Shown here: positions 1 through 64,000 of the stretch, in pieces
Numbering within the stretch: position 1 is the stretch's first letter
How the letters are laid out: every line of letters begins with the position of its first letter
Assembly: GCA_964469495.1 (NCBI GenBank)
Contig: CAYXYY010000011.1
Span: forward strand, 30,845 to 94,844
DNA: 64,000 nucleotides
Source: an uncultured Planctomycetia bacterium
GTDB taxonomy: Bacteria; Omnitrophota; Gorgyraeia; S143-82
Direction of reading: 5' to 3'
Program-made: the position numbers and the translations under genes
The notes under the pieces: generated by a model
What the model was told of the DNA's origin: nothing
The model's input: only the letters and a program-made list of their open reading frames with translations
The model's database searches: none

Positions 1-592
1 GTGTATTGCAAGAGAACAGACTAATGGATATGGCAGGCGCGGGGATAGGTGGGTATCTGGCGCAGGCGGATTATATTTTTCTGTGTATGTGCCGGATGTA
101 AAGATAGAAGGGTTGTCCATAAGGGTTGCCTGCGCAGTGGCAAAGGCAATAGAGGAGATTTTACAGGACAGAGTCCTGCTCAAGTGGCCAAACGATATAT
201 TTTTTTTAGAAAAGAAACTGGCAGGCATTATTATAGAGATAGTTGATAAAGATGCGATAATCGGCGTTGGGGTAAACGTTAATAATAATGTCAGTGATGT
301 TGGCCAGCCTGCTGTTTCTCTGGCTGAACTTGGAATTGAAATAACACCTGATAGATTGTTTTACAGTATATTAAAGGCCATTGTTGATTTGCCGAACATA
401 AACAAGGCCGTTGATTTCTATAATAGCAGGTTATTTGGAAAGGGGCGTCTCGTGGAGATTACAGGGCATAACGGCGAGCTGATTAAGGGCAGAATAGAAG
501 GCATAACTAGTCCAGGGGCGCTGTTAGTTGGGGGCAGGCAGGTTTTGAGCGGAAGGATTGTTGGCTGGCATGATACGAGTAATACTCTCTGA
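1..592 (+). CDS. birA: Biotin--[acetyl-CoA-carboxylase] ligase BirA, 5'-truncated by the window edge. The frame-2 reading continues upstream of the listed Met at 83.
   Basis: Frame-2 translation from nt 2 gives ...QTNGYGRRGDRWVS..., matching the BirA GRGRRGRxW adenylate-binding motif. The KWPNDIFF (KWPNDL-like) motif lies downstream. The ORF ends at 592. Confidence 0.85.
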   Translation, partial: CIAREQTNGYGRRGDRWVSGAGGLYFSVYVPDVKIEGLSIRVACAVAKAIEEILQDRVLLKWPNDIFFLEKKLAGIIIEIVDKDAIIGVGVNVNNNVSDVGQPAVSLAELGIEITPDRLFYSILKAIVDLPNINKAVDFYNSRLFGKGRLVEITGHNGELIKGRIEGITSPGALLVGGRQVLSGRIVGWHDTSNTL

Positions 593-1334
593 TTTAGATA
601 AGATAGAAGAGGGACGGATTGTTATTCGTGAAACAAAGGCCTTAAGGCACTTGCGCGTATTGCGCGCAAGACAAGGAGAGGCCTGTGAAGTGTTAAACAC
701 ACAGGGCAAGACGTGGAGCTGTTATATAGAAAAGATAGATGATAAAAATGCGGTTTTGTTGATAAACAGCGTCTTGGAACAACAGAGAAAGGCACCTGAA
801 ATCGTGATCTGCGCATCATTAGTTCCGAGTAAAAAGTTTGATGTAATTGTGGAAAAAACAGCAGAATTTGGTATAGACGGGATCTTGCCACTTGTTGCAG
901 ACAGGTCTATTGTAAGGGCTGTTGACGAAAAGCGTTATAGACGTTGGGATAAGATATGCAAAGAAACCTTAAAGCAGTGCGGGGCGCCTTTTTTGCCAAG
1001 GATATATCCTGCAAAAAGTGTTTCCGATGCAGTGGATTTTTTGATAGATAATGGTTTTGACATATATGTGTTTGCCTTGAAATTTAAAAACAAGATGCAC
1101 GTTATAGACGCATTAAAGGCGTCAAAACCAAGTGAAAAAATGGCCTTTTTTGTTGGCCCGGAAGGCGATTTTACCGATAGCGAGATAGACTATATGTTGA
1201 GGTTTAACGCGCAGGCCGCTTCATTGGGCGATAATGTGTTGAGAGTAGAGACTGCCTGCGCTTACGTGTGCGGTATAGGCGCTTATATTAAGGAGGCAAA
1301 AAGTGGCAAGTTCAACCATACTCATAGCGAGTAA
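570..1334 (+). CDS. rsmE: 16S rRNA (uracil1498-N3)-methyltransferase RsmE (SPOUT family)
   Basis: Translation MIRVILSDL...ASLVPSKKFDVIVEKTAEFGIDGILPL... has RsmE-like PUA and SPOUT segments. The ATG at 570 is preferred over the TTG at 558. Confidence 0.8.
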   Translation: MIRVILSDLDKIEEGRIVIRETKALRHLRVLRARQGEACEVLNTQGKTWSCYIEKIDDKNAVLLINSVLEQQRKAPEIVICASLVPSKKFDVIVEKTAEFGIDGILPLVADRSIVRAVDEKRYRRWDKICKETLKQCGAPFLPRIYPAKSVSDAVDFLIDNGFDIYVFALKFKNKMHVIDALKASKPSEKMAFFVGPEGDFTDSEIDYMLRFNAQAASLGDNVLRVETACAYVCGIGAYIKEAKSGKFNHTHSE

Positions 1335-1896
1335 TAATAAGAAAAAATTAAAGGAGCTGAAAGAAATACTTGGCAGAGAGTTTTCCGTGGTATCTTTAAA
1401 AGAGGCAGGTATTGAGGTTGACGTTGTTGAGGATGCAGGCACGTTTGCCGGCAATGCTATGAAAAAGGCCGTTGAGATAGCTGATTTGTCCGATATGTTG
1501 ACGTTGGCGGACGATTCCGGGTTATGTGTAAATGCACTAGGTGGAAGGCCGGGTGTTTATTCTGCCAGATATGCCGGGGAAGATAAGAATGATTACAAGA
1601 ATAATACGAAGCTGTTGTCGGATCTGGAAGGCATTGATGAGAGGAGCGCTAAATTCGTATCAGTTATATGTATAGCCTCTGCTGAGGGGGCGTTGGGGCT
1701 TTTTAGAGGAGAGGTGGAAGGCGCTATTTCGCATGAGATGAAAGGCGAAAAGGGATTTGGATATGACCCTATATTCGTGCCAAAGGGCTTTGATATTTCG
1801 TTTGCGCAGATGGACAGCCGTCAGAAAAACGCGATTAGCCACAGAAAGAAGGCCATTGAAAAGGCAGCGGATTTTTTGCGTTCCATGATTCAATGA
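1303..1896 (+). CDS. rdgB: Non-canonical purine NTP pyrophosphatase (RdgB/Ham1 family, dITP/XTP pyrophosphatase)
   Basis: The N-terminus ILIASNNKKKLKEL and FGYDPIF..SFAQM are typical of the Ham1/RdgB family. It is about 197 aa. Confidence 0.85.
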   Translation: MASSTILIASNNKKKLKELKEILGREFSVVSLKEAGIEVDVVEDAGTFAGNAMKKAVEIADLSDMLTLADDSGLCVNALGGRPGVYSARYAGEDKNDYKNNTKLLSDLEGIDERSAKFVSVICIASAEGALGLFRGEVEGAISHEMKGEKGFGYDPIFVPKGFDISFAQMDSRQKNAISHRKKAIEKAADFLRSMIQ

Positions 1897-1923
1897 TAGA
1901 AAAATCGTAAAAAAGGGTATAGA

Positions 1924-4740
1924 ATGGTTTTCAGAAAGGGCGTTTTTATGGGATCTTGTGTGAAAAACGTATTTATACATTCGTTTTGTGTTTTTTTACT
2001 CTTATGTGTTGTTCTGTTTTGCTGTTCGAACGCCTATGCATACGATAGTTTTGATAATCTCAAATACGATATAAAATTTTCTTTTTCTAATACAGGGCAC
2101 TTCATAACGGCAAAAGAAACGATTTCCTTTAATTGTGAAGCGCCTTTGTCTGAGATTCATTTACATTTTTACCCGGCGCATAAATGGTCTGATGAGGAAA
2201 AAGATGCATATGAAAAGTACGGCGGGTATTTTAATATAGATACTCCGTTTCCTGACGGTTTTGACGAAAACAAGGCAGGCGTCAATTTTGTATCTGTAAA
2301 TGGCCGCAGGGCGCAATTTTCCTTAAAAGGCAAGGATCGCACGCTGCTGGTCATTTATCCGGATGCGCCTTTGTCAGGAAGTATTGTGCTGGATATAGAT
2401 TTTGAATTTTATGTGCCCAAGCGAATAGGCCGATTTGGAAGAAACAACGGTGTCTATAGTATTTACAGGGCATATCCGATTTTAGACGTAATGAAAGACG
2501 GAAAGTGGCTTGATTATCCCGATTACTTATTGTATCAGCCTTATGTAAGCCAATCGGCATTGTACGACGTGGCGATTGAGCTCCCAGAGTCCTTTGTGCT
2601 GGCGGCTAGCGGACAGGCCGTTGCATCTGAAAAAAGGCGCGGCAGTGTTTTATACAAGATATCTTCCGATAAACCCTTAAGGGATTTTTCTTTCTTTTTC
2701 AGCAAAAAATACCGTGTCTATACCAAGAACGTTGATGGTATAGATATTAAGGTCTATTATCTGCCTTCTGCCCCTTTTGATGCCGTGATGAATATATCAA
2801 AGTTTATAGAGGATGAGCTGATGTTTTATAAGGGGTATGGGTTTGAGTATCCGTATGGGCAAATATCCGTTGTGCCTGTTTATTTAGGTTATGGAGGCAA
2901 TGAGACCTCAAACGTCGTTATGCTTGACCGCAGGGTCCTTTTTATACCGAATGTTGCCAAGAGATATCAGGAGTTTTTGGCAGTGCATGAATTTGGCCAT
3001 CAGTTTTGGTTTAATCAGGTGGGTTCCGACGAATATGCAGAGCCGTTTGTTGATGAGGCCGTAAACTCCTATTTTGTGCAAAAATATCTTGAAGAGAAGT
3101 ATGGACACAACTGCAATGTCCTGACTTGGCCATGGCCATTGGATTTGTTTATGCCGAATTTTACCTTTCTCAACGGGACAACAGTAAGGTATAGATATCT
3201 TGCAAGGCGGGGAATAGATCTTCCTGTTTTGATGCAGGCCAATAAGATGAATGAACCCGATATGATTTTTGCGTTTGCATATGGAAAAGGTGAGGCCTTA
3301 TTCGAGACGATGGAACACAGCATAGGCAAAAAGGCGACGATGTCTATCTTTAAAGACTACTTTAAAAGATATAGATTTGCAATAGCAGATGTTAACGCAT
3401 TAGAAGATGTTTTCTCCCGGCATTTGGATAACATGAAACTTGATGCCAGTGATAGATTTGCCTCAGTGTTGAGGGATAAAGGAATTGATTTTTATGCCAA
3501 GAAGACAAGAAACGGATTTCGAATATTGGAAAGATCAGAGACACTTGAACGGGTAAAGGTGCGATATCGTTTAAACAGGCAGTGGCTTATGACAGATGTG
3601 AAAAGCGGAGATGTCTTGCATGCCGATAAGATTGTTATAGACCCGGATGATGAAGTCTTAGAAACGGACGAGGCAAACAATGTGTATCCTGTTTATGATA
3701 ATGTCGATTTTAAGCTAAAACCGTTGAACCTGCCTTTTTATTCAATGGATATCTTTAATACACAAAAGAGATTGACTGCTGACGTGGGATTTAATCTTTC
3801 AGAATTTGGCCCCGGGGTGCGGTTTAATTTGCACTATCCTTTTGTATATGATCTTGCATTAGGAGGGTATATAGATACTGCGCAGGATGAGAGGTCTATA
3901 ACCTCATCTTTTAGATTGCACGGGATTGACGAGACTTTGTGGGAAATGGCCTTGGAATATGCCTATAGGGATGATTATTCAGAGTATGACGAAAACAGTG
4001 AGGAGATAAGATTGTCTTTTTCTCTGCCTTTGCAGGCTCCCAGTTTTAGGCTCGGAAAAACAGACGATTTCTTTGAGTTATATATGGCGAAAAACAGAGA
4101 ATGGTTTTCCCAGATAGATGGTATGTTCGATAAGGTGGTTTCAAGTGTTTATTACGATGTCCAAGATCTGTTCTATGTTGGGTTTGGTATCCAGCGGTCT
4201 GTGGCAGAGGACTTTCTTATAAGGGCGTACTATGAATCAGGATTTGATAAACTAGGGGCGGATTTTTCATTCAATAGACTGTATTGCGAATCCATATACG
4301 GGTTTAAGTATAGGGATCTTGATTTCTCTGCGCGCGTTGGTTTGGGCCTATCTGATGCGGATAACAAACCCATGTTTTTTGCGGGAGGCAGCAATGGATT
4401 GCGGGCATATCGCAGAAAGGCAATAAGGGGAGGGAATCTGGCCTTGTTTTCAGTGCAGGCCTTCAAAAATATTTATGAAGCGGATGATAGTCTTGCGAGG
4501 CAAAACGGATATGTATCTGTTTCACACATAAAAACAGGCGTGTTTTTTGACGTTGGCAAGGTGTGGCAGGATTCCATGTCAGAAAACAGGTGGAAGAAGG
4601 ATATTGGTATCGGATTTAGGGTAGGCCTTAATTTCGGCGCATTGGCATCAAGCGCGGATTTGCGTCTGGATTTTGCCAATTCCATTGGTGAAGATGACGA
4701 TGAGTCCCGTATTGTCATTGGTTTTGGAAGCCGTTTTTAG
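1924..4740 (+). CDS. Secreted M1-like (gluzincin) zinc metallopeptidase domain fused to a C-terminal outer-membrane beta-barrel, giving a type-V/autotransporter-like architecture
   Basis: An N-terminal signal peptide is present. HEFGHQ...(19 aa)...E has HEXXH-X18/19-E spacing like M1 aminopeptidases. The C-terminal ~350 aa are rich in alternating aromatic/hydrophobic residues and end ...RIVIGFGSRF. A terminal Phe is the OMP beta-barrel signature. Confidence 0.6.
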   Translation: MVFRKGVFMGSCVKNVFIHSFCVFLLLCVVLFCCSNAYAYDSFDNLKYDIKFSFSNTGHFITAKETISFNCEAPLSEIHLHFYPAHKWSDEEKDAYEKYGGYFNIDTPFPDGFDENKAGVNFVSVNGRRAQFSLKGKDRTLLVIYPDAPLSGSIVLDIDFEFYVPKRIGRFGRNNGVYSIYRAYPILDVMKDGKWLDYPDYLLYQPYVSQSALYDVAIELPESFVLAASGQAVASEKRRGSVLYKISSDKPLRDFSFFFSKKYRVYTKNVDGIDIKVYYLPSAPFDAVMNISKFIEDELMFYKGYGFEYPYGQISVVPVYLGYGGNETSNVVMLDRRVLFIPNVAKRYQEFLAVHEFGHQFWFNQVGSDEYAEPFVDEAVNSYFVQKYLEEKYGHNCNVLTWPWPLDLFMPNFTFLNGTTVRYRYLARRGIDLPVLMQANKMNEPDMIFAFAYGKGEALFETMEHSIGKKATMSIFKDYFKRYRFAIADVNALEDVFSRHLDNMKLDASDRFASVLRDKGIDFYAKKTRNGFRILERSETLERVKVRYRLNRQWLMTDVKSGDVLHADKIVIDPDDEVLETDEANNVYPVYDNVDFKLKPLNLPFYSMDIFNTQKRLTADVGFNLSEFGPGVRFNLHYPFVYDLALGGYIDTAQDERSITSSFRLHGIDETLWEMALEYAYRDDYSEYDENSEEIRLSFSLPLQAPSFRLGKTDDFFELYMAKNREWFSQIDGMFDKVVSSVYYDVQDLFYVGFGIQRSVAEDFLIRAYYESGFDKLGADFSFNRLYCESIYGFKYRDLDFSARVGLGLSDADNKPMFFAGGSNGLRAYRRKAIRGGNLALFSVQAFKNIYEADDSLARQNGYVSVSHIKTGVFFDVGKVWQDSMSENRWKKDIGIGFRVGLNFGALASSADLRLDFANSIGEDDDESRIVIGFGSRF

Positions 4741-4745
4741 ATCAG

Positions 4746-5480
4746 ATGAATGTATGTATTGGAACAAGCGGGTATGCTTATAAGGATTGGCTCGGTGTAT
4801 TCTATCCTGATTTTCTAAAGCCGCGCGAGTTTTTTGATTATTATTGTCAAAAGTTTACTGCAATAGAGATAAATTATACGTTTTACAGGGCCCCTTCTGA
4901 TAAATTAATTCGTTTTTTGGACCTGCACAGCCCTGAAAATTTTTGTTTTTCGTTTAAGGGGCCGCGGTATATAACCCACATCAAAAGGCTTAAGGTCGAT
5001 ACTGACTCTATAAATCGGTTTTTAGACCCTGTTTTAAAATTGGACAGAAAAATTAAGTGCATTTTGTGGCAATTGCCGCCATCTTTCAAAAAGGACTTAA
5101 GCGTTTTAAGGTCGTTTTTGGAGTTAATGTCCGGAAATTTAACAAATAGTGATATCTATAATGTCTTTGAATTTAGAAATGAAATGTGGTTTGACGATGA
5201 GGTTTATAAGATGCTGCAGGAATATAACTCTATATTGTGCTGGTATGACGGGCCTGCGGGGAAAATGCCAAAGGCGCCAATTGTTTCTCTGTGCCCTGTT
5301 GTATATGTGAGATTCCATGGATTAAAAGAGATTTATAAGGGGCGTTATCCTAAAGCTATTTTGCGTAAGTGGAAACAGGCCGTAATGGATTCTAATCCGA
5401 GAACGTGTTTTGCCTTTTTTAATAATGATTATCACGGAGACGGCGCTCTGGATGCCCTTGCATTTAAGGAGATGTTTTGA
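4746..5480 (+). CDS. DUF72 family protein (YecE-like)
   Basis: The N-terminus IGTSGYAYKDWLGVFYP matches the DUF72 signature (GTSGW..W...FYP). It is about 244 aa. Confidence 0.7.
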   Translation: MNVCIGTSGYAYKDWLGVFYPDFLKPREFFDYYCQKFTAIEINYTFYRAPSDKLIRFLDLHSPENFCFSFKGPRYITHIKRLKVDTDSINRFLDPVLKLDRKIKCILWQLPPSFKKDLSVLRSFLELMSGNLTNSDIYNVFEFRNEMWFDDEVYKMLQEYNSILCWYDGPAGKMPKAPIVSLCPVVYVRFHGLKEIYKGRYPKAILRKWKQAVMDSNPRTCFAFFNNDYHGDGALDALAFKEMF

Positions 5481-6133
5481 ATTATACAGTTATATATTCA
5501 AAACGAAGGACAATAGGCATGGAAATCAAGGACAATGGGGACTTGGTGATTAGGGCCCCATATAAGACTAAAAAAGGATATATTGAAGAGCTTGTTTTAA
5601 GGAACAGACTTTGGATAGAGAAAAAGAGAAAAGAGGTATTAAACAGGATTAGGTCCCGCCCGCCATTTTGTCAAAGAGAGGCATTGCCCTTTTTGGGAAG
5701 AGACTATCCTCTGGTGTTTAACTCAATGTCCAAAGGGGTGTATCTGTCCAATGATAAGGGTTTTATTCTGCCGAAAATAAGATGTGATGAACTGTATGAC
5801 TGCGTGAAGAAATGGTATATAGAACAGGCGAGAGAGCTTTTTTATTTCAGATGCAGATATTACATGATAAAATTTAACGCTAGATTCTTTTTCCGAATTA
5901 GCAATGCAAAAACATTGTGGGGTTCGTGCTCTTCAAAAAGCGTAATTAGTCTGGTGTGGAGATTAGTGATGGCCCCGCTTGATGTTATAGATTATGTTAT
6001 AGCGCATGAGATAGCCCATCTGAGATATAAAAGTCATTCCAAGTTATTTTGGAAGAGACTCGAGTCTATTTATCCCAATTACAGGGAAATGGACAGGTGG
6101 TTAAGAGATAAAGGTGGAGGGCTTTATTTATAA
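5477..6133 (+). CDS. YgjP-like metal-dependent hydrolase (DUF45 / M48-like, HExxH)
   Basis: A HEIAHL zinc motif lies near the C-terminus, preceded by ...WGSCS.... The length and layout fit the YgjP/DUF45 family. Confidence 0.7.
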   Translation: MNYTVIYSKRRTIGMEIKDNGDLVIRAPYKTKKGYIEELVLRNRLWIEKKRKEVLNRIRSRPPFCQREALPFLGRDYPLVFNSMSKGVYLSNDKGFILPKIRCDELYDCVKKWYIEQARELFYFRCRYYMIKFNARFFFRISNAKTLWGSCSSKSVISLVWRLVMAPLDVIDYVIAHEIAHLRYKSHSKLFWKRLESIYPNYREMDRWLRDKGGGLYL

Positions 6134-6295
6134 TTATAAAGGATGGCCGATGCGTTTATTTCGCGTTCTCTCTATCCATGGATAATTAGCCTTGCCAAAT
6201 ATATTTTGTTGTACGTGAATTTGTTCTCATGCAGTACGGTGGCTCATCTGGCGGCGGAGGACGGCAATTAATCAATTTATTTGACTATATTCATC

Positions 6296-6325
6296 AAAAA
6301 AGTTAACAAAAATAATTAACTTTTT
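6296..6325. promoter_or_regulatory. Perfect 10-bp inverted repeat AAAAAGTTAA-N9-TTAACTTTTT centred about 27 bp upstream of the hspR -35 box. It is a candidate regulator-binding site, or a weak bidirectional hairpin ending the ygjP-like gene.
   Basis: Read directly in the sequence. The arms at 6297-6306 and 6316-6325 are exact reverse complements. Confidence 0.4.
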
Positions 6326-6336
6326 GAATTTTTTGC

Positions 6337-6364
6337 TTGACAGGCAGGTGTTTTTGAGTAAAAT
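6337..6364 (+). promoter_or_regulatory. Sigma70-like promoter of the hspR-clpB...dnaJ operon: TTGACA (6337-6342), a 16-bp spacer, TAAAAT (6359-6364)
   Basis: The hexamers match consensus and the next gene starts at 6409. Confidence 0.6.
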
Positions 6365-6365
6365 A

Positions 6366-6392
6366 TTAGCAGAAAGAGTTTGAGAGTGCTAT
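6366..6392 (+). promoter_or_regulatory. Degenerate CIRCE-like element (HrcA operator geometry 9-N9-9): TTAGCAgaa-agagtttga-GAGTGCTAt
   Basis: The CIRCE consensus is TTAGCACTC-N9-GAGTGCTAA. The left arm matches 6/9 and the right arm 8/9 with exact 9-nt spacing. It sits immediately downstream of the -10 box. Confidence 0.45.
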
Positions 6393-6408
6393 TTTGAGGT
6401 GAGGTGAT

Positions 6409-6699
6409 ATGCGAAGAAAGCGATATCCTGTGTTGGAGCAGATAGATCCCGACGCACCGGTGTATGTGATTAGTGTGGTTAGCAGTATGGTTGGTCTGCC
6501 CCAGTGGACGTTAAGGGCATTGGATAGAGAAGGGATTGTATGCGCAAAGAGGAGCAATGGTTCTAATGGCAGGAGGGTGTATTGTTTTAAAGATATAAAG
6601 AAACTGGAATACGTGCGTTACCTTATGCAGGAAAGAGGGGTTAACCTTGAAGGCATAAAGGTAATTTTAGAGATAAAGGAGGATGATAGCAATGCTTAA
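6409..6699 (+). CDS. hspR: MerR-family heat-shock repressor HspR
   Basis: A 96-aa MerR-type HTH protein ([26 protein letters not shown]) sits directly upstream of and overlapping clpB. That is the classical HspR context. Confidence 0.75.
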
Positions 6700-9289
6700 T
6701 ATGGATAAATTTACTATAAAGGCCCAAGAGGCTATTCAATCTGCTTTGCAGCAGGCCCAATCCAAAGGCCATCAGGAATTGGGTGTGGAGCATCTTGCTC
6801 TTGCCCTGCTTACTCAGGAAGAGGGGATCGTGCCTGCTGTGCTTTCTAAGATGGGGATTTCTGTGAAACCTGTTGTTGCTGATGTTGATGCCCTGCTTGA
6901 GAAAAGGCCGCAGGTTCAAGGTACCGGCGGCAATGTTTATATGTCCGGTGAACTTAATACCGTGCTTGCGGATTGTGAAAAACAAGCGGCTCAATTAAAG
7001 GATTCTTATATAAGCACAGAACATTTGTTTTTGTCTTTGCTTAATTTGCCTGTTTCAAGCGGGCTTGTAAATGCATTTGCAAAGTATGGACTAAACAAAG
7101 ATGCCTTTTTAAAGGCATTGATGGATTTGCGTGGCGGGCAGAACGTATCCGACCAGAATCCTGAAGATAAGTTTGATGCTTTATCAAAATATGGCAGGGA
7201 CCTGACTGCATTGGCAAGGGCAGGCAAATTGGATCCTGTTATAGGCCGTGATGAGGAGATAAGGCGTGTGATACAGGTCTTATCCAGAAGGACAAAGAAT
7301 AATCCGGTATTGATAGGAGAACCCGGTGTTGGTAAGACGGCAATTGTGGAAGGTATTGCCCGCAGGATTGTTTCAGGAGATGTGCCAGAGGGGCTTAAAA
7401 ATAAGCGGTTAATCGCACTTGATATAGGTTCATTATTGGCTGGCGCAAAATACAGAGGTGAATTCGAGGACAGATTAAAGGCGGTATTAAAGGAGATAGA
7501 ATCCAAGGAAGGCCAAATTATACTTTTTATTGATGAAATACATACCCTTGTTGGCGCAGGGAAGGCCGATGGCGCTATAGATGCCGCCAATATGTTGAAG
7601 CCGGCTTTAGCAAGAGGAACTTTGCGTTGTATAGGCGCTACTACTTTGGATGAATATAGAAAGTATATAGAAAAGGATGCCGCTCTTGAAAGGCGGTTTC
7701 AACAGGTACTGGTAAAGGAGCCTTCAGTTGAAGATACTATTGCGATCTTAAGGGGATTGAAAGAAAGATATGAGGTGCATCACGGAGTTCGGATAAAGGA
7801 TTCTGCTTTGATTGCCGCGGCTGTGCTTTCTCATAGGTATATATCCGGCAGGTTTTTGCCTGATAAGGCAATAGATTTGATTGATGAGGCGGCTTCTAAA
7901 CTGCGTATAGAAATAGACAGCCGTCCTCAAGAGATTGATGAGCTGGAACGCAGGATCTTGCAGCTTGAAATAGAAAAACAGGCCTTGAAAAAGGAAACGG
8001 ATGCGGCATCAAAGGAGCGTTTGCAGAATATAGAAAAGGAATTGGCCCAGTTGAAAGAGCGTTCCGCCCAGTTGACTGCAAAATGGCAGGCGGAAAAGGC
8101 CATTATTATGGAAATTCGAAAGATAAAGGAAGAAATAGACGTCTTGCGCAATGAAGAGGCCTTGGCGCAAAGACGCGGGGAGCTTGAAAAGGCCGCTGAG
8201 ATTAGGTATGGGAAGATCCCTGCTCTTGAAGAGAAAATGCAACAGCAAAACAAGAGATTAGAGGAGATGAAAGAGAGTGGAAAACTCCTGCTCAAAGAAG
8301 AGGTTGATGATGAGGACATAGCTGCTATTGTTGCAAAGTGGACGGGCATTCCTGTTTCCCGTTTGATGGAAGGAGAAGCAGAGAAATTGGTGCATATGGA
8401 AGACCGCCTTAAACAGCGCATTATAGGCCAAGACGAGGCCGTTGCCCTTATATCATCTGCTATTAGGCGGGCGCGTGCCGGCATATCTGATCCAAACAGG
8501 CCGATAGGCTCTTTCTTGTTTATAGGTCCGACAGGTGTTGGAAAGACGGAGCTTGCCCGGTCTTTGGCAGACTTTTTGTTTAACGACGAGAAAGATATGA
8601 TAAGGATAGATATGTCAGAGTATATGGAAAAACATAGCGTCTCGCGGCTTATAGGAGCGCCTCCCGGTTATGTTGGATACGACGAGGGCGGCCAGCTTAC
8701 AGAACAGGTTCGCAGAAGGCCGTATTCTGTTGTATTGTTTGATGAAATTGAAAAGGCGCATCCTGACGTGTTTAATGTGCTTTTGCAGATAATGGATGAA
8801 GGCCGTTTGACAGATGGACAAGGCCATATAGTCAATTTCAAAAACACGGTTATCATTATGACGTCTAATATAGGCAGTGAGTATTTTAATGAAGATATGC
8901 CTTTGGATAAGGTGAAAGAGAATATACATCGGCAATTACGGTCTCGTTTTAAGCCTGAGTTCTTAAACAGAATAGACGAGATAGTGATATTTAATAAACT
9001 TTCGACGGAAGATATCGTTAAGATAGCCGAAATCCAGTTTGCTTATCTGCAAAAGAGGTTGTCTGATAGGAAGATAACTTTGGTAATAGACGAGGACGTT
9101 AAACGGTATATTGCCGAAGTTGGATATGATGTTAATTATGGGGCAAGGCCGCTGAAACGCGCAGTGCAGAGATTGTTGTCCGACAAACTGGCTTTGCTCA
9201 TTTTAGAGGGAAAGATAAAAGGAGGAGATCTCGTAAAGGCGACGCTTGGCCCTGACAAGGAAATAGAGTTTAGCGTTGAAAAACAATAA
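6683..9289 (+). CDS. clpB: ATP-dependent disaggregase ClpB
   Basis: It has the ClpB N-domain, two AAA+ modules ([13 protein letters not shown]...; [11 protein letters not shown]), a long coiled-coil M-domain, and is about 860 aa. Confidence 0.95.
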
Positions 9290-9299
9290 GGAGGCGAAT

Positions 9300-9632
9300 A
9301 TGTTTCAAATGGCGTTTCATTTTAAGGACATAGAATCTGATTGGGAAAACAGGCTCAAGGATATATTTGAAAAGGAAAGAGATGTTGTTATAAAGAAACA
9401 CCTTGGCCGTTTGGCGGATAAAAAGGTTTATTTTCATATAACAGTTGAGAAAAATCCGCATAAAAACGAATATATCGTTGGTATTGCCTTGTATCTGCCT
9501 TCTAAGAGTTTGTATGCCAGACGCAAGAGTAAGGCTGCGGATGTTGCGATGAATGCCGCAATAAATAGCCTTGTCAGGCAAGTGGATAAATACAGAGATA
9601 AGTTTATCCACAAGAAGGGAGCAAGGAGGTAA
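9300..9632 (+). CDS. hpf: Ribosome hibernation-promoting factor / RaiA (YfiA) family protein, short form
   Basis: The segment ...HITVEKNPHKNEYIVGIALYLPSKSLYARRKSKAADVAMNAAINSLVRQVDKYRDK... aligns with the YfiA/HPF pattern. A strong SD (AAGGAGG) lies 5 nt upstream of the ATG at 9300. The listed 9276 start lies inside clpB. Confidence 0.55.
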   Translation: MFQMAFHFKDIESDWENRLKDIFEKERDVVIKKHLGRLADKKVYFHITVEKNPHKNEYIVGIALYLPSKSLYARRKSKAADVAMNAAINSLVRQVDKYRDKFIHKKGARR

Positions 9633-9635
9633 TAG

Positions 9636-10367
9636 ATGAGTCCTAGGGAAGCAAAGGTTAAAAAAGACGAGGTTTTGGCAATGATTGTCGAGGCCTATTT
9701 TGAAACAGGTGCGCCTGTTTCCTCGATGGCTTTGGTGGAACGGGGCATGAAATGTTCCTCTGCGACTATAAGGAATATTATGGCTGAATTTATTGACGAA
9801 GGATTTCTGGCTCAGCCACATACGTCTGCTGGGCGGATTCCTACTGCCAAGGCTTATAGGTATTATTTGGATTTTCTTATGGAAAGGGCGCATGAGGATT
9901 TGGAATCTGATCTGCCGAACTTTGCTTCCCGGACGGCCTCATTAGATGGATTGATTAAACATATTGCCGATTCAGTTTCAGAGTTGATGCATCAAACCGG
10001 GATGAGCGCATTTTGGGGGCATAGAGACGTGTATCTGCATGGAAGAAACTATCTGATTGATTATTCGGAACTTCAGGATATAGACAAGCTCAGAGAGATA
10101 TTTACTTTTTTGGAGGATGAGCAATCCGTACACGAGATTTTATGGCGGGATATAAAAGACCGCGTAAATGTTTTCGTGGGCAATGAGATTGGAAGGCCGG
10201 AAGTTTCAGAGTGTTCCTTGATTATCTCTGCCTGTGACGTTGGCGATGGCAAGGAAATAAGGATAGGCATTATAGGGCCTATGAGAATGGATTATGGCCG
10301 CAACCTGAGTCTTCTGGAAAGGTTATCTGAGGAGGTGGAGGGTATATGCAAAAGAATAGCCCTATGA
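9636..10367 (+). CDS. hrcA: Heat-inducible transcription repressor HrcA (short, about 243 aa)
   Basis: The N-terminus ...SSMALVERGMKCSSATIRNIMAEFIDEGFLAQPHTSAGRIPTAKAYRYY is the diagnostic HrcA winged-helix segment. The C-terminus has ...IGIIGPMRMDYGRNLSLLE. It is followed by grpE-dnaK-dnaJ. Confidence 0.8.
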   Translation: MSPREAKVKKDEVLAMIVEAYFETGAPVSSMALVERGMKCSSATIRNIMAEFIDEGFLAQPHTSAGRIPTAKAYRYYLDFLMERAHEDLESDLPNFASRTASLDGLIKHIADSVSELMHQTGMSAFWGHRDVYLHGRNYLIDYSELQDIDKLREIFTFLEDEQSVHEILWRDIKDRVNVFVGNEIGRPEVSECSLIISACDVGDGKEIRIGIIGPMRMDYGRNLSLLERLSEEVEGICKRIAL

Positions 10368-10918
10368 AAGAAGACAAGAGAGAGGATGAAGTTGTTATGA
10401 AAAAAGATAATGAATCTGTTTCTATATCTCGCGAGGAATATGAGGAATTGTTAAAGGCCCGTGATGAGAGAAAGGAGTGGCAGGAACTTGCCGCGCGCAT
10501 AAAAGCGGATTATGAAAATGCGCGTAAACGCCTTGAGAGAGAAAAGGAAGAGTTTATAAGATTTGCGCAATATAACGTGCTTAAGGATTTGCTTTCAGTG
10601 GTGGATGACTTTGAACGGGCGCGTTCCGCGGCAGTTGAAACGCAGGACATAGAGAGTCTGGTAAAAGGTTTGGATATGATTGGAAAGGATCTTCAATCTC
10701 TTTTAAAACGCTATGGCGTTGAAGAAATAGATGCTCATGGGAGAAAATTTGACCCGGAGTTGCACGAAGCCATGTTGCAGGAGGAGACTGAAGATGCTGA
10801 GCCGTTTACTGTTTTGGAAGTTCTTCAAAAGGGATATAAGATGCACGATAAGGTCTTAAGGCCGGTTCGTGTAAAGGTTAGTGTGGCAGCTTCTGAGGAA
10901 GAAGCAGGTGAAAAATAA
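10346..10918 (+). CDS. grpE: Nucleotide exchange factor GrpE
   Basis: The coiled-coil N-terminus and C-terminal GrpE fold motifs (...FIRFAQYNVLKDLLSVVDDFERA...GVEEIDAHGRKFDPELHEAM...) sit between hrcA and dnaK. Confidence 0.9.
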   Translation: MQKNSPMKEDKREDEVVMKKDNESVSISREEYEELLKARDERKEWQELAARIKADYENARKRLEREKEEFIRFAQYNVLKDLLSVVDDFERARSAAVETQDIESLVKGLDMIGKDLQSLLKRYGVEEIDAHGRKFDPELHEAMLQEETEDAEPFTVLEVLQKGYKMHDKVLRPVRVKVSVAASEEEAGEK

Positions 10919-10952
10919 ACTTTGAGGATAATTTTTAAGGAGGTGTTGTGTT

Positions 10953-12827
10953 ATGGCAAAGGCAATAGGAATTGACTTAGGTACATCTAATTCTGCAGCA
11001 GCAATTATGGAAGGAGGACAACCCAAAATCATTCCTTCCGCAGAGGGGACAACTGTAGGTGGAGGGAAGGCTTTTCCTTCCTACGTGGCTTTTACCAAGG
11101 ATGGACAATTATTGGTTGGAGAGCCTGCAAGGCGTCAGGCGGCAATCAATCCGGAAGGGACTATAACTCGTGCAAAGAGGTATATGGGGACGGACCATAA
11201 ATTTAATATCTATGGCAAAGAATATACTCCTCAACAGATCTCTGCATTCATCTTGCAGAAAATCAAAAAGGACGCAGAGGCCTATCTTGGAGAACCTGTT
11301 ACAGAGGCGGTGATAACAGTTCCCGCTTATTTCAATGACAACCAAAGACAGGCCACTAAAGACGCGGGCGAGATAGCCGGCCTAAAGGTCCTAAGGATTA
11401 TAAACGAACCTACGGCTGCATGTCTTGCGTTTGGATTGGATAAACTTGACAAGAATTTAAAAATTCTCGTCTTTGATTTGGGCGGAGGCACGTTGGACGT
11501 TACTATAATGGAGATGTCCAATGGTGTTTTTGAGGTCCTTTCTACGAGTGGAGATACGCAGCTTGGCGGTACGGATATGGACATCGTTTTGGCAGATTAT
11601 ATTGTTGCCGAGTTTAAGAAAAAGGAAGGTGTTGATTTAAAGCAGGATAAGATGGCGTGGCAGAGGATTGTTGAGGCCGCAGAGAAGGCAAAGATAGAGC
11701 TCTCTTCAACGCTTGAAACAGATATCAATCTGCCGTTTATTACAGCAGACGCATCCGGGCCAAAGCACCTGACGATGACGATTAACAGGGCCAAATTAGA
11801 GGAATTGGTTTCTCCTATCGTTGATAGGTGTAAGGCCCCTATCGAGCGCGCTGTTAAGGATGCAGGCCTTGGGATAGACGGCATCGACAAGATTATCATG
11901 GTTGGCGGGCCTACACGTATGCCTATTGTGCAGAAGGTAGTCGAGGATTACGTCGGTAAAAAGATAGAACGCGGAATAGATCCTATGGAATGTGTTGCTA
12001 TGGGCGCGAGCATACAGGCAGCTGTTTTAAAAGGAGAGGTAAAAGACGTCTTGCTTTTGGATGTAACACCCCTATCTTTGGGTATAGAAACTATGGGAGG
12101 AGTTTTTACGAAGATAATAGAGCGCAATACCACTATACCTACTAAAAAGAGCCAGATATTTACTACCGCTGAGGATAATCAAAGCGCGGTAACCATTAGG
12201 GTTCTGCAGGGAGAAAGGCCTATGGCCAATGACAATGTGGAACTTGGCAGGTTTGATCTGGTTGGTATTCCGCCTGCTCCGCGGGGGGTCCCCAAGATAG
12301 AGGTTACGTTTGACATAGATTCCGATGGCATTGTTCATGTCTCTGCCAAAGACGTGGCAACAGGCAAGGAGCAGTCCATTAGGATTACTGCGCCGAATAA
12401 ACTCTCCAAGGAGGATATTGACCGTATGGTCAAGGAAGCTGATCAGTTTGCAGAGGCTGACAGAAAGCGCAAAGAGGAAGTTGAGTTAAAAAATCAGGCT
12501 GATCAGCTCGTTTATACTACAGAGAAGGCATTGAAAGATGTCGGAGATAAGATCAGTGCTGAAGAAAAGGCAAAGGTGGAAGGGCATCTGCTTGAACTCA
12601 AGAATGCCATAAAAGGCGGTTCCATAGATGAAATAAAACAAAAGATGGATACGCTTATGCAGGCCTCTCACAAGTTAGCTGAGGAGATGTATAAAAAGGC
12701 TCAAGCTGAGTCAGCCTCTTCTGATGCCTCCGCAGAGCCTCAAACCGGCGCAACTGCGGAAGAGACAGGCAGCAATGACTCTGAAAAGGGAGACGATGTG
12801 ATAGATGCTGAGTTTAAGGAAGAGTAA
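10953..12827 (+). CDS. dnaK: Molecular chaperone DnaK (Hsp70)
   Basis: [27 protein letters not shown] and the Hsp70 C-terminal lid are present. It is about 624 aa, with a small insertion after the first beta-hairpin ([27 protein letters not shown]). Confidence 0.97.
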
Positions 12828-12852
12828 TCTCTTTGCGGGCATTGCATAAATA

Positions 12853-12878
12853 GCAGGCGCAGTTTTCCCTGCGCCTGC
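12853..12878 (+). terminator. GC-rich 10-bp perfect hairpin (GCAGGCGCAG-ttttcc-CTGCGCCTGC) between dnaK and dnaJ with no downstream U-tract. It is probably a partial terminator or mRNA-stability hairpin setting the dnaK:dnaJ ratio.
   Basis: The inverted repeat was read directly. It lies 26 nt after the dnaK stop. Confidence 0.4.
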
Positions 12879-12903
12879 ACAATTATATTAAGGAGTTTTG
12901 TGT

Positions 12904-14055
12904 ATGGCAGAAAACAAGGATTATTACAGAATATTGGGAGTAGACAGAAACGCAACGCCTGAGCAGATAAAGGCTGCTTACAGGAAACTGGCTATGCAAT
13001 TTCATCCGGATAGAAATCCGGAAGACAAAAAAGCCGCTGAAGAAAAGTTTAAGGAGATATCAGAGGCCTATGAGGTCTTGAGCGATGAGAAAAAACGCAA
13101 ATTATATGACCAGTATGGATATGAAGCAATGAAGCAGTCTTTTGGAGAGGGCGGATTTAACTGGTCTAATTTTTCACATTATCAGGATTTAGAGGATATA
13201 TTTGGGGATTTCGGATTAGACGATTTGTTGAGAGGATTTGGTTTCGGAGATGTATTTGGCGGTTATGGCCGTTCGTCTGGCCGTAGTAGAAGGGGAAGGG
13301 ATCAGGAGATAGAGGTAAGGATTTCTTTAAAAGAGGCCTATATGGGTGTTAATAAAACAATAACAATTAGACGTACGGAAACGTGTCCTGAATGCAATGG
13401 TTCAGGAAGCGCAAAAGGAAGCGCCCCTGTTGTCTGTCCGCAATGTAAGGGCAGAGGAGCTGTTGTGCAAAGGGCAGGCTTTTTTACTATGCAGACGACT
13501 TGTCCGCGTTGCGGCGGTAAGGGACAGGTTATTAATAATCCCTGTCCAAATTGTCGAGGGACAGGCAAGGTTATGGCAACGAAGAAGATTACAGTAAAGA
13601 TCCCGGCTGGCATAGAGGATGGCACTCATCTCAGGCTTGCAGGTGAAGGTGAGCAGGTTTCCGGCGGGCGGCACGGAGATCTCTATGTATTGGTAAGGGT
13701 GATGCCGGATAAAACCTTTGCGCGCAAAGGCAAAGATATATATACGAAGGCAAAGATATCTATGTATCAGGCAGCATTGGGCACAGAGATAGAGGTGCCT
13801 ACTCTTGCTGGCAAAGTGAATATGCGTGTGCCTGCGGGAGTACAGCCCGGGGCAAAATTGCGCTTAAAGGGAAAGGGTATGCCTGTTTTGCGAGGCAGTG
13901 GTTATGGCGATGAATTTGTTGAAATAATCGTACAAGTTCCGAAAGGCTTGTCTCAGAAGGAGCGTTCATTGCTTGAACAAATAGCGCAAATGAAAGGGGA
14001 GCCCTTTCTGACAGAAGAAGGCTTAAGCGACAAAATAAAGAGATTTTTCTCTTAA
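12904..14055 (+). CDS. dnaJ: Co-chaperone DnaJ (type I, with CxxCxGxG zinc-finger repeats)
   Basis: The J-domain (YYRILGV...HPDRN), a G/F region, four CxxCxG repeats and the C-terminal domain are present. An SD (AAGGAG) lies 8 nt upstream of the ATG at 12904. Confidence 0.95.
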
Positions 14056-14066
14056 CGTAATATGAT

Positions 14067-15251
14067 ATGGCTGTTTTTTCATTCTTAACATGGAAATTCT
14101 TTACAAAGGGCCAAAAGGGATTCCTTTCCTTTATGTCTAGTATTTCTATTATAGGTGTTGCTATCGGTGTTGCTTCTCTTATTATCGTTGTCTCTGTTAT
14201 GGCGGGATTTAGCAAGGAATTAGAGCGCAAGATCTTATCAGGCAATCCGCACATAATCATAGAAACAGGCGACGTAATAGAAAATTATTCAAAACTAGTT
14301 AAAGAAATAAGAACAAAGGCGTATGTCAAAAGAGTTGCTCCAATGGTTAGTAGTCAGGTCTTTTTACAAAACGGAAATACCATATTAACCGTTTTGATGC
14401 GAGGGATTCCCAATGATAAGAACGCTATCATGGATTTTGCCTCTTTTGTAAGAACAGGAGAATTTGATTTATCAGGCAACGGGGCATTGATAGGCGAACA
14501 AATGCTTAAAGATTACGGATATGCTATTGGGGATAAAATAACCCTTCTATCTCCGATAACCAGTGAGCCGTACACATTTGAAGTAAGAGGAATTTTTAAG
14601 ACAGGCCTGTATGATTACGATGCATCTGTTGTCATCGTGGACATAAACAAGGCTTCTGAAATGTTAATTATGCCAAATAGTGCAAATATGATCGCCGTTG
14701 ACTTGACAAATCCGCACAAAGCAGAGGATGCAAAGTCAGAGCTCTTAAAGACGCTCTCGAAAGAATATCCTTTCCTGCACATTCGTACGTGGATAGAGAC
14801 TAATAAAAACCTGTTTGCCGCGTTGAAATTGGAACGATTAGTTATGTTTTTGATATTGACCCTGATAGTTATTGTCGCCTCTTTCAACATAGCCAGTTCT
14901 TTGATGGTCTTGGTTACTGAAAAAACAAGGGAAATAGGGATATTAAAGGCTTTAGGCGTGAAAGACAGGACAATATATGTGGTTTTCTTGTCAGTTGGCC
15001 TGTTAATCGGAGTTATAGGCGCCTTTATAGGCAGTGTTTTTGCGGTTATCGCTTGTGTTCTGATGGATAAATACAAATTGGTGAGCCTGCCTCCACAGAT
15101 ATATTATATAGACCACCTTCCTGTATATCTTTCATGGCATACCGTTATTATAGTATTTGGCGTCGCTGTTTTGATAAATTTGGTATCAGCCCTTTATCCT
15201 GCAAGAAGGGCAAGCCGGCTTTCGGCAATAGAGGCTATTCGTTATGAATGA
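14067..15251 (+). CDS. lolE: LolC/LolE-family (FtsX/MacB-type) ABC transporter permease. No cognate ATPase is adjacent.
   Basis: It has an N-terminal TM, a large periplasmic domain and a C-terminal FtsX-like 3-TM bundle, about 394 aa. This is the typical lipoprotein-release permease layout. Confidence 0.7.
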   Translation: MAVFSFLTWKFFTKGQKGFLSFMSSISIIGVAIGVASLIIVVSVMAGFSKELERKILSGNPHIIIETGDVIENYSKLVKEIRTKAYVKRVAPMVSSQVFLQNGNTILTVLMRGIPNDKNAIMDFASFVRTGEFDLSGNGALIGEQMLKDYGYAIGDKITLLSPITSEPYTFEVRGIFKTGLYDYDASVVIVDINKASEMLIMPNSANMIAVDLTNPHKAEDAKSELLKTLSKEYPFLHIRTWIETNKNLFAALKLERLVMFLILTLIVIVASFNIASSLMVLVTEKTREIGILKALGVKDRTIYVVFLSVGLLIGVIGAFIGSVFAVIACVLMDKYKLVSLPPQIYYIDHLPVYLSWHTVIIVFGVAVLINLVSALYPARRASRLSAIEAIRYE

Positions 15252-15373
15252 TTTTCAGACTCTATAATCATCCTGTTTTTGACATAGCAATAGAACAAGA
15301 ATAGATCCCCACCTCTTTCTCTTTTGAGGCCGAACCATGTCTGTTCCGTTTCCCAAAGGGCATGCGATCCCTA

Positions 15374-15402
15374 TTGACAAGGGACTATTGTTTATTATAA
15401 AA
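15374..15402 (+). promoter_or_regulatory. Sigma70-like promoter for tRNA-Glu: TTGACA (15374-15379), a 16-17-bp spacer, TATAAA(A)
   Basis: A consensus -35 and a near-consensus -10 sit about 20 nt upstream of the tRNA 5' end. Confidence 0.5.
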
Positions 15403-15419
15403 TACACACATAGATGTTT

Positions 15420-15494
15420 GGCCCCATCGTCTAGTTCGGCCTAGGACGCATGGTTCTCAGCCATGAAACAGGGGTTCGAATCCCCTTGGGGCTA
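15420..15494 (+). tRNA. tRNA-Glu (anticodon CUC)
   Basis: The cloverleaf folds by hand. The acceptor stem is GGCCCCA/TGGGGCT with a G1-U72 wobble. The D-arm is GTCTAGTTCGGCCTAGGAC. The anticodon stem is CATGG/CCATG with loop TTCTCAG. The T-arm is AGGGG-TTCGAAT-CCCCT. The discriminator is A and no CCA is encoded. Confidence 0.85.
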
Positions 15495-15524
15495 TTTTGA
15501 CGTGGATAAAAAAGGGGGGTGTCA

Positions 15525-16496
15525 ATGTTACGTAAGTCTTTTGTATTGTTTGTGGTTGTGTCTCTGTTTGTAGCAGGTGGTTGTAATCTGTTTTCCAAAC
15601 CGAATGACTATTCTGTTCAAGAACCCGTTAATGATGTTGAGGCAGTGGAGCCTAGTGAGCCTCAGGTTGAAGTGAGCAATATACCAGAGACGGATATTAT
15701 TGCCAAGGTGGGAAATTTCGTTATCACCAAGCAGGATTTAGCGGATTCGATAGACGTGTTAGAACAGCAATTGGGACAGAAGATAGAAAGGGATAAGATT
15801 ACGCGTCAGCAAAAGGAGATGTTGGCAGATCTGCTCGTTAGACAAAAATTGTTATATCTTGCGGCTAAAAACGAGGGGTTGGCATCTGACCCTAAAGTGA
15901 AAAGGGCGTTGCAGTTGGCAAAGGAACAGGTTTTGTCCCAAGCGCTTTTAAGTAGATATGCAGAGAGGATAAATCCTACGGATGCCGAGTTGCAGAGTTT
16001 TTATGAAGACGGGACATATCAGGGATATAAAGTAAAGGACTATTTTACTGAACAGGAAAAGAGGAGAATACAGGAAATCGCCCTTGATAGTGAGGCGGAG
16101 GCAAAACAGGTATTGGTGGATATTATGCAGGGCAATATAACATTCCGCTCAGCTGCCAGAAAGTATTCTATATTAAAATCCGCTGATAAAGGTGGAGATA
16201 TTGGTTATAAATCTGCGCAAGAGCTTTATCAGGATGGAAAACCAGATAAATACGTAAATATGGCGTTTATGATGTTGGATAAGGGGGATGTCAGCACAGT
16301 ATTTAAGGCGGATGGGAAATATTATATAATCAAAGTGGCGGGTGTGCGGCCAAAGCAGGAAAAACCGTTTTCCGAGGTCAATGACCAAGTGGAGTCATTG
16401 TATAAGATGAAAAAGCTTCAGGAGATGCAGAATGCAGCTATTGAGAGTGTAAAGAATTCAGGGATTGAAGTAAAAAAATCATATGAGAATCTATAA
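15525..16496 (+). CDS. Lipoprotein parvulin-type peptidyl-prolyl cis-trans isomerase (PrsA/SurA-like)
   Basis: It has a signal peptide with a lipobox-like ...FVAGGC. The C-terminal segment ...SAARKYSILKSADKGGDIGYKS...MAFMMLDKGDVSTVFKADGKYYIIKV matches the PpiC/rotamase domain. Confidence 0.65.
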   Translation: MLRKSFVLFVVVSLFVAGGCNLFSKPNDYSVQEPVNDVEAVEPSEPQVEVSNIPETDIIAKVGNFVITKQDLADSIDVLEQQLGQKIERDKITRQQKEMLADLLVRQKLLYLAAKNEGLASDPKVKRALQLAKEQVLSQALLSRYAERINPTDAELQSFYEDGTYQGYKVKDYFTEQEKRRIQEIALDSEAEAKQVLVDIMQGNITFRSAARKYSILKSADKGGDIGYKSAQELYQDGKPDKYVNMAFMMLDKGDVSTVFKADGKYYIIKVAGVRPKQEKPFSEVNDQVESLYKMKKLQEMQNAAIESVKNSGIEVKKSYENL

Positions 16497-16516
16497 GAGT
16501 TTATAGAAAGGAGATT

Positions 16517-17695
16517 ATGTTTAAAGATTGGCCATTACTTATCGCCATTGCATTGGCGTTCATCGCAACCTTTTCTATTTATCAGTATATGAAGACACAA
16601 CAGGAGAAAATGCAGTACCAAATAAAAGCGGCTATAGAAAAAGAAAGACAAAAATTAGAGAATGAATATAAAAAAAATATGGCCCATGTGAAAGGGCAGA
16701 GAGGTAGAGGCATAAATGTGGTTGTCGCTAAAAAAGATATTCCAGCCGGAGATGTAATTACGTCTGAAATGGTAGAATTAAGGAAAGTTCCATCATCAGT
16801 CAAAGCGCCTATGAGCGCAGGGACGTTAGATGCGGTTATAGGAAAGATGGCAAAACAGGATATCTTGGTAGGGGAACAGGTAATGCTTAACAGGGTTATT
16901 TCTCTAAAGGCTCAAAAGGGCGCTATTATCAATCCCGGGACTAGGCTTGTCACTATACAGGTGGAACAATTGGACTTGTTTAGGTTTTTAAGGCCGGGAG
17001 ACCACGTTGATATTGCCTTGATGTTCCAATTGCCGCAGTCGCAAGCGGTAACAACAGGCCTTTTCCCAGATGTCGAAATAAAGGCCATTAATGGCAGAAT
17101 CTCGTATTCTTCGCTGTTTCGAACATCTGCGCCTGCGCAGGACAAATCCAATAGAACAATTAAAAAGAGGGTCGATAATAATGCTAAAAAAACAGGGATT
17201 AGTATAGATCCTAACAAAGGGACATTGTCTTTCTCTCTGCCGCCTAAAGAGGCAGCGATTCTCTTGATGGCATCAAAACTGGGCAAGATAGAGATATATC
17301 CAAGATCTAGTCTTGATCCGGACAAGACAAAGATACCGCCGATTACTGCGGATGCTGTTTTGCAGTTCGCCCTGCCAAATATAATGGCAAAGGCCAAGAA
17401 TAATGCTGCTGTGGCGGGCCAAAAAAAGGAACAAAAGGTTGAAAAAGAACCGGAGCATGAAGCGCCAATAACCACAAGAAAGGTCAAAATAAGAAAAGGG
17501 TCTGCGGTTCAGTGGGTAGAGATTGGCGAAGAAGGTATTATCCAGGATGAGGATAAACCAAAAAAAGAGATTTCCGGGAATGTTGATAAGCAAGGGAGAG
17601 ATGGGAAGGATGCAAAGGATATAGATGAACAGAAAACGGTTGTTGATAATAGTGAGGAGGACTTACAGAAAGAAGGTGTTGTGAATGAGGTATAA
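16517..17695 (+). CDS. cpaB: Flp/Tad pilus assembly protein CpaB (RcpC), with an N-terminal TM and a SAF domain
   Basis: An N-terminal TM helix is followed by VVVAKKDIPAGDVITSEMVELRKVP...VIGKMAKQDILVGEQVM, a SAF/CpaB pattern. It sits directly upstream of a CpaC-type secretin. Confidence 0.65.
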   Translation: MFKDWPLLIAIALAFIATFSIYQYMKTQQEKMQYQIKAAIEKERQKLENEYKKNMAHVKGQRGRGINVVVAKKDIPAGDVITSEMVELRKVPSSVKAPMSAGTLDAVIGKMAKQDILVGEQVMLNRVISLKAQKGAIINPGTRLVTIQVEQLDLFRFLRPGDHVDIALMFQLPQSQAVTTGLFPDVEIKAINGRISYSSLFRTSAPAQDKSNRTIKKRVDNNAKKTGISIDPNKGTLSFSLPPKEAAILLMASKLGKIEIYPRSSLDPDKTKIPPITADAVLQFALPNIMAKAKNNAAVAGQKKEQKVEKEPEHEAPITTRKVKIRKGSAVQWVEIGEEGIIQDEDKPKKEISGNVDKQGRDGKDAKDIDEQKTVVDNSEEDLQKEGVVNEV

Positions 17696-19244
17696 TCTGT
17701 TATTTTCCGCTTTTATATTTTTAGTGTGTTTTTCTTCTCTTTCTTCTGATGCAGAGACAAATGTATATTTAAAGGCAGGCGATACAAAGGTTTTGCCGTG
17801 TCCTTCATGTCAAGAGGTCTCTATAGATAATCCTAATATCGCAGATGTTACGACTGATGGGGATTCTGTTATTGTTAGCGCTGTCAGCCCGGGTATTACT
17901 GCATTGGAATACGTCTCTGGGAGCGGGAAAAAGGATTATAAAGTAGTTGTTTGGGAAGATAACGTTCCATTTGTGGCAAATCAGGTGAGGTCTTTGCTTA
18001 AGGTTCTAAATTTATCGAATAACATTTCCGTAGGCGAAGATAAGCTGGCAGGCAAGGTTTATCTCTTGGGAGAGATATCAGGTGAAGAAAAACAAAAGGC
18101 TTTGGATAATGTGCTTCAGGCCTGTCCTTCGCCTGTAATAGTCAATCTGGTAAAAGTTAAAGACCAGCATGAGGTTATTGAAGTAAAGGTCAATGTTGCA
18201 GAGATAAGCAAGTCCGATCTGGATCAATTGGGGATAGCTTGGCCATCTTCTATATCTCTTATAGCAAGTGAAGATGTTCCCTCTGAATCAGGCGAAGAGT
18301 CCAATGGAAAGTCATTGGGCGATGCCCTTAAATTCAATAAATGGACGCGCAATGATGCTACGTGGATGCTGTCGATGTTAGAACAACAAAGCAAGGGCAA
18401 GATTTTGGCCAGTCCATCGATATTGGCAACCAGCGGCAAAGAAGCCTCTATTTTGGTTGGAGGAGAGATCCCGATTTTGATGTATGACGATGATGAACCC
18501 AAAGTCGAGTTCAGGCCATACGGCATTATTCTAAACATATTGCCGTCTATTATAGAAGGGAATAAGATAGATGTTAATTTGGAATGCGAGGTCAGTGAAA
18601 TAGACTGGACCAATTCTGTCAATGTTACATTGGCCGGAGACGACGATGACCAAAGGTTTAATGTGCCGGCCTTTACAAAGCGGAACGCCAAAACAGAGGT
18701 GATTTTAAACAACGGAGAAAGTATTATAATGGGGGGATTGTTAAAGAACACTGATACAAAAATAACATCAGGAGTGCCTGGTTTGAGTAAACTCCCTGTT
18801 TTGGGCGCTTTATTTTCCTCTAAAGATTTTCAGAAGGGTAAGACAGAGCTTATTATTACACTAACGCCCAAGATCAAGAAAGGCAATGATTCTACTCCAG
18901 CAGAAAATCTAAATCAATTGGGAGGCCTGCAAAATATAACTCTGAATAGTGATAAATCGCCGCTGCAAAGATATAAAGAGATGCTATTGAATACGATTAC
19001 CAAATCCTTTTATTACCCGGATTACGTGAAAGACAAGAAGTTGTCGGGTACTGTTTTATTAACATTACATATTGCAAGATCGGGCAGGGTGTTGGGTGTT
19101 AGAGTCAAATCGTCTTCAGGCAGCAAGGTTCTTGACAGGCTTGCAATTATGTTAATTCGAGATATTGGTTTATTTCCTCCATTTCCCGGGGATCTAAACC
19201 TAGAGGATTTGTGGATAGATATTCCTATTATATATCAGGCATGA
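17685..19244 (+). CDS. cpaC: CpaC/RcpA-type secretin with an extra C-terminal TonB_C-like domain
   Basis: It has a signal peptide, a secretin N-domain, and the secretin core (ILASPSILATSGKEASILVGGEIP...). The last ~90 aa (YPDYVKDKKLSGTVLLTLHIARSGRVLGVRVKSSSGSKVLDRLAIMLIRDIGLFPPFP) match the TonB C-terminal domain pattern. Confidence 0.75.
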   Translation: MRYNLLFSAFIFLVCFSSLSSDAETNVYLKAGDTKVLPCPSCQEVSIDNPNIADVTTDGDSVIVSAVSPGITALEYVSGSGKKDYKVVVWEDNVPFVANQVRSLLKVLNLSNNISVGEDKLAGKVYLLGEISGEEKQKALDNVLQACPSPVIVNLVKVKDQHEVIEVKVNVAEISKSDLDQLGIAWPSSISLIASEDVPSESGEESNGKSLGDALKFNKWTRNDATWMLSMLEQQSKGKILASPSILATSGKEASILVGGEIPILMYDDDEPKVEFRPYGIILNILPSIIEGNKIDVNLECEVSEIDWTNSVNVTLAGDDDDQRFNVPAFTKRNAKTEVILNNGESIIMGGLLKNTDTKITSGVPGLSKLPVLGALFSSKDFQKGKTELIITLTPKIKKGNDSTPAENLNQLGGLQNITLNSDKSPLQRYKEMLLNTITKSFYYPDYVKDKKLSGTVLLTLHIARSGRVLGVRVKSSSGSKVLDRLAIMLIRDIGLFPPFPGDLNLEDLWIDIPIIYQA

Positions 19245-19263
19245 GCTTATTTAGGGGCGCATA

Positions 19264-21474
19264 ATGGGCAGGGCAATAGTTTTTTTTAGCCCCAAAGGCG
19301 GTGTTGGAAATACCTTTCTTGCCACAAATCTTGCTATTGCTTTGCAGCAAAGGGCATATAAGGTCTTGTTGTTGGATGCGGCTTTCCCAATTGCCGGCGA
19401 TGTGGCAAGGTTGTTAAGCATATTCCCAAAACAGAGTATTCTGGATATCTTCTTCTCCGGTTATACTATCCCTTATGACAATCCGCAAATTATGTCCGAG
19501 TTCCTTGCAGATTATGTGACAAAGCATGATGTTGGTGTGGATGTCTTGCCTGCAATAATCAGCCCCGGCGAGATGAAGCATATCAGTGATATCAATCCCA
19601 GTTTATTTATGAGGAGCATTAGTGATATTTACGATTTTGTTATTGTTGATGCAGGAAAGGTCTTTTCATCTTTTTTAGTAAAGTTGTTGGACAATGCGAA
19701 CCTGGTGTTGAGTGTGGTTGTCCCGGATATACTCTCCGTTTATCAGACGAAGGCGGCATTCGGCACTTTTCAGGATCTGTTTTTCCCAAAGGAGATGTTT
19801 AAACTTATATTGAACAGGGCGGAAAGCAAAGGCGGTGTTGGCATAGCAGAAGTGAAAACCGTTTTGCCGCTGGACATTATAGCTAAAATTCCGAGTGAAG
19901 GCAGGCCGGTAGGACATTCTGTTAATTTTGGTGTGCCTGTTCTGTTGGAAGAACCGAATTCCCGCGTAAGCAGCGCAATCAGGGCATTGGCAGAGAATCT
20001 GCTGGAGCCCCATATTTACATAGATAAACTCCCTATTGATGAGTTGAAAAACAGAAGAAAGGAATCCAAACATGATGTATTGGTGTCCTTTTGGGAGGAT
20101 TACGGATTAGGCGTAGAGAAAAAACAAGTGGAGAGGATAGACGAACTTGTTCTATTAAAAAAACGGGTACATAGGAAGTTGATTGATAGGGTGGAGACAA
20201 AGAAATTTGACTTTTTTAATATGACAAGAGACGAGAGGAATAAGATAAGGCAGGATACAGAGAGGATTATAGGAGAGCTATTAAGCGAAGAGACAGGGGC
20301 ATTGGTTGATGATTATGAAAAGAGAAAAATTTTAGTCAAAGAAATAGCTGACGAGGCTCTTGGGCTCGGGCCGTTAGAGGACCTGTTAAAGGACCCGGAT
20401 ATCACGGATATTATGGTTAACAACAAGGAACAGATTTTTGTTGAAAAATTTGGAAAGCTGCAGTTAACTGACAAGAAATTTATCTCTAACGAACATGTTA
20501 TTCAAACTATAGAACGTATTATCTCTCCTCTTGGCAGGAGAATAGACGAATCAGTGCCTATGGTAGATGCAAGGCTTCCGGACGGCAGCAGGGTGAATGC
20601 CATAATACCTCCATTGGCGTTGAACGGCCCAATGCTTACGATTAGAAAGTTTGGAAGGGAGCAATTTATTGCAGATGATTTGGTAAAATTCGGGAGTATC
20701 ACACAAGATATAGCCGAATTTTTAAAGGCGTGTATTGTAAGCAGGAAAAATATCATAGTATCAGGAGGCACCGGTTCTGGTAAGACCACAGTATTGAATG
20801 CCTTTTCGCAATATATCCCGTCAAAGGAAAGGATTGTGACGATAGAGGATGCCGCTGAACTTCGTTTAAATCAAGAACATTGGATTAGGCTGGAATCAAG
20901 GCCTCCAAACATAGAAGGCAAGGGGCAGATAACTATAAGGGATTTGTTTAGGAACACGCTTCGTATGCGGCCTGACAGGATAATTATCGGTGAGTGCCGC
21001 GGACTAGAGGCATTGGATATGCTTCAGGCAATGAACACAGGCCATGACGGGTCATTGACAACTATCCACGCAAATTCAACGCAAGATGTTATCTCTAGGC
21101 TTGATTCTATGATCTTAATGAGCGGCATAGAACTGCCTGTAAGAACGATTCGTGAGATGGTTGCTTCGGCCATAGACATCATTGTGCATACGGCAAGGTT
21201 AAGCGATGGTTCAAGAAAGGTGATACAGATTACAGAGGTAATTGGCATGTCGGATGACATGATTAACCTAAATATGAAAGATATATTTGTCTTTGTTCAA
21301 AAAGGTGTGGATGAAAAGGGCAAGATCTTGGGAGAATTTTCTGCCACAGGATATATCCCGTCTTTTTATGAAGAATTGGGCCGTATGGGAATAAAGTTGA
21401 GTGAGGGGATGTTTGAGCCAAGGCAAGTATATTATGATATTGTTAAACAAGACAAAAAGCAAGAAACTCACTGA
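19264..21474 (+). CDS. cpaF: Fusion of a CpaE/TadZ-like ParA/MinD-family domain (degenerate Walker A, KGGVGNT) to a CpaF/TadA VirB11-family secretion ATPase
   Basis: The N-terminal ~250 aa have a deviant Walker A (SPKGGVGNTFLATNLA) where N replaces the usual K. The C-terminal half has Walker A GGTGSGKTT, Asp/His boxes (DRIIIGECRG, GHDGSLTTIHANS) and the CpaF signature. Confidence 0.8.
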   Translation: MGRAIVFFSPKGGVGNTFLATNLAIALQQRAYKVLLLDAAFPIAGDVARLLSIFPKQSILDIFFSGYTIPYDNPQIMSEFLADYVTKHDVGVDVLPAIISPGEMKHISDINPSLFMRSISDIYDFVIVDAGKVFSSFLVKLLDNANLVLSVVVPDILSVYQTKAAFGTFQDLFFPKEMFKLILNRAESKGGVGIAEVKTVLPLDIIAKIPSEGRPVGHSVNFGVPVLLEEPNSRVSSAIRALAENLLEPHIYIDKLPIDELKNRRKESKHDVLVSFWEDYGLGVEKKQVERIDELVLLKKRVHRKLIDRVETKKFDFFNMTRDERNKIRQDTERIIGELLSEETGALVDDYEKRKILVKEIADEALGLGPLEDLLKDPDITDIMVNNKEQIFVEKFGKLQLTDKKFISNEHVIQTIERIISPLGRRIDESVPMVDARLPDGSRVNAIIPPLALNGPMLTIRKFGREQFIADDLVKFGSITQDIAEFLKACIVSRKNIIVSGGTGSGKTTVLNAFSQYIPSKERIVTIEDAAELRLNQEHWIRLESRPPNIEGKGQITIRDLFRNTLRMRPDRIIIGECRGLEALDMLQAMNTGHDGSLTTIHANSTQDVISRLDSMILMSGIELPVRTIREMVASAIDIIVHTARLSDGSRKVIQITEVIGMSDDMINLNMKDIFVFVQKGVDEKGKILGEFSATGYIPSFYEELGRMGIKLSEGMFEPRQVYYDIVKQDKKQETH

Positions 21475-21478
21475 GAAT

Positions 21479-21772
21479 ATGTCTGTTGCCAGGACCTTCT
21501 TTCAAAAGGCAAAAGGCCTGTTAGGTTCTCTTTCTATTGCTGATGATTATGCCCTGCTTTTTGAAGCGTGCTCTTCAGTCCATATGATAGGAATGGTCTT
21601 TGCCATAGATGTGGTGTTTTTGGACAAGGGCAAAAGGGTATTAAAGGTGGTAAAGGCGCTTAACCCTTTTAGCTTTGCATTTGGCCCGAAGAGGACATTC
21701 TATACGATAGAGGCAAAGGCCGATACATTGTCTAATCAGATAGAACCGGGAGACGTATTAGAGTGGGAATAA
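21479..21772 (+). CDS. DUF192 family protein (COG1430)
   Basis: The segment ...RTFFQKAKGLLGS...HMIGMVFAIDVVFLDKG...FYTIEAKADTL...GDVLEW follows the DUF192 pattern. An ATG at 21479 is in frame. Confidence 0.6.
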   Translation: MSVARTFFQKAKGLLGSLSIADDYALLFEACSSVHMIGMVFAIDVVFLDKGKRVLKVVKALNPFSFAFGPKRTFYTIEAKADTLSNQIEPGDVLEWE

Positions 21773-23310
21773 AGCCGGCAAAGACGTTTTTGTTTTTCTG
21801 TGTTATGTTTCAATGCGCCATGGCATATGCCGGGTGGACGCAGTTGGGGCAAAGGGTATGCTCCGGCAGCATCTCGGCCATGTGCGCTTGGCATGGCGGC
21901 CTTTTGATATCATGTGATGATTATCTATATGAAAACACGGATGATATCTGGGCAAGGCGCGCGCGTATCAGGGGGCGGTTGTATGAGCCTTCACAGATTG
22001 TGCAGAGTAAATGGGGCGTGTTTGTTGCGACCAAACAGGGCATGTTTTGGGCGCAAAACCCTTCAGAAAGATTGACGAGGATCTTTAAGCCTGAGAAAAA
22101 GGCGGTTTACTCACTGGCCATTGGCAATAAGGGCTTGTTTTGCGGCACATCCCAACATGTTTTTCTTATCAGCCCTGGTGGGGAGGTCATCTCGGAATTG
22201 TTGGCCAGCAACAGCCCTGTTTTATCTATGTTGTTTGATGAAAAAACAGCTAATCTTATCTGCATAACAGAGCAGGGCATTGTGATCTATGATGTGGATA
22301 AAAGGCGGATTATTATGCATAGGGATCTGGGCAGGAATAATGAAGATGCGCGTTGGGACCCATCTGCTCATATCATAACAATAACCCGGACGGGCAGGGT
22401 TGTTTTTGCGTATAGAAACGATTTGTATGCCATAGACATAGAAAACAACGCGCTTTCTATGGTTGTCAGCCTGCCGTCGAGCGTAATGGCTATTGCGTCT
22501 GTTAAAGGCAAGGTTATAGCGGCCTGTGAAGGAAGCGTTTTTAAGATAGATGCGCTTCTTGAGCAGGCAGATAAATATCTCGTTGGGTTAGATGCAAAGA
22601 GATTTGTTGATATGGTAAAGGAAGAAAACAGGGTCTTCTTGGCTAGTGAAGATGCTGTATTTGTGTTAGATGCTGGTGAGCTGTCTTTTAAGGCGATTGA
22701 CAAGGATATAGATTTACTATACAGATACCTGTCTTTTGAGCCGGATATTATTTTACTTCAAGAAAAGGCTATGGAATATGCAGACGTGATGCCGGATAAA
22801 ATTAGGGAATGGAGGGCACTGCTTAAAAAACGCGCCCTTTTCCCGCAGGTATCGTTTGACATTGGCGGGGATAACAATAAAAGCGTTTCGGATACAGGGT
22901 CAGTGTGTTGCAGCGGTAGTTATGCGGTTGGGCCTGATGATAAGACCGTTAGCAAGAATCTGGACTGGCAGGTGAGTTTTGAATGGGACCTTGCTGACCT
23001 TATATGGGATCCCCAACACACCTCGATCGATGCCCGCTCGAAACTTACGGCTGAGCTCAGAGATGATATCTTGGACGATTTAAATCAGACGTATTATGAA
23101 CGCAGGCGCAGGCAACTAGAACTTTTATCCAATCCCCCGAGGGAATTGGATAAGGCCATTACTATTCTGTCTAAGATAGAGAGGCTGCGCGCTGACATAG
23201 ATGCGATGACAGGCGGATTTTTGAGCAGGTTTTTAAAACAGAACGGACATTACAATTGGGAAAGAGAGTTTATAAAGGAGGTATTGAGTGAAAAAAGAGT
23301 GGGAAAATAG
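21763..23310 (+). CDS. Hypothetical secreted protein (signal peptide; likely beta-propeller-like N-terminal region and a coiled-coil C-terminal region)
   Basis: It is a long ORF with an N-terminal hydrophobic signal. I recognise no motif. Confidence 0.45.
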   Translation: MGIKPAKTFLFFCVMFQCAMAYAGWTQLGQRVCSGSISAMCAWHGGLLISCDDYLYENTDDIWARRARIRGRLYEPSQIVQSKWGVFVATKQGMFWAQNPSERLTRIFKPEKKAVYSLAIGNKGLFCGTSQHVFLISPGGEVISELLASNSPVLSMLFDEKTANLICITEQGIVIYDVDKRRIIMHRDLGRNNEDARWDPSAHIITITRTGRVVFAYRNDLYAIDIENNALSMVVSLPSSVMAIASVKGKVIAACEGSVFKIDALLEQADKYLVGLDAKRFVDMVKEENRVFLASEDAVFVLDAGELSFKAIDKDIDLLYRYLSFEPDIILLQEKAMEYADVMPDKIREWRALLKKRALFPQVSFDIGGDNNKSVSDTGSVCCSGSYAVGPDDKTVSKNLDWQVSFEWDLADLIWDPQHTSIDARSKLTAELRDDILDDLNQTYYERRRRQLELLSNPPRELDKAITILSKIERLRADIDAMTGGFLSRFLKQNGHYNWEREFIKEVLSEKRVGK

Positions 23311-23935
23311 ATTGAATAAGATCCAGTCGTATTTTGTATCAGGCCTGGCAGTGGTATTCCCCATAGCGCTTACTTTTTATGCCATAGGCTTTATCTTTAA
23401 GTTCATAGACCTGATCGTCGGCAAATACATAAATTATGTCGTAAAACTCTCTTTGGGTTTTTCTATACCGGGCCTGTCTATAGTCTTGTCTATTGCCTTG
23501 TTGATACTAATGGGAATGGGCGCGAGGTATTTGTTTGCAAAGAAGGTTTTTGGATTTTTCGAAACAGTTATGGCGCGTCTGCCCCTGATTGGTAGGATAT
23601 ACAACTCAATTAAACGGGTTTCCGGTTATATATTTGAGACAAAGAGGCCTGAAGTAAAGAGTGTTGTGCTAATAGAATATCCTAGGAAAGGGATATATGC
23701 CATTGGTTTTTTGTGCCATACAAATATAGATGAGGCAAGACTAACCGGCAGAGGGAATCGTGAGTTTATGGCAGTGTTTGTGCCGACCTCGCCGACTCCG
23801 TGGAGCGGGTTCACTGAATTTATCCCTGCTGATGAGGTTGTCCCCTTGGCCATCTCCATAGAAGATGCCCTTGAGATAATCGTATCAGGCGGCGTGATGA
23901 GCCCTGATGAGTGGCAAAAAAACAAAGAGGCCTGA
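23288..23935 (+). CDS. DUF502-family membrane protein (COG2928)
   Basis: It has two N-terminal TM helices (VSGLAVVFPIALTFYAIGFIFKFIDLIVG...) and a conserved C-terminal globular part, about 215 aa. Confidence 0.55.
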   Translation: MKKEWENRLNKIQSYFVSGLAVVFPIALTFYAIGFIFKFIDLIVGKYINYVVKLSLGFSIPGLSIVLSIALLILMGMGARYLFAKKVFGFFETVMARLPLIGRIYNSIKRVSGYIFETKRPEVKSVVLIEYPRKGIYAIGFLCHTNIDEARLTGRGNREFMAVFVPTSPTPWSGFTEFIPADEVVPLAISIEDALEIIVSGGVMSPDEWQKNKEA

Positions 23936-23956
23936 TTTTTTAAACAGGCCCCTTTT
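23929..23956. terminator. Bidirectional rho-independent terminator between convergent genes: GGCCTG-loop-CAGGCC followed by CCTTTTG
   Basis: The hairpin plus T-run was read directly. Confidence 0.5.
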
Positions 23957-23982
23957 GATAAAAGCTATATAGTTTTTATGTT

Positions 23983-26900
23983 TTAATTAATGGTCTTATG
24001 GCTGTTGAAGAAGGACTCGTCGCTTGTCGTATACCATGTCTCAAAGGATGTCAATGTAAGGTCTCCGGGGGGATAATTGTTTGAATAGTCTTGGGCGATC
24101 GTTGTATAGTTTTGATAGCCGTTGTTTATGCTTCCGACCAGGTCATGATTTGAACCAAAACCACCGCCACTGCTTCCTCTCCAGTAGTCGGACCAATGCT
24201 TTGAGGTAGTCCCCTTTACATTGGGAAACATCCCTTTTTTGGTGATAGATAATCCGTTAGCTGGTTGTGAGCCATCGTTATTGAGGCGCCATGCTATGTT
24301 CTCAACTGTGATGCCTGTTGGATATCCGTCAGGCGTTATCAAAGATGCGTATATATGCATATCCCTGTCGTTATCATCAATCATAGGCATTGAACGTTTC
24401 TTTGGCCCGTCTATTGGGCTATGAGCCTTGGCAAAGCTGTCTCTGACATAATTTATAAGGCTATCCGGGTTGGTTGTATACCCAGGATATTGTTGTGGGA
24501 AATCATTAACCACATCAAAGTCATCTGAAAGTTCACAGTATTCCTTATCTACACGCTCTTTATAAGTATCTTCTTGCTCATCATAGTAATAATCATAATA
24601 TGCCTTTACAGCTGCGTCTATGACCTGAAGTTTTTCCTGTTTTACCTCCTCGCTATCAGAGGCCTTTGGCCATATATCGTCAGCGTATTTGACGTAGTCT
24701 TCAATGCCGGAATTTTTTGCATATTCGCTCAGGTATCTAAGCATTTGCGCTTTTTGCCAGCCTTCATAAAAATAAGGGTCCGCATATGCAGGCGCGTTGG
24801 CATAGGGATTTCTATCATCATAGGCAGGCAGGTTTGCATGCTTGCCCAAGAGGTATATCTCGCTATCGCTGATGATAGATGTGGGCTGCCAGTCCTGTTC
24901 ATCCTCGGCCTTGTCCTTTTGATAGTTTATATCGCCTTGAATAAACACAGGGTTTGGCGAGACGAATGTTATGCCGCCCTCTCTGGGAATAGTTTCCGCG
25001 TTTTTGATCTTCAGCGCCCGGGAAGAGTGATAATCGTGATCTTTGCTAGTAGGTTGTTCCTTGTAATTGACCCATATAATGCCGTTTGTTTGATTTATAA
25101 GGTTGATATTATTGGCAAGTTCAGCCACATCTATTGTAATGGTATCGGCATGGTATACAGTCGGCAAGGAATTGGGCCCAGCAGATTTCACGCCCGTTAT
25201 AAAGGATTCCTGCGCTATCCATGAGGGCGGTTGTATAAACATGGGGTTACCTTCATCATAAACCTTTGTGCCTTTTACGTAAACCGTCAGGTCCCCGTCG
25301 TCTTCATATCCTATCCAGATACCTCCTTCCTTTGCCTTGGAGCTAAACGTATTTTCTATCTCTACCATAGACATGTCTTTTGCGCCGGTATTCCTTTCCC
25401 TGATTTTTCCATAGAGGTTCATAGAGTTGTTATAGATATTGTTGCTAGCCAAGCTATAATTGCCCTCCAACCAGTTTCTAAACGCTTCTGCCTGGTTGGA
25501 ATAAGACGTGTTAAGGAAATTGACGTCTTTATTGTCATCCCAATGCACAGAGCCGTAATGTTGGTCTGCCGGGTCATCTCCCCTGTAGTATCCGTACTGA
25601 GCGTATTTGCGCGGGTCGTTGTAATAGTCATGCGGCATATTGTTAGGAGCTACCTTCCCCGTCCAATAGTTTGCATCACCCCAAAACCTGCGTTCGTATT
25701 CAGGGTTAAATGTCACTGTTTCTGTATGATTGGCGTCTATAGAAAATGTGTAGTTTATATCCTCCTTTACCTTTAATGTAGCGGTCTCAGCTGATTCATC
25801 CCAAGAATATTTAATAGTTATTTCAGGGGTGGGAGGTATGCCAAGGCTGGCATCGCCTGCGGCTGTGTCTATCCCGTCAAATACCTGAGCGAATATCTGA
25901 GGCTTGCCGTCAACGATTTTTACGTCATTGTTAGGGTCTTCATCGCTATTTAATGCCTCGTTTACTTTGGGGTTAGCTGTGATGTGCCATTTATCATGAA
26001 CATCTTGGTAATAAATCCGTATGTATTTTACGGGTTTTTCTTCTTGATGCGAGTCGTTCCACCAAATATCCTTTACCCCTTCATGCGAGTAGTCTCTATA
26101 GATAAACTTGGAGTAATTTGCATCCGATCCATTTTCGTTTTTAAGCCTTACCGGCGGGGCGACAGTGATATCATCGTTGATATCCTCTGTGCCATTTGTG
26201 AATACAAACCTTGCTGTATCGTATGGATCAGGATAGTTTTGGGCAAATATCCCATATGGACTTAGTCGATCATTGTACTCTCCATACCACTCAGACGATT
26301 TATCAGAAGGATACACCCCCCCAGGGTATGGAAAGGGCTCTGTTTTTGTGCTGATAGTCAAGAAGGCATACCCGTCCAATTGTTTATTGTTATAATCATA
26401 AAGATCGCACACATCTAGATAAAATGGTTCGTATTTGCCGACAGTCCTGACTTTAAAAACGCCTTCTGAGTTTGTGCTTACTAGTTTTGGGTCCTTTATT
26501 TTTGCTGGTCCATCAAATATGATGTCGCCATTGACGTATATCTTGCCAAACCCCTGGCAGTCATATGTATAATTGCTGTTACCAGGATACCAGTTGCCGT
26601 TTATGAACTTAAAATAGTTATACAGAGAGTCTGCGTTTATGCTGACTCTGACTACCTTTGTCTTGCCGTTTAGCTCTGCCTTTGACATAATCCACCTGAT
26701 AGAGCTATCATCGTCTGTCTTGTATATGCGGACCTTTATTTGGTCATTGCCAAGCGGCCGGTAAAAACCATTAGTGTCTATATCAGCGCCTGTAATAGAA
26801 GGATTTTTGGCCTTATCCGGATTACTATTTGGCATGTGGATGAATTGTCCATTTGGATTTACTCTATGCGTAAACCAGTTAAACCCGTGCATTTTTAGCT

Positions 26901-27096
26901 CAACAAAGGCGTAGTGTATGCCTCTCTCTGCCAAGTATGTGAGCTGTTGATCCTCTAAGATGTTTTCAGACATCTTTAGGTTGACTTGTTGGGTCTGTAT
27001 GATTGATACGATGCCGGCAATGACAAGCCCGTTGAGGATAAAAGACCATAATATCAGGGCCATTCCCTTGTCTTTTTTGAACCTGTTTCTCCTCAT
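23983..27096 (-). CDS. Giant (1037 aa) PilX_N/GspK-like minor (pseudo)pilin-anchored surface protein, a putative pilus-tip adhesin
   Basis: The N-terminus RRNRFKKDKG|MALILWSFILNGLVIAGIVSII is a GspK/PilX-type prepilin-like hydrophobic segment lacking Glu5. It is followed by the QQLTYLAERGIHYA PilX_N pattern. The remainder is a large N/Y/D/G-rich extracellular domain. Confidence 0.6.
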   Translation of the reverse strand: MRRNRFKKDKGMALILWSFILNGLVIAGIVSIIQTQQVNLKMSENILEDQQLTYLAERGIHYAFVELKMHGFNWFTHRVNPNGQFIHMPNSNPDKAKNPSITGADIDTNGFYRPLGNDQIKVRIYKTDDDSSIRWIMSKAELNGKTKVVRVSINADSLYNYFKFINGNWYPGNSNYTYDCQGFGKIYVNGDIIFDGPAKIKDPKLVSTNSEGVFKVRTVGKYEPFYLDVCDLYDYNNKQLDGYAFLTISTKTEPFPYPGGVYPSDKSSEWYGEYNDRLSPYGIFAQNYPDPYDTARFVFTNGTEDINDDITVAPPVRLKNENGSDANYSKFIYRDYSHEGVKDIWWNDSHQEEKPVKYIRIYYQDVHDKWHITANPKVNEALNSDEDPNNDVKIVDGKPQIFAQVFDGIDTAAGDASLGIPPTPEITIKYSWDESAETATLKVKEDINYTFSIDANHTETVTFNPEYERRFWGDANYWTGKVAPNNMPHDYYNDPRKYAQYGYYRGDDPADQHYGSVHWDDNKDVNFLNTSYSNQAEAFRNWLEGNYSLASNNIYNNSMNLYGKIRERNTGAKDMSMVEIENTFSSKAKEGGIWIGYEDDGDLTVYVKGTKVYDEGNPMFIQPPSWIAQESFITGVKSAGPNSLPTVYHADTITIDVAELANNINLINQTNGIIWVNYKEQPTSKDHDYHSSRALKIKNAETIPREGGITFVSPNPVFIQGDINYQKDKAEDEQDWQPTSIISDSEIYLLGKHANLPAYDDRNPYANAPAYADPYFYEGWQKAQMLRYLSEYAKNSGIEDYVKYADDIWPKASDSEEVKQEKLQVIDAAVKAYYDYYYDEQEDTYKERVDKEYCELSDDFDVVNDFPQQYPGYTTNPDSLINYVRDSFAKAHSPIDGPKKRSMPMIDDNDRDMHIYASLITPDGYPTGITVENIAWRLNNDGSQPANGLSITKKGMFPNVKGTTSKHWSDYWRGSSGGGFGSNHDLVGSINNGYQNYTTIAQDYSNNYPPGDLTLTSFETWYTTSDESFFNSHKTIN

Positions 27097-27243
27097 CTCA
27101 CACCCCTTTGTTTATGTATAACAATACCACATAGGCACTATATGCCTTGCTCATCTATAACTATAACCGCTTTTTGCGCATTGTCAACTTTTTAAATGGA
27201 ACTTTGGGCGGGCCGCGGGTCTGTTATTCTGTGTTTGCTATTC

Positions 27244-27272
27244 TTGGAGAAACGGTATTTTTGTAGTATAAT
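27244..27272 (+). promoter_or_regulatory. Putative sigma70 promoter for pgi: TTGGAG, a 17-bp spacer, TATAAT
   Basis: The hexamers were read directly about 40 nt upstream of the pgi start. Confidence 0.45.
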
Positions 27273-27314
27273 TCATAAGTCTTGTGTTTGGAGAAAAACC
27301 TATAGGAGGTCTGT

Positions 27315-28676
27315 ATGCGTATTGATTTTTCCAATCTCTTGTCTGTTAGGGTTGGCAGTCATGGGCTTGCCCCGGAGTTTGTTTCTGCTTATAGTGAAAA
27401 AATCGTGCCTTTTCACAACGATTTGCAGGAGAAAAGAAAGAGCGGGCAGTTGCCATTTTTTGAATTGCCTTATCAGGATGTGTCTAATGTGCTTGCATTA
27501 GCCGATGATGTCCGCAGGGATTTTGAGGCCTTTGTGGTTATTGGGATAGGCGGTTCAGGGCTTGGGAATGTGATGTTGCAGAGCGCTTTAAACGCTCTGT
27601 TTTATAACGAGCTTCCATCTGAAAAGAGAAATGGGCCTAAATTTTATGTCTTGGATAATGTGGATCCTGATAAGTTGATGGGGATTCTCTCTGTCATAGA
27701 GGTAGATAAGACGTGTTTTAATGTTATCAGCAAGTCCGGTTCAACGTCTGAAACTATGGCAAACTTCCTGATTGTCAGCAGGATTTTAAAAGAGAAGGGG
27801 TTAAACAATCCCAAGCAGGTTGTCATTACAACAGACCCAGAGAAAGGAGACCTGTTGGCAATTGCAAAAGAAAAGGGATTTAGGACGTTGGTTATTCCCC
27901 CGGGAGTTGGCGGCAGGTTTTCGGTTTTAACAGATGTGGGACTTTTCCCCGCGGCGGTTGCCGGAATTGATATCAATGCCCTGCTCGATGGCGCAAAGCA
28001 GATGGATTTGCATACGTCAAAGGCCAGTCTTGCAGAGAACCCGGCATATATGTTAGCTTTGACGCATTATCTTCTCAATGTGGATAAAGGCAAGTCTATA
28101 TCCGTGCTTATGCCGTATTCGGAGAGGTTATATCCGTTTGCGGACTGGTATAGACAGCTTTGGGCCGAGAGTCTTGGAAAAGATGGAAAGGGGCAGACCC
28201 CTGTTAAGGCATTGGGGACGGTTGACCAACATTCTCAGATACAGCTTTATAATGACGGGCCAAATGACAAGATTATTACATTTCTGGCAGTGGAGAGGTT
28301 CGCAGAGGATTTTGTCCTTACGGATGAATACCCGGGATATAAGGCGACTTCCTATTTTAACGGGCTCAAACTATCAGATGTGTTAAACAGCGCGCAGATA
28401 GGCACGACAACCGCGCTTACAAAGAAACAACGCCCAAATATGTGTATTACCATTGATTCTATTTCTGCCCAGAATATAGGGAAGTTGATATATCTCTATG
28501 AGGTTGCCACGGCGTTTAGCGGATATCTGTATGAAATAAATCCGTTTGACCAGCCCGGTGTTGAGGACGGCAAGAAGGCGATGTATGCATTGCTCGGCAG
28601 GGAAGGTTTTTCTGATCAGGCAGATGAGGTTCGAAAATACGCCTCTGCTGAGAGCGGTTTTGTATTAGAGGTTTGA
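27315..28676 (+). CDS. pgi: Glucose-6-phosphate isomerase (short bacterial/archaeal type)
   Basis: It has the VIGIGGSGLG PGI signature and the ...GGRFSVLT sugar-isomerase core, and is about 453 aa. Confidence 0.9.
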   Translation: MRIDFSNLLSVRVGSHGLAPEFVSAYSEKIVPFHNDLQEKRKSGQLPFFELPYQDVSNVLALADDVRRDFEAFVVIGIGGSGLGNVMLQSALNALFYNELPSEKRNGPKFYVLDNVDPDKLMGILSVIEVDKTCFNVISKSGSTSETMANFLIVSRILKEKGLNNPKQVVITTDPEKGDLLAIAKEKGFRTLVIPPGVGGRFSVLTDVGLFPAAVAGIDINALLDGAKQMDLHTSKASLAENPAYMLALTHYLLNVDKGKSISVLMPYSERLYPFADWYRQLWAESLGKDGKGQTPVKALGTVDQHSQIQLYNDGPNDKIITFLAVERFAEDFVLTDEYPGYKATSYFNGLKLSDVLNSAQIGTTTALTKKQRPNMCITIDSISAQNIGKLIYLYEVATAFSGYLYEINPFDQPGVEDGKKAMYALLGREGFSDQADEVRKYASAESGFVLEV

Positions 28677-28690
28677 TAAAGGAGGATTCT

Positions 28691-28771
28691 ATGTCTAAGA
28701 GAAAGAGGAAAGGCAAGTTGGGCTGGAGGTCTAAAAAGGCCAATCACGGCACAAAACCAAATAAGGGATAG
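28691..28771 (+). CDS. Small highly basic 26-aa ORF (MSKRKRKGKLGWRSKKANHGTKPNKG), possibly ribosomal protein bTHX-like
   Basis: A strong SD (AAAGGAGG) lies 6 nt upstream of the ATG. An R-x-G-K-x-(x)-W-R core resembles Thx (RRGKIWRG). Confidence 0.3.
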   Translation: MSKRKRKGKLGWRSKKANHGTKPNKG

Positions 28772-28772
28772 G

Positions 28773-30374
28773 ATGATTAAGATTGCCCTTGCTCAGATCA
28801 ATGCCGTTGTCGGCGATATCAAGGGCAATACGGGAAAAATCGTAGAGTATTGCCTTAAGGCCTCGTCAAAAGGCGCGGATATAGCGGTGTTTCCGGAGAT
28901 GTCCTTAACAGGATATCCTCCGGAGGACCTGCTTTTTAGGGATGATTTTATCGCCTCTAGTAAAAATGCCCTGCGCTTGATAGCAAAGGCCGTTAATGTC
29001 CCATATGTGGTAGTAGGACTTCCTGTAAAAAGGTCTGTGTATTTGTATAATGCAGCGGCCCTTATTAGCAGAGATGGGATATCTTTCCATTTTAAGAATG
29101 CCCTGCCTAATTATGGAGTCTTTGACGAGAAGCGCTATTTTAGCGCAGGCAACGAATTTCTGTCCTTTCATATCAAAGGCAAGTGTCTTGTTTTGAGCAT
29201 ATGTGAAGATATATGGGATAAAGAGGCGATATCTGCGATTAAAGATATTCGGCCGGATATATTGATGAATTTGTCTGCCTCGCCTTTTTTTGCAGGCAGG
29301 ATTAGGCAAAGGGTGAGCCACATCAGGTCTGTTGCAAAAAAAGTAGGCGCTGATGTTGTGTATGTTAATTTAGTTGGCGGGCAGGATGAGCTTATCTTTG
29401 ACGGCGGTTCAATGGTGGTCAGTGGCAAAGGGCTTTTGCATATAAGCCCGCAGTTTAAGGAATCCATTTCTTTTGTTTCTCTGCCGGGCAGGAAAAGGCC
29501 AAAACCTGTTGATTTTATGCCATTGGCAGAAGAGGTTTATGAGGCCTTAAAGTTGTCTTTGAGGGACTATGTAATCAAAAACGGATTTTCGTCTGTTGTT
29601 TTGGGCCTAAGCGGCGGGATAGACTCGGCCTTAACCGCAGCCATTGCCGCAGATAGCCTTGGAAGAAAGAATGTTATGGCATTGATTATGCCTTCAAGGT
29701 TTAGCTCTGATGAGACGCAGTTAGATGCAGAGTCTTTGGCAAAAAGATTGGGGATTAGGTATTATCGGATACCTATTTCACGAATATATGATACGTTTAT
29801 ACAGAGTCTTGCGCCTATTTTTAGGGATATGCCTTTTAATGTTGCTGAAGAAAATATCCAAGCAAGGATTCGCGGAACGCTTTTAATGGCGGTTTCCAAT
29901 AAGTTCGCTAGTTTGCTGATTACAACAGGCAATAAGAGTGAGATGAGTGTTGGTTATTGTACGTTATATGGTGATATGGCAGGCGGGTTTGCCCTGCTTA
30001 AAGACGTGCCAAAGACATTGGTTTATAGGCTTTCAAGGTTTTATAATAGGAAATTCCCGAGCAGGGCCATACCTGAATCTATTTTGAAACGCGCGCCTTC
30101 TGCGGAGTTAAGAGAGGGGCAGAAGGATGAGGATTCTCTCGTGCCTTATAGTGAACTTGATGCCTTGATTGAGGCCTATGTAGAGAGGCATAATCCAAAG
30201 AAAGACGTTGTTTCCCTGTTTTCAAGCCAGTCTATGGCAGAAAAGATGATAAGGCTCATTGACAGAAATGAGTATAAACGAAGACAATCACCGCCCGGCC
30301 CAAAGATCACGCCAATGGCCTTTGGCAAGGACTGGCGTATGCCTATAACCAAACAGGTAAGGCTGATTCATTGA
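28773..30374 (+). CDS. nadE: Glutamine-dependent NAD+ synthetase (N-terminal nitrilase/CN-hydrolase domain plus NAD synthetase domain)
   Basis: The CN-hydrolase domain (..VFPEMSLTGYP.. catalytic region) is followed by the PP-loop SGGIDSAL and the NAD synthase C-terminal region. It is about 533 aa. Confidence 0.9.
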   Translation: MIKIALAQINAVVGDIKGNTGKIVEYCLKASSKGADIAVFPEMSLTGYPPEDLLFRDDFIASSKNALRLIAKAVNVPYVVVGLPVKRSVYLYNAAALISRDGISFHFKNALPNYGVFDEKRYFSAGNEFLSFHIKGKCLVLSICEDIWDKEAISAIKDIRPDILMNLSASPFFAGRIRQRVSHIRSVAKKVGADVVYVNLVGGQDELIFDGGSMVVSGKGLLHISPQFKESISFVSLPGRKRPKPVDFMPLAEEVYEALKLSLRDYVIKNGFSSVVLGLSGGIDSALTAAIAADSLGRKNVMALIMPSRFSSDETQLDAESLAKRLGIRYYRIPISRIYDTFIQSLAPIFRDMPFNVAEENIQARIRGTLLMAVSNKFASLLITTGNKSEMSVGYCTLYGDMAGGFALLKDVPKTLVYRLSRFYNRKFPSRAIPESILKRAPSAELREGQKDEDSLVPYSELDALIEAYVERHNPKKDVVSLFSSQSMAEKMIRLIDRNEYKRRQSPPGPKITPMAFGKDWRMPITKQVRLIH

Positions 30375-30409
30375 TGGATAATTTTTGTAAGAGATCTTGT
30401 AGCCTGTTT

Positions 30410-31012
30410 TTAGATGTAGTTGGATAGATCAGACAGCGCAAAGTGTGGTTCGTCTATATATTGTGGCGAAATGCCAAGTTTTTTAGCCAATGTGAGTGAA
30501 TTATGCGGCGCTATTATCAGGTCTTTTTGGGATATCAGGAATTTTATTTTTGCGTTTTTTAACAAGTGGAATCCATTGAACGGTTGAGACAGGGTTTCAA
30601 GTTCGTTGATTAGAGTATGTTTGTCTTGTTTTAGGTATTGTTTTAAGCATGTCCTGGAAAATCTTTCAAACGCAGTTGGTTTGCCGTAAAAACATAGTTT
30701 ATAAAACCTGCGCATGGTTTTTTCTTTGTCCTGATGCAGTGATGCGATAAAATTGGCAACGTTGGTTCTGGGCATTTCAATGCAGGAGTTGAGTATAATT
30801 ATCTGTTTGAAAGGTATGTTTTTTTGTTTTTCCATAGATCTCTCAAATCGTTTTATGCCTAATGACCATATAAGGCAGGTGTTGTATTTGCCAAAATTAT
30901 GGACATTTTTATAGTCTATAAACTCTATAGCGTTATTGTCCACAGCATTGTTCACAGCGCATAAATCAAATGCCCAGCCATAGAAAAATATAATTCGTTT
31001 TTTATTTTTCAT
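30410..31012 (-). CDS. bioG: Putative pimeloyl-ACP methyl ester esterase BioG (DUF452-like)
   Basis: It is about 200 aa, with IIFFYGWAFD near the N-terminus and an IWSLG (GxSxG-like) nucleophile motif. It lies immediately downstream of and overlapping bioF. Confidence 0.5.
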   Translation of the reverse strand: MKNKKRIIFFYGWAFDLCAVNNAVDNNAIEFIDYKNVHNFGKYNTCLIWSLGIKRFERSMEKQKNIPFKQIIILNSCIEMPRTNVANFIASLHQDKEKTMRRFYKLCFYGKPTAFERFSRTCLKQYLKQDKHTLINELETLSQPFNGFHLLKNAKIKFLISQKDLIIAPHNSLTLAKKLGISPQYIDEPHFALSDLSNYI

Positions 31013-32111
31013 TGTTTTTTAATCGGGTGATGATATCAGCTAATTTTTGTATATCAGCTCGGCTATGCATAGCGCTTAGCGACAGCCTTATGATTGACTT
31101 GTTGGGCTCCACGGTTGGCGGCCGTATAGCAGGCGCGAATATGCCGTTTTTTCGCAAATACTTGGATGCCGATAATGCGTTTTGTGGTTGCCCGAATATC
31201 ACAGGCAAAATCTGGGAGCTGTGGCCTTTTGGGAGAAAAGGGCATAGCAGATTTATTGCAAAAGAGACATTTTTTTTGAGACGCTCTTTTTTTGTCCCCT
31301 TTATTAGAATAGGAATTTTTTTGTTTATTTCTGAGAATAACATCTCTGGCATAGCTGTTGAAAATACGAATGAACGCGCATAATTGATGAGGTATTGTAT
31401 TAGGGATTTACTGCCGCATACGTATGCTCCCCATAGTCCAAAGGCCTTTCCGAATGTGCCGACGAGGATATCTATGCCATATGTGTCAATATCCCAAACG
31501 CCTACAGAATGGGCTTCATCAATATATAACCAGCAGTTGTATTGTTTGGCAATGGTTTTTATCTCTTCTATCGGGGAGAAGTCCCCGTTCATACTAAAAA
31601 GAGATTCCGTTATGATAAGGGCGTTTCTATAATTTTTGCGATGTTTTTTAATAAGGCTTGCGAGGTGTTCTGTGGAGTTATGCCTAAAGCGGAATATCCT
31701 TGCGCCTGAAAACAATGCCCCGTCGATTATGCTTGCATGTGAAAGTTTGTCGATGAATAACGCGTCTTTTTTATCGGCAATTGCCGATATTACAGATATG
31801 TTAGCGGCATATCCGGATGAGAAAAACAGGCAGGATTCCTTTTTTCTGTAATCGGCCAATGCCTGTTCGGTTGCTTGATACATCTGCCTATTGCCGCTTA
31901 ACAGGCGCGATGCGCCGGATGCCCTTGTTTTGCAGTTGATAGGCATTTGAGCCAGACCAAGGTAATCGTTCGATGCGAAGTCAATAAGCCATTTGTTATT
32001 GGCCTTGATTTTTTGTCTGTGTTTTTCCTGAATAGGAGGGAGCTCGCGCAACAAACCAGCAGAATCGCGATGTTTTAGTTTGTCTTGTAAGAACTCGTTA
32101 AACGTATCCAT
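31002..32111 (-). CDS. bioF: 8-amino-7-oxononanoate synthase (class II aminotransferase family)
   Basis: It is about 369 aa, with ...WLIDFASNDYLGL..., a PLP-lysine region (...MNGD..), and adjacency to a BioG-like gene. Confidence 0.8.
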   Translation of the reverse strand: MDTFNEFLQDKLKHRDSAGLLRELPPIQEKHRQKIKANNKWLIDFASNDYLGLAQMPINCKTRASGASRLLSGNRQMYQATEQALADYRKKESCLFFSSGYAANISVISAIADKKDALFIDKLSHASIIDGALFSGARIFRFRHNSTEHLASLIKKHRKNYRNALIITESLFSMNGDFSPIEEIKTIAKQYNCWLYIDEAHSVGVWDIDTYGIDILVGTFGKAFGLWGAYVCGSKSLIQYLINYARSFVFSTAMPEMLFSEINKKIPILIKGTKKERLKKNVSFAINLLCPFLPKGHSSQILPVIFGQPQNALSASKYLRKNGIFAPAIRPPTVEPNKSIIRLSLSAMHSRADIQKLADIITRLKNNEK

Positions 32112-32114
32112 AAA

Positions 32115-32939
32115 TTATGTCTCTGCGCGCGACTTTACTCTGACGGTATATGTCTTGCCGTCTATTGTAAACGTTGCGGAAATGAAATCGTTTGTGTTAG
32201 CAAATGTCAGGTTTGAGACGCCGCTGGATATTACATAGGTAGTTGTCCCGATCTTTCGAACCAGTTTGTCTGCGCTTAAAAATATTTCAACCGGGCCTAT
32301 CCATTCTATTTCGCCGTCGCTGGCTATGGATTTTCTATAAAAGGATAAGTGGCTATTGCCTTCTGACAATGTAATCGTATGCGATGTGTCAGTCCCTGCC
32401 TGCCTGAATTCTTTGGATAACGTGTTAAAAATAAGCTGTCTCTGATTAGTCGTGTCCATAACAGTGCCTAACTTATTCATAATAATTTGGCCACGCAGGA
32501 AGATTACACTGACTGCCAGAAGTATTGTAATCATCATGCCCAATCCTATGAGCAGTTCTACGAGTGTCATGCCGTTTGTCTTTTGTTTTTTGTATTGCGG
32601 CAGGAGTATCATCGTAATTGTTCCCAAGAAAAGAATGGCAAAGATGACCTGCAACCAGTAAGGTATGATCATCAATTGGTGTTGTTTTTGCTTTTTGTCA
32701 GATTTGAGGTTATTTTGCGTTTGTTTTTCTGCCCTATTTTCTTTTTGTATTTTTTCTGCCCTTTCGACAAGCTCTATTTGCCTTTGTTTCATTATCTCGC
32801 GTGATTGCCTTTTTATCTCCTGCATAATCTTTTGGGCGTCTTTGATATCAGTATTTTCAGGGACAAAGGCGTTTAATTTGGCCCCGAAAAGCAGGAATGA
32901 TACGGCCAGTATGGATATAATCTTTACAGTTCTTTCCAT
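32115..32939 (-). CDS. GspJ-like pseudopilin carrying an unusual 109-aa N-terminal extension (signal peptide plus Lys/Gln-rich coiled coil). An alternative start at 32612 would give a canonical 14-aa prepilin leader.
   Basis: An internal class-III signal ...QYKKQKTNG|MTLVELLIGLGMMITILLAV has Glu5. There is no in-frame stop between the upstream extension and the pilin module. Confidence 0.5.
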   Translation of the reverse strand: MERTVKIISILAVSFLLFGAKLNAFVPENTDIKDAQKIMQEIKRQSREIMKQRQIELVERAEKIQKENRAEKQTQNNLKSDKKQKQHQLMIIPYWLQVIFAILFLGTITMILLPQYKKQKTNGMTLVELLIGLGMMITILLAVSVIFLRGQIIMNKLGTVMDTTNQRQLIFNTLSKEFRQAGTDTSHTITLSEGNSHLSFYRKSIASDGEIEWIGPVEIFLSADKLVRKIGTTTYVISSGVSNLTFANTNDFISATFTIDGKTYTVRVKSRAET

Positions 32940-34627
32940 GCAACCACCTCTGGTTCAGAAAGGTCCTTTGGCAGGTAAAAGGTATCACTGAATTGCTTTA
33001 TTCTTGGGTCGTAATTCATTGTAATGCTTCCACTGAATATGATTGCCTCGTCTCTAGAAACGATCCCTCCGTTAATCGTAAGGCTGCCGGTTCTTCCTGT
33101 AAAGGCGTGATTGGTGTACATAAATGCATCTATTCTCGTAATCTGATAATAGGGTTCTGATAGAGAGGAGAATGAATAATTATCCAAAGAACTTTCATAA
33201 TACCTTCTATTTGTTCCATCGCTTTTTTTGCCTCCATCATAATTTGTATAATTGCCGTCAAAATAGGGCAGGCCATTTTTGTAGTATTTGACATAACCGT
33301 TTGTGCTATCAGTATCATCAACAGGGTATTCCCCTGTGAAAGAAGGCTTTATATAATTCTTGACGTAATTCCAAGATGAATCCGTATAATCTCCCACGAC
33401 AACATTGCCTTTGGCCGCAAGTCCTAAAAAGTCTTTTGATTGATTCTCCTGAAGTGTCTGTTCGGGATTAGTATCCGGTTTAGGCCATACAGGTGGATCA
33501 TCGTATGTTATATTGCCCAATATGTGGACGTTTCTTCCAGCATAGATAGTGCCTTGTCCTTTTACAACGCCTTTGATTAAAACATCTCCCGTGATAACAA
33601 CAGGCCCGTTTATCTCTATAGGATTAGACGGTGTGCCAACAAGAACTATGTCGCCTTCCAATACAGCATCCACTATAACACTGCCGCCTTGTTTGATCTG
33701 CCCGCCGGCGTTTGTTACGACTGTCTTGTAATAATCCAGATCACCCAGATAGGGCATAGGAACAACCTCTTGGGCATTATATTGAGAAGATGTTCCGTCA
33801 TATCCGAACTCAAATTCATAGGTATCCAATAAACCGTTTCCATTTGTATCTTCTCCTGTGTCTAATATGCCGTTGTGGTTTAGATCTTCGCTTGGCGCTG
33901 TTGGATTGCCCGGCCGCGCAATAGACGGGGCAGTTGCAAGATAAGTTGACCAGGAGTCATATCTATTGGTACCAAGGACGTTTCCTCCTGATCCAAGAGA
34001 GGGGTTGTATGCGGCATACGCATTTCCATTTACTTTAGGGTTGTATCGAAAAGAGAAATCCCCATTGGAACGCACGTCCCCGTTTGCCGTAATAGAACTG
34101 CCCCAAAACCATCCGAAATTATTAATGAAATAGGTATAGTCAAATACCTTCGAGGCCTTTAGCCCGTATCTTATAACAGCTTGTATTGTCTTTGTCGTAG
34201 AACCGCTAGTGCCTTGAGCCTGTAATATAACATCACGTCCGTCCCCATTATCTATTCTCTGCACGTCGATTATAGATACAGTATAACTTCCAGTTGCAAG
34301 TGTGCCTGTCACAGGGAAAGAATATGGAGGAGATTCTGATAGCAGGGAATCAAACCACGAAAAAGATGAGATGCTCCATGCCCCAGTGGGGCTATAAAAA
34401 TGAGCGGAAAACAAAATCTCCAATTCCTGTTTTACCTTTTCTATCCCTGATTGAGCAGCATATATTGCCTGCAGAGATTCCTGAGATCTTAAGGTGAGTT
34501 TCGATGTGTTGTATGCCCTGATAGAGCCTGCAACCACAAGCCCTGTCAACAACAATAATATGACATAGGAGCTTATCATTATGAATCCGTTATTGTCTTG
34601 TATGTGTTTTTTGGATACCCCAAACAT
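32924..34627 (-). CDS. Large (567 aa) PilX_N/GspK-like minor pilin with a Ca-binding-like D/N/G repeat
   Basis: The N-terminus ...DNNG|FIMISSYVILLLLTGLVVAG...SQESLQAIYAAQSGIE is the PilX_N pattern. An internal DLNHNGILDTGEDTNGNGLLDTYEF resembles TSP3/EF-hand-type calcium-binding repeats. Confidence 0.6.
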   Translation of the reverse strand: MFGVSKKHIQDNNGFIMISSYVILLLLTGLVVAGSIRAYNTSKLTLRSQESLQAIYAAQSGIEKVKQELEILFSAHFYSPTGAWSISSFSWFDSLLSESPPYSFPVTGTLATGSYTVSIIDVQRIDNGDGRDVILQAQGTSGSTTKTIQAVIRYGLKASKVFDYTYFINNFGWFWGSSITANGDVRSNGDFSFRYNPKVNGNAYAAYNPSLGSGGNVLGTNRYDSWSTYLATAPSIARPGNPTAPSEDLNHNGILDTGEDTNGNGLLDTYEFEFGYDGTSSQYNAQEVVPMPYLGDLDYYKTVVTNAGGQIKQGGSVIVDAVLEGDIVLVGTPSNPIEINGPVVITGDVLIKGVVKGQGTIYAGRNVHILGNITYDDPPVWPKPDTNPEQTLQENQSKDFLGLAAKGNVVVGDYTDSSWNYVKNYIKPSFTGEYPVDDTDSTNGYVKYYKNGLPYFDGNYTNYDGGKKSDGTNRRYYESSLDNYSFSSLSEPYYQITRIDAFMYTNHAFTGRTGSLTINGGIVSRDEAIIFSGSITMNYDPRIKQFSDTFYLPKDLSEPEVVAWKEL

Positions 34628-34631
34628 TGTT

Positions 34632-35027
34632 TTAACTGCCTGCCTTTAAGAATTCAACACTCATATTAACAGGTGCACTCTTGTAATTCCACGATATTGT
34701 TGCATTTATCTTTAAAGGGTCTGCATATGCCCCGTCAGGAAAGGTTACTGATAATGACTCGTTGGGCAATGGCATTGCGAGGTTGCTTTGTGCCCACACT
34801 TGCCAGTTTGTTGAGGTTATCTCATCTGTGTTAAGCGCTTGCATCTCTTCAAGGACTATCTGGAGCTGATATATAGCTGACGCCTTTTCATTATCAAGCC
34901 CGACTAAGATGGTATTTGATATAATAGAGCCTAAAATGCCAATTAAAGCTGTTCCCAAGAAAAAGGCGGCAATCAATACCTCTAACATGCTGAATCCATT
35001 TTGCCTTTTTCCCTTTATCTGCTTCAT
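34632..35027 (-). CDS. GspI-like small pseudopilin (class III prepilin signal)
   Basis: KRQNG|FSMLEVLIAAFFLG is a canonical prepilin cleavage/methylation motif with Glu5. The protein is 131 aa. Confidence 0.6.
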   Translation of the reverse strand: MKQIKGKRQNGFSMLEVLIAAFFLGTALIGILGSIISNTILVGLDNEKASAIYQLQIVLEEMQALNTDEITSTNWQVWAQSNLAMPLPNESLSVTFPDGAYADPLKINATISWNYKSAPVNMSVEFLKAGS

Positions 35028-35113
35028 TATCCGCTCCTTAAATTCATCCTATAACGCCTTCAAAGGGCGCAAAAAAAGCGCAGGGCAAAAAATGCCCTGC
35101 GCTCAGATTCAAA

Positions 35114-35557
35114 TTATATACTTGACCAAGTTGTGCCGCAACTAGAGCCAGTATAATCTGTGCTTTCTATTGTTCCGCCTTGAGTTACCCTATAACACTT
35201 GGTACCCAAATTGCTGTTTTGTGGTGTTGCCCGAACCGTATAAGTTGTAGTTGTAGGAGTCCCAACGATGCTGATATTATATCCCGATTTTAAAATGCTG
35301 GCAGTAGTTACATTATACCTGCTTGGAAGGTATCCATTAGCGTGTAGTGTGGAGAAAAAGTTCGTTGTTGGATACTGGTCATTTGCAATGAAGTATCCTT
35401 CAGCGGCCGTTCCGATTGTCCTGATCTCTGCGAGTGCTGCCTGCTGGTTTGCTGTCCTTCTGTTTCCAAGCAAGGAAGGCAGGGATATGCCAACCAAAAC
35501 AGCTATGATCGCAACGACGATCATCATTTCAATAAGTGTAAAACCTTTGTTTTTCAT
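35114..35557 (-). CDS. gspG: Major pseudopilin GspG-type (type II secretion / T4P-like pilin)
   Basis: MKNKG|FTLIEMMIVVAIIAVL and ...ALAEIRTIGTAAEGYFIANDQYPTT match the GspG hallmark (...LDNGRYPTTEQGL...). Confidence 0.8.
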   Translation of the reverse strand: MKNKGFTLIEMMIVVAIIAVLVGISLPSLLGNRRTANQQAALAEIRTIGTAAEGYFIANDQYPTTNFFSTLHANGYLPSRYNVTTASILKSGYNISIVGTPTTTTYTVRATPQNSNLGTKCYRVTQGGTIESTDYTGSSCGTTWSSI

Positions 35558-36082
35558 CTTAACCCCCTTTGTCGTCTGTCCTTAACTTGCCCCTTTTGGC
35601 TATAAGTTAGAATAAAACCATGCTTCCCAAGGGCCCTCCTTTTTAGTATCCTCTTCCTCACCTCCTTTCTTGCCAAGTGGCAATAAAAAAACCTGTCCGG
35701 CAGCCAAAACGCCAAACAGGTTTTCTATAATAGCCGGCAACTGGCTGCCCAGTTCTTGTCCCCCCTCAGGAACAAGCCTTGGGGCCCTATAGCTTTGCGC
35801 CCCCGCCTTTCGGCGGGTTTGCCCTTTTCGGTTAGAAAAGCCATAATTTCAAAGAGCACCTTTCTTCCTGCATACATAACTATATCTTATCCCCCTGTTT
35901 TGTCAACTTTTTATTTTTGCCCCCAAACCAAAATGCATAACCATTTGTCAAAAACCCATTTATAAAGTATAGCACATGTATGGATAAAGGCAAGTTTATT
36001 TGTCTGTTGATTTTAGCGGCCATGTATGATACTTTATCCCAAGTATTTATTTGCAAATCCGTTTAAATAGGAGGTTTTTACG

Positions 36083-37288
36083 ATGAAAAGGATAGGTGTT
36101 ATTACCAGTGGGGGGGATTGTGGCGGGCTTAATGCCGTTGTGAAGGGCGTTGCGCAGATGGCAAACCATTTAGGTATTCAGTGTTTTGTTATTCCAAATG
36201 GATATGCAGGGTTATATAACCTAGTTAAATTTGATAATCTGGTTGAACTTACTCCCGACAGAGTTGATTTTGTAGATGCAAATGTTGCAGGATCTGAAGT
36301 AGGACATTCCAGGGTAAAGATAAAGAAGATAAATGACCCGAATAAGTATGAGAGGATTAAACAAGGCCTAAAGAAGTTTGGGATAGACGGTTTGGTTATA
36401 AGCGGCGGAGATGATACGGGTTCTGTCTTGGTTGATTTGAACGAACATGGCATTAAGTGCGTGCATGCGCCTAAAACGATGGATATGGACCTTCAGACCT
36501 ATTCTGTTGGCGCGGATTCAACGATAAATAGGATAGCTGAGTTTGCAGAATCCCTTAAGACAACGGGTAAAACGCATAATAGAATTATTGTCCTTGAGGT
36601 ATTCGGCAGGTATGCTGGCCATACCGCCTTTCGCGGAGGGATTGGCGCGGATGCCGATGCCATTCTTATCCCGGAGATACCTGTTGATTTCAACATTTTA
36701 TACGAACATGCAAAACAGAGGTATATGCATAGGATAGAAAACAGCGATGTTAAGGCAGGCACATATCTTATTGTTGTGGCAGAGGGCATTAGGGATGCCA
36801 GCGGATCTGAGATCGTCGATGAGAGCGCAGGCGTAGACGCCTTTGGCCATAAAAAACTAGCAGGGGCGGGCAAGTATGTTAGTCAACAGCTGACAAAGCG
36901 TTTTAAGGCTGATCCTGAGATAAAGGATTTTATGAAGAAGCAGAAGATGTATGTGGAAGGGCTCTATGAAGTGCCTGAGGTAAGAGACGTTAGGCCGGGG
37001 CATTTGGTCAGGTGCGGGCATTCCTCTGCGTATGATGTGAATTTTGGGAAAGAGGCAGGCGCTGCTGCTGTTCTGCTTTTGTCAAATGGAATTGTCGGCA
37101 TAACAGTCGTTGGCATAAAGGGCAATGAGGTTCAATATATACCTGCAAAAGAGGCCATAAAACAGCGTCATGTTGATTTGGAGATCGTTGCTTACCATGA
37201 GGCAATGGGAGTGTGTTTTGGAAGGCCTGCGCCGAAGATATCTCCAAATTTGGTTGAATTAAAGGGCGGGGTAGAGAGGTATATGTAA
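36083..37288 (+). CDS. pfkA: 6-phosphofructokinase (PFK-A family)
   Basis: MKRIGVITSGGDCGGLNAVV and ...ISGGDDTGS are PFK signatures. It is about 401 aa, with a strong SD (AGGAGG) upstream. Confidence 0.9.
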   Translation: MKRIGVITSGGDCGGLNAVVKGVAQMANHLGIQCFVIPNGYAGLYNLVKFDNLVELTPDRVDFVDANVAGSEVGHSRVKIKKINDPNKYERIKQGLKKFGIDGLVISGGDDTGSVLVDLNEHGIKCVHAPKTMDMDLQTYSVGADSTINRIAEFAESLKTTGKTHNRIIVLEVFGRYAGHTAFRGGIGADADAILIPEIPVDFNILYEHAKQRYMHRIENSDVKAGTYLIVVAEGIRDASGSEIVDESAGVDAFGHKKLAGAGKYVSQQLTKRFKADPEIKDFMKKQKMYVEGLYEVPEVRDVRPGHLVRCGHSSAYDVNFGKEAGAAAVLLLSNGIVGITVVGIKGNEVQYIPAKEAIKQRHVDLEIVAYHEAMGVCFGRPAPKISPNLVELKGGVERYM

Positions 37289-37290
37289 AA

Positions 37291-38070
37291 TCAGTTTTCT
37301 ATTGCTTTTTGGGGAAATATATTAATCGTATGGAAGATCCGGACAAAGGCCTGTCCGGATCTTTTTTTAATTTTTCCTTCAGCGCATACGTCTTGGCCTT
37401 TTAAACTGCGTATATAAGATGCCTTTTCGAATGCAATGTTGGCAGGCACTTGAATATAATTATCAATATCCCATAGCAATACATATCCTATATCAGAAAA
37501 CGCAATGTTTTCTATTTTTCCGCAGATTATTTTTACTTTACCTGTGTATTTTAACATCTGTTTTGGGGTAATGATGTTATTTTTATCTGACCATATGCCT
37601 TTTTTGCTCTTTACTGCCTGACAATGCGCTTTAAAAAGCCTTTCTGCATATTTGCCATTGGGCTGCATAAAAAACAGGTATGCAAGGCCATTTCTTAAGA
37701 GTTCTTCGTTTAGCATCTTGTCGTTAATAAAACAGTATGCAAGAATCCTATTGTATTTATCCTGCTTCTGCAGGTCTTGTTCTATTCTTAGGATTCCTGT
37801 CCTGCAGAAATTTTGTGTAAAATTTTTCGCTTCCAGAGAGTATGGTTCATCGACTTCTGTCCATTCAACGCCGTTAAATCTCCTGGTTTCAGGCGTGTCA
37901 ATACCAATCAATCGGACTCTTTTGCTTGAATAAAGCTCAAGTGTATCGCCGTCGATAACCCTCTTTATTGCTAATCCATTTTTATATCTTGCCGTGTAAT
38001 GGACGAAGGTTAACAGGCATATAAATATCGAAAAATATAGGATGTATTGTTTAATCTGTTTCTTTTTCAT
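37291..38070 (-). CDS. Membrane-anchored thermonuclease (staphylococcal nuclease / SNase-like) with a C-terminal extension
   Basis: An N-terminal TM is followed by the SNc core VIDGDTLELYSSKRVRLIGIDTPE... The protein is about 259 aa. Confidence 0.8.
   Translation of the reverse strand: MKKKQIKQYILYFSIFICLLTFVHYTARYKNGLAIKRVIDGDTLELYSSKRVRLIGIDTPETRRFNGVEWTEVDEPYSLEAKNFTQNFCRTGILRIEQDLQKQDKYNRILAYCFINDKMLNEELLRNGLAYLFFMQPNGKYAERLFKAHCQAVKSKKGIWSDKNNIITPKQMLKYTGKVKIICGKIENIAFSDIGYVLLWDIDNYIQVPANIAFEKASYIRSLKGQDVCAEGKIKKRSGQAFVRIFHTINIFPQKAIEN
37336..37368 (+). terminator. Textbook rho-independent terminator for pfkA: GATCCGGACA-aaggcc-TGTCCGGATC followed by TTTTTTT. It lies inside the 3' end of the convergent nuclease ORF.
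   Basis: A perfect 10-bp stem and a 7-T run lie about 50 nt after the pfkA stop. Confidence 0.7.
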
Positions 38071-38431
38071 TTGACGTTTGTTTTTTGTCTTGGAAAGTAT
38101 TTTCCGTGTTATCTATATCCTGTGGTTTTTGGGTCTGTGGCTCTTGAGCCTGTGGCTCTTGAGACGGGGGATATAGTATCCTTATTTCCGTCCCGCATAC
38201 CTTGATTATAAGTTGTCCGGCTTCTATCTTTTTAATTTTAATCCCTGATACAGTGCTGTTTTCAACGGGGTTTATATTGTCTATAGCCGGCCAGTGTTTT
38301 GTAAGGTCTATTTCAATGGATTTAGTTTGTTTTTGCATAGGCCTGAACGCATCACGGGACATATCAGATGCAGCGGCCGGCATTGCGGCATATGATATGC
38401 AAAGCAAAGATACGGCTAATAATTTTTTCAT
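38051..38431 (-). CDS. Small secreted or lipo- protein with a C-terminal QEPQ low-complexity tail, possibly PilP-like
   Basis: It has a signal peptide (MKKLLAVSLLCISYAAMPAAAS) and repeats QEPQAQEPQTQKPQ. It lies downstream of PilN/PilO-like genes. Confidence 0.35.
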   Translation of the reverse strand: MKKLLAVSLLCISYAAMPAAASDMSRDAFRPMQKQTKSIEIDLTKHWPAIDNINPVENSTVSGIKIKKIEAGQLIIKVCGTEIRILYPPSQEPQAQEPQTQKPQDIDNTENTFQDKKQTSNEKETD

Positions 38432-39036
38432 AGTGTTTCAATCTGTCCCTTTTCTTTTTTATATTTCAATATAACCGTCATATCTATTTCAACGAGATCG
38501 TTTTGGTTTTTCTCTGACCAGACTATTTGCATGCGGTCCAATGTGTATATTGTGCTTTTATTAAGCGCATTAAAGAAGGTTTTAAGTTTTGTATACTCTA
38601 TATATGCCTTAATCCTGACAGGAACTAGCAGAAGTGTTATTTCCCCTGCTTGTTTCTTGTTTTTGATTTGGCCTATTTTCAGGGTCACATTATTTATTTG
38701 CGCATCATTTAAAAGGGTTAATATCTTCTCAAAGACGTGGTTTGGCGCATTTAATTGGGAAATAGATAAAAACCTATTGATTTCTTCTTGTTTTTTTAGA
38801 TACATGGATAATTCTTGTCTGATTTTCGCGCTAAGGATATCGCTTTTTTGTTTAGATGTGTTATAGCTTCTTATAATATCCCTTGCGCGTTTCAGCTTAA
38901 ATATTGCCGGGCCGATATAGATAGCATTGAAGGCCAAAAATACAATGAGAGCCATATTATGCAGACTGCGGCACAATCTTCTTGCGCTGTTTTTGCCGAT
39001 AAAATATATAAGATCATCAAGATAATAATGTATCAT
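38428..39036 (-). CDS. PilO/GspM-like bitopic membrane protein (TM, coiled coil, then C-terminal domain)
   Basis: The architecture and the C-terminal pattern ...VTLKIGQIKNKKQAGEITLLLVPVRIKAYIEYTKLKTFFNALNKS resemble PilO. No recognisable catalytic motif is present. Confidence 0.35.
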   Translation of the reverse strand: MIHYYLDDLIYFIGKNSARRLCRSLHNMALIVFLAFNAIYIGPAIFKLKRARDIIRSYNTSKQKSDILSAKIRQELSMYLKKQEEINRFLSISQLNAPNHVFEKILTLLNDAQINNVTLKIGQIKNKKQAGEITLLLVPVRIKAYIEYTKLKTFFNALNKSTIYTLDRMQIVWSEKNQNDLVEIDMTVILKYKKEKGQIETL

Positions 39037-39626
39037 AGTGTTATACCTATATGTTGTTTTGGTGTAAAAACAATATGATATGAGATTGTATAGCCCTCTT
39101 CTTTACTGTTCATTTCCTTTAAAATAACATCTGAAAAATAAGACATTATACGGCTTTGTTTGATAGAACGCAGAAATTCATTTATCTGTTTTAATGTATT
39201 ATAATCCCCTTTTTCCATTTGTATGTGCAGGTGCATAATATAGGTGTTGTTTTCCTTTGCCCACAATATCTTTTGTATCCATGCATTTTCAGGCAATGCC
39301 TTTGAAAGCTCGGCCCATATCACAGACCATACATTGGAGAATTTGTGTTTGTCAATGATAGCATAATATTTATTAATATATTTTTCTCTTATATTAATCT
39401 GTTGTTCCATATAGCGCAGAAATTCCAGCCTGCTGGTAAAAACCCTGTTTAGAGAAACGAATCTCTGGATCTTCTGAGAAGGAATGTATATATATGTGTA
39501 GGAGAGTGTAGCTATGAGCAGATAGATGGAAAGGAAAGACAGTAAACTAACAAATCGTTTCCATATATCTTTTTTGTATATGGAGAATAAAGCAAAATTT
39601 GTTTTATGAAAGACTGTAAGCTGCAC
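39033..39626 (-). CDS. PilN/GspL-like bitopic membrane protein
   Basis: A short cytoplasmic N-terminus, a single TM (VSLLSFLSIYLLIATLSYTYIYI) and a ~150-aa periplasmic domain are present. It overlaps the downstream PilO-like gene by 4 nt. Confidence 0.3.
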   Translation of the reverse strand: MQLTVFHKTNFALFSIYKKDIWKRFVSLLSFLSIYLLIATLSYTYIYIPSQKIQRFVSLNRVFTSRLEFLRYMEQQINIREKYINKYYAIIDKHKFSNVWSVIWAELSKALPENAWIQKILWAKENNTYIMHLHIQMEKGDYNTLKQINEFLRSIKQSRIMSYFSDVILKEMNSKEEGYTISYHIVFTPKQHIGITL

Positions 39627-39662
39627 CTGTCCTCCTGATTTCCAACGCCCCTTGTTTATCTA

Positions 39663-40388
39663 TTATACCACAAAATTGCAAAGTTTCATTACACCTTCTA
39701 TTTCTATGCAGATTTCATCTCCTTTGTGTAATTGCCCTATTCCCGGAGGAGTTCCTGTGGAAATAATGTCCCCTTTATTTAGAGTCATTATGCGTGATAT
39801 AAAAGAAACCAATTCTTCAATGGAAAAGATCATATCAGAACTTGAACCTTCTTGAACTAATTTGCCGTTTAGATGCGCTTTGACTATTAATTCTCTATTT
39901 CCTGTGTAAGGGGCAATAAACGGGCCTATCGGACAAAACGTATCAAATGATTTTGCCCTTGTCCATTGGCCGTCTTTCTTCTGCAGGTCCCGGGCAGTGA
40001 TGTCGTTTAAACAAGTAATGCCCCAGATAACTTTATGAGCCTCTTTGGGTTCAATATCCTTGCAATGGCGGCCTATTACAACAGCGATCTCGGCTTCGTA
40101 ATCAACTCTATTGCTTTGGTGGGGAAGTTGGATGTTGTCTTTATGTCCGATCAGGCTGCTAATTGGTTTTAAAAATATCACAGGCTCGTTTGGCGCTTCC
40201 ATCTCGAGTTCATTTGCATGGCTTAAGTAATTTAGCCCTGCCAATATGATCTTTGTCGGCTGGCATGGAGGCAGTAGGTTTAGCCGATCTATCGAGCCGT
40301 GTTTATCCCCGTTGTAAGAACAAAACAACCCGTCGTCAGAAACTAGTCCCTCTATAATTGCCTTGTCTTTCAGTATTCGGCAGTGCAT
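39663..40388 (-). CDS. Fumarylacetoacetate hydrolase (FAH) family protein (2-keto-4-pentenoate hydratase / YcgM-like)
   Basis: The segment ...NYLSHANELEMEAPNEPVIFLKP...DYEAEIAVVIG... has the FAH-fold metal-binding pattern. It is about 241 aa. Confidence 0.8.
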   Translation of the reverse strand: MHCRILKDKAIIEGLVSDDGLFCSYNGDKHGSIDRLNLLPPCQPTKIILAGLNYLSHANELEMEAPNEPVIFLKPISSLIGHKDNIQLPHQSNRVDYEAEIAVVIGRHCKDIEPKEAHKVIWGITCLNDITARDLQKKDGQWTRAKSFDTFCPIGPFIAPYTGNRELIVKAHLNGKLVQEGSSSDMIFSIEELVSFISRIMTLNKGDIISTGTPPGIGQLHKGDEICIEIEGVMKLCNFVV

Positions 40389-40397
40389 TGATAATGA

Positions 40398-41045
40398 TTA
40401 AAACTTAAACGACAGACTGATGCCGATGACGTTTGTGTCTTTCCAGTAGTCTGGTTTTTTGTCCCTTTGCCACAGGTAATATGCCTTTGCGTATAGATTG
40501 TCGTTTATTTTGTTTTTAATACCAATATATAGTCTGTTTCTGTTTAGTTTTTCCTCTTCTGTATCTGTAAAGACCTCATCTGCAATAAATGGTTTGAATA
40601 TGCCTATCTGCGGGAGATTTATTGTAAGCTTATCGCGGAATCTGTAAAAGTCGTTGTTATCTTTGTGGCGAAATTCCGCCTGAACTTTATTAGACATATC
40701 AAACCCCTTAAAAAGGAATTTATACGTGGCATTTGCATAATATCTATGTTCGTATTGCCATCCCGATGATTTCTTCTCTGTAATATACCTAAAGTGAAAT
40801 CCGACTTTCCATCTATCGTCTATCTTATGAGAGATCCCGAGGTCAGAATGATGCCTATAATGTTGTTGTGCGTCATCTCCAAAACGCTCTTCATTTGTAA
40901 GTTTCATTGACCAGCTATCGTTGATTTTTCCTGATATGGATTGCGAAATCCAAAACTGGAAATCTCCATCGTCGTAGGCATACAAGACATTGGAAAAGAA
41001 AGCAACGTAGATCAATGATATGAATAATAGAATTGATTTTTTCAT
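40398..41045 (-). CDS. Small outer-membrane beta-barrel protein (DUF2490-like)
   Basis: It has a signal peptide and alternating aromatic residues, and ends ...ISLSFKF with a terminal Phe. Confidence 0.5.
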   Translation of the reverse strand: MKKSILLFISLIYVAFFSNVLYAYDDGDFQFWISQSISGKINDSWSMKLTNEERFGDDAQQHYRHHSDLGISHKIDDRWKVGFHFRYITEKKSSGWQYEHRYYANATYKFLFKGFDMSNKVQAEFRHKDNNDFYRFRDKLTINLPQIGIFKPFIADEVFTDTEEEKLNRNRLYIGIKNKINDNLYAKAYYLWQRDKKPDYWKDTNVIGISLSFKF

Positions 41046-41259
41046 ATTCCCCTCCTTTTTTATAAAGTTGATAAAGCGATTAACACCATATCTTATATTA
41101 TATTAACCTTTTCGTCAAGTCCCATAGAGTTATAAAATACCATATTGTTTGGACCATTTTCACTATGGTAGCAAAGTGATTTTTATCCGATACATATTTT
41201 ATGGTATAATTAAACCTAGATTTGGCATATTTATGTAAATTGTAAAAGGAGAACAAGAT

Positions 41260-41322
41260 ATGGACAATTTGCCAATAGGCGTTCAAGATTTTGCCAAACT
41301 AATAAAGGAGAATAGGTATTGA
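41260..41322 (+). pseudogene. Remnant of an AAA-ATPase (PF09820-like, 'predicted AAA-ATPase' N-terminal) gene. Only the first 20 codons (MDNLPIGVQDFAKLIKENRY) remain before a stop, with more decayed sequence downstream.
   Basis: A strong SD (AAAGGAGAA) precedes an ATG. The peptide matches the conserved N-terminus of the AAA-ATPase/PD-(D/E)XK family (..LPIGIQ.FEKLRE.NY.YVDKT). The surrounding 415-bp region is otherwise non-coding. Confidence 0.45.
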
Positions 41323-41461
41323 GAGAAATGCCAATACGGAGGCAGGGAGATAACGCTTGTGGAAATAATATTTGATGACGATGAGAGGAATGTTTCAAAG
41401 ATGGAGTGGGACAATGTGTAGAAGGCCTGATTTTTGAAATTATTGATATGCTGAAAAGATT

Positions 41462-42970
41462 TTGTCTGATGTCAATGAAAATTATACTACATACCAAAAA
41501 GGGAATATGAAAAGGGGATTGCGAACCTTATTGGCGATTGGGGTATTTTCTTTTATTTTCTTAACAATTGGTTTTTGCGCCGATACAACGACGTCTGGTA
41601 AAACGAAGTTTCTTGAAACGAAGTCTGTTGATAAACTAAAAGTTTTGGTTATCCCCATAGACAATAAGATTATTACGCCCGCCTTTGCTAATTTCTTTTC
41701 TGTCCAGATGCAATCTGCTGTTGGATACGACGCCATTGTGATTCTGATAGATACACCCGGTGGTTTCTTAACAGCGTGCGAGGATATGGTAAAGAAGATA
41801 TTGGATTGCCCTATTCCGGTTATCGCGTATATTTATCCGAAAGGTGCAAAGGCAGGTTCAGCAGGTGTTTTCATATCACTTGCGTGTGATTTTATTGCTA
41901 TGTCGCCAAATACGCGCATAGGTGCGGCGCACCCCATTTTGGCTGGTGTTGAAGATGATTCTGATTTTGCTTTCGCTCAGGAGCACAATGATCTTGAAAA
42001 TGCCCTGAACGAAACCGACGTGAAAAAGATATCATCCGAGCCAATTGTTTTGCCTGAATTGCCAGAAGGCCTTTCTATTATAGAAGATAGCGACAAAATA
42101 TTATCAGATAAAATCTTAAACGATACATTGGCTTTTTTCCGTTCTTATGTAAAAGAAAAACGAAAAGACATAGACATAAAAGCGGCAGAGGATTTGGTCA
42201 TAAAGAGCATGTCTCTTATAGAAGAAGAGGCTCTTCAAAAACACATCGTAGATGCAATATCCCCTGATTTGCAGGATGTTTTAGATAAAGCCGCTGTAAG
42301 CGGTGTGATACCAAAATTTAAAGATTATCAACTGACGCGCAAAAAGATGGGGCAGCTTCAGACGTTTATGTATTATATAACAAATCCTTATCTGTTATAC
42401 GTCTTGTCTTCTTTATCGGTTATTTTATTGATTTTTGAATTTACGCATCCGGGATTTGGCGTGCCAGGGATAATCGGCCTATTGGGATTAGGCGTGTGTA
42501 TGTATGGATATGGTATGCTGCCTGTTAATTATTTGGGATTATTTTTGATGATACTCGGAATCATATTTTTTATTTTAGAGGCCTTTACTCCCGGGGTTGG
42601 TATATTGGCTGCTGGTGGAGGTGTTGCCTTTTTGTGGGGATCGTTGATACTGTGGAATACGCCGGGTTCAATGTATCATCTCCCCAAGGATTTAGTTGTA
42701 TCTATAGCTGTATTTTTGGGTATTTCCATAGCAGGGATTATCTATCTTGCTATGCGGATTAAGTATAAGAGGTCAGCTGTTGGCGCGGATGCAATGATAG
42801 GTAAAGTTGCAGAGGTAATAGAAGACGTTTCTACTGACGCGGGAAGGGTTTTTATTATGGGCGAGTACTGGAATGCCGTTGGCAATGAAGGTGTAATCCC
42901 CAAAGGGAGTAAGGTTTTGGTAGATGATGTAAGAGGGTTGGTTCTGGTCGTTAAAAAAAGGGGGGAGTGA
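41462..42970 (+). CDS. nfeD: NfeD-like membrane-bound ClpP-class serine protease (stomatin operon partner). The true start is probably the ATG at 41507 (MKRGLRTLL).
   Basis: It has an N-terminal signal/TM, a ClpP/crotonase-like protease domain, a multi-TM middle region and a C-terminal OB-fold. It is followed, with a 4-nt overlap, by an SPFH protein. Confidence 0.8.
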
Positions 42971-43716
42971 TGGGTTTTTTCTTTTTCTTGTTTATCGTAT
43001 TTATGATTTATTTGTTTTCGTGTATTCGCATTTTGAAGGAATATGAAAGGGCTGTTGTCTTTACCTTGGGACGTATATTGACTGGGCCCAGAGGGCCGGG
43101 CATTATTTTTATATTTCGTCCTTTAGAGGATATGCAGGTAGTTAGTTTGCGCCTTGTCCCGCTTGATGTGCCTCCGCAGGATGTTATCACAAAGGACAAT
43201 GTATCTGTGAAGGTAAATGCAGTGCTCTATTATCGTGTGATGGATCCAATAAAGGCCGTTACAGAGGTGGAAAATTACAATTATGCCACTTCTCAGATAT
43301 CTCAGACAACACTTAGAAGTGTTATAGGCCAGGTTGAACTGGATGAATTGTTGTCTGACAGGGAAAAGATAAATACCCATCTTCAGGAAATTATCGACAA
43401 GCAAACCGATCCGTGGGGTATAAAGGTTTCAACCGTTGAAATTAAACACGTTGATTTACCGCAGGAGATGCAGAGGGCAATGGCAAGGCAGGCGGAGGCG
43501 GAAAGGGAACGACGCGGGAAGATTATCGCGGCGGAAGGCGAGTTTCAGGCTGCGGAAAAGCTCAAGGCCGCATCTGAGATGTTGGCAGACCAGCCGGTTG
43601 CTATGCAGATGAAATATCTGCAGACGTTGGTGGATATATCCACGGAAAATAGTACGACTGTTGTCTTCCCTTTGCCGATAGAGTTGTTTAAGTCTTTTCT
43701 TGGGAAACAAGAATAG
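42967..43716 (+). CDS. SPFH/Band-7 (stomatin/prohibitin-like, slipin) protein
   Basis: It has an N-terminal TM, the SPFH domain (...[30 protein letters not shown]...) and a C-terminal coiled coil ([15 protein letters not shown]). Confidence 0.85.
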
Positions 43717-43752
43717 TGTTTTTGGATATAAAAAAGGGTATATTCTTATTGT

Positions 43753-43794
43753 AAAAGGGCAGATCTCGACTGCAAAAGGGCAGATCTCGACTGC
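43753..43794 (+). repeat. Exact tandem duplication of a 21-bp unit (AAAAGGGCAGATCTCGACTGC x2). The second copy completes a terminator hairpin.
   Basis: Read directly: copy 1 is at 43753-43773 and copy 2 at 43774-43794. Confidence 0.7.
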
Positions 43795-43801
43795 CCTTTT
43801 T
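43778..43801 (+). terminator. Rho-independent terminator after the stomatin gene: GGGCAG-atctcga-CTGCCC followed by TTTTT
   Basis: The hairpin plus U-tract was read directly. Confidence 0.7.
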
Positions 43802-43877
43802 ATTCTATTCGATCTTATGGTATAATACTAATCTCAGATATGGTTGTATAGTCATTTGCCATTTTAAAGGAGTTTGT

Positions 43878-46800
43878 ATGTATCATAGCGATTTTGTGCA
43901 TCTTCATCTTCACTCTGAATACAGTTTATTAGACGGGGCGTGTCATTTAGATAGAGTTATTTCCAAGGCAGTGGAATACAAAATGCCTGCTATGGCCATA
44001 ACCGATCATGGCAATATGTTTGCTGCAATCGATTTTTACCAGAAGGCGATGAAGGCGGGTGTTAAGCCTATAATTGGAGCGGAATTATATGTTGCGCCGG
44101 GATCCAGATTTGATAAAAAGAAAGAAAACGGCAAACCCCCGGCCTTTCATATCGTGCTTTTATGCAGGAATACAGCGGGTTACAAGAACCTGCTCAAACT
44201 TACGACAGCCGGTTTTTTTGACGGATTTTATTATTACCCAAGAATCGATAAAGAGCTGTTGGCCAGACATAGTGATGGTTTAATTGCCCTTTCTGCATGT
44301 CTAAAAGGAGAAGTGGCCTATTATCTTTTAAGAGATAAAGACGATTTTGCTGAAAAGGCCCTGCAGGAATATATAGACATCTTTGGCGCGGATAATTTTT
44401 ATATAGAGATTCAGGAAAATGGCCTTTCAGAGCAGGATTACGTGAATAAGAAACTCGTTAATCTTGCAAAAAAATACGATTTAAAACCCGTTGCAACGAA
44501 TGATGTTCACTATATAGAACGCAAAGATGCCCGCGCGCATGAGGTGCTGTTGTGTATCCAGACGCAGACGACGATGCGGGACGAGAATAGAATGCGAATG
44601 TCCAGTGATATGTTCTATTTTGCCTCGGCAGACGAAATGAAGAGGCGTTTCAAGTCCTTGCCGGAGGCAGTGCAAAATACGCTTGAGGTTGCTCAAAGAT
44701 GCAATCTTGAACTAGAATTTGGAAAAAATCATTTGCCAGTGTTTACTCCTCCTAATGGCGTAAATAGCAAGGATTATCTGCTTAGTATGTGTAATGATGC
44801 CCTTCCGAAAAGATATAGCGGGGATATGTTGAAAACAGCCAAAGATCGCTTGGACTATGAAGTCAGTGTAATTGAGAGGATGGGATATATAAATTATTTC
44901 CTTATAGTGTGGGATTTTATTAGATATGCCAAGGAAAACGGTATCCCTTCCGGCCCGGGAAGGGGATCAGCGGCAGGCAGTATTGTGAGCTATCTGTTAG
45001 GGATTACCTCTATTGACCCGTTAAAGTACAATTTGCTTTTTGAACGGTTTCTTAATCCCGACAGGGTTTCTATGCCGGATATTGACATCGATTTTTGTTA
45101 TGAAAACAGGCAAAGGGTTATTGATTATGTCGTTGAGAAATACGGCAGGGATAATGTTGCGCAGATTATTACCTTTGGAACGATGAAGGCAAGGGCCGTT
45201 GTGCGCGATGTTGCAAGGGCGCTGGGTTTGCCGTATGCCTTGGCTGACAAAATCGCAAAAAAAATACCTCCGGGCGCTTCTTTGAAAGAGGCATTGAATA
45301 TGGATTCCGAACTGAATGCTATGTATGAATCTGATAGCCAGGTAAAGGACCTTTTGGATGTGGCCCAAGTATTGGAAGGGTTGACGCGCCACGCATCTAC
45401 ACATGCCGCGGGCGTTGTCATATCAGATAAACCTTTGATAGAATACACGCCTTTGTTTAAGTCTGACAATCAGGTTTCAACTGCGTATTCTATGAAACCG
45501 GTTGAAAAGATAGGCCTGTTGAAAATGGACTTTTTGGGATTAAAGACACTTACGGTAATACAACACACTATTGATATGATAAAACAGGCAACAGGCGAAG
45601 AAATAGATATGGATTCCATTCCATTAGACGACGAGGCGGCGTTTAAGCTGTTGGGCGAGGCAAAGACAAAAGGCGTTTTTCAGTTGGAGTCTTCCGGGAT
45701 GCGCGATTTGTTGGTAAGAATGCAGCCGGATAAATTTGAGGATATCATTGCCTTGCTTGCATTGTATCGTCCCGGTCCTATTGGCAGCGGCATGTTAGAC
45801 GATTTTATCGAACGGAGGAAAGGGGCTAAAGAAGTGGAATATATGCTGCCTGAATTAGAGCCGATTTTAAAAGAAACTTATGGCGTTATTTTATATCAAG
45901 AGCAGGTGATGCAGATTGCAAGTGTTATGGCGGGTTTCTCATTGGCGCAAGCGGATTTGCTCAGGCGGGCAATGGGTAAGAAAATACCCGAGGAGATGGA
46001 GAAACAACGCGAGGCATTTATCAATGGCGCGGCGAAAAAAAATATAGATAAAAAACTTGCCAAAAAGATGTTTGAGCTAATAGAATACTTTTCCGGATAC
46101 GGGTTTAATAAATCCCATTCAGCTGCATATGCCGTTGTTTCGTATCGCACAGCTTATCTAAAGGCGAATTACACTAAAGAATTTATGGCAGCGCTTTTAA
46201 CTAGTGAACACGGTAATACAGATAAAATGGTAGATTATATAAAGGATATTGAATCAATGGGCATAAAGATACTTGCTCCGGACGTTAATAAGAGCTTATA
46301 TCCATTTACAGTGGAAGAGGGTGCCGTGCGTTTTGGATTATGCGCGATAAAGAATGTCGGAGAAGGCCCGGCATCGGCGATAGTGTTGGAAAGAGAAAAG
46401 AACGGGCCGTTTAAGGATATGATGGATTTCTGCGTGCGCTTAAGCGGGAAAGTTAATAAGAAAGTGTTGGAGTACTTGATAAAATCATCTGCATTTGACG
46501 GCTTTGGCCTAAGCAGGAGAGAGATGTTTGAGCGAATAGATGATTATATACAGATAGCCGCTAAAAAGAGGCATGAGATAGATTCCGGACAGCTATCCCT
46601 TTTTGCATCCGGAGGCGCGTCTGCGCAAACGCAAGCGGATAATAACGGTAAGGTGCAGGAATGGGAGGAACATATCATATTGTTGTATGAAAAAGAGTCG
46701 TTGGGCATGTATCTGTCAGGACATCCTTTGTCTAAATATGCAGATGTCTTATTTCATTTAAATACAGCAAAGATAGAAGATGCTCTGCAATTGCCGTCGG

Positions 46801-47306
46801 AAACAAATATCTTGATTGCCGGGGTTATAGGCAGGATATCTTCCAAGATATCAAAACGCTCAAAGGAAAAAATGGCATTCTTTATGTTAGAGGATTTAAG
46901 CGCAGATATAGAGTGTTTAACGTTTCCATCGGTGTATAAGGATGTTGGCCGTCATATTTCAGAAAATAATGTTGTTATAGTAAAGGGGCGCATAGATGCC
47001 GGAGAAAACGGCGGTAAAGTGATAGTATCCAAGATATGGGATATTTCTTCCGTTGAAAATCTTATAGACGAGGTCAAAATAGATATTACATTATTGGATA
47101 AGCCTGCTGTGCGTTTGTTAAGAGATACATTGAATGGGCATAGAGGAGATGTGCCAGTGTTGTTTTATGTAAAAGGCAGGCACGAATACGTTGAATTTCA
47201 TCCCGAAAGAGATCTGTTTGTGAAACCTGATTTTAGTTTTCTGCAGGATATAGAGGATGTTATTGGAAATGAAAAAGTGATTTTAAAGATAGGCGGTATA
47301 CAATGA
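43878..47306 (+). CDS. dnaE: DNA polymerase III alpha subunit
   Basis: The PHP-domain N-terminus FVHLHLHSEYSLLDGA, the polymerase core, the OB-fold C-terminus and a length of 1142 aa identify it. Confidence 0.97.
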   Translation: MYHSDFVHLHLHSEYSLLDGACHLDRVISKAVEYKMPAMAITDHGNMFAAIDFYQKAMKAGVKPIIGAELYVAPGSRFDKKKENGKPPAFHIVLLCRNTAGYKNLLKLTTAGFFDGFYYYPRIDKELLARHSDGLIALSACLKGEVAYYLLRDKDDFAEKALQEYIDIFGADNFYIEIQENGLSEQDYVNKKLVNLAKKYDLKPVATNDVHYIERKDARAHEVLLCIQTQTTMRDENRMRMSSDMFYFASADEMKRRFKSLPEAVQNTLEVAQRCNLELEFGKNHLPVFTPPNGVNSKDYLLSMCNDALPKRYSGDMLKTAKDRLDYEVSVIERMGYINYFLIVWDFIRYAKENGIPSGPGRGSAAGSIVSYLLGITSIDPLKYNLLFERFLNPDRVSMPDIDIDFCYENRQRVIDYVVEKYGRDNVAQIITFGTMKARAVVRDVARALGLPYALADKIAKKIPPGASLKEALNMDSELNAMYESDSQVKDLLDVAQVLEGLTRHASTHAAGVVISDKPLIEYTPLFKSDNQVSTAYSMKPVEKIGLLKMDFLGLKTLTVIQHTIDMIKQATGEEIDMDSIPLDDEAAFKLLGEAKTKGVFQLESSGMRDLLVRMQPDKFEDIIALLALYRPGPIGSGMLDDFIERRKGAKEVEYMLPELEPILKETYGVILYQEQVMQIASVMAGFSLAQADLLRRAMGKKIPEEMEKQREAFINGAAKKNIDKKLAKKMFELIEYFSGYGFNKSHSAAYAVVSYRTAYLKANYTKEFMAALLTSEHGNTDKMVDYIKDIESMGIKILAPDVNKSLYPFTVEEGAVRFGLCAIKNVGEGPASAIVLEREKNGPFKDMMDFCVRLSGKVNKKVLEYLIKSSAFDGFGLSRREMFERIDDYIQIAAKKRHEIDSGQLSLFASGGASAQTQADNNGKVQEWEEHIILLYEKESLGMYLSGHPLSKYADVLFHLNTAKIEDALQLPSETNILIAGVIGRISSKISKRSKEKMAFFMLEDLSADIECLTFPSVYKDVGRHISENNVVIVKGRIDAGENGGKVIVSKIWDISSVENLIDEVKIDITLLDKPAVRLLRDTLNGHRGDVPVLFYVKGRHEYVEFHPERDLFVKPDFSFLQDIEDVIGNEKVILKIGGIQ

Positions 47307-48562
47307 AAAAGTTTATTATAAACGGCCCCGCAGAACTTTCCGGGACTATTACTATAAGCGGATCAAAGAATGCGGCCCTGCCGATATTGGCTGCCTGTTT
47401 GCTTACGGAAGAGGAGGTTGTCCTGCGTAATGTGCCCAAGTTAAAGGATATAGAAACGATGGTCAAGCTGCTACGGTGTCTTGGGGCGCAGGTGATTGAG
47501 GAGTATCCGATAATTAGAGTGCCGGCAGGCAGGAAGAAAAAATACACGGCCCCGTATAATATAGTCAAGACGATGCGCGGGTCTTTTTGTGTATTAGGCC
47601 CTTTGCTTGCGCGTTTGAAAAAGGCAAAGGTATCTTTGCCCGGAGGCTGCGTTATAGGCGTGCGTCCGGTTGATTTGCACATAAAGGGCATAAGCGCCTT
47701 GGGCGCGGATATAAAACTGGAGAATGGTTATGTATACGCCAAGGCAAAGGATCTGCGAGGAACGGACGTGTATCTGGGCGGGATGTTTGGTTCTTCTGTA
47801 TTGGCTACGGCCAATGTAATGATGTGCGCTGTGCTTGCAAAAGGCAGGACTATTATTGAGAACGCGGCTTGCGAACCGGAGATAGTTGATCTGTCCAATA
47901 TGTTGACGTCTATGGGGGCAAAGATATCGGGCGCAGGTTCTCCATGGATAGAGATAGAAGGCGTTGAAAGATTAGGGGGTGTGGATTACACGATTATCCC
48001 GGATAGGATAGAGGCCGGAACCTATATAATGGCCGGCGCGATAACCAAGTCTCAAATAAGGCTAAAAGGGATTGAGCTTCAACACCTTGGCGCGGTTTTG
48101 GATGTGTTAAAGCGTTGCGGAATTGAAGTGAAAGGTAGGAAAAACGGCCAGGTAAATGTCTCTGAAAACATAAAGGCGCAGAACATAGCTACGTTGCCTT
48201 ATCCCGGATTTCCAACGGATTTGCAGGCGCAGTTTGTTGCGCTTATGTCTGTTGCAGACGGAACGAGCGTTATAACGGAACGCATATATCCGGATAGGTT
48301 TATGCACGTCCCCGAGTTAAATAGAATGGGCGCGAACATAAAGAGGGAAGGGCCATACTGTGTTGTTCAAGGTGTAAGAGAATTAATCGGCGCTCCTGTT
48401 ATGGCATCGGATCTCAGGGCATCGGCTGCGTTGGTTATCGCGGGCTTGGCTGCAAAAGGCAGGACAGAGGTTCATAGGATTTATCACCTTGAGCGCGGAT
48501 ATGAAAATATGATAGAAAAATTACAAAAGGTTGGAGCGGACATAAAGGAGGCGTTTGACTGA
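47303..48562 (+). CDS. murA: UDP-N-acetylglucosamine 1-carboxyvinyltransferase
   Basis: The protein begins MKKFIINGPAELSGTITISGSKNAALPILAACLL..., is 419 aa, and has the EPSP-synthase fold signature. Confidence 0.95.
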   Translation: MKKFIINGPAELSGTITISGSKNAALPILAACLLTEEEVVLRNVPKLKDIETMVKLLRCLGAQVIEEYPIIRVPAGRKKKYTAPYNIVKTMRGSFCVLGPLLARLKKAKVSLPGGCVIGVRPVDLHIKGISALGADIKLENGYVYAKAKDLRGTDVYLGGMFGSSVLATANVMMCAVLAKGRTIIENAACEPEIVDLSNMLTSMGAKISGAGSPWIEIEGVERLGGVDYTIIPDRIEAGTYIMAGAITKSQIRLKGIELQHLGAVLDVLKRCGIEVKGRKNGQVNVSENIKAQNIATLPYPGFPTDLQAQFVALMSVADGTSVITERIYPDRFMHVPELNRMGANIKREGPYCVVQGVRELIGAPVMASDLRASAALVIAGLAAKGRTEVHRIYHLERGYENMIEKLQKVGADIKEAFD

Positions 48563-49515
48563 TGGTTAACAACAATACAATGGATTTATTTGGAACACAG
48601 GTTGATTTCATCCAAACGGATATCACTGGTTTAAAAATAGAGGCAATAGTAAATCCTGCAAATACAAAGTTAATAATGGGAGGAGGGGTTGCAGGCGCAA
48701 TAAAGCGAAAAGGCGGGAAAGAAATAGAAAATGAGGCAATGCATTTTGCCCCGATTGAATTAGGGCAATCCATTTTGACGCAAGCGGGAAAATTGCCTGC
48801 TAATAGTGTGATTCATACAGCGACGATGCACATGGATTTTAAGACAGATTACGATATTATTCGTAAGTGCGCTCGGTCCGTGTTTGACCTGTGTTATGAG
48901 AAAGGCATAAAAGAAGTTGCCATTCCTGTTTTAGGGGCCGGCGTAGGCGGATTAGATATTGCCATGTCGTCTAAGATAACAGCGCAGGAATTGTTCAAGG
49001 CGGTTAGGGAAAATAGGGCACCTGAAAAAGCGGTTTTCGTGTTTTATGATGATGTGGCATTATCAAAGGGATTGTCTGCGCGCAATTATCTATTGCACTT
49101 GAAAAATAAAACGATGCAAGGGCCTTTTATAACAGTAGATGCAGTTGTCTTTGATAAGTTGAATAATCCGGAGAAAGTGGTGTTGATAAAGAGAAAAAAT
49201 CCGCCTTTTGGCTGGGCCCTTCCCGGCGGGTTTTTGGATTATGGTGAAACAGTTGAAGATGCGGTTTGCAGGGAGTTAAAGGAAGAGACAGGACTAGATT
49301 ATAATTACGTCAGGCAATTGGGTGTCTATTCAGATCCTAACAGAGATGAGCGGTTCCACACGATTACAGTGGCGTTTTACGGGATATCAGAAGGAAATCC
49401 CAAGGCAGATGATGATGCCCAAGATGCGGGATGGTTTTCTTTGAAGGATTTGCCTGAAAAGATAGCGTTTGACCACAAGCAGATAATCATAGATGCATTA
49501 GAAAGGATGGAATAG
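48562..49515 (+). CDS. Macro domain (ADP-ribose binding / deacylase) fused to a NUDIX hydrolase (ADP-ribose pyrophosphatase-like)
   Basis: The N-terminal ~180 aa (IVNPANTKLIMGGGVAGAIKRKGG...IPVLGAGVGG) is a macro domain. The C-terminus has the Nudix box GGFLDYGETVEDAVCRELKEETGL. Confidence 0.75.
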   Translation: MVNNNTMDLFGTQVDFIQTDITGLKIEAIVNPANTKLIMGGGVAGAIKRKGGKEIENEAMHFAPIELGQSILTQAGKLPANSVIHTATMHMDFKTDYDIIRKCARSVFDLCYEKGIKEVAIPVLGAGVGGLDIAMSSKITAQELFKAVRENRAPEKAVFVFYDDVALSKGLSARNYLLHLKNKTMQGPFITVDAVVFDKLNNPEKVVLIKRKNPPFGWALPGGFLDYGETVEDAVCRELKEETGLDYNYVRQLGVYSDPNRDERFHTITVAFYGISEGNPKADDDAQDAGWFSLKDLPEKIAFDHKQIIIDALERME

Positions 49516-49665
49516 TGTATTTTCTAAAGATATTTGTCCTTATATTGCTTTTTTCTGTGGTTTATACATGGGCATTTTTGGCAAACGAACAAGATAAAAA
49601 GAGAAAATCCTGCAACCTGTGCGGAAAAAACTGCCGCGGAAGTTGATTTTATGTGAAAATGAGAT
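49516..49665 (+). CDS. Candidate 49-aa small membrane protein with a C-terminal Cys cluster (VYFLKIFVLILLFSVVYTWAFLANEQDKKRKSCNLCGKNCRGS), with a GTG start
   Basis: A GTG start overlaps the upstream stop and an SD-like AAGGATGG lies 7 nt upstream. One TM helix is followed by a CxxCxxxC motif. It resembles FeoB-associated Cys-rich small membrane proteins in layout only. Confidence 0.3.
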
Positions 49666-49696
49666 ATAGACAGGATATTTATGGAGAGGGAGGGAG

Positions 49697-50719
49697 ATGG
49701 ATATATGGCCGAAAATTATTTTGACTATGGTGTTTTGGGTGGCGAATATTTTTGTTTTAGAAAGCTCGGATTTTTCTACAGGCAATGAGAAAGCCATATT
49801 CCTGCACCACTCAACGGGTGGGAATTTATACTCTCAAGGGCACGTTGCCAGTTATGTATCTAACTATAATTCACAGCATAATACTAACTATGTGGTAGAG
49901 GAAAGGGCGTATCCCACGGGCCCTTATCCATGGAATAATTATCCGTATGATTGGTGGAACCTTTGGGTGACGGAGAACGAGGACGGATCCGATAGAATCC
50001 CGCCCTGTGATTCTTCTAACAGGAATATTGAATGTTTGAGTTCATTAACGCAGAATTACGACACCATCATCTTCAAGCACTGTTTTCCCGGGGCAGATGT
50101 CTTGGCAGATACAGGCAGTCCGGACGTTAGTTCCAGCAGAAAGAGTCTTGAGAATTACAATGCCCAATATCGCGCCTTGCGCAGGGAGTTTGACAAGTAT
50201 CCGAACAACCTATTTATTGCATGGACGCTTGTTCCAAGGCATAGGTTAGCCACAAATGCGGAGAATGCTGCGAGGGCAAAACAATTTGTTGATTGGGTAA
50301 AGAACGAATGGCTTACTGAGGATGGGCAATCACACCCTAATATAAAGGTGTTTGATTTTTGGGGATATGCGGCTGAGTCCAATGAGAATCCAGAGCGCGG
50401 ACAGGTCAATACCCTTAAATACGAATACGAAAGAAGCCATTCCAGCAGTGATTCACATCCCAATACATTGGCAAACGAAACAATAGGGCCCATATTTGCG
50501 CAGGCCGTAATAGACTATATGAGGGATTTCTTTTCAGAAGAAAGCTATGAAGATGAGGATATCAATCAGGATGGGAAAGTTGATGTGAGCGACGTTCAGG
50601 TAGTGGTCAACGTTATTTTGGGACATGCATCTAATAGCCGCGCAGACGTTAATAGTGATGGGAGTACCAACATAGTGGACGTACAGGTTGTGGTCAATCA
50701 AGTTATCAGCGCTGGTTAA
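49697..50719 (+). CDS. Secreted protein with a C-terminal type-I dockerin-like double Ca-binding repeat
   Basis: An N-terminal hydrophobic signal is present. The C-terminus has DINQDGKVDVSDVQVVVNVILG and DVNSDGSTNIVDVQVVVNQVISAG, two dockerin/EF-hand-like repeats (DxNxDGxV/NxxD). The catalytic N-domain is unrecognised. Confidence 0.6.
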   Translation: MDIWPKIILTMVFWVANIFVLESSDFSTGNEKAIFLHHSTGGNLYSQGHVASYVSNYNSQHNTNYVVEERAYPTGPYPWNNYPYDWWNLWVTENEDGSDRIPPCDSSNRNIECLSSLTQNYDTIIFKHCFPGADVLADTGSPDVSSSRKSLENYNAQYRALRREFDKYPNNLFIAWTLVPRHRLATNAENAARAKQFVDWVKNEWLTEDGQSHPNIKVFDFWGYAAESNENPERGQVNTLKYEYERSHSSSDSHPNTLANETIGPIFAQAVIDYMRDFFSEESYEDEDINQDGKVDVSDVQVVVNVILGHASNSRADVNSDGSTNIVDVQVVVNQVISAG

Positions 50720-50748
50720 TGTGGTTTATGTATAATTATTAGAGGTTT

Positions 50749-51051
50749 ATGATGCGGTTAATAGGCGGCGCAAGATTGGATATGATGAATTTCACGTGGC
50801 CTTTTGCCCAGTTATATGTTGAAAAAGGCCTGTTAATTTTGACTGTTAATTTCTTGTTTTGGAGAAAAGAGTATTCTTTCCTTAAGGGAGACAATATCTT
50901 AATAGAACCATTTTATTCCTTACCAATAATTGGCCGCGGAATCAAGATACATCACCAAATTAAGGGTTATCCTCATGAGGTAATTTTTTGGGTTTTTGAT
51001 GATCCGGAAAAAGTCGCGGCCAAGATCAAGGAAATAATTCGCTCCGATTAA
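50749..51051 (+). CDS. Hypothetical 100-aa protein
   Basis: This is an ORF only, with no recognisable motif. Confidence 0.3.
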   Translation: MMRLIGGARLDMMNFTWPFAQLYVEKGLLILTVNFLFWRKEYSFLKGDNILIEPFYSLPIIGRGIKIHHQIKGYPHEVIFWVFDDPEKVAAKIKEIIRSD

Positions 51052-51091
51052 TAAATGTCCTAAAAAACTAAAGATTTGCATCTAATTTGCG

Positions 51092-51152
51092 ATATGCTTA
51101 ATATGAGTGTATAACATTGCCTTGCCTATAATGGTGCAGGGGTCTGTTTTGA
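51092..51152 (+). repeat. Copy 1 of a 61/62-bp direct repeat (ATATGCTTAATATGAGTGTATAACATTGCCTTGCCTATAATGGTGCAGGGGTCTGTTTTGA) containing a consensus TATAAT
   Basis: It is identical to 57986-58047 except for one extra G in copy 2. Both copies are in the same orientation. Confidence 0.9.
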
Positions 51153-51187
51153 TGTAATTATGTTCGCGCCTGATTCTTGATCACATA

Positions 51188-51218
51188 TTGACAAAATGTA
51201 CCAAATATTGTACATTTT
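51188..51218 (+). promoter_or_regulatory. Phd/RelE promoter-operator: TTGACA (51188-51193) overlapping a perfect 9-bp palindrome AAAATGTAC-N8-GTACATTTT (51193-51218)
   Basis: The inverted repeat was read directly. It lies immediately upstream of the SD and ATG of the antitoxin gene, typical of antitoxin autoregulation sites. Confidence 0.55.
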
Positions 51219-51232
51219 ATTTGGAGGTGAAA

Positions 51233-51487
51233 ATGATGGATTATATAATGCCGATCTCAGAAGTAAGGAGTAAACTGTCTGAAATAGTTAAGAAAATATC
51301 CCGTATGAGAAAACACTTGATTATAACTAAAAATGGAAAACCTGAGGCAGTTTTACTCTCTCCGGAAGAATTGGAAACATTGGAAATCAAAGCAGATCAG
51401 GACCTGCTTCGGTCTATATTGCGGGCACAAGAGGACATTCAAAAAGGGCGACTTTATACTCACGAAGATATATTTAAAGATGTATAG
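51233..51487 (+). CDS. Type II antitoxin, Phd/YefM family
   Basis: MMDYIMPISEVRSKLSEIVKKI...HLIITKNGKPEAVLLSPEELETLE is the Phd/YefM pattern. An SD (GGAGGTG) is present. The stop overlaps the toxin start by 8 nt. Confidence 0.8.
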   Translation: MMDYIMPISEVRSKLSEIVKKISRMRKHLIITKNGKPEAVLLSPEELETLEIKADQDLLRSILRAQEDIQKGRLYTHEDIFKDV

Positions 51488-51764
51488 CATTCTCTATACA
51501 AAAGAAGCGAAGACCGCCATAGAAAAGCTGTCTATTAAAAAGAAGCGGCAAATCAAGGATGCTATTGAACGTATAGCAAGTGCCCCTAATATTGGCAAGC
51601 ATCTTACACATGAATTAAAAGGATTAATATCTTACCGTTCCGGTACCTATCGGATAATCTATCGTATAGATCATAAAAAAATTACCATTATAATATTGGC
51701 TATTGGCCATAGAAAAAATATTTATAAAGAAATACCCCGAAAATTTAATCGGAAGGACATCTGA
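51480..51764 (+). CDS. Type II toxin, RelE/ParE family
   Basis: MYSILYTKEAKTAIEKLS...GTYRIIYRIDHKKITIIILAIGHRKNIY is the RelE/ParE signature. It overlaps the antitoxin gene. Confidence 0.8.
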   Translation: MYSILYTKEAKTAIEKLSIKKKRQIKDAIERIASAPNIGKHLTHELKGLISYRSGTYRIIYRIDHKKITIIILAIGHRKNIYKEIPRKFNRKDI

Positions 51765-51862
51765 TAAGACAATGTATCTAACCTTTCCTTTTGCGCGACA
51801 AAAGGTCTGTCCAATCAATAAATGCTATGATGTTGTAGGATTTGTCCGTGAGAATACAAATC

Positions 51863-54800
51863 TTATTTTTTATTTTCAGGGGCCGTGTTGTTAGATACGT
51901 TTTCTTGAGAGATAATTGAATTATAGCTTTCAAGAAGAAGTCCTTGGGCCAATTTAAATTCAAGAATACTGATATTACAATCCGTAAGCGCAGAGTAATA
52001 AAGATAAGTGGATTTTCTCAAAGCGGATTCCGCATCCAGAACGTCATTAATTACTCCTTTGCCAACTTTGTATTTTAGTTTTTCAAGCCTTAACGTTTCT
52101 TCCGCCTCTTTTCGAGATGCCTCGGCAAGCCGCAATCTTTTCTTGGAAGAGGCAATATCCGCTAATGCTTTATTGACGTCTTTATAGATACTAAGTACGA
52201 TCTTTGACTCTTCCGCTTTTTGGGAATCATACTCTCCTTTTGCTTTTAAAATGTCTCCTTTTTTCATTCCGCTGTCAAAGATAAGGAAGCTGGCTTTTAC
52301 TCCGATCCAATATTCGCTTTGCCATCTATTGTCTCCGGGGAATTTAGAATCTCCGGAAGTTCCTGAGTATTCCCCCGCACCGGCAACAGCTCTAATTTCA
52401 GGGAAGTATGACCTTTTATATGATTTTAACCAAAAATAGGAAGATTTGAGCAAATGTCTAAAATTTTCCAAATCTTCTCTATATGCTAATGCTTTATTAA
52501 AAGCCTTTTGAATGGAAATTCCATCTAAATTTATATCAAATAAATTTAAAGTGTCATTTACATATAATTGACCTTGATATCCCATCTCCTCAGCCAAAAG
52601 CCCTAAAAGGTAAACTCTTTTACTCTCTAATTCTGCTATTTCATACTCGATTTCAGATAGGCGCACATTTATTTTTAACAAATCAATTTTAGCCGCTTTG
52701 CCTTTTTTAGAATACAACTCGGTTCTCCTCTGCAATTCTGAGATGCTTTTATGCAGTGTCTTTAAAGACTCCAGCAGTTTATCTAAAGAGATTATATTCA
52801 AGTATATATTTGAAACTGTAAAAACCACCACTTCTCTTCTTCTTTCCAAATTTTTTATAGATGATAGATATTTTTCTTTTGCTGATTTAAAGGCATAGAA
52901 GCTCTTCCCTAAGTCTGTAAGCAATAAAGATGCTTTCACTTGTCCTGAAATCAAGTTATTGTCAAACCTTTGATTATCTCCTGAAATGCCGGGTGCTACT
53001 GCATGTTTATTCTGGTAATTTGTATAAGTACAGTTTAGGCTTATTTGAGGGAGAAGGCCTGCTCTTATTTTGATATTTTCGCCTTTTGCTTTTTCTGTAT
53101 TGGCGGTTGATTTTTGAATATCAGGGCTGTTCTCAAGGGCATATTCAATAGCTGATTTTAAAGAAAATGTTTTTAGGCTAGTTGTTAAATCGTCGTTTAT
53201 TTTATTGTTTTCGTCTGCAAATAAATGTCCGCAACAAAACATAGAATATAGCCCCAGCGTTAATAGAATCACCGCAATTTTTGTTTTTTTAAATGAAAAT
53301 TTATTTTTTAAATCGTCGATGGAAGCATAAATAACAGGGATTATTATCATCGTTAGAAATGTTCCTAATATAAGGCCTGCTACTGCGACAATGCCTAACG
53401 GGCTTAAACGTTCTAATCCCACAGCCATTTCAAATACTAGGGGCGTAAGGCCTATAACAGTAGATGTGGCGGTCATAAGAATAGGCCTTGTCCTTATCTT
53501 GACTGATTGGACAATTGCATCCTCTTTGGATAAGCCATTTTTGCGGGCATGGATGATAAAATCTAAAAGTAAAATAGAATTATTCACAATTGTTCCCGAA
53601 AGAAGGATTATTCCCATAAGAGCAGGCATGCACATTGGTTTATCAAATATCAAAAGCCCCCATAGTGCCCCAATTGTTGCAAGAGGGATAGCCAGCATTA
53701 TAACTATGGGATGAGTAAAAGACTTATACATAGGCAAAATAACCACGTAAAGTAAAATTATCCCCAATATGAGCGCTTTTTTTAAACGATTTTTAGCATC
53801 CAACATATTCGCAGGGGTTCCGGACATCCTTATATTATAATCGCGCGGCAAAATCATACCTTTCTTTTTTAATTTTGTTCCGGCTGCCTTTGCGGCCTGA
53901 GCAATTGTATAGACATTGTTAACACCCGTTATATCAATTGTATTTTCTAAATCTTCGCGGGTTATAAACGGCTGAATATATGACTGCTTTATTTTGACCA
54001 GACTTCTTAGGGCGGCATCTCCATAGCGGGTAGGGATATATATGGAATCGAGTTTGGAAGGAAGATTTAAGTCTGCTTCTTTATACTCGATTCTTATAGG
54101 GATATCCAAAAAATCCTCCAGTCTCATAAAAGAGGCCAAAGCGCCTTTGGCAGCAAATTTGATATATTGGGAAACCTTTTCTGTATCTACTCCATAATAT
54201 TTGCAAAGAGAGGCATCGGGTTGAACCTCTATCTCAGGTTTGTCCATATACCAGCTTCTTCTTATGTCCACTAATCCTTTTGTCCCTTTTAGATTAGAAA
54301 GAATTTTATCTGCCATAACATTTAAGACTTTTGTGTTTTTGCCCATTAATATCAAGTCAAAAGGCGCTTTCGTCGTTGAAATAGGGGTTGCTCCGTACTC
54401 TACAACAGTAAACGACCTTATGCCTTCTATATTACGCAGTTTATTGCGCCATTCTTTCTCTATATCCCAGATAGTTTTTTTTCTTTTATCCCTTGTAACT
54501 AGATTAGCGGTTATAGATACTGTTTGAGTTGTTGTCCCGCCGCCCCCAAAACTTATTTCTCCGGGTTCAGAGCCAACGGTCGAAGATAAAGAAACAAATC
54601 CCGGTGTTTCCTTTATGAAGTTTTCAACCTTATTGAGAATGTTCTCTACTTTTTTTATGTTATAACTAGAGGGTATATCTAAAGTTATTTTTACAATTCC
54701 GGTATCCATAGGAGGCATAAGTTCGCCTACTAAAAGAGGGATAACCACTTTAATAGTAAAAACAAATGCAATAAAAACAAAAGAGAGGGTTTTGCCTTTA

Positions 54801-56392
54801 TGCCTCAATGCGATCTTTAAAATTGAGACATAAAAGTCAGATAATTTCTTTACCCAAATATCCATCCTGCTTACTAATTGCTCAACAAGGTTTTTCTTTC
54901 TCTCTTTTCTAGTCAAAACATAAGAGGAAATTAGCGGGACTATTGTCAGAGAGGCAATCAAAGACGCAAAAATAGTCGAACCTATCATAATAGACAACGG
55001 CCTTAGCACTTTTTGAGGATACCCGCCGACAAACATAACCGGTATTAAAACAATTACAGTGGTTAGTGTTCCGGCGATGTTCGCTAAAGCTACTTCGTTT
55101 GTTCCCAGCAAAGCTGCCTCATAAGGAGAAATAGTCTTATCCGTCTGAAAGCGGCGGTAGATATTCTCCAAGACAACAATAGATGCATCTACAACCATCC
55201 CCACAGCAATCATAAGCCCTGATAGGGTGACCATATTCATTGTATAATGGCTAAATTTTAAGACAATTAAGCTGAATAAAAAAGAGACGGGAATACTTAC
55301 AGAAATTATTGCGGCAGTCCTTTTATCAGCTAAGAACACAAATATAACCAAGATAGTCAAAATTATAGCTTGGATTAGAGAACCCCTCATGCCTTTAAGA
55401 TTAATATCTATTATGGGTTCTTGGTCATTGGTAATCTCAAACTTTATATCGGGATATTCTTTTTTAAATCTGGGCAGATATCTTTTAACTGCTTTTATAG
55501 TATCTAAAGTATGCCCATCTTCTGGCCTTAAAATATTAATAGCGATAGCCCTTTGGCCATTGCCGTGATAGAGGCTTCTTTGCTCTTTTATGCCCTGTGT
55601 TACATCGGCTACATCTTTAAGAAGGATATATCCCTGTTTCCTTTTTTTAAGGGGAAGATTTTTTATATGGTTTAAATTTTTAAATTCAGAAGTTGTACGT
55701 ATTAAAAATTCCTTTTCATCAGTATAAATATATCCGCCCGGAGCTGTTACATTTCTTCCTGCAACAGATGAGATTACGTCCATCAGAGTTAATCTATAAC
55801 CTTTGAGTTTATCTCTATCAATATGTATTTTAACTTCGGGCAAATATCCCCCAAAAACATCCACATCTCCAACTTCAGGAATTCTAAGGAGTTTATCTTT
55901 AATGTCATTTTCTGCTAAAAGCCGCACACTAGATAAAGTTTTTGAAGAGCCTTTTTTAGGCGAAAGAGCTAAAGTCATTGTTGCATGTGTTGCGTCAGTA
56001 ATTTTATAGATCTGAGGCGGCAGGATATCATGGGGGAGTTTTGTTTTTATTCTATCTAAAACGTTTGTTACATCTATGGCAGCTGTATCTATATTTTTAG
56101 AATAGTAGAACTCTGCCGTAACTGCCGAAACCTCATCTCTGGAAATTGATTTTACTTTTTTGATGCCCGAGATTGTATTTACTTCTTTTTCTATGATCTC
56201 TGTGATTTTATCCGATATATCTTTAGCTGAAGCGCCTGGTTCAATTGTTAGTATCAGCACTTGAGGAGGCGATGTGTTGGGAAACAAATCCACTGGAGTT
56301 TTAAAAAAGGCGATAATTCCTAAAACAAGGACTACAAGGCTGAAAGCCATTACAATATACGGATTTTTTAAAGAGATTTCAGTTAGGTTCAT
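51863..56392 (-). CDS. RND (HAE1/AcrB-like) efflux permease fused in frame, via an extra hydrophobic segment, to a TolC-like outer-membrane factor (OMF) domain. It is a single 1509-aa ORF.
   Basis: Residues 1 to about 1040 show the typical 12-TM RND layout with two large periplasmic loops. The RND part is followed by ...IDDLKNKFSFKKTKIAVILLTLGLYSMFCCGHLFADEN.., a 13th hydrophobic segment, and then SLKSAIEYALENSPDIQ..., the canonical TolC/OEP start. Two OEP repeats follow, up to ...LAQGLL. I translated the junction myself and found no stop codon. Confidence 0.85.
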   Translation of the reverse strand: MNLTEISLKNPYIVMAFSLVVLVLGIIAFFKTPVDLFPNTSPPQVLILTIEPGASAKDISDKITEIIEKEVNTISGIKKVKSISRDEVSAVTAEFYYSKNIDTAAIDVTNVLDRIKTKLPHDILPPQIYKITDATHATMTLALSPKKGSSKTLSSVRLLAENDIKDKLLRIPEVGDVDVFGGYLPEVKIHIDRDKLKGYRLTLMDVISSVAGRNVTAPGGYIYTDEKEFLIRTTSEFKNLNHIKNLPLKKRKQGYILLKDVADVTQGIKEQRSLYHGNGQRAIAINILRPEDGHTLDTIKAVKRYLPRFKKEYPDIKFEITNDQEPIIDINLKGMRGSLIQAIILTILVIFVFLADKRTAAIISVSIPVSFLFSLIVLKFSHYTMNMVTLSGLMIAVGMVVDASIVVLENIYRRFQTDKTISPYEAALLGTNEVALANIAGTLTTVIVLIPVMFVGGYPQKVLRPLSIMIGSTIFASLIASLTIVPLISSYVLTRKERKKNLVEQLVSRMDIWVKKLSDFYVSILKIALRHKGKTLSFVFIAFVFTIKVVIPLLVGELMPPMDTGIVKITLDIPSSYNIKKVENILNKVENFIKETPGFVSLSSTVGSEPGEISFGGGGTTTQTVSITANLVTRDKRKKTIWDIEKEWRNKLRNIEGIRSFTVVEYGATPISTTKAPFDLILMGKNTKVLNVMADKILSNLKGTKGLVDIRRSWYMDKPEIEVQPDASLCKYYGVDTEKVSQYIKFAAKGALASFMRLEDFLDIPIRIEYKEADLNLPSKLDSIYIPTRYGDAALRSLVKIKQSYIQPFITREDLENTIDITGVNNVYTIAQAAKAAGTKLKKKGMILPRDYNIRMSGTPANMLDAKNRLKKALILGIILLYVVILPMYKSFTHPIVIMLAIPLATIGALWGLLIFDKPMCMPALMGIILLSGTIVNNSILLLDFIIHARKNGLSKEDAIVQSVKIRTRPILMTATSTVIGLTPLVFEMAVGLERLSPLGIVAVAGLILGTFLTMIIIPVIYASIDDLKNKFSFKKTKIAVILLTLGLYSMFCCGHLFADENNKINDDLTTSLKTFSLKSAIEYALENSPDIQKSTANTEKAKGENIKIRAGLLPQISLNCTYTNYQNKHAVAPGISGDNQRFDNNLISGQVKASLLLTDLGKSFYAFKSAKEKYLSSIKNLERRREVVVFTVSNIYLNIISLDKLLESLKTLHKSISELQRRTELYSKKGKAAKIDLLKINVRLSEIEYEIAELESKRVYLLGLLAEEMGYQGQLYVNDTLNLFDINLDGISIQKAFNKALAYREDLENFRHLLKSSYFWLKSYKRSYFPEIRAVAGAGEYSGTSGDSKFPGDNRWQSEYWIGVKASFLIFDSGMKKGDILKAKGEYDSQKAEESKIVLSIYKDVNKALADIASSKKRLRLAEASRKEAEETLRLEKLKYKVGKGVINDVLDAESALRKSTYLYYSALTDCNISILEFKLAQGLLLESYNSIISQENVSNNTAPENKK

Positions 56393-57464
56393 TTTTATTC
56401 ATAACCTTAACAGGTTCTCCTTCTGTCAATTTAACCCAGGATAGATATGGGTTTTTTACTACAGCAACACCAGGAGACAAATTCTTGCATTCAACAAACA
56501 TATCGGACCTTATGCCTAAAATAACAGGGTATTTTTTTAGTTTGCCGTTTTGAACTATGAATATAAACGGCTTGAGCCCAGATTCATTTACTACTGCGCT
56601 TTTGGGAATAGCGACAACACCCTTTTTTTGTTCTGTCACAACCTTAACCGGCACAAACGCTCCGGTATAAAGTCCTTCCTTATTGTCCAGATATGCCTCA
56701 ACACGTAAAAGTTTACCCTCAGAAATAGTGGGAAAAACATTTGTTATCTTTGCCTTCGTAAAACTGTTTTTATCTTTATAGAGAATAGGCATATCTTTTT
56801 TTATAAACTGCACATCTTCCTGCGGTACATCAAAAACAAGTTTTAGCCGGCTTCTGTCTTCAATGATGAATAAAATCTTTCCTGGAGCCGCTAAATCCCC
56901 GGCATCCACAGTTCTTTTAGAAACAATACCATCATAAGGAGATTTTATTTCCGTGTAATTTAAATTTGCTTGCCAGAATTTAATGTTTTCTTTTGCATTT
57001 TCGAGTCTTGATTTTGCTTGAGCAAAAGCATTTTTTGTTCTATCCATTTCTTCTTCAGATATGGCGCCTTGCTTAAATAAATATTCGTCTCTGTTATTTT
57101 CCTTTTGCCAGTAATTAAAATTCTCTTCGGCTGCAGAGAGAACTTGTTTGGCTGAATTTAGTTTGGCTAAAATATCTCTATCGTCTAGTTTTGCCAATAA
57201 ATCCCCCTTTTTTACAATGGAGCCTTCGTCTACAAGTATTTTTTCAATAACCGCACTAACTCTGGTTGAAACTTTTGTTTCATTTATCGGAGCAATTTTT
57301 GCTAAATATCCCCTGAATTTTTCAATATCTTTTTTCTGGGAATAGAAAACTGAAACCAATACTGGTTTCTTGCCAAAGACAGGTGCGTGTGATAGCTCAA
57401 TTTTTTTCTTTAAAATAAAAAATGCGGCTAGAATTATCAATATGAGTATTACTAATTTTTTCAT
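56379..57464 (-). CDS. RND efflux membrane fusion protein (periplasmic adaptor, HlyD/AcrA family)
   Basis: It has an N-terminal TM/signal (MKKLVILILIILAAFFIL), coiled-coil hairpin, lipoyl and beta-barrel segments. It overlaps the RND gene by 14 nt. The start at 57464 forms an ATGA overlap with the padR stop. Confidence 0.8.
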   Translation of the reverse strand: MKKLVILILIILAAFFILKKKIELSHAPVFGKKPVLVSVFYSQKKDIEKFRGYLAKIAPINETKVSTRVSAVIEKILVDEGSIVKKGDLLAKLDDRDILAKLNSAKQVLSAAEENFNYWQKENNRDEYLFKQGAISEEEMDRTKNAFAQAKSRLENAKENIKFWQANLNYTEIKSPYDGIVSKRTVDAGDLAAPGKILFIIEDRSRLKLVFDVPQEDVQFIKKDMPILYKDKNSFTKAKITNVFPTISEGKLLRVEAYLDNKEGLYTGAFVPVKVVTEQKKGVVAIPKSAVVNESGLKPFIFIVQNGKLKKYPVILGIRSDMFVECKNLSPGVAVVKNPYLSWVKLTEGEPVKVMNKNEPN

Positions 57465-57850
57465 AATTTTTCTCTTTGATAAAAATCTAAAAAATTCTCT
57501 AATGCGTTTTTTCTCTCCTTGATTCTTTCGACCCATGCTTTAAGCAGTCTTCTGCCATGAGGAGTGATTTGATAGACCCTTTTTCTTCTTGAACCCTTTG
57601 TTTTCCATGAAGATTTTACAAGGAATTCTTTTTCCATCTTTCTCAATATCCGATACACTGATCCTATATCAATGTTTTTTTTATGAAAGCCAAGGAGTTT
57701 TAATTTATCGATCAATTCATAACCGTGAGACGGCTTCTTTGACAAAAACAAGAGTAGACCGGGCTGAATAAATCTTGAAACTCTACGCAGGGAAAAATTG
57801 CAGCCCTTTTCTTTTTCATCCAATTTTTCCCCTAATTCTTTTGATTTCAT
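57461..57850 (-). CDS. PadR-family transcriptional regulator, the first gene of the efflux operon
   Basis: ...PGLLLFLSKKPSHGYELIDKL...GSVYRILRKMEKEFLV...RKRVYQITPHGRRLL is the PadR wHTH signature. An SD (AGGAGA) precedes the internal ATG at 57850, which is preferred over the 57877 start. Confidence 0.75.
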   Translation of the reverse strand: MKSKELGEKLDEKEKGCNFSLRRVSRFIQPGLLLFLSKKPSHGYELIDKLKLLGFHKKNIDIGSVYRILRKMEKEFLVKSSWKTKGSRRKRVYQITPHGRRLLKAWVERIKERKNALENFLDFYQREKL

Positions 57851-57887
57851 ATCTTCTCCTATATAAGACAAAACCATATATGCTTAT

Positions 57888-57916
57888 ATCATATAATACA
57901 GCCATATTACTGTCAA
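57888..57916 (-). promoter_or_regulatory. Putative sigma70 promoter of the padR-MFP-RND/OMF operon: TTGACA (complement of 57911-57916), a 17-bp spacer, TATGAT (complement of 57888-57893)
   Basis: Hexamers from the reverse-complement reading. Confidence 0.4.
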
Positions 57917-57985
57917 GTATTTCTTAAAGATGAAATGGGAAACGGAACAGACATGGTTTTGCTGACTGTGAAAGAGGATTCCAAA

Positions 57986-58047
57986 ATATGCTTAATATGA
58001 GTGTATAACATTGCCTTGCCTATAATGGTGCAGGGGGTCTGTTTTGA
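57986..58047 (+). repeat. Copy 2 of the 61/62-bp direct repeat, about 65 nt upstream of the methylthiotransferase gene
   Basis: See copy 1. The only difference is GGGGG versus GGGG. Confidence 0.9.
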
Positions 58048-58111
58048 GGAAAGACTAGAACATTTAAAAAAACCCCTTTAAAGGCTTTATACTCTGCTAT
58101 AATATTTTCTT

Positions 58112-59212
58112 ATGCCTAAAATCTATATTAAAACTTTTGGCTGTCAGATGAACAAGCGGGATTCTGAGATCCTGGCAGGCGCTCTTATGCGCAAAGGCGC
58201 TGTTTTGGTGGATGACTGGCAGGATGCAGACGTTGTTTTGTTCAATACCTGCGCGGTGCGCAAGCATGCAGAAGACAGGGTGTTTAGTATTCTTGGGCTT
58301 ATTGCGAAAAAGACTCGCGATAGGGGAGAGAACAGAATCTTTGGCCTGCTTGGCTGTATGGCGCAGGAATGGAGGGAAAAGGCCTTTAGAAAAGCGCCGT
58401 ATCTGGATGTGGTCTGCGGCCCGAATGATTTGTTTTCATTGGTGGAGAATTTTGATTCTATTTTAGAGAAAAAACAAAAACTGTGTTTTGTTGATTCAGA
58501 GAAACGAGTTGATGAGTTTTACTCTAATGGGGCATTTTTCTCGACGAGTGATGAACATGCCTTTGTGATTATTATGGAGGGATGTAATAACTTTTGCACT
58601 TATTGCATTGTCCCTTATGTAAGGGGGCGAGAGCGCAGCAGGCCTTCAAAGGATATATTAAAGGAGATAAAGATATTGATAGATCAAGGGAAAAAGAGTT
58701 TTACCCTTTTAGGGCAGAACGTTAATTCCTATGCAGGGGATATGTCTTTTATTGAGCTTTTGGATAAGGCCTCTAATATTGACGGTGTTCAGGAACTCTC
58801 TTTTGTTACGTCTCATCCTAAAGATGCATCTCTTGAATTATTTGATCTGATGGCAAAGAAGGAAAATATAAAAAAATATTTACACCTGCCTTTTCAGTCC
58901 GGCTCAAATAGGATATTGAAATTAATGAACAGGGGGTATACTATAGAAAGATACAAAGAACTAGTTTTGGCCTATAAGGAAAAGGTAAGAAGCGGTTATT
59001 TAAGCACAGACGTTATCGTTGGGTTTCCATCAGAGACAGAGGAAGATTTTGAACAGACTAAACAGGTTTTAGAGGAGATAGATTTCGATTGCGCGTATAT
59101 TTTTAAATATTCGCCAAGGCCCTATAGCAAGGCATATGAGATGAAAGACGATGTCCCTATTAGAGAAAAGGAGCGCAGGCATAAAGTTTTGCTGGATATG
59201 GTAACTAGTTAG
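58112..59212 (+). CDS. Radical-SAM methylthiotransferase of the MiaB/RimO/MtaB family that lacks the C-terminal TRAM domain
   Basis: It has the MTTase N-domain (IKTFGCQMNKRDSE), the radical-SAM CxxxCxxC (CNNFCTYCIVP), and ends ...KERRHKVLLDMVTS. That point is about where the TRAM domain normally begins. Confidence 0.75.
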   Translation: MPKIYIKTFGCQMNKRDSEILAGALMRKGAVLVDDWQDADVVLFNTCAVRKHAEDRVFSILGLIAKKTRDRGENRIFGLLGCMAQEWREKAFRKAPYLDVVCGPNDLFSLVENFDSILEKKQKLCFVDSEKRVDEFYSNGAFFSTSDEHAFVIIMEGCNNFCTYCIVPYVRGRERSRPSKDILKEIKILIDQGKKSFTLLGQNVNSYAGDMSFIELLDKASNIDGVQELSFVTSHPKDASLELFDLMAKKENIKKYLHLPFQSGSNRILKLMNRGYTIERYKELVLAYKEKVRSGYLSTDVIVGFPSETEEDFEQTKQVLEEIDFDCAYIFKYSPRPYSKAYEMKDDVPIREKERRHKVLLDMVTS

Positions 59213-59300
59213 AATTTTTGTTAGTAAATTATGTGTTTTGGAATATAATATTGCGATAGATGTTAAATGTTTTTGTTTTCACAATCCAAAGGAGGGTGCT

Positions 59301-60290
59301 ATGGACGGAAATATTCAGGCTATAGTTGAGATTGTGGAGAAACAATCCGCTTTGGTAAAACAGATTGAGCAGGAATTGTCTAAAGTTATTGTCGGCCAGC
59401 AATATCTTATAAATAGACTGATTCTGGGGCTTATCTCAGGCGGGCATATTTTGATAGAAGGCGTGCCGGGGCTGGCTAAAACCTTGGCTGTCCGCACTCT
59501 TTCAGATGCCGTTGATTGTGATTTTAGCCGTATACAGTTTACGCCAGACCTTTTGCCTGCAGATGTCATAGGCACGCTTATATATAATCCAAAGGATTCG
59601 GATTTTATTACCAAAAAAGGGCCGGTGTTTACTAATCTGCTTCTGGCAGATGAGATAAACAGGGCGCCAGCTAAGGTGCAGAGCGCTCTGCTTGAGGCCA
59701 TGCAGGAAAAGCAGGTTACCATTGGAGATGAGACGTATAACTTGCCTGATTTGTTTATGGTTATTGCAACGCAAAATCCAATAGAACAGGAAGGCACCTA
59801 TCCATTGCCGGAGGCGCAAGTGGATCGTTTTATGCTTAAATTGAAGGTTGGTTATCCGAATAAGGCCGAAGAGATTCGCATCATAGAAAGAATGGCCGCT
59901 ATTGAACAGCCAAAGGCCTCTGTTGTTTTAAATCCGGGTCAAATATTGGGGCTTAAGAAAACGGTTTTCAGTATATATATGGATGAGAAGATAAAACATT
60001 ATATTGTTTCTATTATTGATGCAACGCGTCATCCTGATGCCTATAAATTAGAGGAAATCTCTCCTTTGATTGGATATGGCGCGTCTCCTCGCGGGACGTT
60101 AAACTTGGCTATAGGAGCAAAGGCCTATGCTTTTTTAAAACAACGCGCTTTTGTTTTGCCCGACGATGTCAAGGCTATTGCAAAGGACGTGTTAAGGCAT
60201 AGGCTGCTTTTGACCTATGAGGCCGAGGCAGAGGGAATGGACAGCGATGCTGTTATAGACAAACTCTTGGCGGAATTGCCTGTGCCGTAA
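59301..60290 (+). CDS. MoxR-family AAA+ ATPase
   Basis: ...IVGQQYLINRLILGLISGGHILIEGVPGLAKT... and ...LLADEINRAPAKVQSALLEAMQE are the MoxR signatures. An SD (AAGGAGGG) precedes the ATG at 59301. Confidence 0.85.
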   Translation: MDGNIQAIVEIVEKQSALVKQIEQELSKVIVGQQYLINRLILGLISGGHILIEGVPGLAKTLAVRTLSDAVDCDFSRIQFTPDLLPADVIGTLIYNPKDSDFITKKGPVFTNLLLADEINRAPAKVQSALLEAMQEKQVTIGDETYNLPDLFMVIATQNPIEQEGTYPLPEAQVDRFMLKLKVGYPNKAEEIRIIERMAAIEQPKASVVLNPGQILGLKKTVFSIYMDEKIKHYIVSIIDATRHPDAYKLEEISPLIGYGASPRGTLNLAIGAKAYAFLKQRAFVLPDDVKAIAKDVLRHRLLLTYEAEAEGMDSDAVIDKLLAELPVP

Positions 60291-60373
60291 TGGAAAACGT
60301 CTTTCTCTCTTGTTTATGATATTTTATTTTGATATAATTCTAAAAGGGGCGTTTTATTATAAGGAGGTGGCAC

Positions 60374-62002
60374 GTGTTAAAACTGTTTTCAAATCTTAAG
60401 ATATCCCACAAGATATTGCTTGCCAATGGATTGTTGTTTTTTAACATTATCGTTGTTGTCGGCGGCACGTTTATTGTCCTACAGATGCAAAAGTTTGACG
60501 CGGTAAAAATTAATCTTGCAGGCAGGCAGAGGATGCTGACTCAGAAGATGATGAAAGAGGCAGAAAAATTGGTAAGCGATGCAAAGGACATGGAGAAGTC
60601 TTCTCAGGATTATCAAAATCAGCAACAGGGATTGAATAAAACAGTAAAACTGTTTGACACGACGCTAAAGGCCCTTATATACGGCGGCAAGGCTGCCAAG
60701 GACCTGAAAATGACCAAATTTACCATGCTTCCTCCTTGTACGGATAAAAAGATATATAAACAGCTTAAGGTGGTAGAAAAACTCTGGGTGGGTTTTAAGT
60801 CGCATATAGATATGTTGCAAGATGATGAGGCCGATGTGGATTTATCCTTTATCAGGGGCCATAATATGAGGTTGTTGAAAGAGATGAACAAGGCCGTTGG
60901 CCTTATTCAGGCTGCTTCCAATAAAAAAATAGATATGCTCCGTGTTTTTATGCTGGTTTCATTTGTTATAAGTATACTTATATTCGGTGTTTCTTTTGCG
61001 ATATCCTCTTCTATTGTACGGCCTATTAATGAGGTCAGGGATAAGTTGGTTATTAGCGCTAAGGGCGATTTAAGCCAAAGGATTACGAATATTGATTCAA
61101 ATGACGAGATAGGGGATATGGTTAGGGCATTTAATTCCTTTATGGAGGATATAAGTAGGTTGATACAGACGGCAAAGGATAGCGCTGGTTCTGTTATTTC
61201 TTTCGCGAACACGCTTTCATCTATGGTTGATCAATTGTCTTCTTCTATAAAATCCCAGACAGGGCAAGCCAATAATATCGCCTCTGCAACGGAACAGATG
61301 AACGCAACGGTGAAGGAGATAGCAGGGGCGACCCGCGAGGCAAAAGGCAAGTCTGATGAGGCTACGGACAAGGCTATTGTCGGTGAGAGAAACGTGGATG
61401 CCTTATTGGTTGAAATGGATAATGTGGTGCGCGTTGAGCAGGCCTTTGCTGACCAGTTTAACAGGCTTAATGAGGATTCGTCTCAGGTTTCAAGTGTTAT
61501 CGTGGTTATTAATGATATCGCGGATAAAATTAATTTGCTTGCGTTGAACGCAGCTATTGAGGCGGCGCGCGCAGGAGAAGCGGGAAGAGGGTTTTCCGTT
61601 GTTGCTGAAGAAGTGCGTAAGTTAGCGGAAAAGACGAAGGATTCAACACAGGAAATCAAGTCTGTTATTACAAGCATACAAAGGGATATCTCCAATATGA
61701 GCGAGGACGTTACTAGAAACGTCGGCATTATACAGCAGACAGCGGAAAAGGCCAAAGAGGTTGGCGATGTTGTGCGCGATATACGTTCTGTTATCAACGA
61801 ATTGAATGACTTTATGAATCAGGTCGTCACAGCAACCGACGAGCAATCTATTGCCACAGAGGAGATCTCAAAGAGCATTACGCAGATATCAGGCGCGTTG
61901 AGCGAGCACTTTGAATCCATAAAGGTTATTGCAGGTGATATGGAAGGCCTTTCTCAAGCGGTTGAAGAGTTGAATGTCTTGATAAACAAATTTGCTATTT
62001 AA
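60374..62002 (+). CDS. Methyl-accepting chemotaxis protein with an N-terminal PilJ/NarX-type (nitrate/nitrite-like) periplasmic sensor
   Basis: [18 protein letters not shown] is the PilJ/NIT N-terminal motif. It has two TMs, a HAMP domain and the MCP signalling domain (...[32 protein letters not shown]...). The start is a GTG. Confidence 0.85.
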
Positions 62003-62056
62003 GGTTTTGTAAATGGCCCAATCTGGTATATAATGCCTTAAAAGCGGGAGGTATGT

Positions 62057-62494
62057 GTGGAGATTTTAGTCTTGCATGGGCCAAATCTAAATCTGTTGGG
62101 AGAAAGAGAGCCAGATGTTTATGGCGATATTTCTCTTGATAAGGTAAATGAGAGGATACAGGAAACTGCTCGCGATTTATCTATAAACGTCCATATCTTT
62201 CAATCCAACAGCGAATCCGAATTGATAGATAAAATTATAGAAAATAGGAATAAAGTTTCCGGGATTGTTATCAATCCGGGCGCTTTTACGCATTATAGTA
62301 TAGCTTTAAGGGACTGTATTGCTGGTGTTGGCCTGCCTGCGGTTGAGGTGCACATAAGCAATATTTACAACAGGGAGCCGTTTAGGCACAATTCCGTTAT
62401 TGCCCCTGTTTGTCTGGGCCAGATCACGGGTTTTTCTGTTGATAGTTATGTGTTGGGGCTGTTTGCCTTGGTTTCTCATTTGAGGGGACAATGA
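62057..62494 (+). CDS. aroQ: Type II 3-dehydroquinate dehydratase
   Basis: MEILVLHGPNLNLLGEREPDVYG...INPGAFTHYSIALRD is the AroQ signature. The protein is 145 aa. Confidence 0.9.
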   Translation: MEILVLHGPNLNLLGEREPDVYGDISLDKVNERIQETARDLSINVHIFQSNSESELIDKIIENRNKVSGIVINPGAFTHYSIALRDCIAGVGLPAVEVHISNIYNREPFRHNSVIAPVCLGQITGFSVDSYVLGLFALVSHLRGQ

Positions 62495-63018
62495 GGATAT
62501 TTTCTTTATTAATCTTGGTCGTGCTGTTTTTTCAGGGATGCGCTTATCGGCCTGTTGGAAAAGGGGTTAATTTTTCGTCTGTATATATTGCGCCTGTAAA
62601 AAACAAGATAGACGTTGCTGTTGATTACTCATCCATATCTGAACTGCAAAAATATTTCCCGGATATAGATGCGCAGATAAGGAGCAAGTTGTCTGGCAGA
62701 TTTGTCTTTGACGGCAATGTCAAGACGGTAAATAAGGATAAGGCCGACTTGATTTTGCATGTGGAACTGCTTTCGTATTATAAAACACCAATGCGTTTTT
62801 CAGAGCAAAACGAGGTGGAAGGATATCGCATAAGCGTTATTGCCAATGTCTATGGCGAAGATAGAGATGGTAAACAGGTATATGCGCCCAAACGCCTTAC
62901 AGGAGTGGCTGACTATATATTAACGGGCAGTAATGCGGTTTCAGAGTCTGATGCCGTTTTATCAGCCATAGATGATCTTGTGAAGCGTATAGTGGAGTAT
63001 GTGGTTGAGGTATGGTAA
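62491..63018 (+). CDS. Lipoprotein, possibly LPS-assembly lipoprotein LptE-like
   Basis: It has a signal peptide with a lipobox (...FFQGC|AYRPVG) and an LptE-like size and N-terminus. It is weakly supported. Confidence 0.4.
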   Translation: MRIFSLLILVVLFFQGCAYRPVGKGVNFSSVYIAPVKNKIDVAVDYSSISELQKYFPDIDAQIRSKLSGRFVFDGNVKTVNKDKADLILHVELLSYYKTPMRFSEQNEVEGYRISVIANVYGEDRDGKQVYAPKRLTGVADYILTGSNAVSESDAVLSAIDDLVKRIVEYVVEVW

Positions 63019-63665
63019 TTCTGCTCACCGGATCTGATATAGCGAAAAAACAGGCGTTTATTGAGGAGAAGAAGGGCCTGTTGGAGTCTGGATTGTGGGG
63101 ACTGAACTTTCAATCCTTTTATCCCATTGATCTTAAAGACGAGAAAGACGTTAAGAAGGCCTTTCGTTCTTTGCCTATGTCCGGCAGGGGTTTGGTTGTC
63201 TTTCAGGATATAGATAATTTGAAGAGCAAGGTTGCGAAGGCATTTGAAAATGAGCTTAAGGCCATAAAGGATTTGGAAGAGGGCCTATATGATATTGATT
63301 ATATAATAGAAGGGTCTGGCAGTTATGGGAGTTTCTCAGCCAAAGTAATACCACTGGTTGAAGAATCCTTGCGGTTTGGAGAGATAAGAGAGCCGGAAAA
63401 TATCTTTGACCTGTGCAGGCAGATAGTTTATGGGAAGATAGAAAATGCCCATAGAAAGTTCAAGGCGTTAAATATAGATTACAGGACGTTTCCTCAATTT
63501 TTGGGCAGTATGAGGGCGGTGATAGAGAGAGATAGGCGGTTGTCTTTTGCTGATAAAAACAGATGGAGCGCTATTTTGTTGGAGATAGACAGAAAATCAA
63601 AATTTCAGGGACTTTCTGCCGACGAAGCATTGGATTTTTTGCTTCTATTTCCAAGGTTAAGATGA
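63012..63665 (+). CDS. Hypothetical protein, possibly a short DNA polymerase III delta (HolA)-like protein, judged from its position after the LptE-like gene
   Basis: Only weak N-terminal resemblance exists (MVILLTGSD...). The call rests on the conserved lptE-holA synteny known from Proteobacteria. Confidence 0.25.
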   Translation: MVILLTGSDIAKKQAFIEEKKGLLESGLWGLNFQSFYPIDLKDEKDVKKAFRSLPMSGRGLVVFQDIDNLKSKVAKAFENELKAIKDLEEGLYDIDYIIEGSGSYGSFSAKVIPLVEESLRFGEIREPENIFDLCRQIVYGKIENAHRKFKALNIDYRTFPQFLGSMRAVIERDRRLSFADKNRWSAILLEIDRKSKFQGLSADEALDFLLLFPRLR

Positions 63666-63721
63666 TAAAATCAAAGTGTGTTTATTATCTAATTAAGGCC
63701 ATTTGAGAGAAAGGTTTTGTT

Positions 63722-64000
63722 TATGCGAAGCGATGAAGTCAAAAAGGGGTTAGAACGAGTTCCTCATAGGGCGTTGATGTATGCAACAGGGGTGAATAAG
63801 AGAGATTTTTCAAGGCCATTTATTGGTATAGCCAGCGCATTTTCCGATTTGATACCAGGGCACACGGATATGCGTTCTTTAGAGAGGTTTATTGAAAGAG
63901 GCATCGCGTATGCCGGAGGTGCGCCGTTTATATTTGGGATACCTGGCCTCTGTGATGGGATTGCTATGGGGCATAAAGGGATGTTCTATTCCCTGCCTTC
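63722..64000 (+). CDS. ilvD: Dihydroxy-acid dehydratase, 5' portion (the ORF runs off the window end)
   Basis: ...[35 protein letters not shown]...[17 protein letters not shown] is the IlvD/EDD N-terminal signature. Confidence 0.9.

Follow-up and report, generated by a model that had tools for sequence, protein, structure and literature searches.

To our knowledge, all Omp85 proteins that have been studied assemble or translocate proteins. PlpD has recently shown a further use of the Omp85 scaffold, as the mere carrier of an enzyme in the periplasm: its enzyme domain was demonstrated experimentally in 2024 to stay in the periplasm (PMC11116518). In PlpD and FplA ("type Vd"), a hydrolytic enzyme at the N-terminus and a 16-stranded BamA/TamA-type Omp85 barrel at the C-terminus belong to one polypeptide, and the protein described here is predicted to have the same plan. 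The enzyme of PlpD and FplA is a patatin lipase, and the described type Vd passengers are all lipases (PMC6555100), whereas in our protein no patatin domain was found and the enzyme is an M1 zinc peptidase. Furthermore, PlpD-like type Vd proteins carry a single POTRA domain between the enzyme and the barrel, whereas none is present here.

POTRA-less Omp85 barrels, as found here, also characterize the "Metallo" and "noNterm" subfamilies (Heinz and Lithgow 2014, PMC4104836). Since such subfamilies are recognized, the lack of a POTRA domain is compatible with membership of the Omp85 superfamily. "Metallo" proteins resemble our protein further in having a non-POTRA enzyme domain at the N-terminus, for which the same question of a periplasmic or a surface location was raised (PMC4104836); however, that domain is PF00149 rather than Peptidase_M1 (PF01433). 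None of the ten Omp85 subfamilies of the 2014 classification is an M1 fusion (PMC4104836), and our searches of the open-access literature yielded no description of an M1-Omp85 fusion.

Domain organization of the fusion protein

The stretch of DNA that we analysed (the window, 64,000 nt) contains a complete gene whose product, judged from its sequence, is probably an active M1-type zinc peptidase joined to a 16-stranded outer-membrane barrel of the Omp85 (BamA/TamA) type. Direct reading of the sequence confirmed the exported protein of 938 aa proposed in the initial annotation, and the features identified in it are listed in the table. The N-terminus consists of basic residues, a hydrophobic run (VFIHSFCVFLLLCVVLFCC), AYA, and then YD; residues 13-36 form a low-pLDDT helix in the AF2 model, and A39, the small residue preceding the mature start, is conserved in the family alignment. 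The signal peptide noted earlier thus appears to be of the Sec type. The full-length AF2 model had a pLDDT of 81.8 and a pTM of 0.82. Profile searches of the protein also returned CARDB and HipA matches, which were dismissed as weak and under their cut-offs.

Features of the M1-Omp85 fusion gene, with nucleotide positions in the window
Feature	Residues (aa)	Position (nt)	Strand	Basis
Complete M1 peptidase-Omp85 fusion gene	938 aa	1924..4740	+	ATG start; stop codon counted in
Predicted Sec signal peptide (...SNAYA/YD)	1-39	1924..2040	+	Read from sequence
M1 domain I, N-terminal beta saddle	~44-280	2053..2763	+	All-beta in AF2; Foldseek alignment; borders approximate
M1 domain II, catalytic, thermolysin-like	~281-515	2764..3468	+	PF01433 match; family profile against PDB M1 enzymes
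GGNET, at the site of the GAMEN exopeptidase motif of M1 enzymes	324-328	2893..2907	+	Profile alignment
HEFGH, zinc-binding/catalytic motif	355-359	2986..3000	+	H355, E356 and H359 invariant in 28 family members
E378, third zinc ligand	378	3055..3057	+	Invariant in 28 members; aligned with the NEG Glu of M1 enzymes
Y453 in YGKG, corresponding to the catalytic Tyr (Y-x-K-G) of M1 enzymes	453	3280..3282	+	Aligned with SYSKGS of M1 aminopeptidases
Domain III, small beta sandwich	~516-580	3469..3663	+	AF2 strands 523-572; within Foldseek M1 alignments
Structured linker (36 residues) with extra conserved strand (594-601) preceding barrel strand 1	581-616	3664..3771	+	AF2
Omp85-type 16-stranded outer-membrane beta-barrel	617-938	3772..4737	+	PF01103; Foldseek; barrel profile
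LRAY, loop 6 motif, Omp85 (V/L/M)RG(F/Y/W)	826-829	4399..4410	+	Aligned with TamA SIRGY
FFDVG, Omp85 strand-13 FxDxG motif	874-878	4543..4557	+	Aligned with TamA FVDSG
IVIGFGSRF, C-terminal beta-signal with terminal Phe		4711..4737	+	Sequence read; family alignment

The N-terminal half was assigned to the M1 family. Pfam Peptidase_M1 (PF01433) matched residues 302-500 with E = 6e-10 (39.5 bits; gathering cut-off, 27.7), and the HExxH region aligned to M1 enzymes, in agreement with the exported M1-like gluzincin of the initial annotation. Domains I-III, comprising approximately 590 N-terminal residues, superposed on IRAP, ERAP1/2, APN, and the tricorn factor F3 in Foldseek alignments of about 580-600 columns (E ~1e-21). 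M1 aminopeptidases in the PDB were also matched by the family profile with E-values down to 2e-22; a single-sequence phmmer search of the PDB gave no match, showing that the family profile was needed. Domain III closes with a conserved DPxxxxLxxDxxNN motif, in which D573 is invariant among the 28 aligned members, and its fold in the AF2 model is not that of a POTRA domain (beta-alpha-alpha-beta-beta). In the AF2 model, domain III is followed directly by the barrel, with no sign of the helical domain IV by which M1 enzymes close the catalytic cavity. M1 enzymes with two or three domains exist, such as the 474-aa PDB chain 6a8z, which was matched by the family profile.

E378 lies 19 residues past H359, giving the HEXXH-X18-E spacing that had been pointed out previously. 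In M1 enzymes, the catalytic Tyr of the Y-x-K-G motif stabilizes the transition state; Y453, G454, K455, and G456 were all invariant in the 28-member alignment. The Glu of the M1 GXMEN motif binds the substrate N-terminus. At this position, GYGGnes of the family profile sits opposite GTGAMEN of glutamyl aminopeptidase (4kx7), and the Glu is kept in the subclade of the window protein but is mostly Gln elsewhere in the family (GG[TN]QS in most members). Because this Glu lacks family-wide conservation, exopeptidase activity is uncertain. The invariance of H355, E356, H359, E378, and Y453 in the 28 members suggests that the peptidase is probably catalytically competent; its specificity, whether that of an aminopeptidase or of an endopeptidase, and its physiological substrates we can only infer.

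The linker between domain III and the barrel was modelled with a pLDDT of 79-88 in the full-length AF2 model and had a mean conservation of 0.56; its extra strand persisted when the C-terminal part was modelled alone, and could in principle pass through the barrel lumen. Between domain III and this strand, the AF2 model contains no long or pore-spanning helix, having only two helices of four residues each (residues 583-586 and 590-593). Neither a Pfam match to POTRA nor, in the AF2 model, a beta-alpha-alpha-beta-beta unit in residues 516-616 was found.

The beta-rich C-terminal third was predicted to form a barrel, in support of the outer-membrane beta-barrel with a terminal-Phe beta-signal that had been proposed. 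Pfam Omp85 (PF01103) matched residues 679-938 with E = 1.4e-6 (28.5 bits, or 32.3 bits for the barrel alone; cut-off, 24), and matched 12 of 13 barrels from the family, with a best E-value of 1e-18. DSSP assignment of the predicted models gave 16 strands from residue 617 plus one extra strand upstream, deciding for 16 over 12, the alternatives that the initial annotation had left to be checked. The top 50 PDB matches of the C-terminal model in Foldseek consisted entirely of Omp85 barrels and of complexes that contain one, namely BamA/BAM, TamA, and the mitochondrial SAM complex with its Sam50 subunit; the TM-scores against barrel-only chains of TamA were 0.58-0.60, and TamA chains were also matched by the barrel profile at E ~6e-6. 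The barrel is closest to those of TamA and BamA. In loop 6, the family consensus is GLRGY, of which the second Gly is replaced by Ala in the window protein (LRAY); R827 is at least 90% conserved. The same level of conservation applies to the strand-13 motif (F874-F-D876-V-G878; motif definition, PMC11358297) and to the terminal F938, and 74 of the 99 relatives of at least 860 aa end with Phe, Tyr, or Trp.

Distribution and gene neighbourhood

The M1-Omp85 fusion is present in 80 or more genomes at species level, almost all of them from Omnitrophota, and has distant relatives in Gemmataceae. The full-length proteins formed approximately 25 clusters at 50% identity, and with this breadth the fusion is real and selected. 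The identical window protein occurs on three contigs, including in ENA and Logan assemblies, which, together with the full-length homologues in at least 80 genomes, rules out an assembly artefact. Database names have concealed one half or the other of this architecture, "M1 family aminopeptidase" on the one hand and, for fragments, "BamA/TamA family, partial" on the other. A homology search with the barrel alone, limited by its word index, returned mostly fragments of the same family and one POTRA-bearing BamA/TamA-like protein.

Gene-neighbourhood analysis of 84 loci revealed no universal partner gene, and pointed to no substrate or pathway. An upstream HhH-GPD glycosylase gene was common to about 40 of the loci, and a gene for a PilZ-like protein of approximately 650 aa to 37. 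M48 peptidase and DUF3857/transglutaminase genes were also seen near the fusion gene at some loci. The window locus, which contains rsmE, Ham1 / DUF72, and YgjP, has none of these four; thus, we take the recurrent neighbours as lineage synteny rather than functional linkage.

Orientation and role of the peptidase

We consider it reasonably probable (about 60%) that the fusion is a Sec-exported M1 peptidase anchored in the outer membrane by a POTRA-less Omp85 barrel and facing the periplasm. The C-terminal beta-signal would direct BAM-dependent insertion of the barrel, which would then serve as a permanent membrane anchor and hold the peptidase at the periplasmic face of the outer membrane, where the M1 domain may trim or degrade peptides or envelope proteins. 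We infer the periplasmic orientation from the topology, since strand 1 of Omp85 barrels begins on the periplasmic side. With loop 6 set between strands 11 and 12, strand 1 starts at residue 617, and is connected to domain III by the 36-residue structured linker. A periplasmic turn of 13 residues (T3; conservation, 0.67) is, loop 6 aside, the most conserved segment of the barrel outside the strands. Among 45 M1-only relatives of 560-740 aa, 13 had a strongly hydrophobic segment in the last 45 residues, and the listed cases among these read as a transmembrane helix followed by a basic tail. Such an ending suggests a membrane-tethered enzyme that faces the periplasm, in which one anchor has been exchanged for another. 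Outer-membrane-proximal peptide processing is suggested as a conserved trait of Omnitrophota, a phylum that is uncultured and whose physiology is almost unknown.

A bolder proposal, which is conceivable but doubtful, is that the barrel is more than an anchor: it would either export a globular M1 domain without POTRA, defining a new type V subclass, or capture unfolded outer-membrane proteins or beta-signals for its own peptidase, as a self-contained quality-control machine. If true, the export role and the capture-and-feed role alike would be functions not known for the Omp85 scaffold. Export is unlikely on the present evidence. In this case the barrel would move the peptidase to the surface or release it, for extracellular peptide scavenging or for attack on prey or host cells, in the manner of the original type Vd model but with a peptidase as cargo and no POTRA domain. 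An enzyme followed by a C-terminal barrel is the order of an autotransporter, the conserved linker with its extra strand ahead of strand 1 might fill the lumen, type Va aminopeptidase passengers such as AaaA are known (PMC6555100; PMC3426542), and a predatory lifestyle for Omnitrophota is proposed in a preprint (bioRxiv 10.1101/2023.11.21.568195). However, loops 4, 6, and 7 close Omp85 barrels on the outside, and the lid-lock motifs are kept here; the cargo would be a globular zinc enzyme of approximately 540 aa, not a beta-helix, and the M1-only relatives appear to be tethered to the membrane on its periplasmic side. Experiments have refuted secretion by PlpD, and moving a folded domain through was considered energetically unfavourable (PMC11116518). 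With both a POTRA domain and a pore-spanning linker helix missing from the AF2 model, and the PlpD enzyme being periplasmic, the initial suggestion that the barrel displays or secretes the peptidase as its passenger was not supported. A classical type Va autotransporter with a 12-stranded beta-domain, which would fit the order of enzyme and barrel and the terminal Phe and nothing else, can be practically dismissed: no Autotransporter (PF03797) match was obtained at E<=1, no autotransporter barrel was among the top 50 PDB matches of the C-terminal model, and the predicted strand number and signature motifs are those of Omp85. The Pfam search, the Foldseek matches, and the barrel profile alignment thus refute the classical autotransporter barrel that the original wording suggests.

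The capture role, an Omp85-guided protease for quality control or processing, is more improbable than export. A BamA-like strand-1 edge would bind beta-signals or unfolded outer-membrane proteins, which the M1 domain would degrade or trim, one polypeptide thereby playing the part of BepA docked on BAM. This is consistent with the signature motifs of the barrel and its closeness to TamA/BamA, with the action of the metalloprotease BepA at BAM (PMC13478230), and with the periplasmic quality control that Heinz and Lithgow proposed for another enzyme-Omp85 class (PMC4104836). The heat-shock genes clpB and hrcA-grpE-dnaK-dnaJ also follow a few kb downstream of the window gene, but this neighbourhood is not conserved in other family members, and both the lateral gate and substrate binding are hypothetical. 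As a rule, moreover, M1 enzymes are aminopeptidases with short peptides as substrates, and not unfoldases. We regard as very improbable that the protein is the BamA/TamA-type insertase of the organism, in which the M1 domain would serve as a scaffold for substrate binding instead of the POTRA domains. NCBIfam models of TamA and BamA matched weakly at their C-terminal ends, and NCBI labels fragments from the family "BamA/TamA family outer membrane protein, partial"; however, the scores were far under the equivalog cut-offs (TamA NF047950, 20.4 vs 625 bits; BamA TIGR03303, 14.8 vs 297), and the AF2 model has no POTRA domain. Since all of the catalytic residues are invariant, an enzyme is favoured over a scaffold.

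Comparison with known systems

The peptidase half shares the HEXXH-X18-E motif, the YxKG Tyr, and the domain I-II-III fold with M1 aminopeptidases (PepN, APN/CD13, ERAP1/2, IRAP, tricorn factor F3, and LTA4H), although the identity is only 12-14%. It differs from them in its degenerate GAMEN motif (GGNET in the window protein) and in having a membrane barrel after domain III where the active-site-capping helical domain IV would follow. TamA and BamA gave the best sequence and structure matches to the barrel, which has their loop-6 and strand-13 motifs and terminal-Phe beta-signal; our protein differs from both in carrying an enzyme domain, in lacking POTRA domains, and in scoring far below their equivalog cut-offs.

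The Pseudomonas aeruginosa protein AaaA has a 12-stranded beta-domain and a passenger of peptidase family M28. This type Va protein likewise places an aminopeptidase on an outer-membrane barrel, where it serves peptide-nitrogen acquisition (PMC6555100); however, its beta-domain is that of a classical autotransporter, in contrast to the Omp85 barrel and M1 domain found here. By analogy with PlpD, the only enzyme-Omp85 fusion to have been studied, for which periplasmic retention of the enzyme has been shown (PMC11116518), the M1 domain probably stays in the periplasm as well. The M1-Omp85 fusion is a clean test case of whether enzyme-Omp85 fusions secrete their enzyme. With an M1 zinc peptidase as the second enzyme, unrelated to the first, conserved on a POTRA-less Omp85 barrel throughout a phylum, the "enzyme on an Omp85 anchor" known from PlpD would be a recurring design.

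Domain architecture of the fusion protein

Re-reading the sequence reproduced the open reading frame at 1924-4740 on the + strand, which starts with ATG and comprises 938 codons. Its product begins with basic residues, followed by a long hydrophobic stretch and an AYA/YD site, and residues 13-36 form an isolated, low-confidence helix in the AF2 model; this N-terminus therefore looks like a putative Sec signal peptide. The identical protein is present on three contigs (two places are listed, from ENA and Logan assemblies) and full-length homologues occur in many genomes; therefore, the M1-Omp85 fusion is not an artefact of assembly or gene calling.

Pfam assigned Peptidase_M1 to residues 302-500 (39.5 bits; gathering score, 27.7). 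The HEFGH motif that the initial annotation had placed in the N-terminal half, with a Glu 19 residues downstream, was recovered at residues 355-359, with E378 lying 19 residues past H359. About 30 full-length homologues were gathered, and in the alignment of 28 of them (A1), H355, E356, H359, E378, and Y453 (in YGKG) are invariant. The A1 profile matched solved M1 aminopeptidases, with a best E of 2e-22 (glutamyl aminopeptidase, puromycin-sensitive aminopeptidase, tricorn F3, ERAP1/2, APN, and IRAP), which, together with the Pfam score, confirmed that the enzyme is an M1-like gluzincin. The profile alignment pairs HEtgHQW with HELVHQW, YGKG with YSKG, and GYGGnes with GTGAMEN; therefore, GGNET, in which the Glu is kept, is the exopeptidase-motif position of the window protein. 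In A1, the eight members of its subclade carry GGNET or GGNES at this position, and most other family members have Gln (GG[TN]QS). Judged from these residues, strict aminopeptidase activity is plausible for the window protein and not secure as a family-wide property.

The full-length AF2 model built on A1 had a mean pLDDT of 81.8 and a pTM of 0.82. In Foldseek, approximately 580-600 of its columns aligned with IRAP, ERAP1, ERAP2, APN, and tricorn F3 (E ~1e-21; identity, 12-14%), spanning domains I (beta saddle), II (catalytic), and III (small beta sandwich). Unlike canonical M1 enzymes, the protein lacks the helical domain IV; it is a clear M1 family member without that domain, and its N-terminal 580 residues are probably an active M1-type peptidase.

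Pfam also assigned Omp85 (PF01103) to residues 679-938, above the cut-off, and 12 of 13 isolated family barrels matched the same entry (best E, 1e-18); no match to the autotransporter domain PF03797 was found even at E<=1. Against the PDB, the barrel-only profile of the family (A3) matched TamA chains at approximately E=6e-6 and BamA weakly. This alignment placed the family GGedgLraY on TamA GGDRSIRGY, the loop-6 motif, and ffDvGksW on TamA FVDSGEA, the strand-13 FxDxG motif. Omp85 barrels are recognised by this pair of "lid-lock" signatures (PMC11358297), which read LRAY and FFDVG in the window protein. The best 50 PDB matches of a separate AF2 model of residues 511-938 (pLDDT 78.8) were all Omp85 barrels or complexes that contain such barrels, namely BamA/BAM, TamA, and the mitochondrial SAM complex with its Sam50 barrel, with TM-scores of 0.58-0.60 when normalised on TamA barrel-only chains. 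With loop 6 (residues 811-837) taken to connect strands 11 and 12, DSSP gave exactly 11 strands ahead of it (the first at residue 617) and 5 past it, that is, 16 strands in the AF2 model rather than the alternative of 12. Loops 4 and 6 are long, as in other Omp85 proteins, one more conserved strand (residues 594-601) precedes barrel strand 1, and the chain ends in IVIGFGSRF. In the stretch from M1 domain III to the barrel, AF2 showed neither a POTRA fold nor a long helix, and Pfam gave no POTRA match.

The C-terminal third is thus an Omp85 barrel, and the protein is a clear member of the Omp85 superfamily without POTRA. The initial annotation was right that the protein carries its own outer-membrane barrel; the autotransporter type it had assigned is ruled out by the Omp85 profile, motifs, and structure matches and by the absence of PF03797. 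The protein was also considered as the organism's own BamA or TamA and rejected, as its NCBIfam equivalog scores were far under the cut-offs.

Distribution and genomic context

Scanning one genome for each GTDB species gave 89 relatives, and 80 of them were retained; nearly all span query residues ~20-938, and the best match is only 36% identical to the window protein. They are overwhelmingly labelled as Candidatus Omnitrophota/Omnitrophica MAGs, together with some third-party bins labelled Planctomycetales or Planctomycetia and one labelled Deltaproteobacteria. Judged from these nearest relatives, the window's own organism probably belongs to Omnitrophota. An exhaustive profile search gave approximately 25 full-length clusters at 50% identity and thousands of relatives with the M1 part alone (3,176 at E<1e-30). 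More distant M1+Omp85 proteins exist, such as P0070 (982 aa), whose cluster holds a protein from Gemmataceae that is annotated as "M1 family metallopeptidase". Six M1-like relatives of ~880-940 aa (P0078, P0085, P0091, P0095, P0105, and P0125) have a C-terminal extension of ~300 aa with no Pfam match; in the two sequences read, P0078 and P0091, it appears beta-rich, and P0091 ends in GTEIRY. Such extensions may be divergent barrels, and hence further M1-barrel fusions outside the family. At NCBI, full-length members are named "M1 family aminopeptidase" and barrel fragments "BamA/TamA family outer membrane protein, partial".

The gene context is no help in assigning function. The gene is flanked by rsmE and Ham1 on one side and by DUF72 and YgjP-like genes on the other; the heat-shock block downstream (see table) is not a conserved neighbour, and in the other genomes examined the M1-Omp85 gene lies among different genes. 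Clustering of the flanking ORFs of 84 loci revealed an HhH-GPD glycosylase in 40, a ~650-aa PilZ-like protein (weak PilZ match) in 37, an M48 peptidase in 25, and a DUF3857/transglutaminase gene, encoding a ~800-aa TPR-DUF3857-transglutaminase-core protein, in 21. This sharing is sub-clade synteny only, and all four are absent from the window's locus. In approximately 20-40 of the 84 Omnitrophota loci, the PilZ-like, M48, and TPR-DUF3857-transglutaminase genes precede the M1-Omp85 gene (flank clusters 3, 8, and 10), as in homologue loci L003 (1079-5387) and L004 (110-5993); this set may be a cell-envelope gene neighbourhood of one subclade.

Elsewhere in the window, the 1509-aa ORF comprises a complete AcrB-type RND pump and a TolC-like outer membrane factor domain. 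It looks unusual for one predicted polypeptide to contain both an inner-membrane pump and an outer-membrane channel, and a frameshift or read-through is possible. The window has a GC content of ~42%, and its + strand holds most genes and has a very strongly positive GC skew (~+0.2 to +0.26 over most 4-kb windows).

Features of the window other than the M1-Omp85 gene
Feature	Position	Strand	Details
Compact heat-shock block	6409-14055	+	MerR-family regulator, ClpB, HrcA, GrpE, DnaK, DnaJ; a few kb downstream of the M1-Omp85 gene
Tad/Flp-like pilus cluster	16517-21474	+	Fused components
RcpC/CpaB-like	16517-17695	+	Pilus cluster
Secretin with C-terminal TonB_C domain	17685-19244	+	Pilus cluster
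ParA/CbiA-like domain fused to T2SSE ATPase	19264-21474	+	Pilus cluster
Long ORF, 515 aa	21763-23310	+	No Pfam family at E<=1e-5
Long ORF, 1037 aa	23983-27096	-	No Pfam family at E<=1e-5
Long ORF, 567 aa	32924-34627	-	Next long ORF downstream of the riboswitch on the same strand; no Pfam match
c-di-GMP-I-GGC riboswitch aptamer	35732-35832	-	Rfam RF03167, 67 bits vs gathering score 59
RND pump + OMF ORF, 1509 aa	51863-56392	-	ACR_tran aa 5-1025, E=1e-207; OEP from aa 1079, E=1e-44
HlyD-type adaptor gene	56379-57536	-	Adjoins the 1509-aa ORF

Location and proposed role of the peptidase

In every known Omp85 protein, the chain enters strand 1 from the periplasm, and loops 4, 6, and 7 cap the barrel on the outside. 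The window protein keeps the motifs that lock loop 6, and its linker from M1 to the barrel is only 36 residues long, structured (pLDDT 79-88), and non-helical in the AF2 model; both features favour a periplasmic enzyme. Type Vd is the only "fused Omp85" class of secretion system, and the patatin domain of its prototype, PlpD, was shown in 2024 to stay periplasmic; the authors of that study considered it energetically implausible for a globular domain to pass through a barrel of this kind once folded (PMC11116518). The reading of the peptidase as a passenger displayed or secreted through its own barrel is unsupported and probably wrong. True surface display would draw on the extra strand at residues 594-601, which could be a lumen-crossing element, on the enzyme-then-barrel order, which is that of autotransporters, and on the existence of aminopeptidase autotransporters such as AaaA (type Va; PMC6555100); set against the retained locking motifs, the linker, and PlpD, it appears unlikely. 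We estimate the probability of a periplasmic M1 domain, the quality-control variant described below included, at about 0.6 to 0.7. By the strand-numbering topology, loop 6 is the only non-strand segment of the barrel that is better conserved than the unusually long, 13-residue periplasmic turn 3, a ranking weakly consistent with a functional periplasmic face.

M1-only relatives that end just past the domain-III DPxxxxLxxDxxNN often carry a hydrophobic TM helix with a basic tail, or an amphipathic helix; a strongly hydrophobic C-terminal segment was found in 13 of 45 relatives of 560-740 aa. Such ends were seen in P0031-P0040, P0121, P0141, P0145, P0158, P0171, and P0182, an amphipathic example being FWLQNLLTWVG. 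The TM helix with a basic tail is the predicted topology of a periplasm-facing enzyme tethered to the inner membrane, and in the Omp85 version this anchor seems to have been exchanged, which carries the same enzyme to the outer membrane. From these C-termini, exported M1-like peptidases seem to form a wider family whose membrane anchors are interchangeable.

In the most economical mechanism, the protein would be exported by Sec, its barrel would be inserted in a BAM-dependent manner via the terminal-Phe beta-signal, and the active zinc peptidase, permanently tethered under the outer membrane, would there trim peptides that are imported or derived from the envelope. The barrel may also have a role that is more specific and more novel: it would recognise outer-membrane proteins in their unfolded state and pass them to the peptidase, by analogy with BepA, which is reported to act at BAM (PMC13478230).

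We found no description of an M1-Omp85 fusion in the open-access, full-text literature searched, and the combination is, as far as that literature shows, an undescribed architecture. A 2014 survey of Omp85/TpsB proteins distinguished ten subfamilies (BamA, BamA-like, TamA, Lipo, patatin-like, WD40, "Metallo", noNterm, FhaC, and Hmw1B), of which the "Metallo" class carries PF00149 rather than an M1 domain (PMC4104836). All described type Vd passengers are lipases joined via one POTRA domain (PMC6555100). The M1-Omp85 fusion overturns nothing; with PlpD as its closest counterpart in concept, it provides a conserved, phylum-wide, and experimentally tractable second case in which an Omp85 scaffold carries an enzyme, just as the role of enzyme-Omp85 fusions in secretion has been newly questioned.

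Follow-up and report, generated by a model that had tools for sequence, protein, structure and literature searches.

The dnaK operon of Bacillus subtilis, studied by the Schumann laboratory, is reportedly a heptacistronic unit that contains hrcA-grpE-dnaK-dnaJ and carries CIRCE. Its sigma-A-type promoter is followed directly by a canonical CIRCE, and HrcA, a full-length protein of ~340 aa, is autoregulated. A stem-loop follows dnaK, an internal promoter precedes dnaJ, and extra genes follow dnaJ. To our knowledge, this operon contains no hspR, clpB or hpf.

Dual control by HspR and HrcA is well documented for Helicobacter pylori and Campylobacter jejuni (PMC6032397, PMC7464140). In these species, hrcA is the first gene of hrcA-grpE-dnaK and is autoregulated through a CIRCE-like site in the core promoter, while hspR lies in a separate cbpA-hspR-helicase operon. 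HspR acts at the upper level, repressing the hrcA operon from HAIR-like sites 5' of the core promoter, and hspR is not regulated by HrcA; clpB belongs to the heat-shock regulon, and sigma-32 is not needed (PMC6032397, PMC7464140). A different solution is found in Streptomyces and Mycobacterium, where hspR is the last gene of a dnaK-grpE-dnaJ-hspR operon and its product recognises HAIR (CTTGAGT-N7-ACTCAAG) in the operon's own promoter; clpB is under HspR control, and hrcA, present in the same genomes but located elsewhere, controls groES/groEL (references in PMC6032397 and PMC7464140, in part from general knowledge).

The DNA analysed here, hereinafter the window, is a stretch of 64 kb from an uncultured Omnitrophota-like bacterium, whose heat-shock genes share elements with each of the three systems. 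Like H. pylori and C. jejuni, it brings both repressor families together in one genome with no need of sigma-32, includes clpB among the heat-shock genes, has a short-form HrcA and has a predicted HrcA autoregulation through a CIRCE-like promoter site. As in Streptomyces and Mycobacterium, the HspR-like protein is encoded together with dnaK, grpE and dnaJ, and clpB and hrcA accompany it; in contrast to those operons, hspR comes first, HAIR is absent and hrcA lies inside the same cluster. The adjacency of promoter and CIRCE, the order hrcA-grpE-dnaK-dnaJ, the stem-loop after dnaK, the presence of a gene after dnaJ and the predicted logic of HrcA autoregulation are shared with B. subtilis, whereas the hspR-like, clpB and hpf-like genes within the cluster, the short HrcA and the variant CIRCE are not.

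Gene content and packing of the cluster

The cluster occupies positions 6409-14055 of the + strand and contains seven genes. These genes, a stem-loop between the last two and the gene that follows are:

6409..6699, + strand: hspR-like gene for a MerR-family regulator of 96 aa (Pfam MerR_1, PF13411, E=9e-14)
6692..9289, + strand: clpB, disaggregase (TIGR03346, 1349 bits, above the cut-off of 1232)
9300..9632, + strand: divergent HPF/YfiA (S30AE)-like gene, 110 aa (Pfam S30AE, 23.0 against a cut-off of 23.7)
9636..10367, + strand: hrcA, short form, 243 aa (Pfam HrcA, PF01628, 88 bits, cut-off 22)
10346..10918, + strand: grpE (Pfam GrpE, E=1e-47)
10953..12827, + strand: dnaK (NF001413, 911 bits, above the cut-off)
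12853..12878, + strand: GC-rich stem-loop GCAGGCGCAG-TTTTCC-CTGCGCCTGC in the dnaK-dnaJ spacer, 10-bp stem
12904..14055, + strand: dnaJ (TIGR02349, 427 bits, above the cut-off)
14067..15251, + strand: lolC/E-like ABC permease gene (Pfam MacB_PCD and FtsX match; TIGR02212, 309 bits, under the cut-off)

With the starts of the gene caller, the six junctions measure -8, +10, +3, -22, +34 and +76 nt. The preliminary description had listed seven contiguous same-strand genes with gaps of -22 to +70 nt; all seven are identified on the + strand, and the dnaK-dnaJ gap is +70 if dnaJ starts at the TTG at 12898, which reproduces those values. Specifically, the start of clpB, taken from the gene call on identical contigs and from the sequence, overlaps the stop of hspR by 8 nt (ATGCTTAA). 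The overlap of grpE with hrcA is 22 nt, with GGAGG 5 nt 5' of the grpE start, and AAGGAG lies 8 nt 5' of the dnaJ ATG at 12904. The cluster therefore shows the features by which operons are recognised, namely a common strand, short or overlapping junctions and ribosome-binding sites.

The names hspR and hpf given earlier hold as family resemblance, and both proteins, scoring under the curated cut-offs, are family-like only. The HPF-like protein reaches 24.9 against TIGR00741 (cut-off 40.9) and has 24 homologues among 1.8 billion representative proteins; all ten of those tested pass PF02482, at 25-46 bits. Its AlphaFold2 model (mean pLDDT 77) has a beta-alpha-beta-beta-alpha(-alpha) topology, compared with beta-alpha-beta-beta-beta-alpha in the family fold, and the top Foldseek matches are pY/HPF/YfiA, all of them weak (E about 3e-3, TM about 0.3). 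The gene is kept between clpB and hrcA in the clade of the window and in loci L100/L101.

HrcA contains both parts of the repressor, an N-terminal winged helix and a C-terminal domain. The winged helix aligns to residues 19-104 of T. maritima HrcA (1STZ) with E=7e-15, and HrcA retains the conserved motifs SSATIRN and GRIPT..YRYY. Compared with 1STZ, which represents the full-length form of ~340 aa with a central inserted domain, the protein is ~90 residues shorter in its central part. The protein falls below the full-length equivalog model TIGR00331, which it matches in two stretches (188.6 against a cut-off of 197.2), and the NCBIfam model for short HrcA (264 positions) matches its N-terminus only. 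HrcA is 240-253 aa long in all close relatives, and the short form is a clade-wide trait.

Promoter and candidate operators

Upstream of hspR, the sequence contains three elements:

6297..6325, unstranded: AT-rich inverted repeat AAAAAGTTAA-N9-TTAACTTTTT, 5' of the -35, read from the sequence
6337..6364, + strand: sigma-70-type promoter, CTTGACA, 16-nt spacer, TAAAAT (11/12 consensus match)
6366..6392, unstranded: CIRCE-variant candidate operator TTAGCAGAA-N9-GAGTGCTAT, beginning 1 nt 3' of the -10

In a consensus scan, a method that overlooks non-canonical promoters, the site at 6337-6364 (TTGACA-16-TAAAAT) is the best on the + strand 5' of the cluster and the sole near-consensus one. Promoter-like sites within the cluster match at most 10/12 and are as frequent as chance predicts (22 found, 21.6 expected in shuffled sequence), in agreement with the earlier statement that the only convincing promoter lies 5' of hspR. 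The -35 (CTTGAC) is invariant and the position of the -10 is kept across five lineages, namely the window, its sister species and loci L091, L093 and L096; in the sister species, the sole 11/12 site is at the equivalent position, and internal sites again occur at chance level. The interval between this promoter and the ygjP-like gene 5' of it yielded no terminator, and read-through into the cluster from upstream is therefore possible.

The CIRCE variant has four mismatches to the consensus TTAGCACTC-N9-GAGTGCTAA (cited in PMC7464140) and is thus missed by a scan that allows at most three. It is the sole site in the window with at most four mismatches, where ~0.25 are expected per 64 kb, and no further CIRCE or CIRCE variant occurs elsewhere in the window. 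Its left half departs from the consensus (TTAGCAGAA instead of TTAGCACTC). In the same five lineages, the spacer and the flanks vary around invariant TTAGCAGA and GAGTGCTA. The HrcA of the window is only 32-35% identical to the HrcA of relatives that have a canonical CIRCE, which, like the departing left half, counts against the predicted control by HrcA. With a conserved variant this close to the -10, it is nevertheless plausible that HrcA acts through this predicted operator on its own gene and on hspR.

The AT-rich repeat is a weak candidate for an operator or an UP-like region. The sister species keeps its left arm and the A/T tracts and matches the right arm at 7/10 positions; the repeat was not found in the clade without hspR.

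The cluster in other Omnitrophota and the HspR-like protein

Among 80 Omnitrophota species genomes, the order hspR-(hsp20)-(clpB)-hrcA-grpE-dnaK-dnaJ is the norm. The preliminary description had called the union of both repressors uncommon; the comparison of gene order speaks against this, as hspR-(clpB)-hrcA-grpE-dnaK-dnaJ share a strand in 44 of the loci long enough for the full cluster. In most of these 44, however, internal operators and a promoter separate the cluster into sub-units. What is specific to the lineage of the window is the unpunctuated form.

The common arrangement (L003-L082, L100/L101) shares with the window the gene order, the hpf-like gene being optional, the short HrcA and the small HspR-like protein. 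There, hspR has its own promoter with a near-invariant upstream palindrome, TTAGAATATCTAA; a T-run and a canonical CIRCE come straight after the hspR stop codon, and a consensus promoter and a second CIRCE precede hrcA. In 35 of 38 relatives, a promoter of 10-11/12 ends 6 nt before the CIRCE upstream of hrcA, and in L100 a 12/12 promoter and CIRCE lie inside the 54-nt hpf-hrcA gap. In the clade of the window, this gap measures 2-13 nt and contains no such module. The window, in contrast, has a single promoter and CIRCE variant before hspR and lacks the other elements; the palindrome upstream of hspR is lost in its lineage. Placement of hspR between promoter/CIRCE and clpB, with the 8-nt overlap, occurs in the window and its sister species only. 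The sister species keeps the seven-gene block (identity of 77% for HspR and 80% for HrcA) between different flanking genes. Its dnaK-dnaJ hairpin scores as terminator-like, and another hairpin of -27 kcal/mol follows its clpB. The region is best explained as a typical Omnitrophota heat-shock gene cluster that is unusually compact and lineage-specific.

The small MerR-family protein could instead activate transcription, regulate unrelated genes or associate with DnaK/ClpB, in which case the presence of two repressors would be an artefact of naming. Its score against the NCBIfam HspR model NF047375 is 74 bits, under the cut-off of 105, and proteins of this kind (85-97 aa) have little C-terminal region past the MerR_1 domain, which provides the MerR-type N-terminal helix-turn-helix. 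HAIR has no match in the window at up to three mismatches, where ~2 are expected by chance, and none in 82 loci at up to two; the loss of the palindrome that relatives have 5' of hspR fits the same idea. Nevertheless, HspR is the best family by ~50 bits (runner-up ~23 bits), and it is also the best match of the ten closest homologues, with a best E-value of 9e-24. Linkage to clpB, hrcA or dnaK, seen in the window, recurs in 69 of 80 related loci, the remaining 11 ending soon after hspR or showing hspR alone, and relatives of the gene adjoin chaperone genes in 265 GTDB species genomes, nearly all labelled Omnitrophota. The gene order hspR-dnaK-dnaJ of three Armatimonadota genomes is reminiscent of the HspR/dnaK linkage of Actinobacteria, and the start/stop coupling with clpB suggests co-expression. 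We therefore regard a role other than that of an HspR-type repressor as unlikely.

Neither HAIR nor any other recognisable HspR operator was found in the window, so control by HspR of its own gene and of hrcA is unsupported. Of the auto- and cross-regulation proposed earlier for both repressors, the action of HrcA on itself and on hspR is the part that stands as plausible. The HspR-like protein probably has its target elsewhere, or at a site 5' of the -35 that went unrecognised.

Extent and control of the proposed transcription unit

The best reading of the locus, held with moderate confidence, is a single HrcA-controlled operon. In relatives, the promoter/CIRCE module before hrcA is easily recognised, so its lack in the window is positive evidence for this reading. 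Alternatively, non-consensus internal promoters in the clpB 3' end, in the hpf-like gene or 5' of dnaK would drive hrcA-grpE-dnaK-dnaJ apart from hspR-clpB, as the internal hrcA promoter of most relatives and the strong hairpin 3' of clpB in the sister species might suggest. The sites that could serve are weak (9276-9304, TTGAAA-17-TATGTT, 9/12; 8829-8856; 10533-10562) and no commoner than in shuffled sequence, and the one at 9276 overlaps the start codon of the hpf-like gene. Moreover, the window has no second operator of the CIRCE type, its 10-nt and 3-nt gaps are too small for the conserved module of relatives, and the ~30 nt that remain after the clpB hairpin of the sister contain nothing promoter-like. 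Such a split appears improbable.

The stem-loop at 12853-12878 folds alone at -21.6 kcal/mol, and the native 76-nt dnaK-dnaJ spacer folds better than every shuffle of it. On the + strand it is followed by ACAATTATATT and not by a U-tract. In the sister species, this position is taken by a hairpin that differs in sequence and has a T-rich tail. Among 59 dnaK-dnaJ spacers, a set that includes the lineage of the window, 27 contain hairpins of at least -12 kcal/mol in strength. Because the interval between hairpin and dnaJ in the window is 25 nt and holds the ribosome-binding site, a promoter would not fit, and expression of dnaJ would depend on read-through. An efficient terminator separating hspR-to-dnaK from dnaJ and the lolC/E-like gene, suggested by the strength of the GC-rich stem, by the sister's hairpin, which ranks first among the terminator-like sites of its locus, and by the recurrence of hairpins in the longer spacers of relatives, is very doubtful given the missing U-tract, the lack of space for a promoter and the dnaK-dnaJ gaps of at most 10 nt in 15 other loci, which point to co-transcription as the ancestral state. 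The stem-loop is probably an attenuator or a 3'-end stabiliser, though a substantial fraction of transcripts might end there, and to that extent it weighs against a single operon.

The lolC/E-like gene begins 11 nt after dnaJ, no terminator-like site was found between the two, and neither the sister species nor other relatives show this linkage to dnaJ; the gene is a possible eighth cistron. The end of the cluster, previously set at 14055, is thus probably not the end of the unit. The preliminary description had proposed one transcription unit. Gene order, tight packing and the single consensus promoter agree with this proposal, and no internal promoter rises above chance, but the strong stem-loop before dnaJ and the adjoining lolC/E-like gene blur the 3' end.

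In the single operon that we favour, transcription from the promoter at 6337-6364 would most likely yield one mRNA for the hspR-like, clpB, hpf-like, hrcA, grpE and dnaK genes, the stem-loop and dnaJ, possibly extending into the lolC/E-like gene. The clade-specific CIRCE variant would gate this promoter. Specifically, HrcA translated from this mRNA would occupy the operator at normal temperature and prevent transcription from starting or from passing early elongation; under protein-folding stress, by analogy with what is known of other HrcA proteins, it would lose activity and the whole gene set would be induced together. The circuit would be a negative autoregulatory loop of HrcA that also sets the level of the HspR-like protein, and the stem-loop after dnaK would probably reduce expression of dnaJ relative to dnaK or stabilise the upstream transcript.

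In comparison with H. pylori and C. jejuni, hspR is the first cistron of the cluster that contains hrcA, and the sole recognisable operator is CIRCE-like, with no HAIR-like site; the regulatory hierarchy may therefore be reversed. The arrangement in the window is a lineage-specific tightening of a cluster common in the phylum, and represents a modest regulatory variant rather than a new kind of system.

Gene content and transcription of the heat-shock cluster

The seven genes of the cluster were identified by Pfam and NCBIfam profile searches, and their start codons were set by gene calls on identical public contigs and by the sequence itself.

Genes of the heat-shock cluster
6409-6699, +, hspR-like (MerR family, 96 aa); best NCBIfam family HspR, 74 bits (cut-off 105)
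6692-9289, +, clpB; TIGR03346, 1349 bits
9300-9632, +, HPF/S30AE-like (110 aa); Pfam S30AE, 23.0 bits (cut-off 23.7)
9636-10367, +, hrcA (243 aa); Pfam HrcA, 88 bits; TIGR00331, 188.6 (cut-off 197.2)
10346-10918, +, grpE; Pfam GrpE, E=1e-47
10953-12827, +, dnaK; NF001413, 911 bits
12904-14055, +, dnaJ; TIGR02349, 427 bits

Between 6409 and 14055, neighbouring genes are separated by, in order, -8, +10, +3, -22, +34 and +76 nt, and a ribosome-binding site is present at every junction. The genes and gaps given in the preliminary description are correct, because ORFs and profiles agree on the identities, and gene calls and sequence settle the start codons and junctions. A lolC/E-like permease gene follows dnaJ after 11 nt. 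The next clear transcription start past this gene belongs to tRNA-Glu(CTC) (15419-15495, +), which has its own 11/12 promoter, TTGACA-18-TAAAAT, at 15374-15403. The window DnaK (10953-12827) skips ~17–20 positions of the Hsp70 profile near residue 85, akin to the N-terminal indel that separates some bacterial Hsp70 lineages; despite this, the genome encodes Lol-type and secretin outer-membrane functions. Elsewhere in the window, a c-di-GMP-I-GGC riboswitch (35732-35832, -), which exceeds the Rfam gathering score with 67 bits, immediately precedes a type IV pilin-like gene (35557-35114, -) with N_methyl and ComP_DUS domains, which suggests that this gene is under c-di-GMP control.

A consensus scan finds only one 11/12 sigma-70 promoter before the cluster, TTGACA-16-TAAAAT at 6337-6364. 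Promoter-like sites within the cluster reach at most 10/12 and occur at the frequency of shuffled sequence (22 found, 21.6 expected), consistent with the earlier claim of a single convincing promoter upstream of hspR. Scans of this kind can overlook promoters.

Neither the canonical CIRCE (the HrcA operator) nor the HAIR consensus (the HspR operator) has a match with up to three mismatches anywhere in the window. A candidate operator, TTAGCAGAA-N9-GAGTGCTAT (6366-6392), begins 1 nt past the -10 hexamer and differs from CIRCE at four positions; it came to light only once four mismatches were allowed and relatives were compared. No other site with up to four mismatches occurs in the window (~0.25 expected per 64 kb), and chance would rarely place such a site beside the promoter. 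In an alignment of five lineages, CTTGAC, the position of the -10 hexamer, TTAGCAGA and GAGTGCTA are invariant, while spacers and flanks vary. Because the half-sites are invariant amid variable spacers and flanks, the 'degenerate' CIRCE is best described as a putative clade-specific, conserved operator variant joined to the operon promoter.

Two further searches upstream of hspR concerned an inverted repeat at 6297-6325 and structured RNA. The repeat is only a weak candidate for an HspR operator, because its right arm matches at 7/10 positions in the sister species (L085, which has the seven-gene block too) and it is missing from an hspR-less clade. Rfam searches and folding found no structured RNA in the spacer 6120-6340.

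A GC-rich stem of 10 bp without mismatches lies in the dnaK-dnaJ spacer (12853-12878, -21.6 kcal/mol), and every shuffle of this spacer folds less stably. The hairpin is followed on the + strand by ACAATTATATT, with no U-tract, and lies only 25 nt, ribosome-binding site included, from dnaJ. At the same place, the sister's spacer contains a hairpin with a T-rich tail, unrelated in sequence. Hairpins of -12 kcal/mol or stronger are present in 27 of 59 dnaK-dnaJ spacers, the window lineage included, and the gap is 10 nt or less in fifteen of the other loci. Such an element tunes the dnaK:dnaJ ratio in the B. subtilis dnaK operon. By analogy, the window hairpin is best read as an attenuator or 3'-end stabiliser that would set this ratio, not as a boundary between independent units. 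The clpB/HPF-like spacer is 71 nt long in the sister, with a 14-bp GC-rich hairpin (L085 3425-3456, -27 kcal/mol), and just 10 nt in the window; thus, hairpin punctuation in the operon differs among close relatives.

Cluster layout and punctuation in relatives

Both the HspR-like protein and HrcA have their closest homologues in Candidatus Omnitrophota MAGs, and from these labels we infer an Omnitrophota affiliation. A relative of the window HspR-like protein is present in 265 GTDB species genomes, and 80 loci were retrieved and their gene orders mapped by tblastn. The cluster genes are always on one strand. The order is hspR-clpB-hrcA-grpE-dnaK-dnaJ in 27 complete loci and hspR-hrcA-grpE-dnaK-dnaJ in 17; the rest are mostly truncated forms of these two, with an hsp20 gene inserted behind hspR in some loci and an hspR-dnaK-dnaJ order in three Armatimonadota loci. 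A metagenome scan with the window HspR returned one, irrelevant, locus. Based on these gene orders, clustering of hspR and hrcA is the rule in this phylum, an arrangement of which we found no description in the literature searched. The pairing of both repressors, previously described as uncommon, is not so here, since 44 complete loci have both on the same strand.

The relatives' hspR promoter is highly conserved (CTTGACAAA...TATGTTATA, 17-nt spacer), with at least 10/12 matches in 73 of 78 loci. In 54 of 78 loci, its -35 hexamer is preceded at ~20 nt by a near-invariant palindrome, TTAGAATATCTAA, and, next to it, a second AT-rich palindrome, TAATAAATTTTATTA; their distance to hspR is ~100 nt (in L081, one of the related loci, the site is at 9892-9904). 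TTAGAATATCTAA has symmetric variants such as TTAGTTAAACTAA and occurs almost nowhere else within the 20-kb loci. The HAIR consensus has no match with up to two mismatches in any related locus scanned. Among candidate operators of the HspR-like protein, TTAGAATATCTAA is the best. The palindrome is absent from the window lineage.

Of 78 loci, 71 have a first, canonical CIRCE behind the hspR stop codon; among these 71, it begins 16–18 nt past the stop and just after a run of 7–8 T in 62 (e.g. L081 10244-10286). A second CIRCE, TTAGCATTC-N9-GAGTGCTAA, lies upstream of hrcA, preceded by exactly 6 nt by a 10–11/12 promoter, TTGACA-16-TAAAAT, in 35 of 38 loci. The split into conventional units that would speak against a single operon is thus present in relatives, with their own promoters and CIRCEs, and is not seen in the window. 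No consistent promoter precedes the first CIRCE, where the best sigma-70 matches are 7–9/12 at scattered positions. The T-run may instead be an UP element for a promoter built into the CIRCE itself. Alternatively, T-run and first CIRCE could form an HrcA-dependent roadblock terminator, or gate. With such a gate, transcription from the hspR promoter would reach clpB and hrcA only while HrcA is inactive.

The window clade (window, sister and intermediate clade) has HrcA proteins 32–35% identical to those of the 80 relatives. The sister has the same seven genes, including the 8-nt hspR/clpB overlap, in a different flanking context (identities to the window: HspR 77%, HrcA 80%, HPF-like 75%), and its only 11/12 promoter is also upstream of hspR. 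The intermediate clade (L091, L093, L096; HrcA 52–56% identical to window HrcA) has the order clpB, HPF-like, hrcA, grpE, dnaK, dnaJ, with an HPF-like-hrcA gap of 2–13 nt and no hspR ahead of clpB. Upstream of its clpB is CTTGACA-16-TAnnAT, followed after 1–2 nt by TTAGCAGA(A/C)-N9-GAGTGCTAA. Derivation of the window promoter from the relatives' hspR or hrcA promoter was assessed with position matrices and fits neither, although the 16-nt spacer and TAAAAT are common to it and the hrcA type. Judged by sequence, the window promoter and the clpB promoter/CIRCE module of the intermediate clade are clear homologues, and hspR lies between promoter/CIRCE and clpB in window and sister only. The more distant L100/L101 lineage has the order hspR, T-run/CIRCE, hsp20, clpB, S30AE, a 12/12 promoter with CIRCE, and hrcA-grpE-dnaK-dnaJ. 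The HPF-like gene is therefore compatible with an internal hrcA promoter, the loss of which appears specific to the window clade.

The HPF-like gene and the short HrcA

An exhaustive HMMER search found 24 HPF-like homologues, which have the motif EKNPHK...YLP in common; all 10 tested pass Pfam S30AE, while the window protein itself is just below curated cut-offs. Its AlphaFold2 model (mean pLDDT 77) has a beta-alpha-beta-beta-alpha layout and matches pY, HPF and YfiA best in the PDB, with weak scores. We accept 9300-9632 as a divergent member of the HPF family. The window clade and L100/L101 all keep this gene between clpB and hrcA, and queries with the window sequence and nine further family members found no such gene in the 80 GTDB loci. 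Some distant homologues (among P0026, P0028, P0029 and P0034) are 308–374-aa fusions of S30AE with a Sigma70 region 4 / PhyR-sigma-like domain, an unusual combination.

The HrcA proteins of this phylum-level group (window 9636-10367; L003-L101) are all short, 240–253 aa. Compared with T. maritima HrcA (1STZ), they are without ~90 central residues, apparently an inserted domain.

Regulatory hierarchy and significance

In the window lineage, the one sigma-70 promoter would yield a polycistronic mRNA, and its HrcA product would switch the operon off by binding to the CIRCE variant beside the -10 hexamer. Stress would inactivate HrcA, so that chaperones, ClpB, HPF-like and HspR-like proteins are induced together. 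This inactivation step is assumed by analogy with the HrcA family, for which PMC6032397 and PMC8533110 describe such behaviour. The proposal that each repressor controls itself and the other stands in part. The CIRCE variant points to control of hrcA and hspR by HrcA; control of both genes by HspR is unsupported, because the window has neither HAIR nor the conserved palindrome. A reversed hierarchy in this lineage linked to a conditional HrcA gate in the wider phylum is, as a pair, a tentative and rather unlikely proposal. Under it, HrcA would be the master switch that, by way of the one CIRCE variant, sets HspR levels too, and the two-tier HspR/HrcA circuit would be collapsed into one autoregulated operon.

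In Actinobacteria, the last gene of the dnaK operon is hspR, and hrcA is at another locus. HspR, HrcA and CIRCE are textbook parts, and in all wirings known to us the genes for the two repressors belong to different operons. In H. pylori and C. jejuni, groESL and hrcA-grpE-dnaK are under joint repression by HspR and HrcA, and hspR is in a separate cbpA-hspR operon regulated by HspR only, which places HspR above HrcA (PMC6032397, PMC7464140). Compared with these two species, the window hierarchy is possibly reversed, HrcA over HspR. All parts of the window system are already known; the same elements are combined differently from both Actinobacteria and these species.

The impact is limited by the organisms being uncultured and by each component coming from a known family. 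The cluster flags new families. The short HrcA raises the question of dimerisation or stress sensing, and the HPF-like gene inside a heat-shock operon hints at a coupling of chaperone induction and ribosome silencing. The wiring is new: hspR is directly 5' of hrcA-grpE-dnaK-dnaJ in a whole candidate phylum, and in one lineage the entire cluster has been fused behind a single promoter with a putative CIRCE gate. If true, this would be a natural experiment in which close lineages wire a two-repressor circuit as three, two or one modules, and one such wiring may reverse the HspR-over-HrcA hierarchy.

What the first reader, a model, noticed from the sequence alone, without database searches (positions are those of the whole stretch)
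16517..35557. Hybrid pilus/secretion locus with apparently missing core parts
On the plus strand, the locus holds Tad-type machinery: CpaB, a CpaC secretin and a CpaE-CpaF motor. There is no TadB/TadC platform, Flp pilin or TadV peptidase.

On the minus strand, it holds a GspG/GspI/GspJ/GspK-like pseudopilin set with class-III, Glu5-containing signals that a Tad system would not normally use. There is no GspE/F/D.

Either the two halves work together as a chimeric fibre system, or the partner genes lie outside the window. The mixed ancestry and proximity are notable.
Basis: inference. Interest (0 to 1): 0.6.

Follow-up and report, generated by a model that had tools for sequence, protein, structure and literature searches.

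The report
Two separate pilus systems, side by side
This stretch of an uncultured Omnitrophota genome holds the outer half of a Tad-type pilus machine and, 9 kb away, a pilin operon of an ordinary type IVa pilus. Both are known, widespread Omnitrophota systems whose remaining parts lie outside the window, so this is most likely not a hybrid machine.

Summary
The "hybrid locus" reading is not supported.

**Plus strand.** Bases 15519-23935 form one tight 7-gene operon: a SurA-like PPIase, RcpC/CpaB, an RcpA/CpaC secretin with a C-terminal TonB_C domain, a TadZ::TadA (CpaE::CpaF) fusion ATPase, DUF192, a lineage-specific beta-propeller protein and DUF502. It is the conserved Omnitrophota Tad-like locus already described in the literature. 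In one other Omnitrophota genome that I could walk, the locus continues 3' with about 12 Flp-type pilins and ends in TadB and TadC, 14-16 kb past the ATPase. In the window's own sub-lineage (6 genomes, one clade in the ATPase tree) that distal half is never in cis.

**Minus strand.** Bases 35557-32115 are a type IVa pilin operon. Its orthologue in a complete Omnitrophota genome sits inside a full PilT-PilB-PilC-PilM-PilN-PilO-PilQ cluster. In a 61-63% relative, this operon and the Tad module lie on different contigs.

**What is missing.** No platform protein, prepilin peptidase or Flp pilin occurs in about 78 kb of contiguous sequence. The closest characterised analogue is the dispersed Bdellovibrio Tad system, which has a TadZA fusion, a separate tadC and no TadV, and uses PilD. 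Whether this genome truly lacks TadB/C could not be tested, so a chimeric machine remains possible at about 10%.

The parts
15519..16496 (+). SurA-like periplasmic peptidyl-prolyl isomerase; first gene of the Tad-type operon
   Evidence: Rotamase_2 E 1.5e-11 plus weak SurA_N hits. A homologue (25-62% identity) lies just upstream of RcpC in nine other Omnitrophota loci (L003-L006, L008-L010, L085, L087; next but one in L003/L004). West-Roberts 2023 names a Rotamase_2 PPIase as part of this locus.
16517..17695 (+). RcpC/CpaB, the periplasmic alignment-ring protein
   Evidence: TIGR03177 pilus_cpaB 98.6 bits (cutoff 71); SAF and RcpC Pfam domains.
17685..19244 (+). RcpA/CpaC-type secretin with a C-terminal TonB_C domain (residues 442-517)
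   Evidence: Secretin E 1.5e-42, T2SS-T3SS_pil_N and TonB_C E 2e-10. Best solved matches are 8jvb and RcpA 8odn, ahead of GspD and PilQ. The TonB_C fusion is conserved in relatives.
19264..21474 (+). TadZ::TadA (CpaE::CpaF) fusion motor ATPase (TadZA)
   Evidence: CbiA/AAA_31/ParA at residues 1-260 and T2SSE at 366-645. CpaF 8rjf matches at 404 bits over residues 330-710. The Walker A, Asp-box, Walker B and His-box residues of the CpaF part fall in invariant alignment columns. The TadZ motif is KGGVGNT.
21401..21772 (+). DUF192 protein, a recurrent accessory gene of Tad loci
   Evidence: PF02643 E 3.5e-15. It lies 3' of the ATPase in all Omnitrophota loci that extend that far (immediately so in most; after inserted genes in L007/L009), and near TadB/C in several other phyla. 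The gene called in L001 is 112 aa, so the true start is probably near 21434.
21763..23310 (+). Exported or anchored beta-propeller protein with a conserved C-terminal helical domain; function unknown
   Evidence: No Pfam or NCBIfam hit. Only 7 homologues exist among 5.8 billion proteins; at least four lie on the same contigs as sub-lineage ATPases, judged by matching contig lengths. The AF2 model (pLDDT 71) shows an N-terminal helix, a roughly 7-bladed propeller (25-303) and a helical C-terminus. Fold search returns only generic WD40-type propellers.
23288..23935 (+). DUF502 membrane protein; last gene of the operon (23-bp overlap with the previous gene)
   Evidence: PF04367 E 8e-27. It follows the propeller gene in all 6 sub-lineage genomes.
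23983..27096 (-). 1037-aa PilX_N-type pilin-like protein (KG|MALIL, no Glu5), convergent on the operon
   Evidence: Its N-terminus is 33% identical over 72 aa to that of the 566-aa PilX-like protein of L093. The C-terminal 430 aa are 49% identical to the gene at the same position in L087. No family hit.
35114..35557 (-). Type IVa-type major pilin (prepilin MKNKG|FTLIEMM)
   Evidence: N_methyl E 3e-9, ComP_DUS E 2e-6, TIGR02532 above cutoff, GspG, PilA and ComGC hits below cutoff. It is 59% identical to the L093 pilin that heads the pilin-PilM-PilN-PilO operon.
34632..35027 (-). Minor pilin (RQNG|FSMLE), GspI/PilV-like
   Evidence: Weak N_methyl and XpsI hits. It is 31% identical to the syntenic 165-aa N_methyl protein of L093.
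32924..34627 (-). 567-aa PilX_N-type minor pilin or tip protein (NNG|FIMIS, no Glu5)
   Evidence: 602 homologues at E<=1e-5; the 120 best listed are 41-75% identical, and most of those that carry a name are from Omnitrophota, several named as PilX N-terminal domain proteins. Its orthologue in CP070837.1 lies inside a full PilT-PilB-PilC-PilM-PilN-PilO-PilQ cluster.
32115..32939 (-). 274-aa minor pilin with a ~120-aa N-terminal extension (signal-like segment, charged region, TM helix) before the class III motif KTNG|MTLVELL
   Evidence: Sequence. The syntenic 292-aa L093 protein aligns over full length (E 4e-18), has the same layout (…KRAG|FSFVELM) and a weak N_methyl hit.
38428..39626 (-). Two single-TM proteins with weak PilN (39033-39626) and PilO (38428-39036) similarity; assignment tentative
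   Evidence: PilN E 8e-4 and PilO E 8e-3, both below Pfam cutoffs. No BLAST or hhalign similarity to the PilN/PilO of L093 or L094, and the PilM-binding INLLP motif is absent. No PilM or PilQ is nearby.
60374..62002 (+). PilJ-type methyl-accepting chemoreceptor (type IV pilus chemosensory pathway)
   Evidence: PilJ N-terminal domain E 1.9e-12, HAMP, and MCPsignal E 1.3e-43.

Best explanation
The window carries pieces of two different, individually well-known type IV filament systems of Omnitrophota. They are neighbours in this genome rather than parts of one machine.

**(1) Tad-type module, 15519-23935.** This is the envelope-spanning core module of the phylum's Tad-type (type IVc) pilus machine.
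- A TadZA hexameric motor sits at the cytoplasmic face of the inner membrane.
- An RcpC/CpaB ring spans the periplasm.
- An RcpA/CpaC secretin forms the outer-membrane pore. Its extra TonB_C domain probably anchors it in the periplasm.
- A SurA-like PPIase probably chaperones the exported parts.

In other Omnitrophota the same operon runs on into an array of Flp-type pilins and TadG-like pseudopilins; in the one relative I could walk further it then ends in the TadB/TadC inner-membrane platform. In the window's sub-lineage that distal half has been separated from the module. The module has instead acquired a beta-propeller protein and DUF502. The motor must still dock on a platform and polymerise pilins that are encoded elsewhere. 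This matches the genetically dispersed Tad machine of Bdellovibrio bacteriovorus, which also has a TadZA fusion, a separately encoded TadC and no TadV, and whose Flp prepilin is cleaved by the type IVa peptidase PilD.

**(2) Pilin operon, 35557-32115.** This is the pilin operon of a type IVa pilus: a major pilin, two minor pilins and a PilX-type tip protein. Its motor (PilB/PilT), platform (PilC), peptidase (PilD), PilM and secretin (PilQ) are also encoded elsewhere.

**Shown:** domain identities, operon structure, orthology and synteny in relatives, and absence of platform, peptidase and Flp genes from ~78 kb.

**Inferred:** that TadB/C, Flp, PilB/C/D/Q exist elsewhere in this genome; the roles of the TonB_C domain, the PPIase and the propeller protein; and that the only likely shared component is a prepilin peptidase.
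For: **The plus-strand module is a Tad-type module.**
- Family and structure matches identify RcpC, an RcpA-type secretin and a CpaF-type ATPase with an N-terminal TadZ-like domain.
- The fusion has thousands of full-length relatives; the ~110 single-fusion proteins among the 120 best listed are 54-79% identical, and nearly all of those that carry a name are from Omnitrophota.
- The order PPIase-RcpC-secretin::TonB_C-TadZA-DUF192 recurs, in whole or in the part each contig covers, in every Omnitrophota locus fetched with the ATPase query, about a dozen distinct genomes (L001-L010, L085-L088, L097, L098).

**The canonical Omnitrophota locus does contain pilins and a platform, but distally.**
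- L003, L005, L006, L007 and L009 carry arrays of G|QSTLEY-type Flp pilins after DUF192.
- Walking the L003 contig (L092) found TadB (E 1.8e-63) and TadC (E 1.3e-57) 14-16 kb 3' of the ATPase.
- West-Roberts 2023 describes the same locus (gspD, gspE, gspF, rcpC, a Rotamase_2 PPIase and small class III genes) as conserved across the phylum. Seymour 2023 reports Tad and type IVa pili as separate, common Omnitrophota systems.

**The window's version is a derived sub-lineage form.**
- Six genomes form one clade nested in the Omnitrophota ATPase clade.
- All six have the 7-gene module, with no T2SSF, Flp or TadV genes found in the stretches scanned (up to 10 kb each side; L098 by its precomputed Pfam table only), although their flanks differ.
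- In about 60 loci from other phyla, TadB/C lie immediately 3' of the ATPase. The HMM is therefore sensitive, and the absence in the window is real.

**The minus-strand genes belong to a type IVa pilus.**
- The operon is syntenic with L093, which reads pilin, minor pilin, PilX-like, 292-aa protein, PilM, PilN, PilO.
- The PilX-like orthologue in the complete genome CP070837.1 lies in a full type IVa pilus cluster with its own PilB, PilC and PilQ.
- A PilJ-type receptor is also present in the window.

**The juxtaposition is not conserved**.

**Precedent.** Bdellovibrio provides a dispersed Tad machine with a TadZA fusion and no TadV.
Against: - The rest of this genome, and of its five sub-lineage relatives, could not be searched. 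The existence of TadB/C, Flp pilins, PilC, PilD and PilQ elsewhere is inferred, not shown.
- Seymour 2023 notes Omnitrophota families in which TXSScan finds no Tad complex. This sub-lineage could be one of them.
- In four of the six sub-lineage genomes, an N-terminally short PilB/GspE-type ATPase lies four genes 3' of TadZA on the same strand. In the window and L087, a PilX_N-type gene abuts the module. Some physical association between type IVa parts and the Tad module therefore recurs.
- In L093 the pilMNO genes are not followed by pilQ. A dedicated type IVa secretin is thus unproven for this sub-lineage.
Confidence: 0.7

Rival explanations
1. This is a true chimeric machine. In this sub-lineage the Tad-type outer module (RcpC, RcpA::TonB_C and TadZA) has lost its own Flp pilins and TadB/C. 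It now works with type IVa-type pilins, a PilC-type platform and possibly the nearby PilB-like ATPase, and it serves as the only secretin conduit.
For: - No Flp, TadB/C or TadV was found in the stretches scanned around the module (up to 10 kb each side) in six genomes, nor in ~78 kb around the window.
- The only pilins in the window are the GFxxxE type.
- A PilX_N-type gene abuts the module in the window and in L087.
- A PilB/GspE-type ATPase lies four genes downstream of TadZA in L002, L085, L097 and L098.
- The pilMNO genes in L093 and the PilN/O-like genes in the window are not followed by a pilQ.
- Cross-use of a component between Tad and type IVa systems has a precedent: PilD processes Flp in Bdellovibrio.
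Against: - The pilin operon and the module are on different contigs in a close relative. In the window, PGI, NadE and bioF-like genes separate them.
- Orthologues of both halves belong to separate, complete systems elsewhere in the phylum.
- To my knowledge, no CpaF-type motor has been shown to work with a PilC-type platform or type IVa pilins.
- Absence from 20-78 kb of sequence says little about genomes that may exceed 1 Mb (the one complete Omnitrophota genome fetched, CP070837.1, is 1.55 Mb), and gene dispersal is documented for the TadZA-type system of Bdellovibrio.
Confidence: 0.1
2. The 7-gene module is no longer a pilus machine. After losing its pilin and platform half, it was either repurposed (for example as a secretin plus ATPase export or uptake device working with the new beta-propeller and DUF502 proteins) or is a decaying remnant.
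For: - The distal half is absent in cis in all six sub-lineage genomes. Two new genes (the propeller protein, whose family has only 7 members, and DUF502) were recruited into the operon.
- The canonical P-loop lysine of the TadZ domain is replaced in the sub-lineage (KGGVG[N/T/V]).
Against: - Decay is unlikely. All seven ORFs are intact, tightly packed or overlapping, and conserved across six genomes with different flanks.
- The CpaF part keeps its catalytic motifs in invariant alignment columns and is 60-79% identical to its sub-lineage relatives.
- The TadZ motif still fits the published TadZ consensus K/RGGXGXS/T.
- No platform-independent function of a CpaF-type ATPase is known (my own knowledge).
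Confidence: 0.12
3. This is an assembly artefact, in which a chimeric MAG contig joins fragments from two organisms.
For: The window comes from a metagenome assembly. GC content varies between 0.35 and 0.46 along it.
Against: - Independent assemblies of the same sample or organism (Logan SRR8542060, ENA ERZ27262694, JGI 3300028908) reproduce the module with the start of the neighbouring 1037-aa gene (window ~15.4-24.4 kb) and both window ends with identical gene order; the stretch from ~24.4 to ~53 kb, pilin operon included, was not re-checked.
- GC skew is uniform across the region.
- The 79% relative L087 has the same junction between the module and the 1037-aa gene.
Confidence: 0.02

Closest known systems
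Conserved Omnitrophota 'type II secretion-like'/Tad locus (West-Roberts et al. 2023, bioRxiv 10.1101/2023.11.21.568195; Seymour et al. 2023, PMC10066038; V. archaeovorus LiM CP019384.1:12382-29832)
   Same: The proximal genes and their order match: Rotamase_2 PPIase, rcpC, secretin (called 'gspD') and ATPase (called 'gspE'). The ATPase is orthologous: about 55% identical over its full length and in one clade.
   Different: Here and in five related genomes, the small class III (Flp) genes, the TadG-like genes and the platform genes (called 'gspF', i.e. TadB/C) are not in cis, and no giant gene follows. A beta-propeller gene and DUF502 take the place of the HTH-containing gene and the pilin array.
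Bdellovibrio bacteriovorus Tad nanomachine (bioRxiv 10.64898/2026.07.08.737194)
   Same: It has a TadZ::TadA fusion motor. Its tad genes are dispersed over several loci, with TadC encoded away from the main cluster. It has no TadV in its tad loci, and it coexists with a separate type IVa pilus.
   Different: In Bdellovibrio-type loci, TadB still follows TadZA directly (L015, L038), and Flp genes are in the main locus. Here neither is present. In my rough neighbour-joining tree the Omnitrophota and Bdellovibrionales fusions are not sister groups. The secretin::TonB_C fusion and the PPIase were not mentioned in the parts of that paper I read.
Canonical Tad/Cpa system (Caulobacter CpaA-F, Aggregatibacter TadZABC-RcpABC)
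   Same: It has a CpaF-type ATPase (404 bits to 8rjf), CpaE/TadZ-type, CpaB/RcpC-type and CpaC/RcpA-type proteins, all in the usual order.
   Different: TadZ and TadA are fused here. TadB/C do not follow the ATPase, whereas they do in about 60 of the comparison loci. The window has no Flp, TadV or TadE/F/G genes.
Omnitrophota type IVa pilus cluster (e.g. CP070837.1, locus L094)
   Same: Orthologous PilX_N-type protein (44% identical); the major pilin shares only its N-terminal ~58 residues (43%), and L094's minor pilins gave no significant BLAST match. All carry GFxxxE-type class III signals.
   Different: In L094 the pilins are embedded between PilB/PilC/PilM and PilN/O/P/Q. In the window they stand alone and appear co-transcribed with a bioF-like gene. 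PilM, PilB, PilC, PilD and PilQ are not in the window.

Membership tests
Tad / type IVc pilus system | CpaF/TadA-type motor ATPase | tested here: met
   Residues 330-710 match CpaF 8rjf at 404 bits (E 8e-120), far above GspE-like, FlaI and VirB11. The best NCBIfam hit is the TadA-family model.
Tad / type IVc pilus system | TadZ/CpaE ParA/MinD-like protein | tested here: met
   The N-terminal 260 residues hit CbiA, AAA_31, ParA and MinD. The motif KGGVGNT fits the TadZ consensus K/RGGXGXS/T. The domain is fused to TadA, as in Bdellovibrio.
Tad / type IVc pilus system | RcpA/CpaC secretin and RcpC/CpaB | tested here: met
   CpaB TIGR03177 is above its cutoff. The secretin Pfam domain is present, with RcpA-type best solved matches.
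Tad / type IVc pilus system | TadB and TadC inner-membrane platform (T2SSF family) | tested here: not met
   There is no T2SSF hit by Pfam, nor by a 124-member TadB/C HMM at E<=10, in the window, in L090/L095 or in the sub-lineage loci L002, L085-L088 and L097; L098 by its precomputed Pfam table only. Both genes are present at the distal end of the orthologous locus in L092. The rest of the genome is not testable with these tools.
Tad / type IVc pilus system | Flp-type pilin (G/XXXXEY) and TadE/F/G pseudopilins | tested here: not met
   A regex search and an Flp HMM find none in the window or the sub-lineage loci L002, L085, L087 and L097 (L098 not scanned). The positive control L092 gives 15 hits.
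Tad / type IVc pilus system | TadV/CpaA prepilin peptidase | tested here: not met
   A TadV HMM (36 members) and the Pfam scans give no hit in the window or in any Omnitrophota locus fetched. TadV is also absent from the Bdellovibrio tad loci.
Type IVa pilus | Major pilin and minor pilins with a GFxxxE N-methylation-type class III signal | tested here: met
   N_methyl E 3e-9 and TIGR02532 above cutoff for 35114-35557. Class III motifs are present in 34632-35027 and 32115-32939, and a PilX_N-type N-terminus in 32924-34627.
Type IVa pilus | Orthologues embedded in a complete PilB/PilC/PilM/PilN/PilO/PilQ cluster in related genomes | tested here: met
   L094 (CP070837.1) has the full cluster. L093 has the pilins followed by PilM, PilN and PilO.
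Type IVa pilus | PilB/PilT ATPases, PilC platform, PilD peptidase, PilM and PilQ secretin in this genome | tested here: not met
   None is in the window or in the 14 kb of extra flank. The PilN/PilO-like pair at 38428-39626 is only weakly supported. The rest of the genome is not testable here.
Type II secretion system | GspD/E/F/C/L/M core plus GspG-K pseudopilins | tested here: not met
   The GspG and XpsI hits are below curated cutoffs. The ATPase is CpaF-type, not GspE-type. No GspF, GspC, GspL or GspM is present. Orthologues of the pilins lie in a pilus cluster with PilM/N/O/Q.
Omnitrophota giant-gene-associated secretion locus (West-Roberts 2023) | PPIase-rcpC-gspD-gspE followed by small class III genes, gspF and a giant ORF | tested here: inconclusive
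   The proximal four genes are present and orthologous. The class III array, gspF and the giant ORF are absent from the window. The largest ORFs are 1509 and 1142 aa, and both have unrelated functions.

The most novel reading that the evidence does not exclude
In this Omnitrophota sub-lineage, the Tad-type outer module (RcpC, secretin::TonB_C, TadZA motor, plus a new beta-propeller protein and DUF502) has permanently lost its own Flp pilins and TadB/C platform. It now operates with type IVa-type pilins, platform and peptidase. That would be a natural chimera between two branches of the type IV filament superfamily.
Probability: 0.1. Interest if true: 0.75.

Novelty: new member of a known kind. 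Interest (0 to 1): 0.3.

Why it matters
**As it stands, the finding is largely ordinary.** Both systems are already reported as common in Omnitrophota, where they are linked to a predatory or parasitic lifestyle.

**Two points have modest value.**
- A monophyletic sub-lineage keeps only the proximal seven-gene Tad module in cis. This adds to the emerging picture, so far drawn from Bdellovibrio, that TadZA-type predator Tad machines can be genetically dispersed.
- The module has conserved but unexplained additions: a TonB_C domain on the secretin, a SurA-like PPIase, and a lineage-restricted propeller protein.

**If whole-genome searches showed no TadB/C, Flp or PilQ,** the locus would become a rare natural test of how interchangeable motors, platforms, pilins and secretins are across type IV filament families.

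Tried and rejected
**Looking for a divergent platform protein next to the ATPase.**
- I suspected that the 515-aa gene after DUF192, or the large membrane proteins next to the ATPase in L005 and L007, might be divergent fused TadB/C.
- Pfam shows TPR repeats or nothing. The 515-aa protein models as a beta-propeller with a single N-terminal helix. I rejected the idea.

**Apparent CpaE::CpaF fusions in many phyla.**
- The tblastn matches suggested a widespread fusion.
- ORF inspection showed that most are adjacent separate genes. True fusions occur only in Omnitrophota, two Bdellovibrionales genomes and one 'Deltaproteobacteria' MAG.

**Reaching the rest of the source contig.**
- The 97-kb contig itself was not returned.
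- Other assemblies gave only 8 kb more upstream and about 6 kb more downstream, with no pilus genes.

**Finding the genome or its relatives in the literature.**
- Searching the supplements of Seymour 2023 by accession gave no match.
- Cluster look-ups gave no accessions or names.

**Confirming the PilN/PilO-like pair.**
- BLAST and single-sequence hhalign against L093 and L094 PilN/O gave no signal. The assignment stays tentative.

**Other dead ends.**
- The afdb50 fold library was unavailable.
- I considered reading the lost P-loop lysine in the TadZ domain as a sign of decay. I rejected this because the published TadZ consensus allows any residue at that position.

Full report
**What is in the sequence**

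The window is a chromosomal piece of an uncultured Omnitrophota bacterium. The ParA-like::T2SSE fusion protein at 19264-21474 has thousands of full-length relatives. The single-fusion proteins among the 120 best listed are 54-79% identical, and nearly all of those that carry a source name are from Candidatus Omnitrophota/Omnitrophica. Around the finding lie ordinary housekeeping genes: ClpB, HrcA-GrpE-DnaK-DnaJ, PGI, NadE, PFK, DnaE and AroA.

**The plus-strand half is one operon**

Bases 15519-23935 hold seven genes separated by gaps of 21 bp or less, or overlapping.

- SurA-like PPIase (Rotamase_2).
- RcpC/CpaB. TIGR03177 scores above its curated cutoff.
- A secretin with an N-terminal T2SS-T3SS_pil_N domain and a C-terminal TonB_C domain.
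- The fusion ATPase.
- DUF192.
- A 515-aa protein with no family hit.
- DUF502.

The C-terminal two thirds of the ATPase match Caulobacter CpaF at 404 bits, against 149 bits or less for GspE-like, FlaI and VirB11. The secretin's best solved relatives are Tad-type secretins such as RcpA.

**The missing parts are really missing from the window**

- No ORF of 110 aa or more scanned in the window hits T2SSF or Peptidase_A24.
- I built a TadB/C HMM from 124 platform proteins found in the comparison loci. It finds TadB and TadC immediately 3' of the ATPase in about 60 loci from other phyla. It finds nothing in the window even at E<=10.
- A TadV HMM with 36 members also finds nothing.
- An Flp HMM built from 40 Omnitrophota Flp-like N-termini gives 15 hits in the control locus L092 and none in the window.
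- Other assemblies of the same organism add 8 kb upstream (AlaS to BirA) and about 6 kb downstream (IlvD and a 1455-aa cohesin protein). Neither holds a pilus gene.

**What the module is in other Omnitrophota**

The order PPIase-RcpC-secretin::TonB_C-TadZA-DUF192 recurs, in whole or in the part each contig covers, in every Omnitrophota locus I fetched with the ATPase query.

In L003, L005, L006, L007 and L009 it is followed by an HTH-containing protein (not seen in L007). Then come arrays of small proteins with the Flp-type signal (for example KKA|QSTLEYIIVLAAII) and larger TadE/G-like proteins.

None of these loci showed TadB/C within 10 kb. I therefore walked the 703-kb contig of L003 one step further, to L092. 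TadB (E 1.8e-63) and TadC (E 1.3e-57) lie at the far end of the pilin array, 14-16 kb 3' of the ATPase.

This matches published descriptions.
- West-Roberts et al. describe a phylum-wide locus of more than 10 subunits, with gspD, gspE, gspF, rcpC, a Rotamase_2 PPIase and small class III genes, usually upstream of giant genes.
- Seymour et al. report a complete Tad complex in V. archaeovorus. They also treat Tad and type IVa pili as separate, common Omnitrophota systems.

**The window belongs to a sub-lineage with a shortened locus**

Six genomes share a seven-gene version. They are the window, L087 (79% ATPase identity), and L085, L002, L097 and L098 (61-63%). In this version DUF192 is followed by the 515-aa protein and DUF502. 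No pilin array or platform gene was found in the up to 10 kb fetched on each side.

The flanks differ between genomes. The window has DnaK/DnaJ upstream, L087 has POR, and the other four have TrpS-RibD-ProC.

In a neighbour-joining tree of the ATPase domain, these six form one clade nested inside the Omnitrophota clade, next to the lineages that carry the pilin array. The short form is therefore derived.

The 515-aa protein has only 7 homologues among 5.8 billion proteins. At least four of them lie on the same contigs as sub-lineage ATPases, judged by matching contig lengths. Its model (pLDDT 71) shows an N-terminal helix, a roughly 7-bladed beta-propeller and a helical C-terminal domain. Fold search gives only generic propellers.

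The motor looks functional. Its Walker A, Asp-box, Walker B and His-box residues fall in invariant alignment columns.

**The minus-strand half is a type IVa pilin operon**

Bases 35557-32115 encode four proteins.

- A 147-aa pilin (KG|FTLIE; N_methyl E 3e-9).
- A 131-aa minor pilin (NG|FSMLE).
- A 567-aa PilX_N-type protein without Glu5.
- A 274-aa protein whose class III motif follows a ~120-aa leader.

The 567-aa family is conserved across Omnitrophota at 41-75% identity among the best 120 hits, and several members are annotated as PilX N-terminal domain proteins.

- In a 61% relative (L093) the same four genes are followed by PilM, PilN and PilO.
- In the complete genome CP070837.1 (L094) the orthologue lies in a full cluster: PilT, PilB, PilB, PilC, pilin, PilM, minor pilins, PilX-like, PilN, PilO, a PilP-like protein and PilQ.
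- In L099 two tandem pilin sets stand alone.

The labels GspG/I/J/K are therefore not the best ones. These are type IVa pilus pilins. In other Omnitrophota (L094) the core genes, including a dedicated secretin, lie beside the pilins.

A PilJ-type chemoreceptor at 60374-62002 fits a type IVa pilus system in this genome. The PilN- and PilO-like genes at 39626-38428 are only weakly supported.

**Is the juxtaposition meaningful?**

In the window the two halves are 9 kb apart, on opposite strands. PGI, NadE, a bioF-like gene and a 200-aa ORF lie between them.

- In sample SRR33094770 / GCA_054040295.1 the module and the pilin operon are on different contigs.
- In L002, L085, L097 and L098 no N_methyl or Flp-type pilin gene lies within 10 kb of the module (Flp HMM run on three of them).

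The proximity is therefore not conserved.

Two observations keep a link conceivable.
- A PilX_N-type 1037-aa gene abuts the module in the window and in L087.
- An N-terminally short PilB/GspE-type ATPase lies four genes 3' of TadZA in four sub-lineage genomes.

**Closest characterised analogue**

A 2026 preprint on Bdellovibrio bacteriovorus describes an atypical TadZA fusion ATPase. Its tad genes are spread over several loci, with tadC apart from the main cluster. It has no TadV, and its Flp prepilin is processed by the type IVa peptidase PilD. The "missing" parts here fit that pattern. A shared prepilin peptidase is the most plausible point of contact between the two systems.

**Verdict**

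- What is present is a Tad-type core module and a type IVa pilin operon. Both are members of known Omnitrophota systems.
- The sub-lineage-specific loss of the cis pilin and platform half, the secretin::TonB_C fusion and the new propeller gene are modest variants.
- The chimeric reading cannot be excluded without whole genomes. I put it at about 0.1.

Noticed in passing
window 51863-56392 (-), with 56379-57536 and 57461-57877: A single 1509-aa ORF joins a complete AcrB-type RND pump (PF00873, residues 5-1025, E 1e-207) to two TolC-like OEP repeats (PF02321). It is followed by an HlyD-type adaptor and a PadR regulator. An independent assembly (L089) calls the same 1509-aa gene. A fusion of an inner-membrane pump with an outer-membrane factor is unusual.
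   Followed up: partly
window 17685-19244, residues 442-517: The Tad-type secretin ends in a TonB_C domain. The fusion is conserved in Omnitrophota relatives (L001-L004, L085-L088). Its role is unknown; it might anchor the secretin in the periplasm or bind a TonB-box partner.
   Followed up: partly
window 32115-32939 (-); L093:11702-12580: This minor pilin has its class III cleavage motif only at residue ~121. A signal-like segment, a lysine/glutamate-rich stretch and a TM helix come first. The layout is conserved in a 24%-identical orthologue, so the long leader seems real.
   Followed up: partly
L085:15696-16880, and the same position in L002, L097 and L098: A 391-394-aa GspE/PilB-type ATPase lacks the usual N-terminal domains (TIGR02533 E 5e-169, matching model positions 103-486). 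It lies four genes 3' of TadZA, in the order DUF502, MscS, this gene, Fmt. It is absent from that position in the window and in L087.
   Followed up: partly
window 31002-32111 and 30410-31012 (-): A BioF/Kbl-like aminotransferase and a 200-aa protein with an alpha/beta-hydrolase-like N-terminus follow the last pilin gene, with a 3-bp gap and an 11-bp overlap. They are probably co-transcribed with the pilin operon.
   Followed up: no
window 1924-4740 (+): A 938-aa protein combines a Peptidase_M1 domain with a C-terminal Omp85-type barrel.
   Followed up: no
window 48562-49515, 49697-50719 and 51333-51764 (+): Three other features: a Macro-NUDIX fusion protein, a 340-aa protein ending in a dockerin domain, and a ParE-type toxin. 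A 1455-aa cohesin/Big_9 protein lies just past the window's 3' end (L090).
   Followed up: no
L003 against L004, about 18-20 kb: Two assemblies of the same locus are identical up to the pilin array and then differ in which pilin genes they carry (Flp-type against weak N_methyl hits). This suggests strain-level variation in the pilin array.
   Followed up: no
L092:15983-16240 and L003:7124-7399: Small GIY-YIG nuclease genes are inserted between TadB and TadC, and between the PPIase and RcpC, of one Omnitrophota Tad locus.
   Followed up: no
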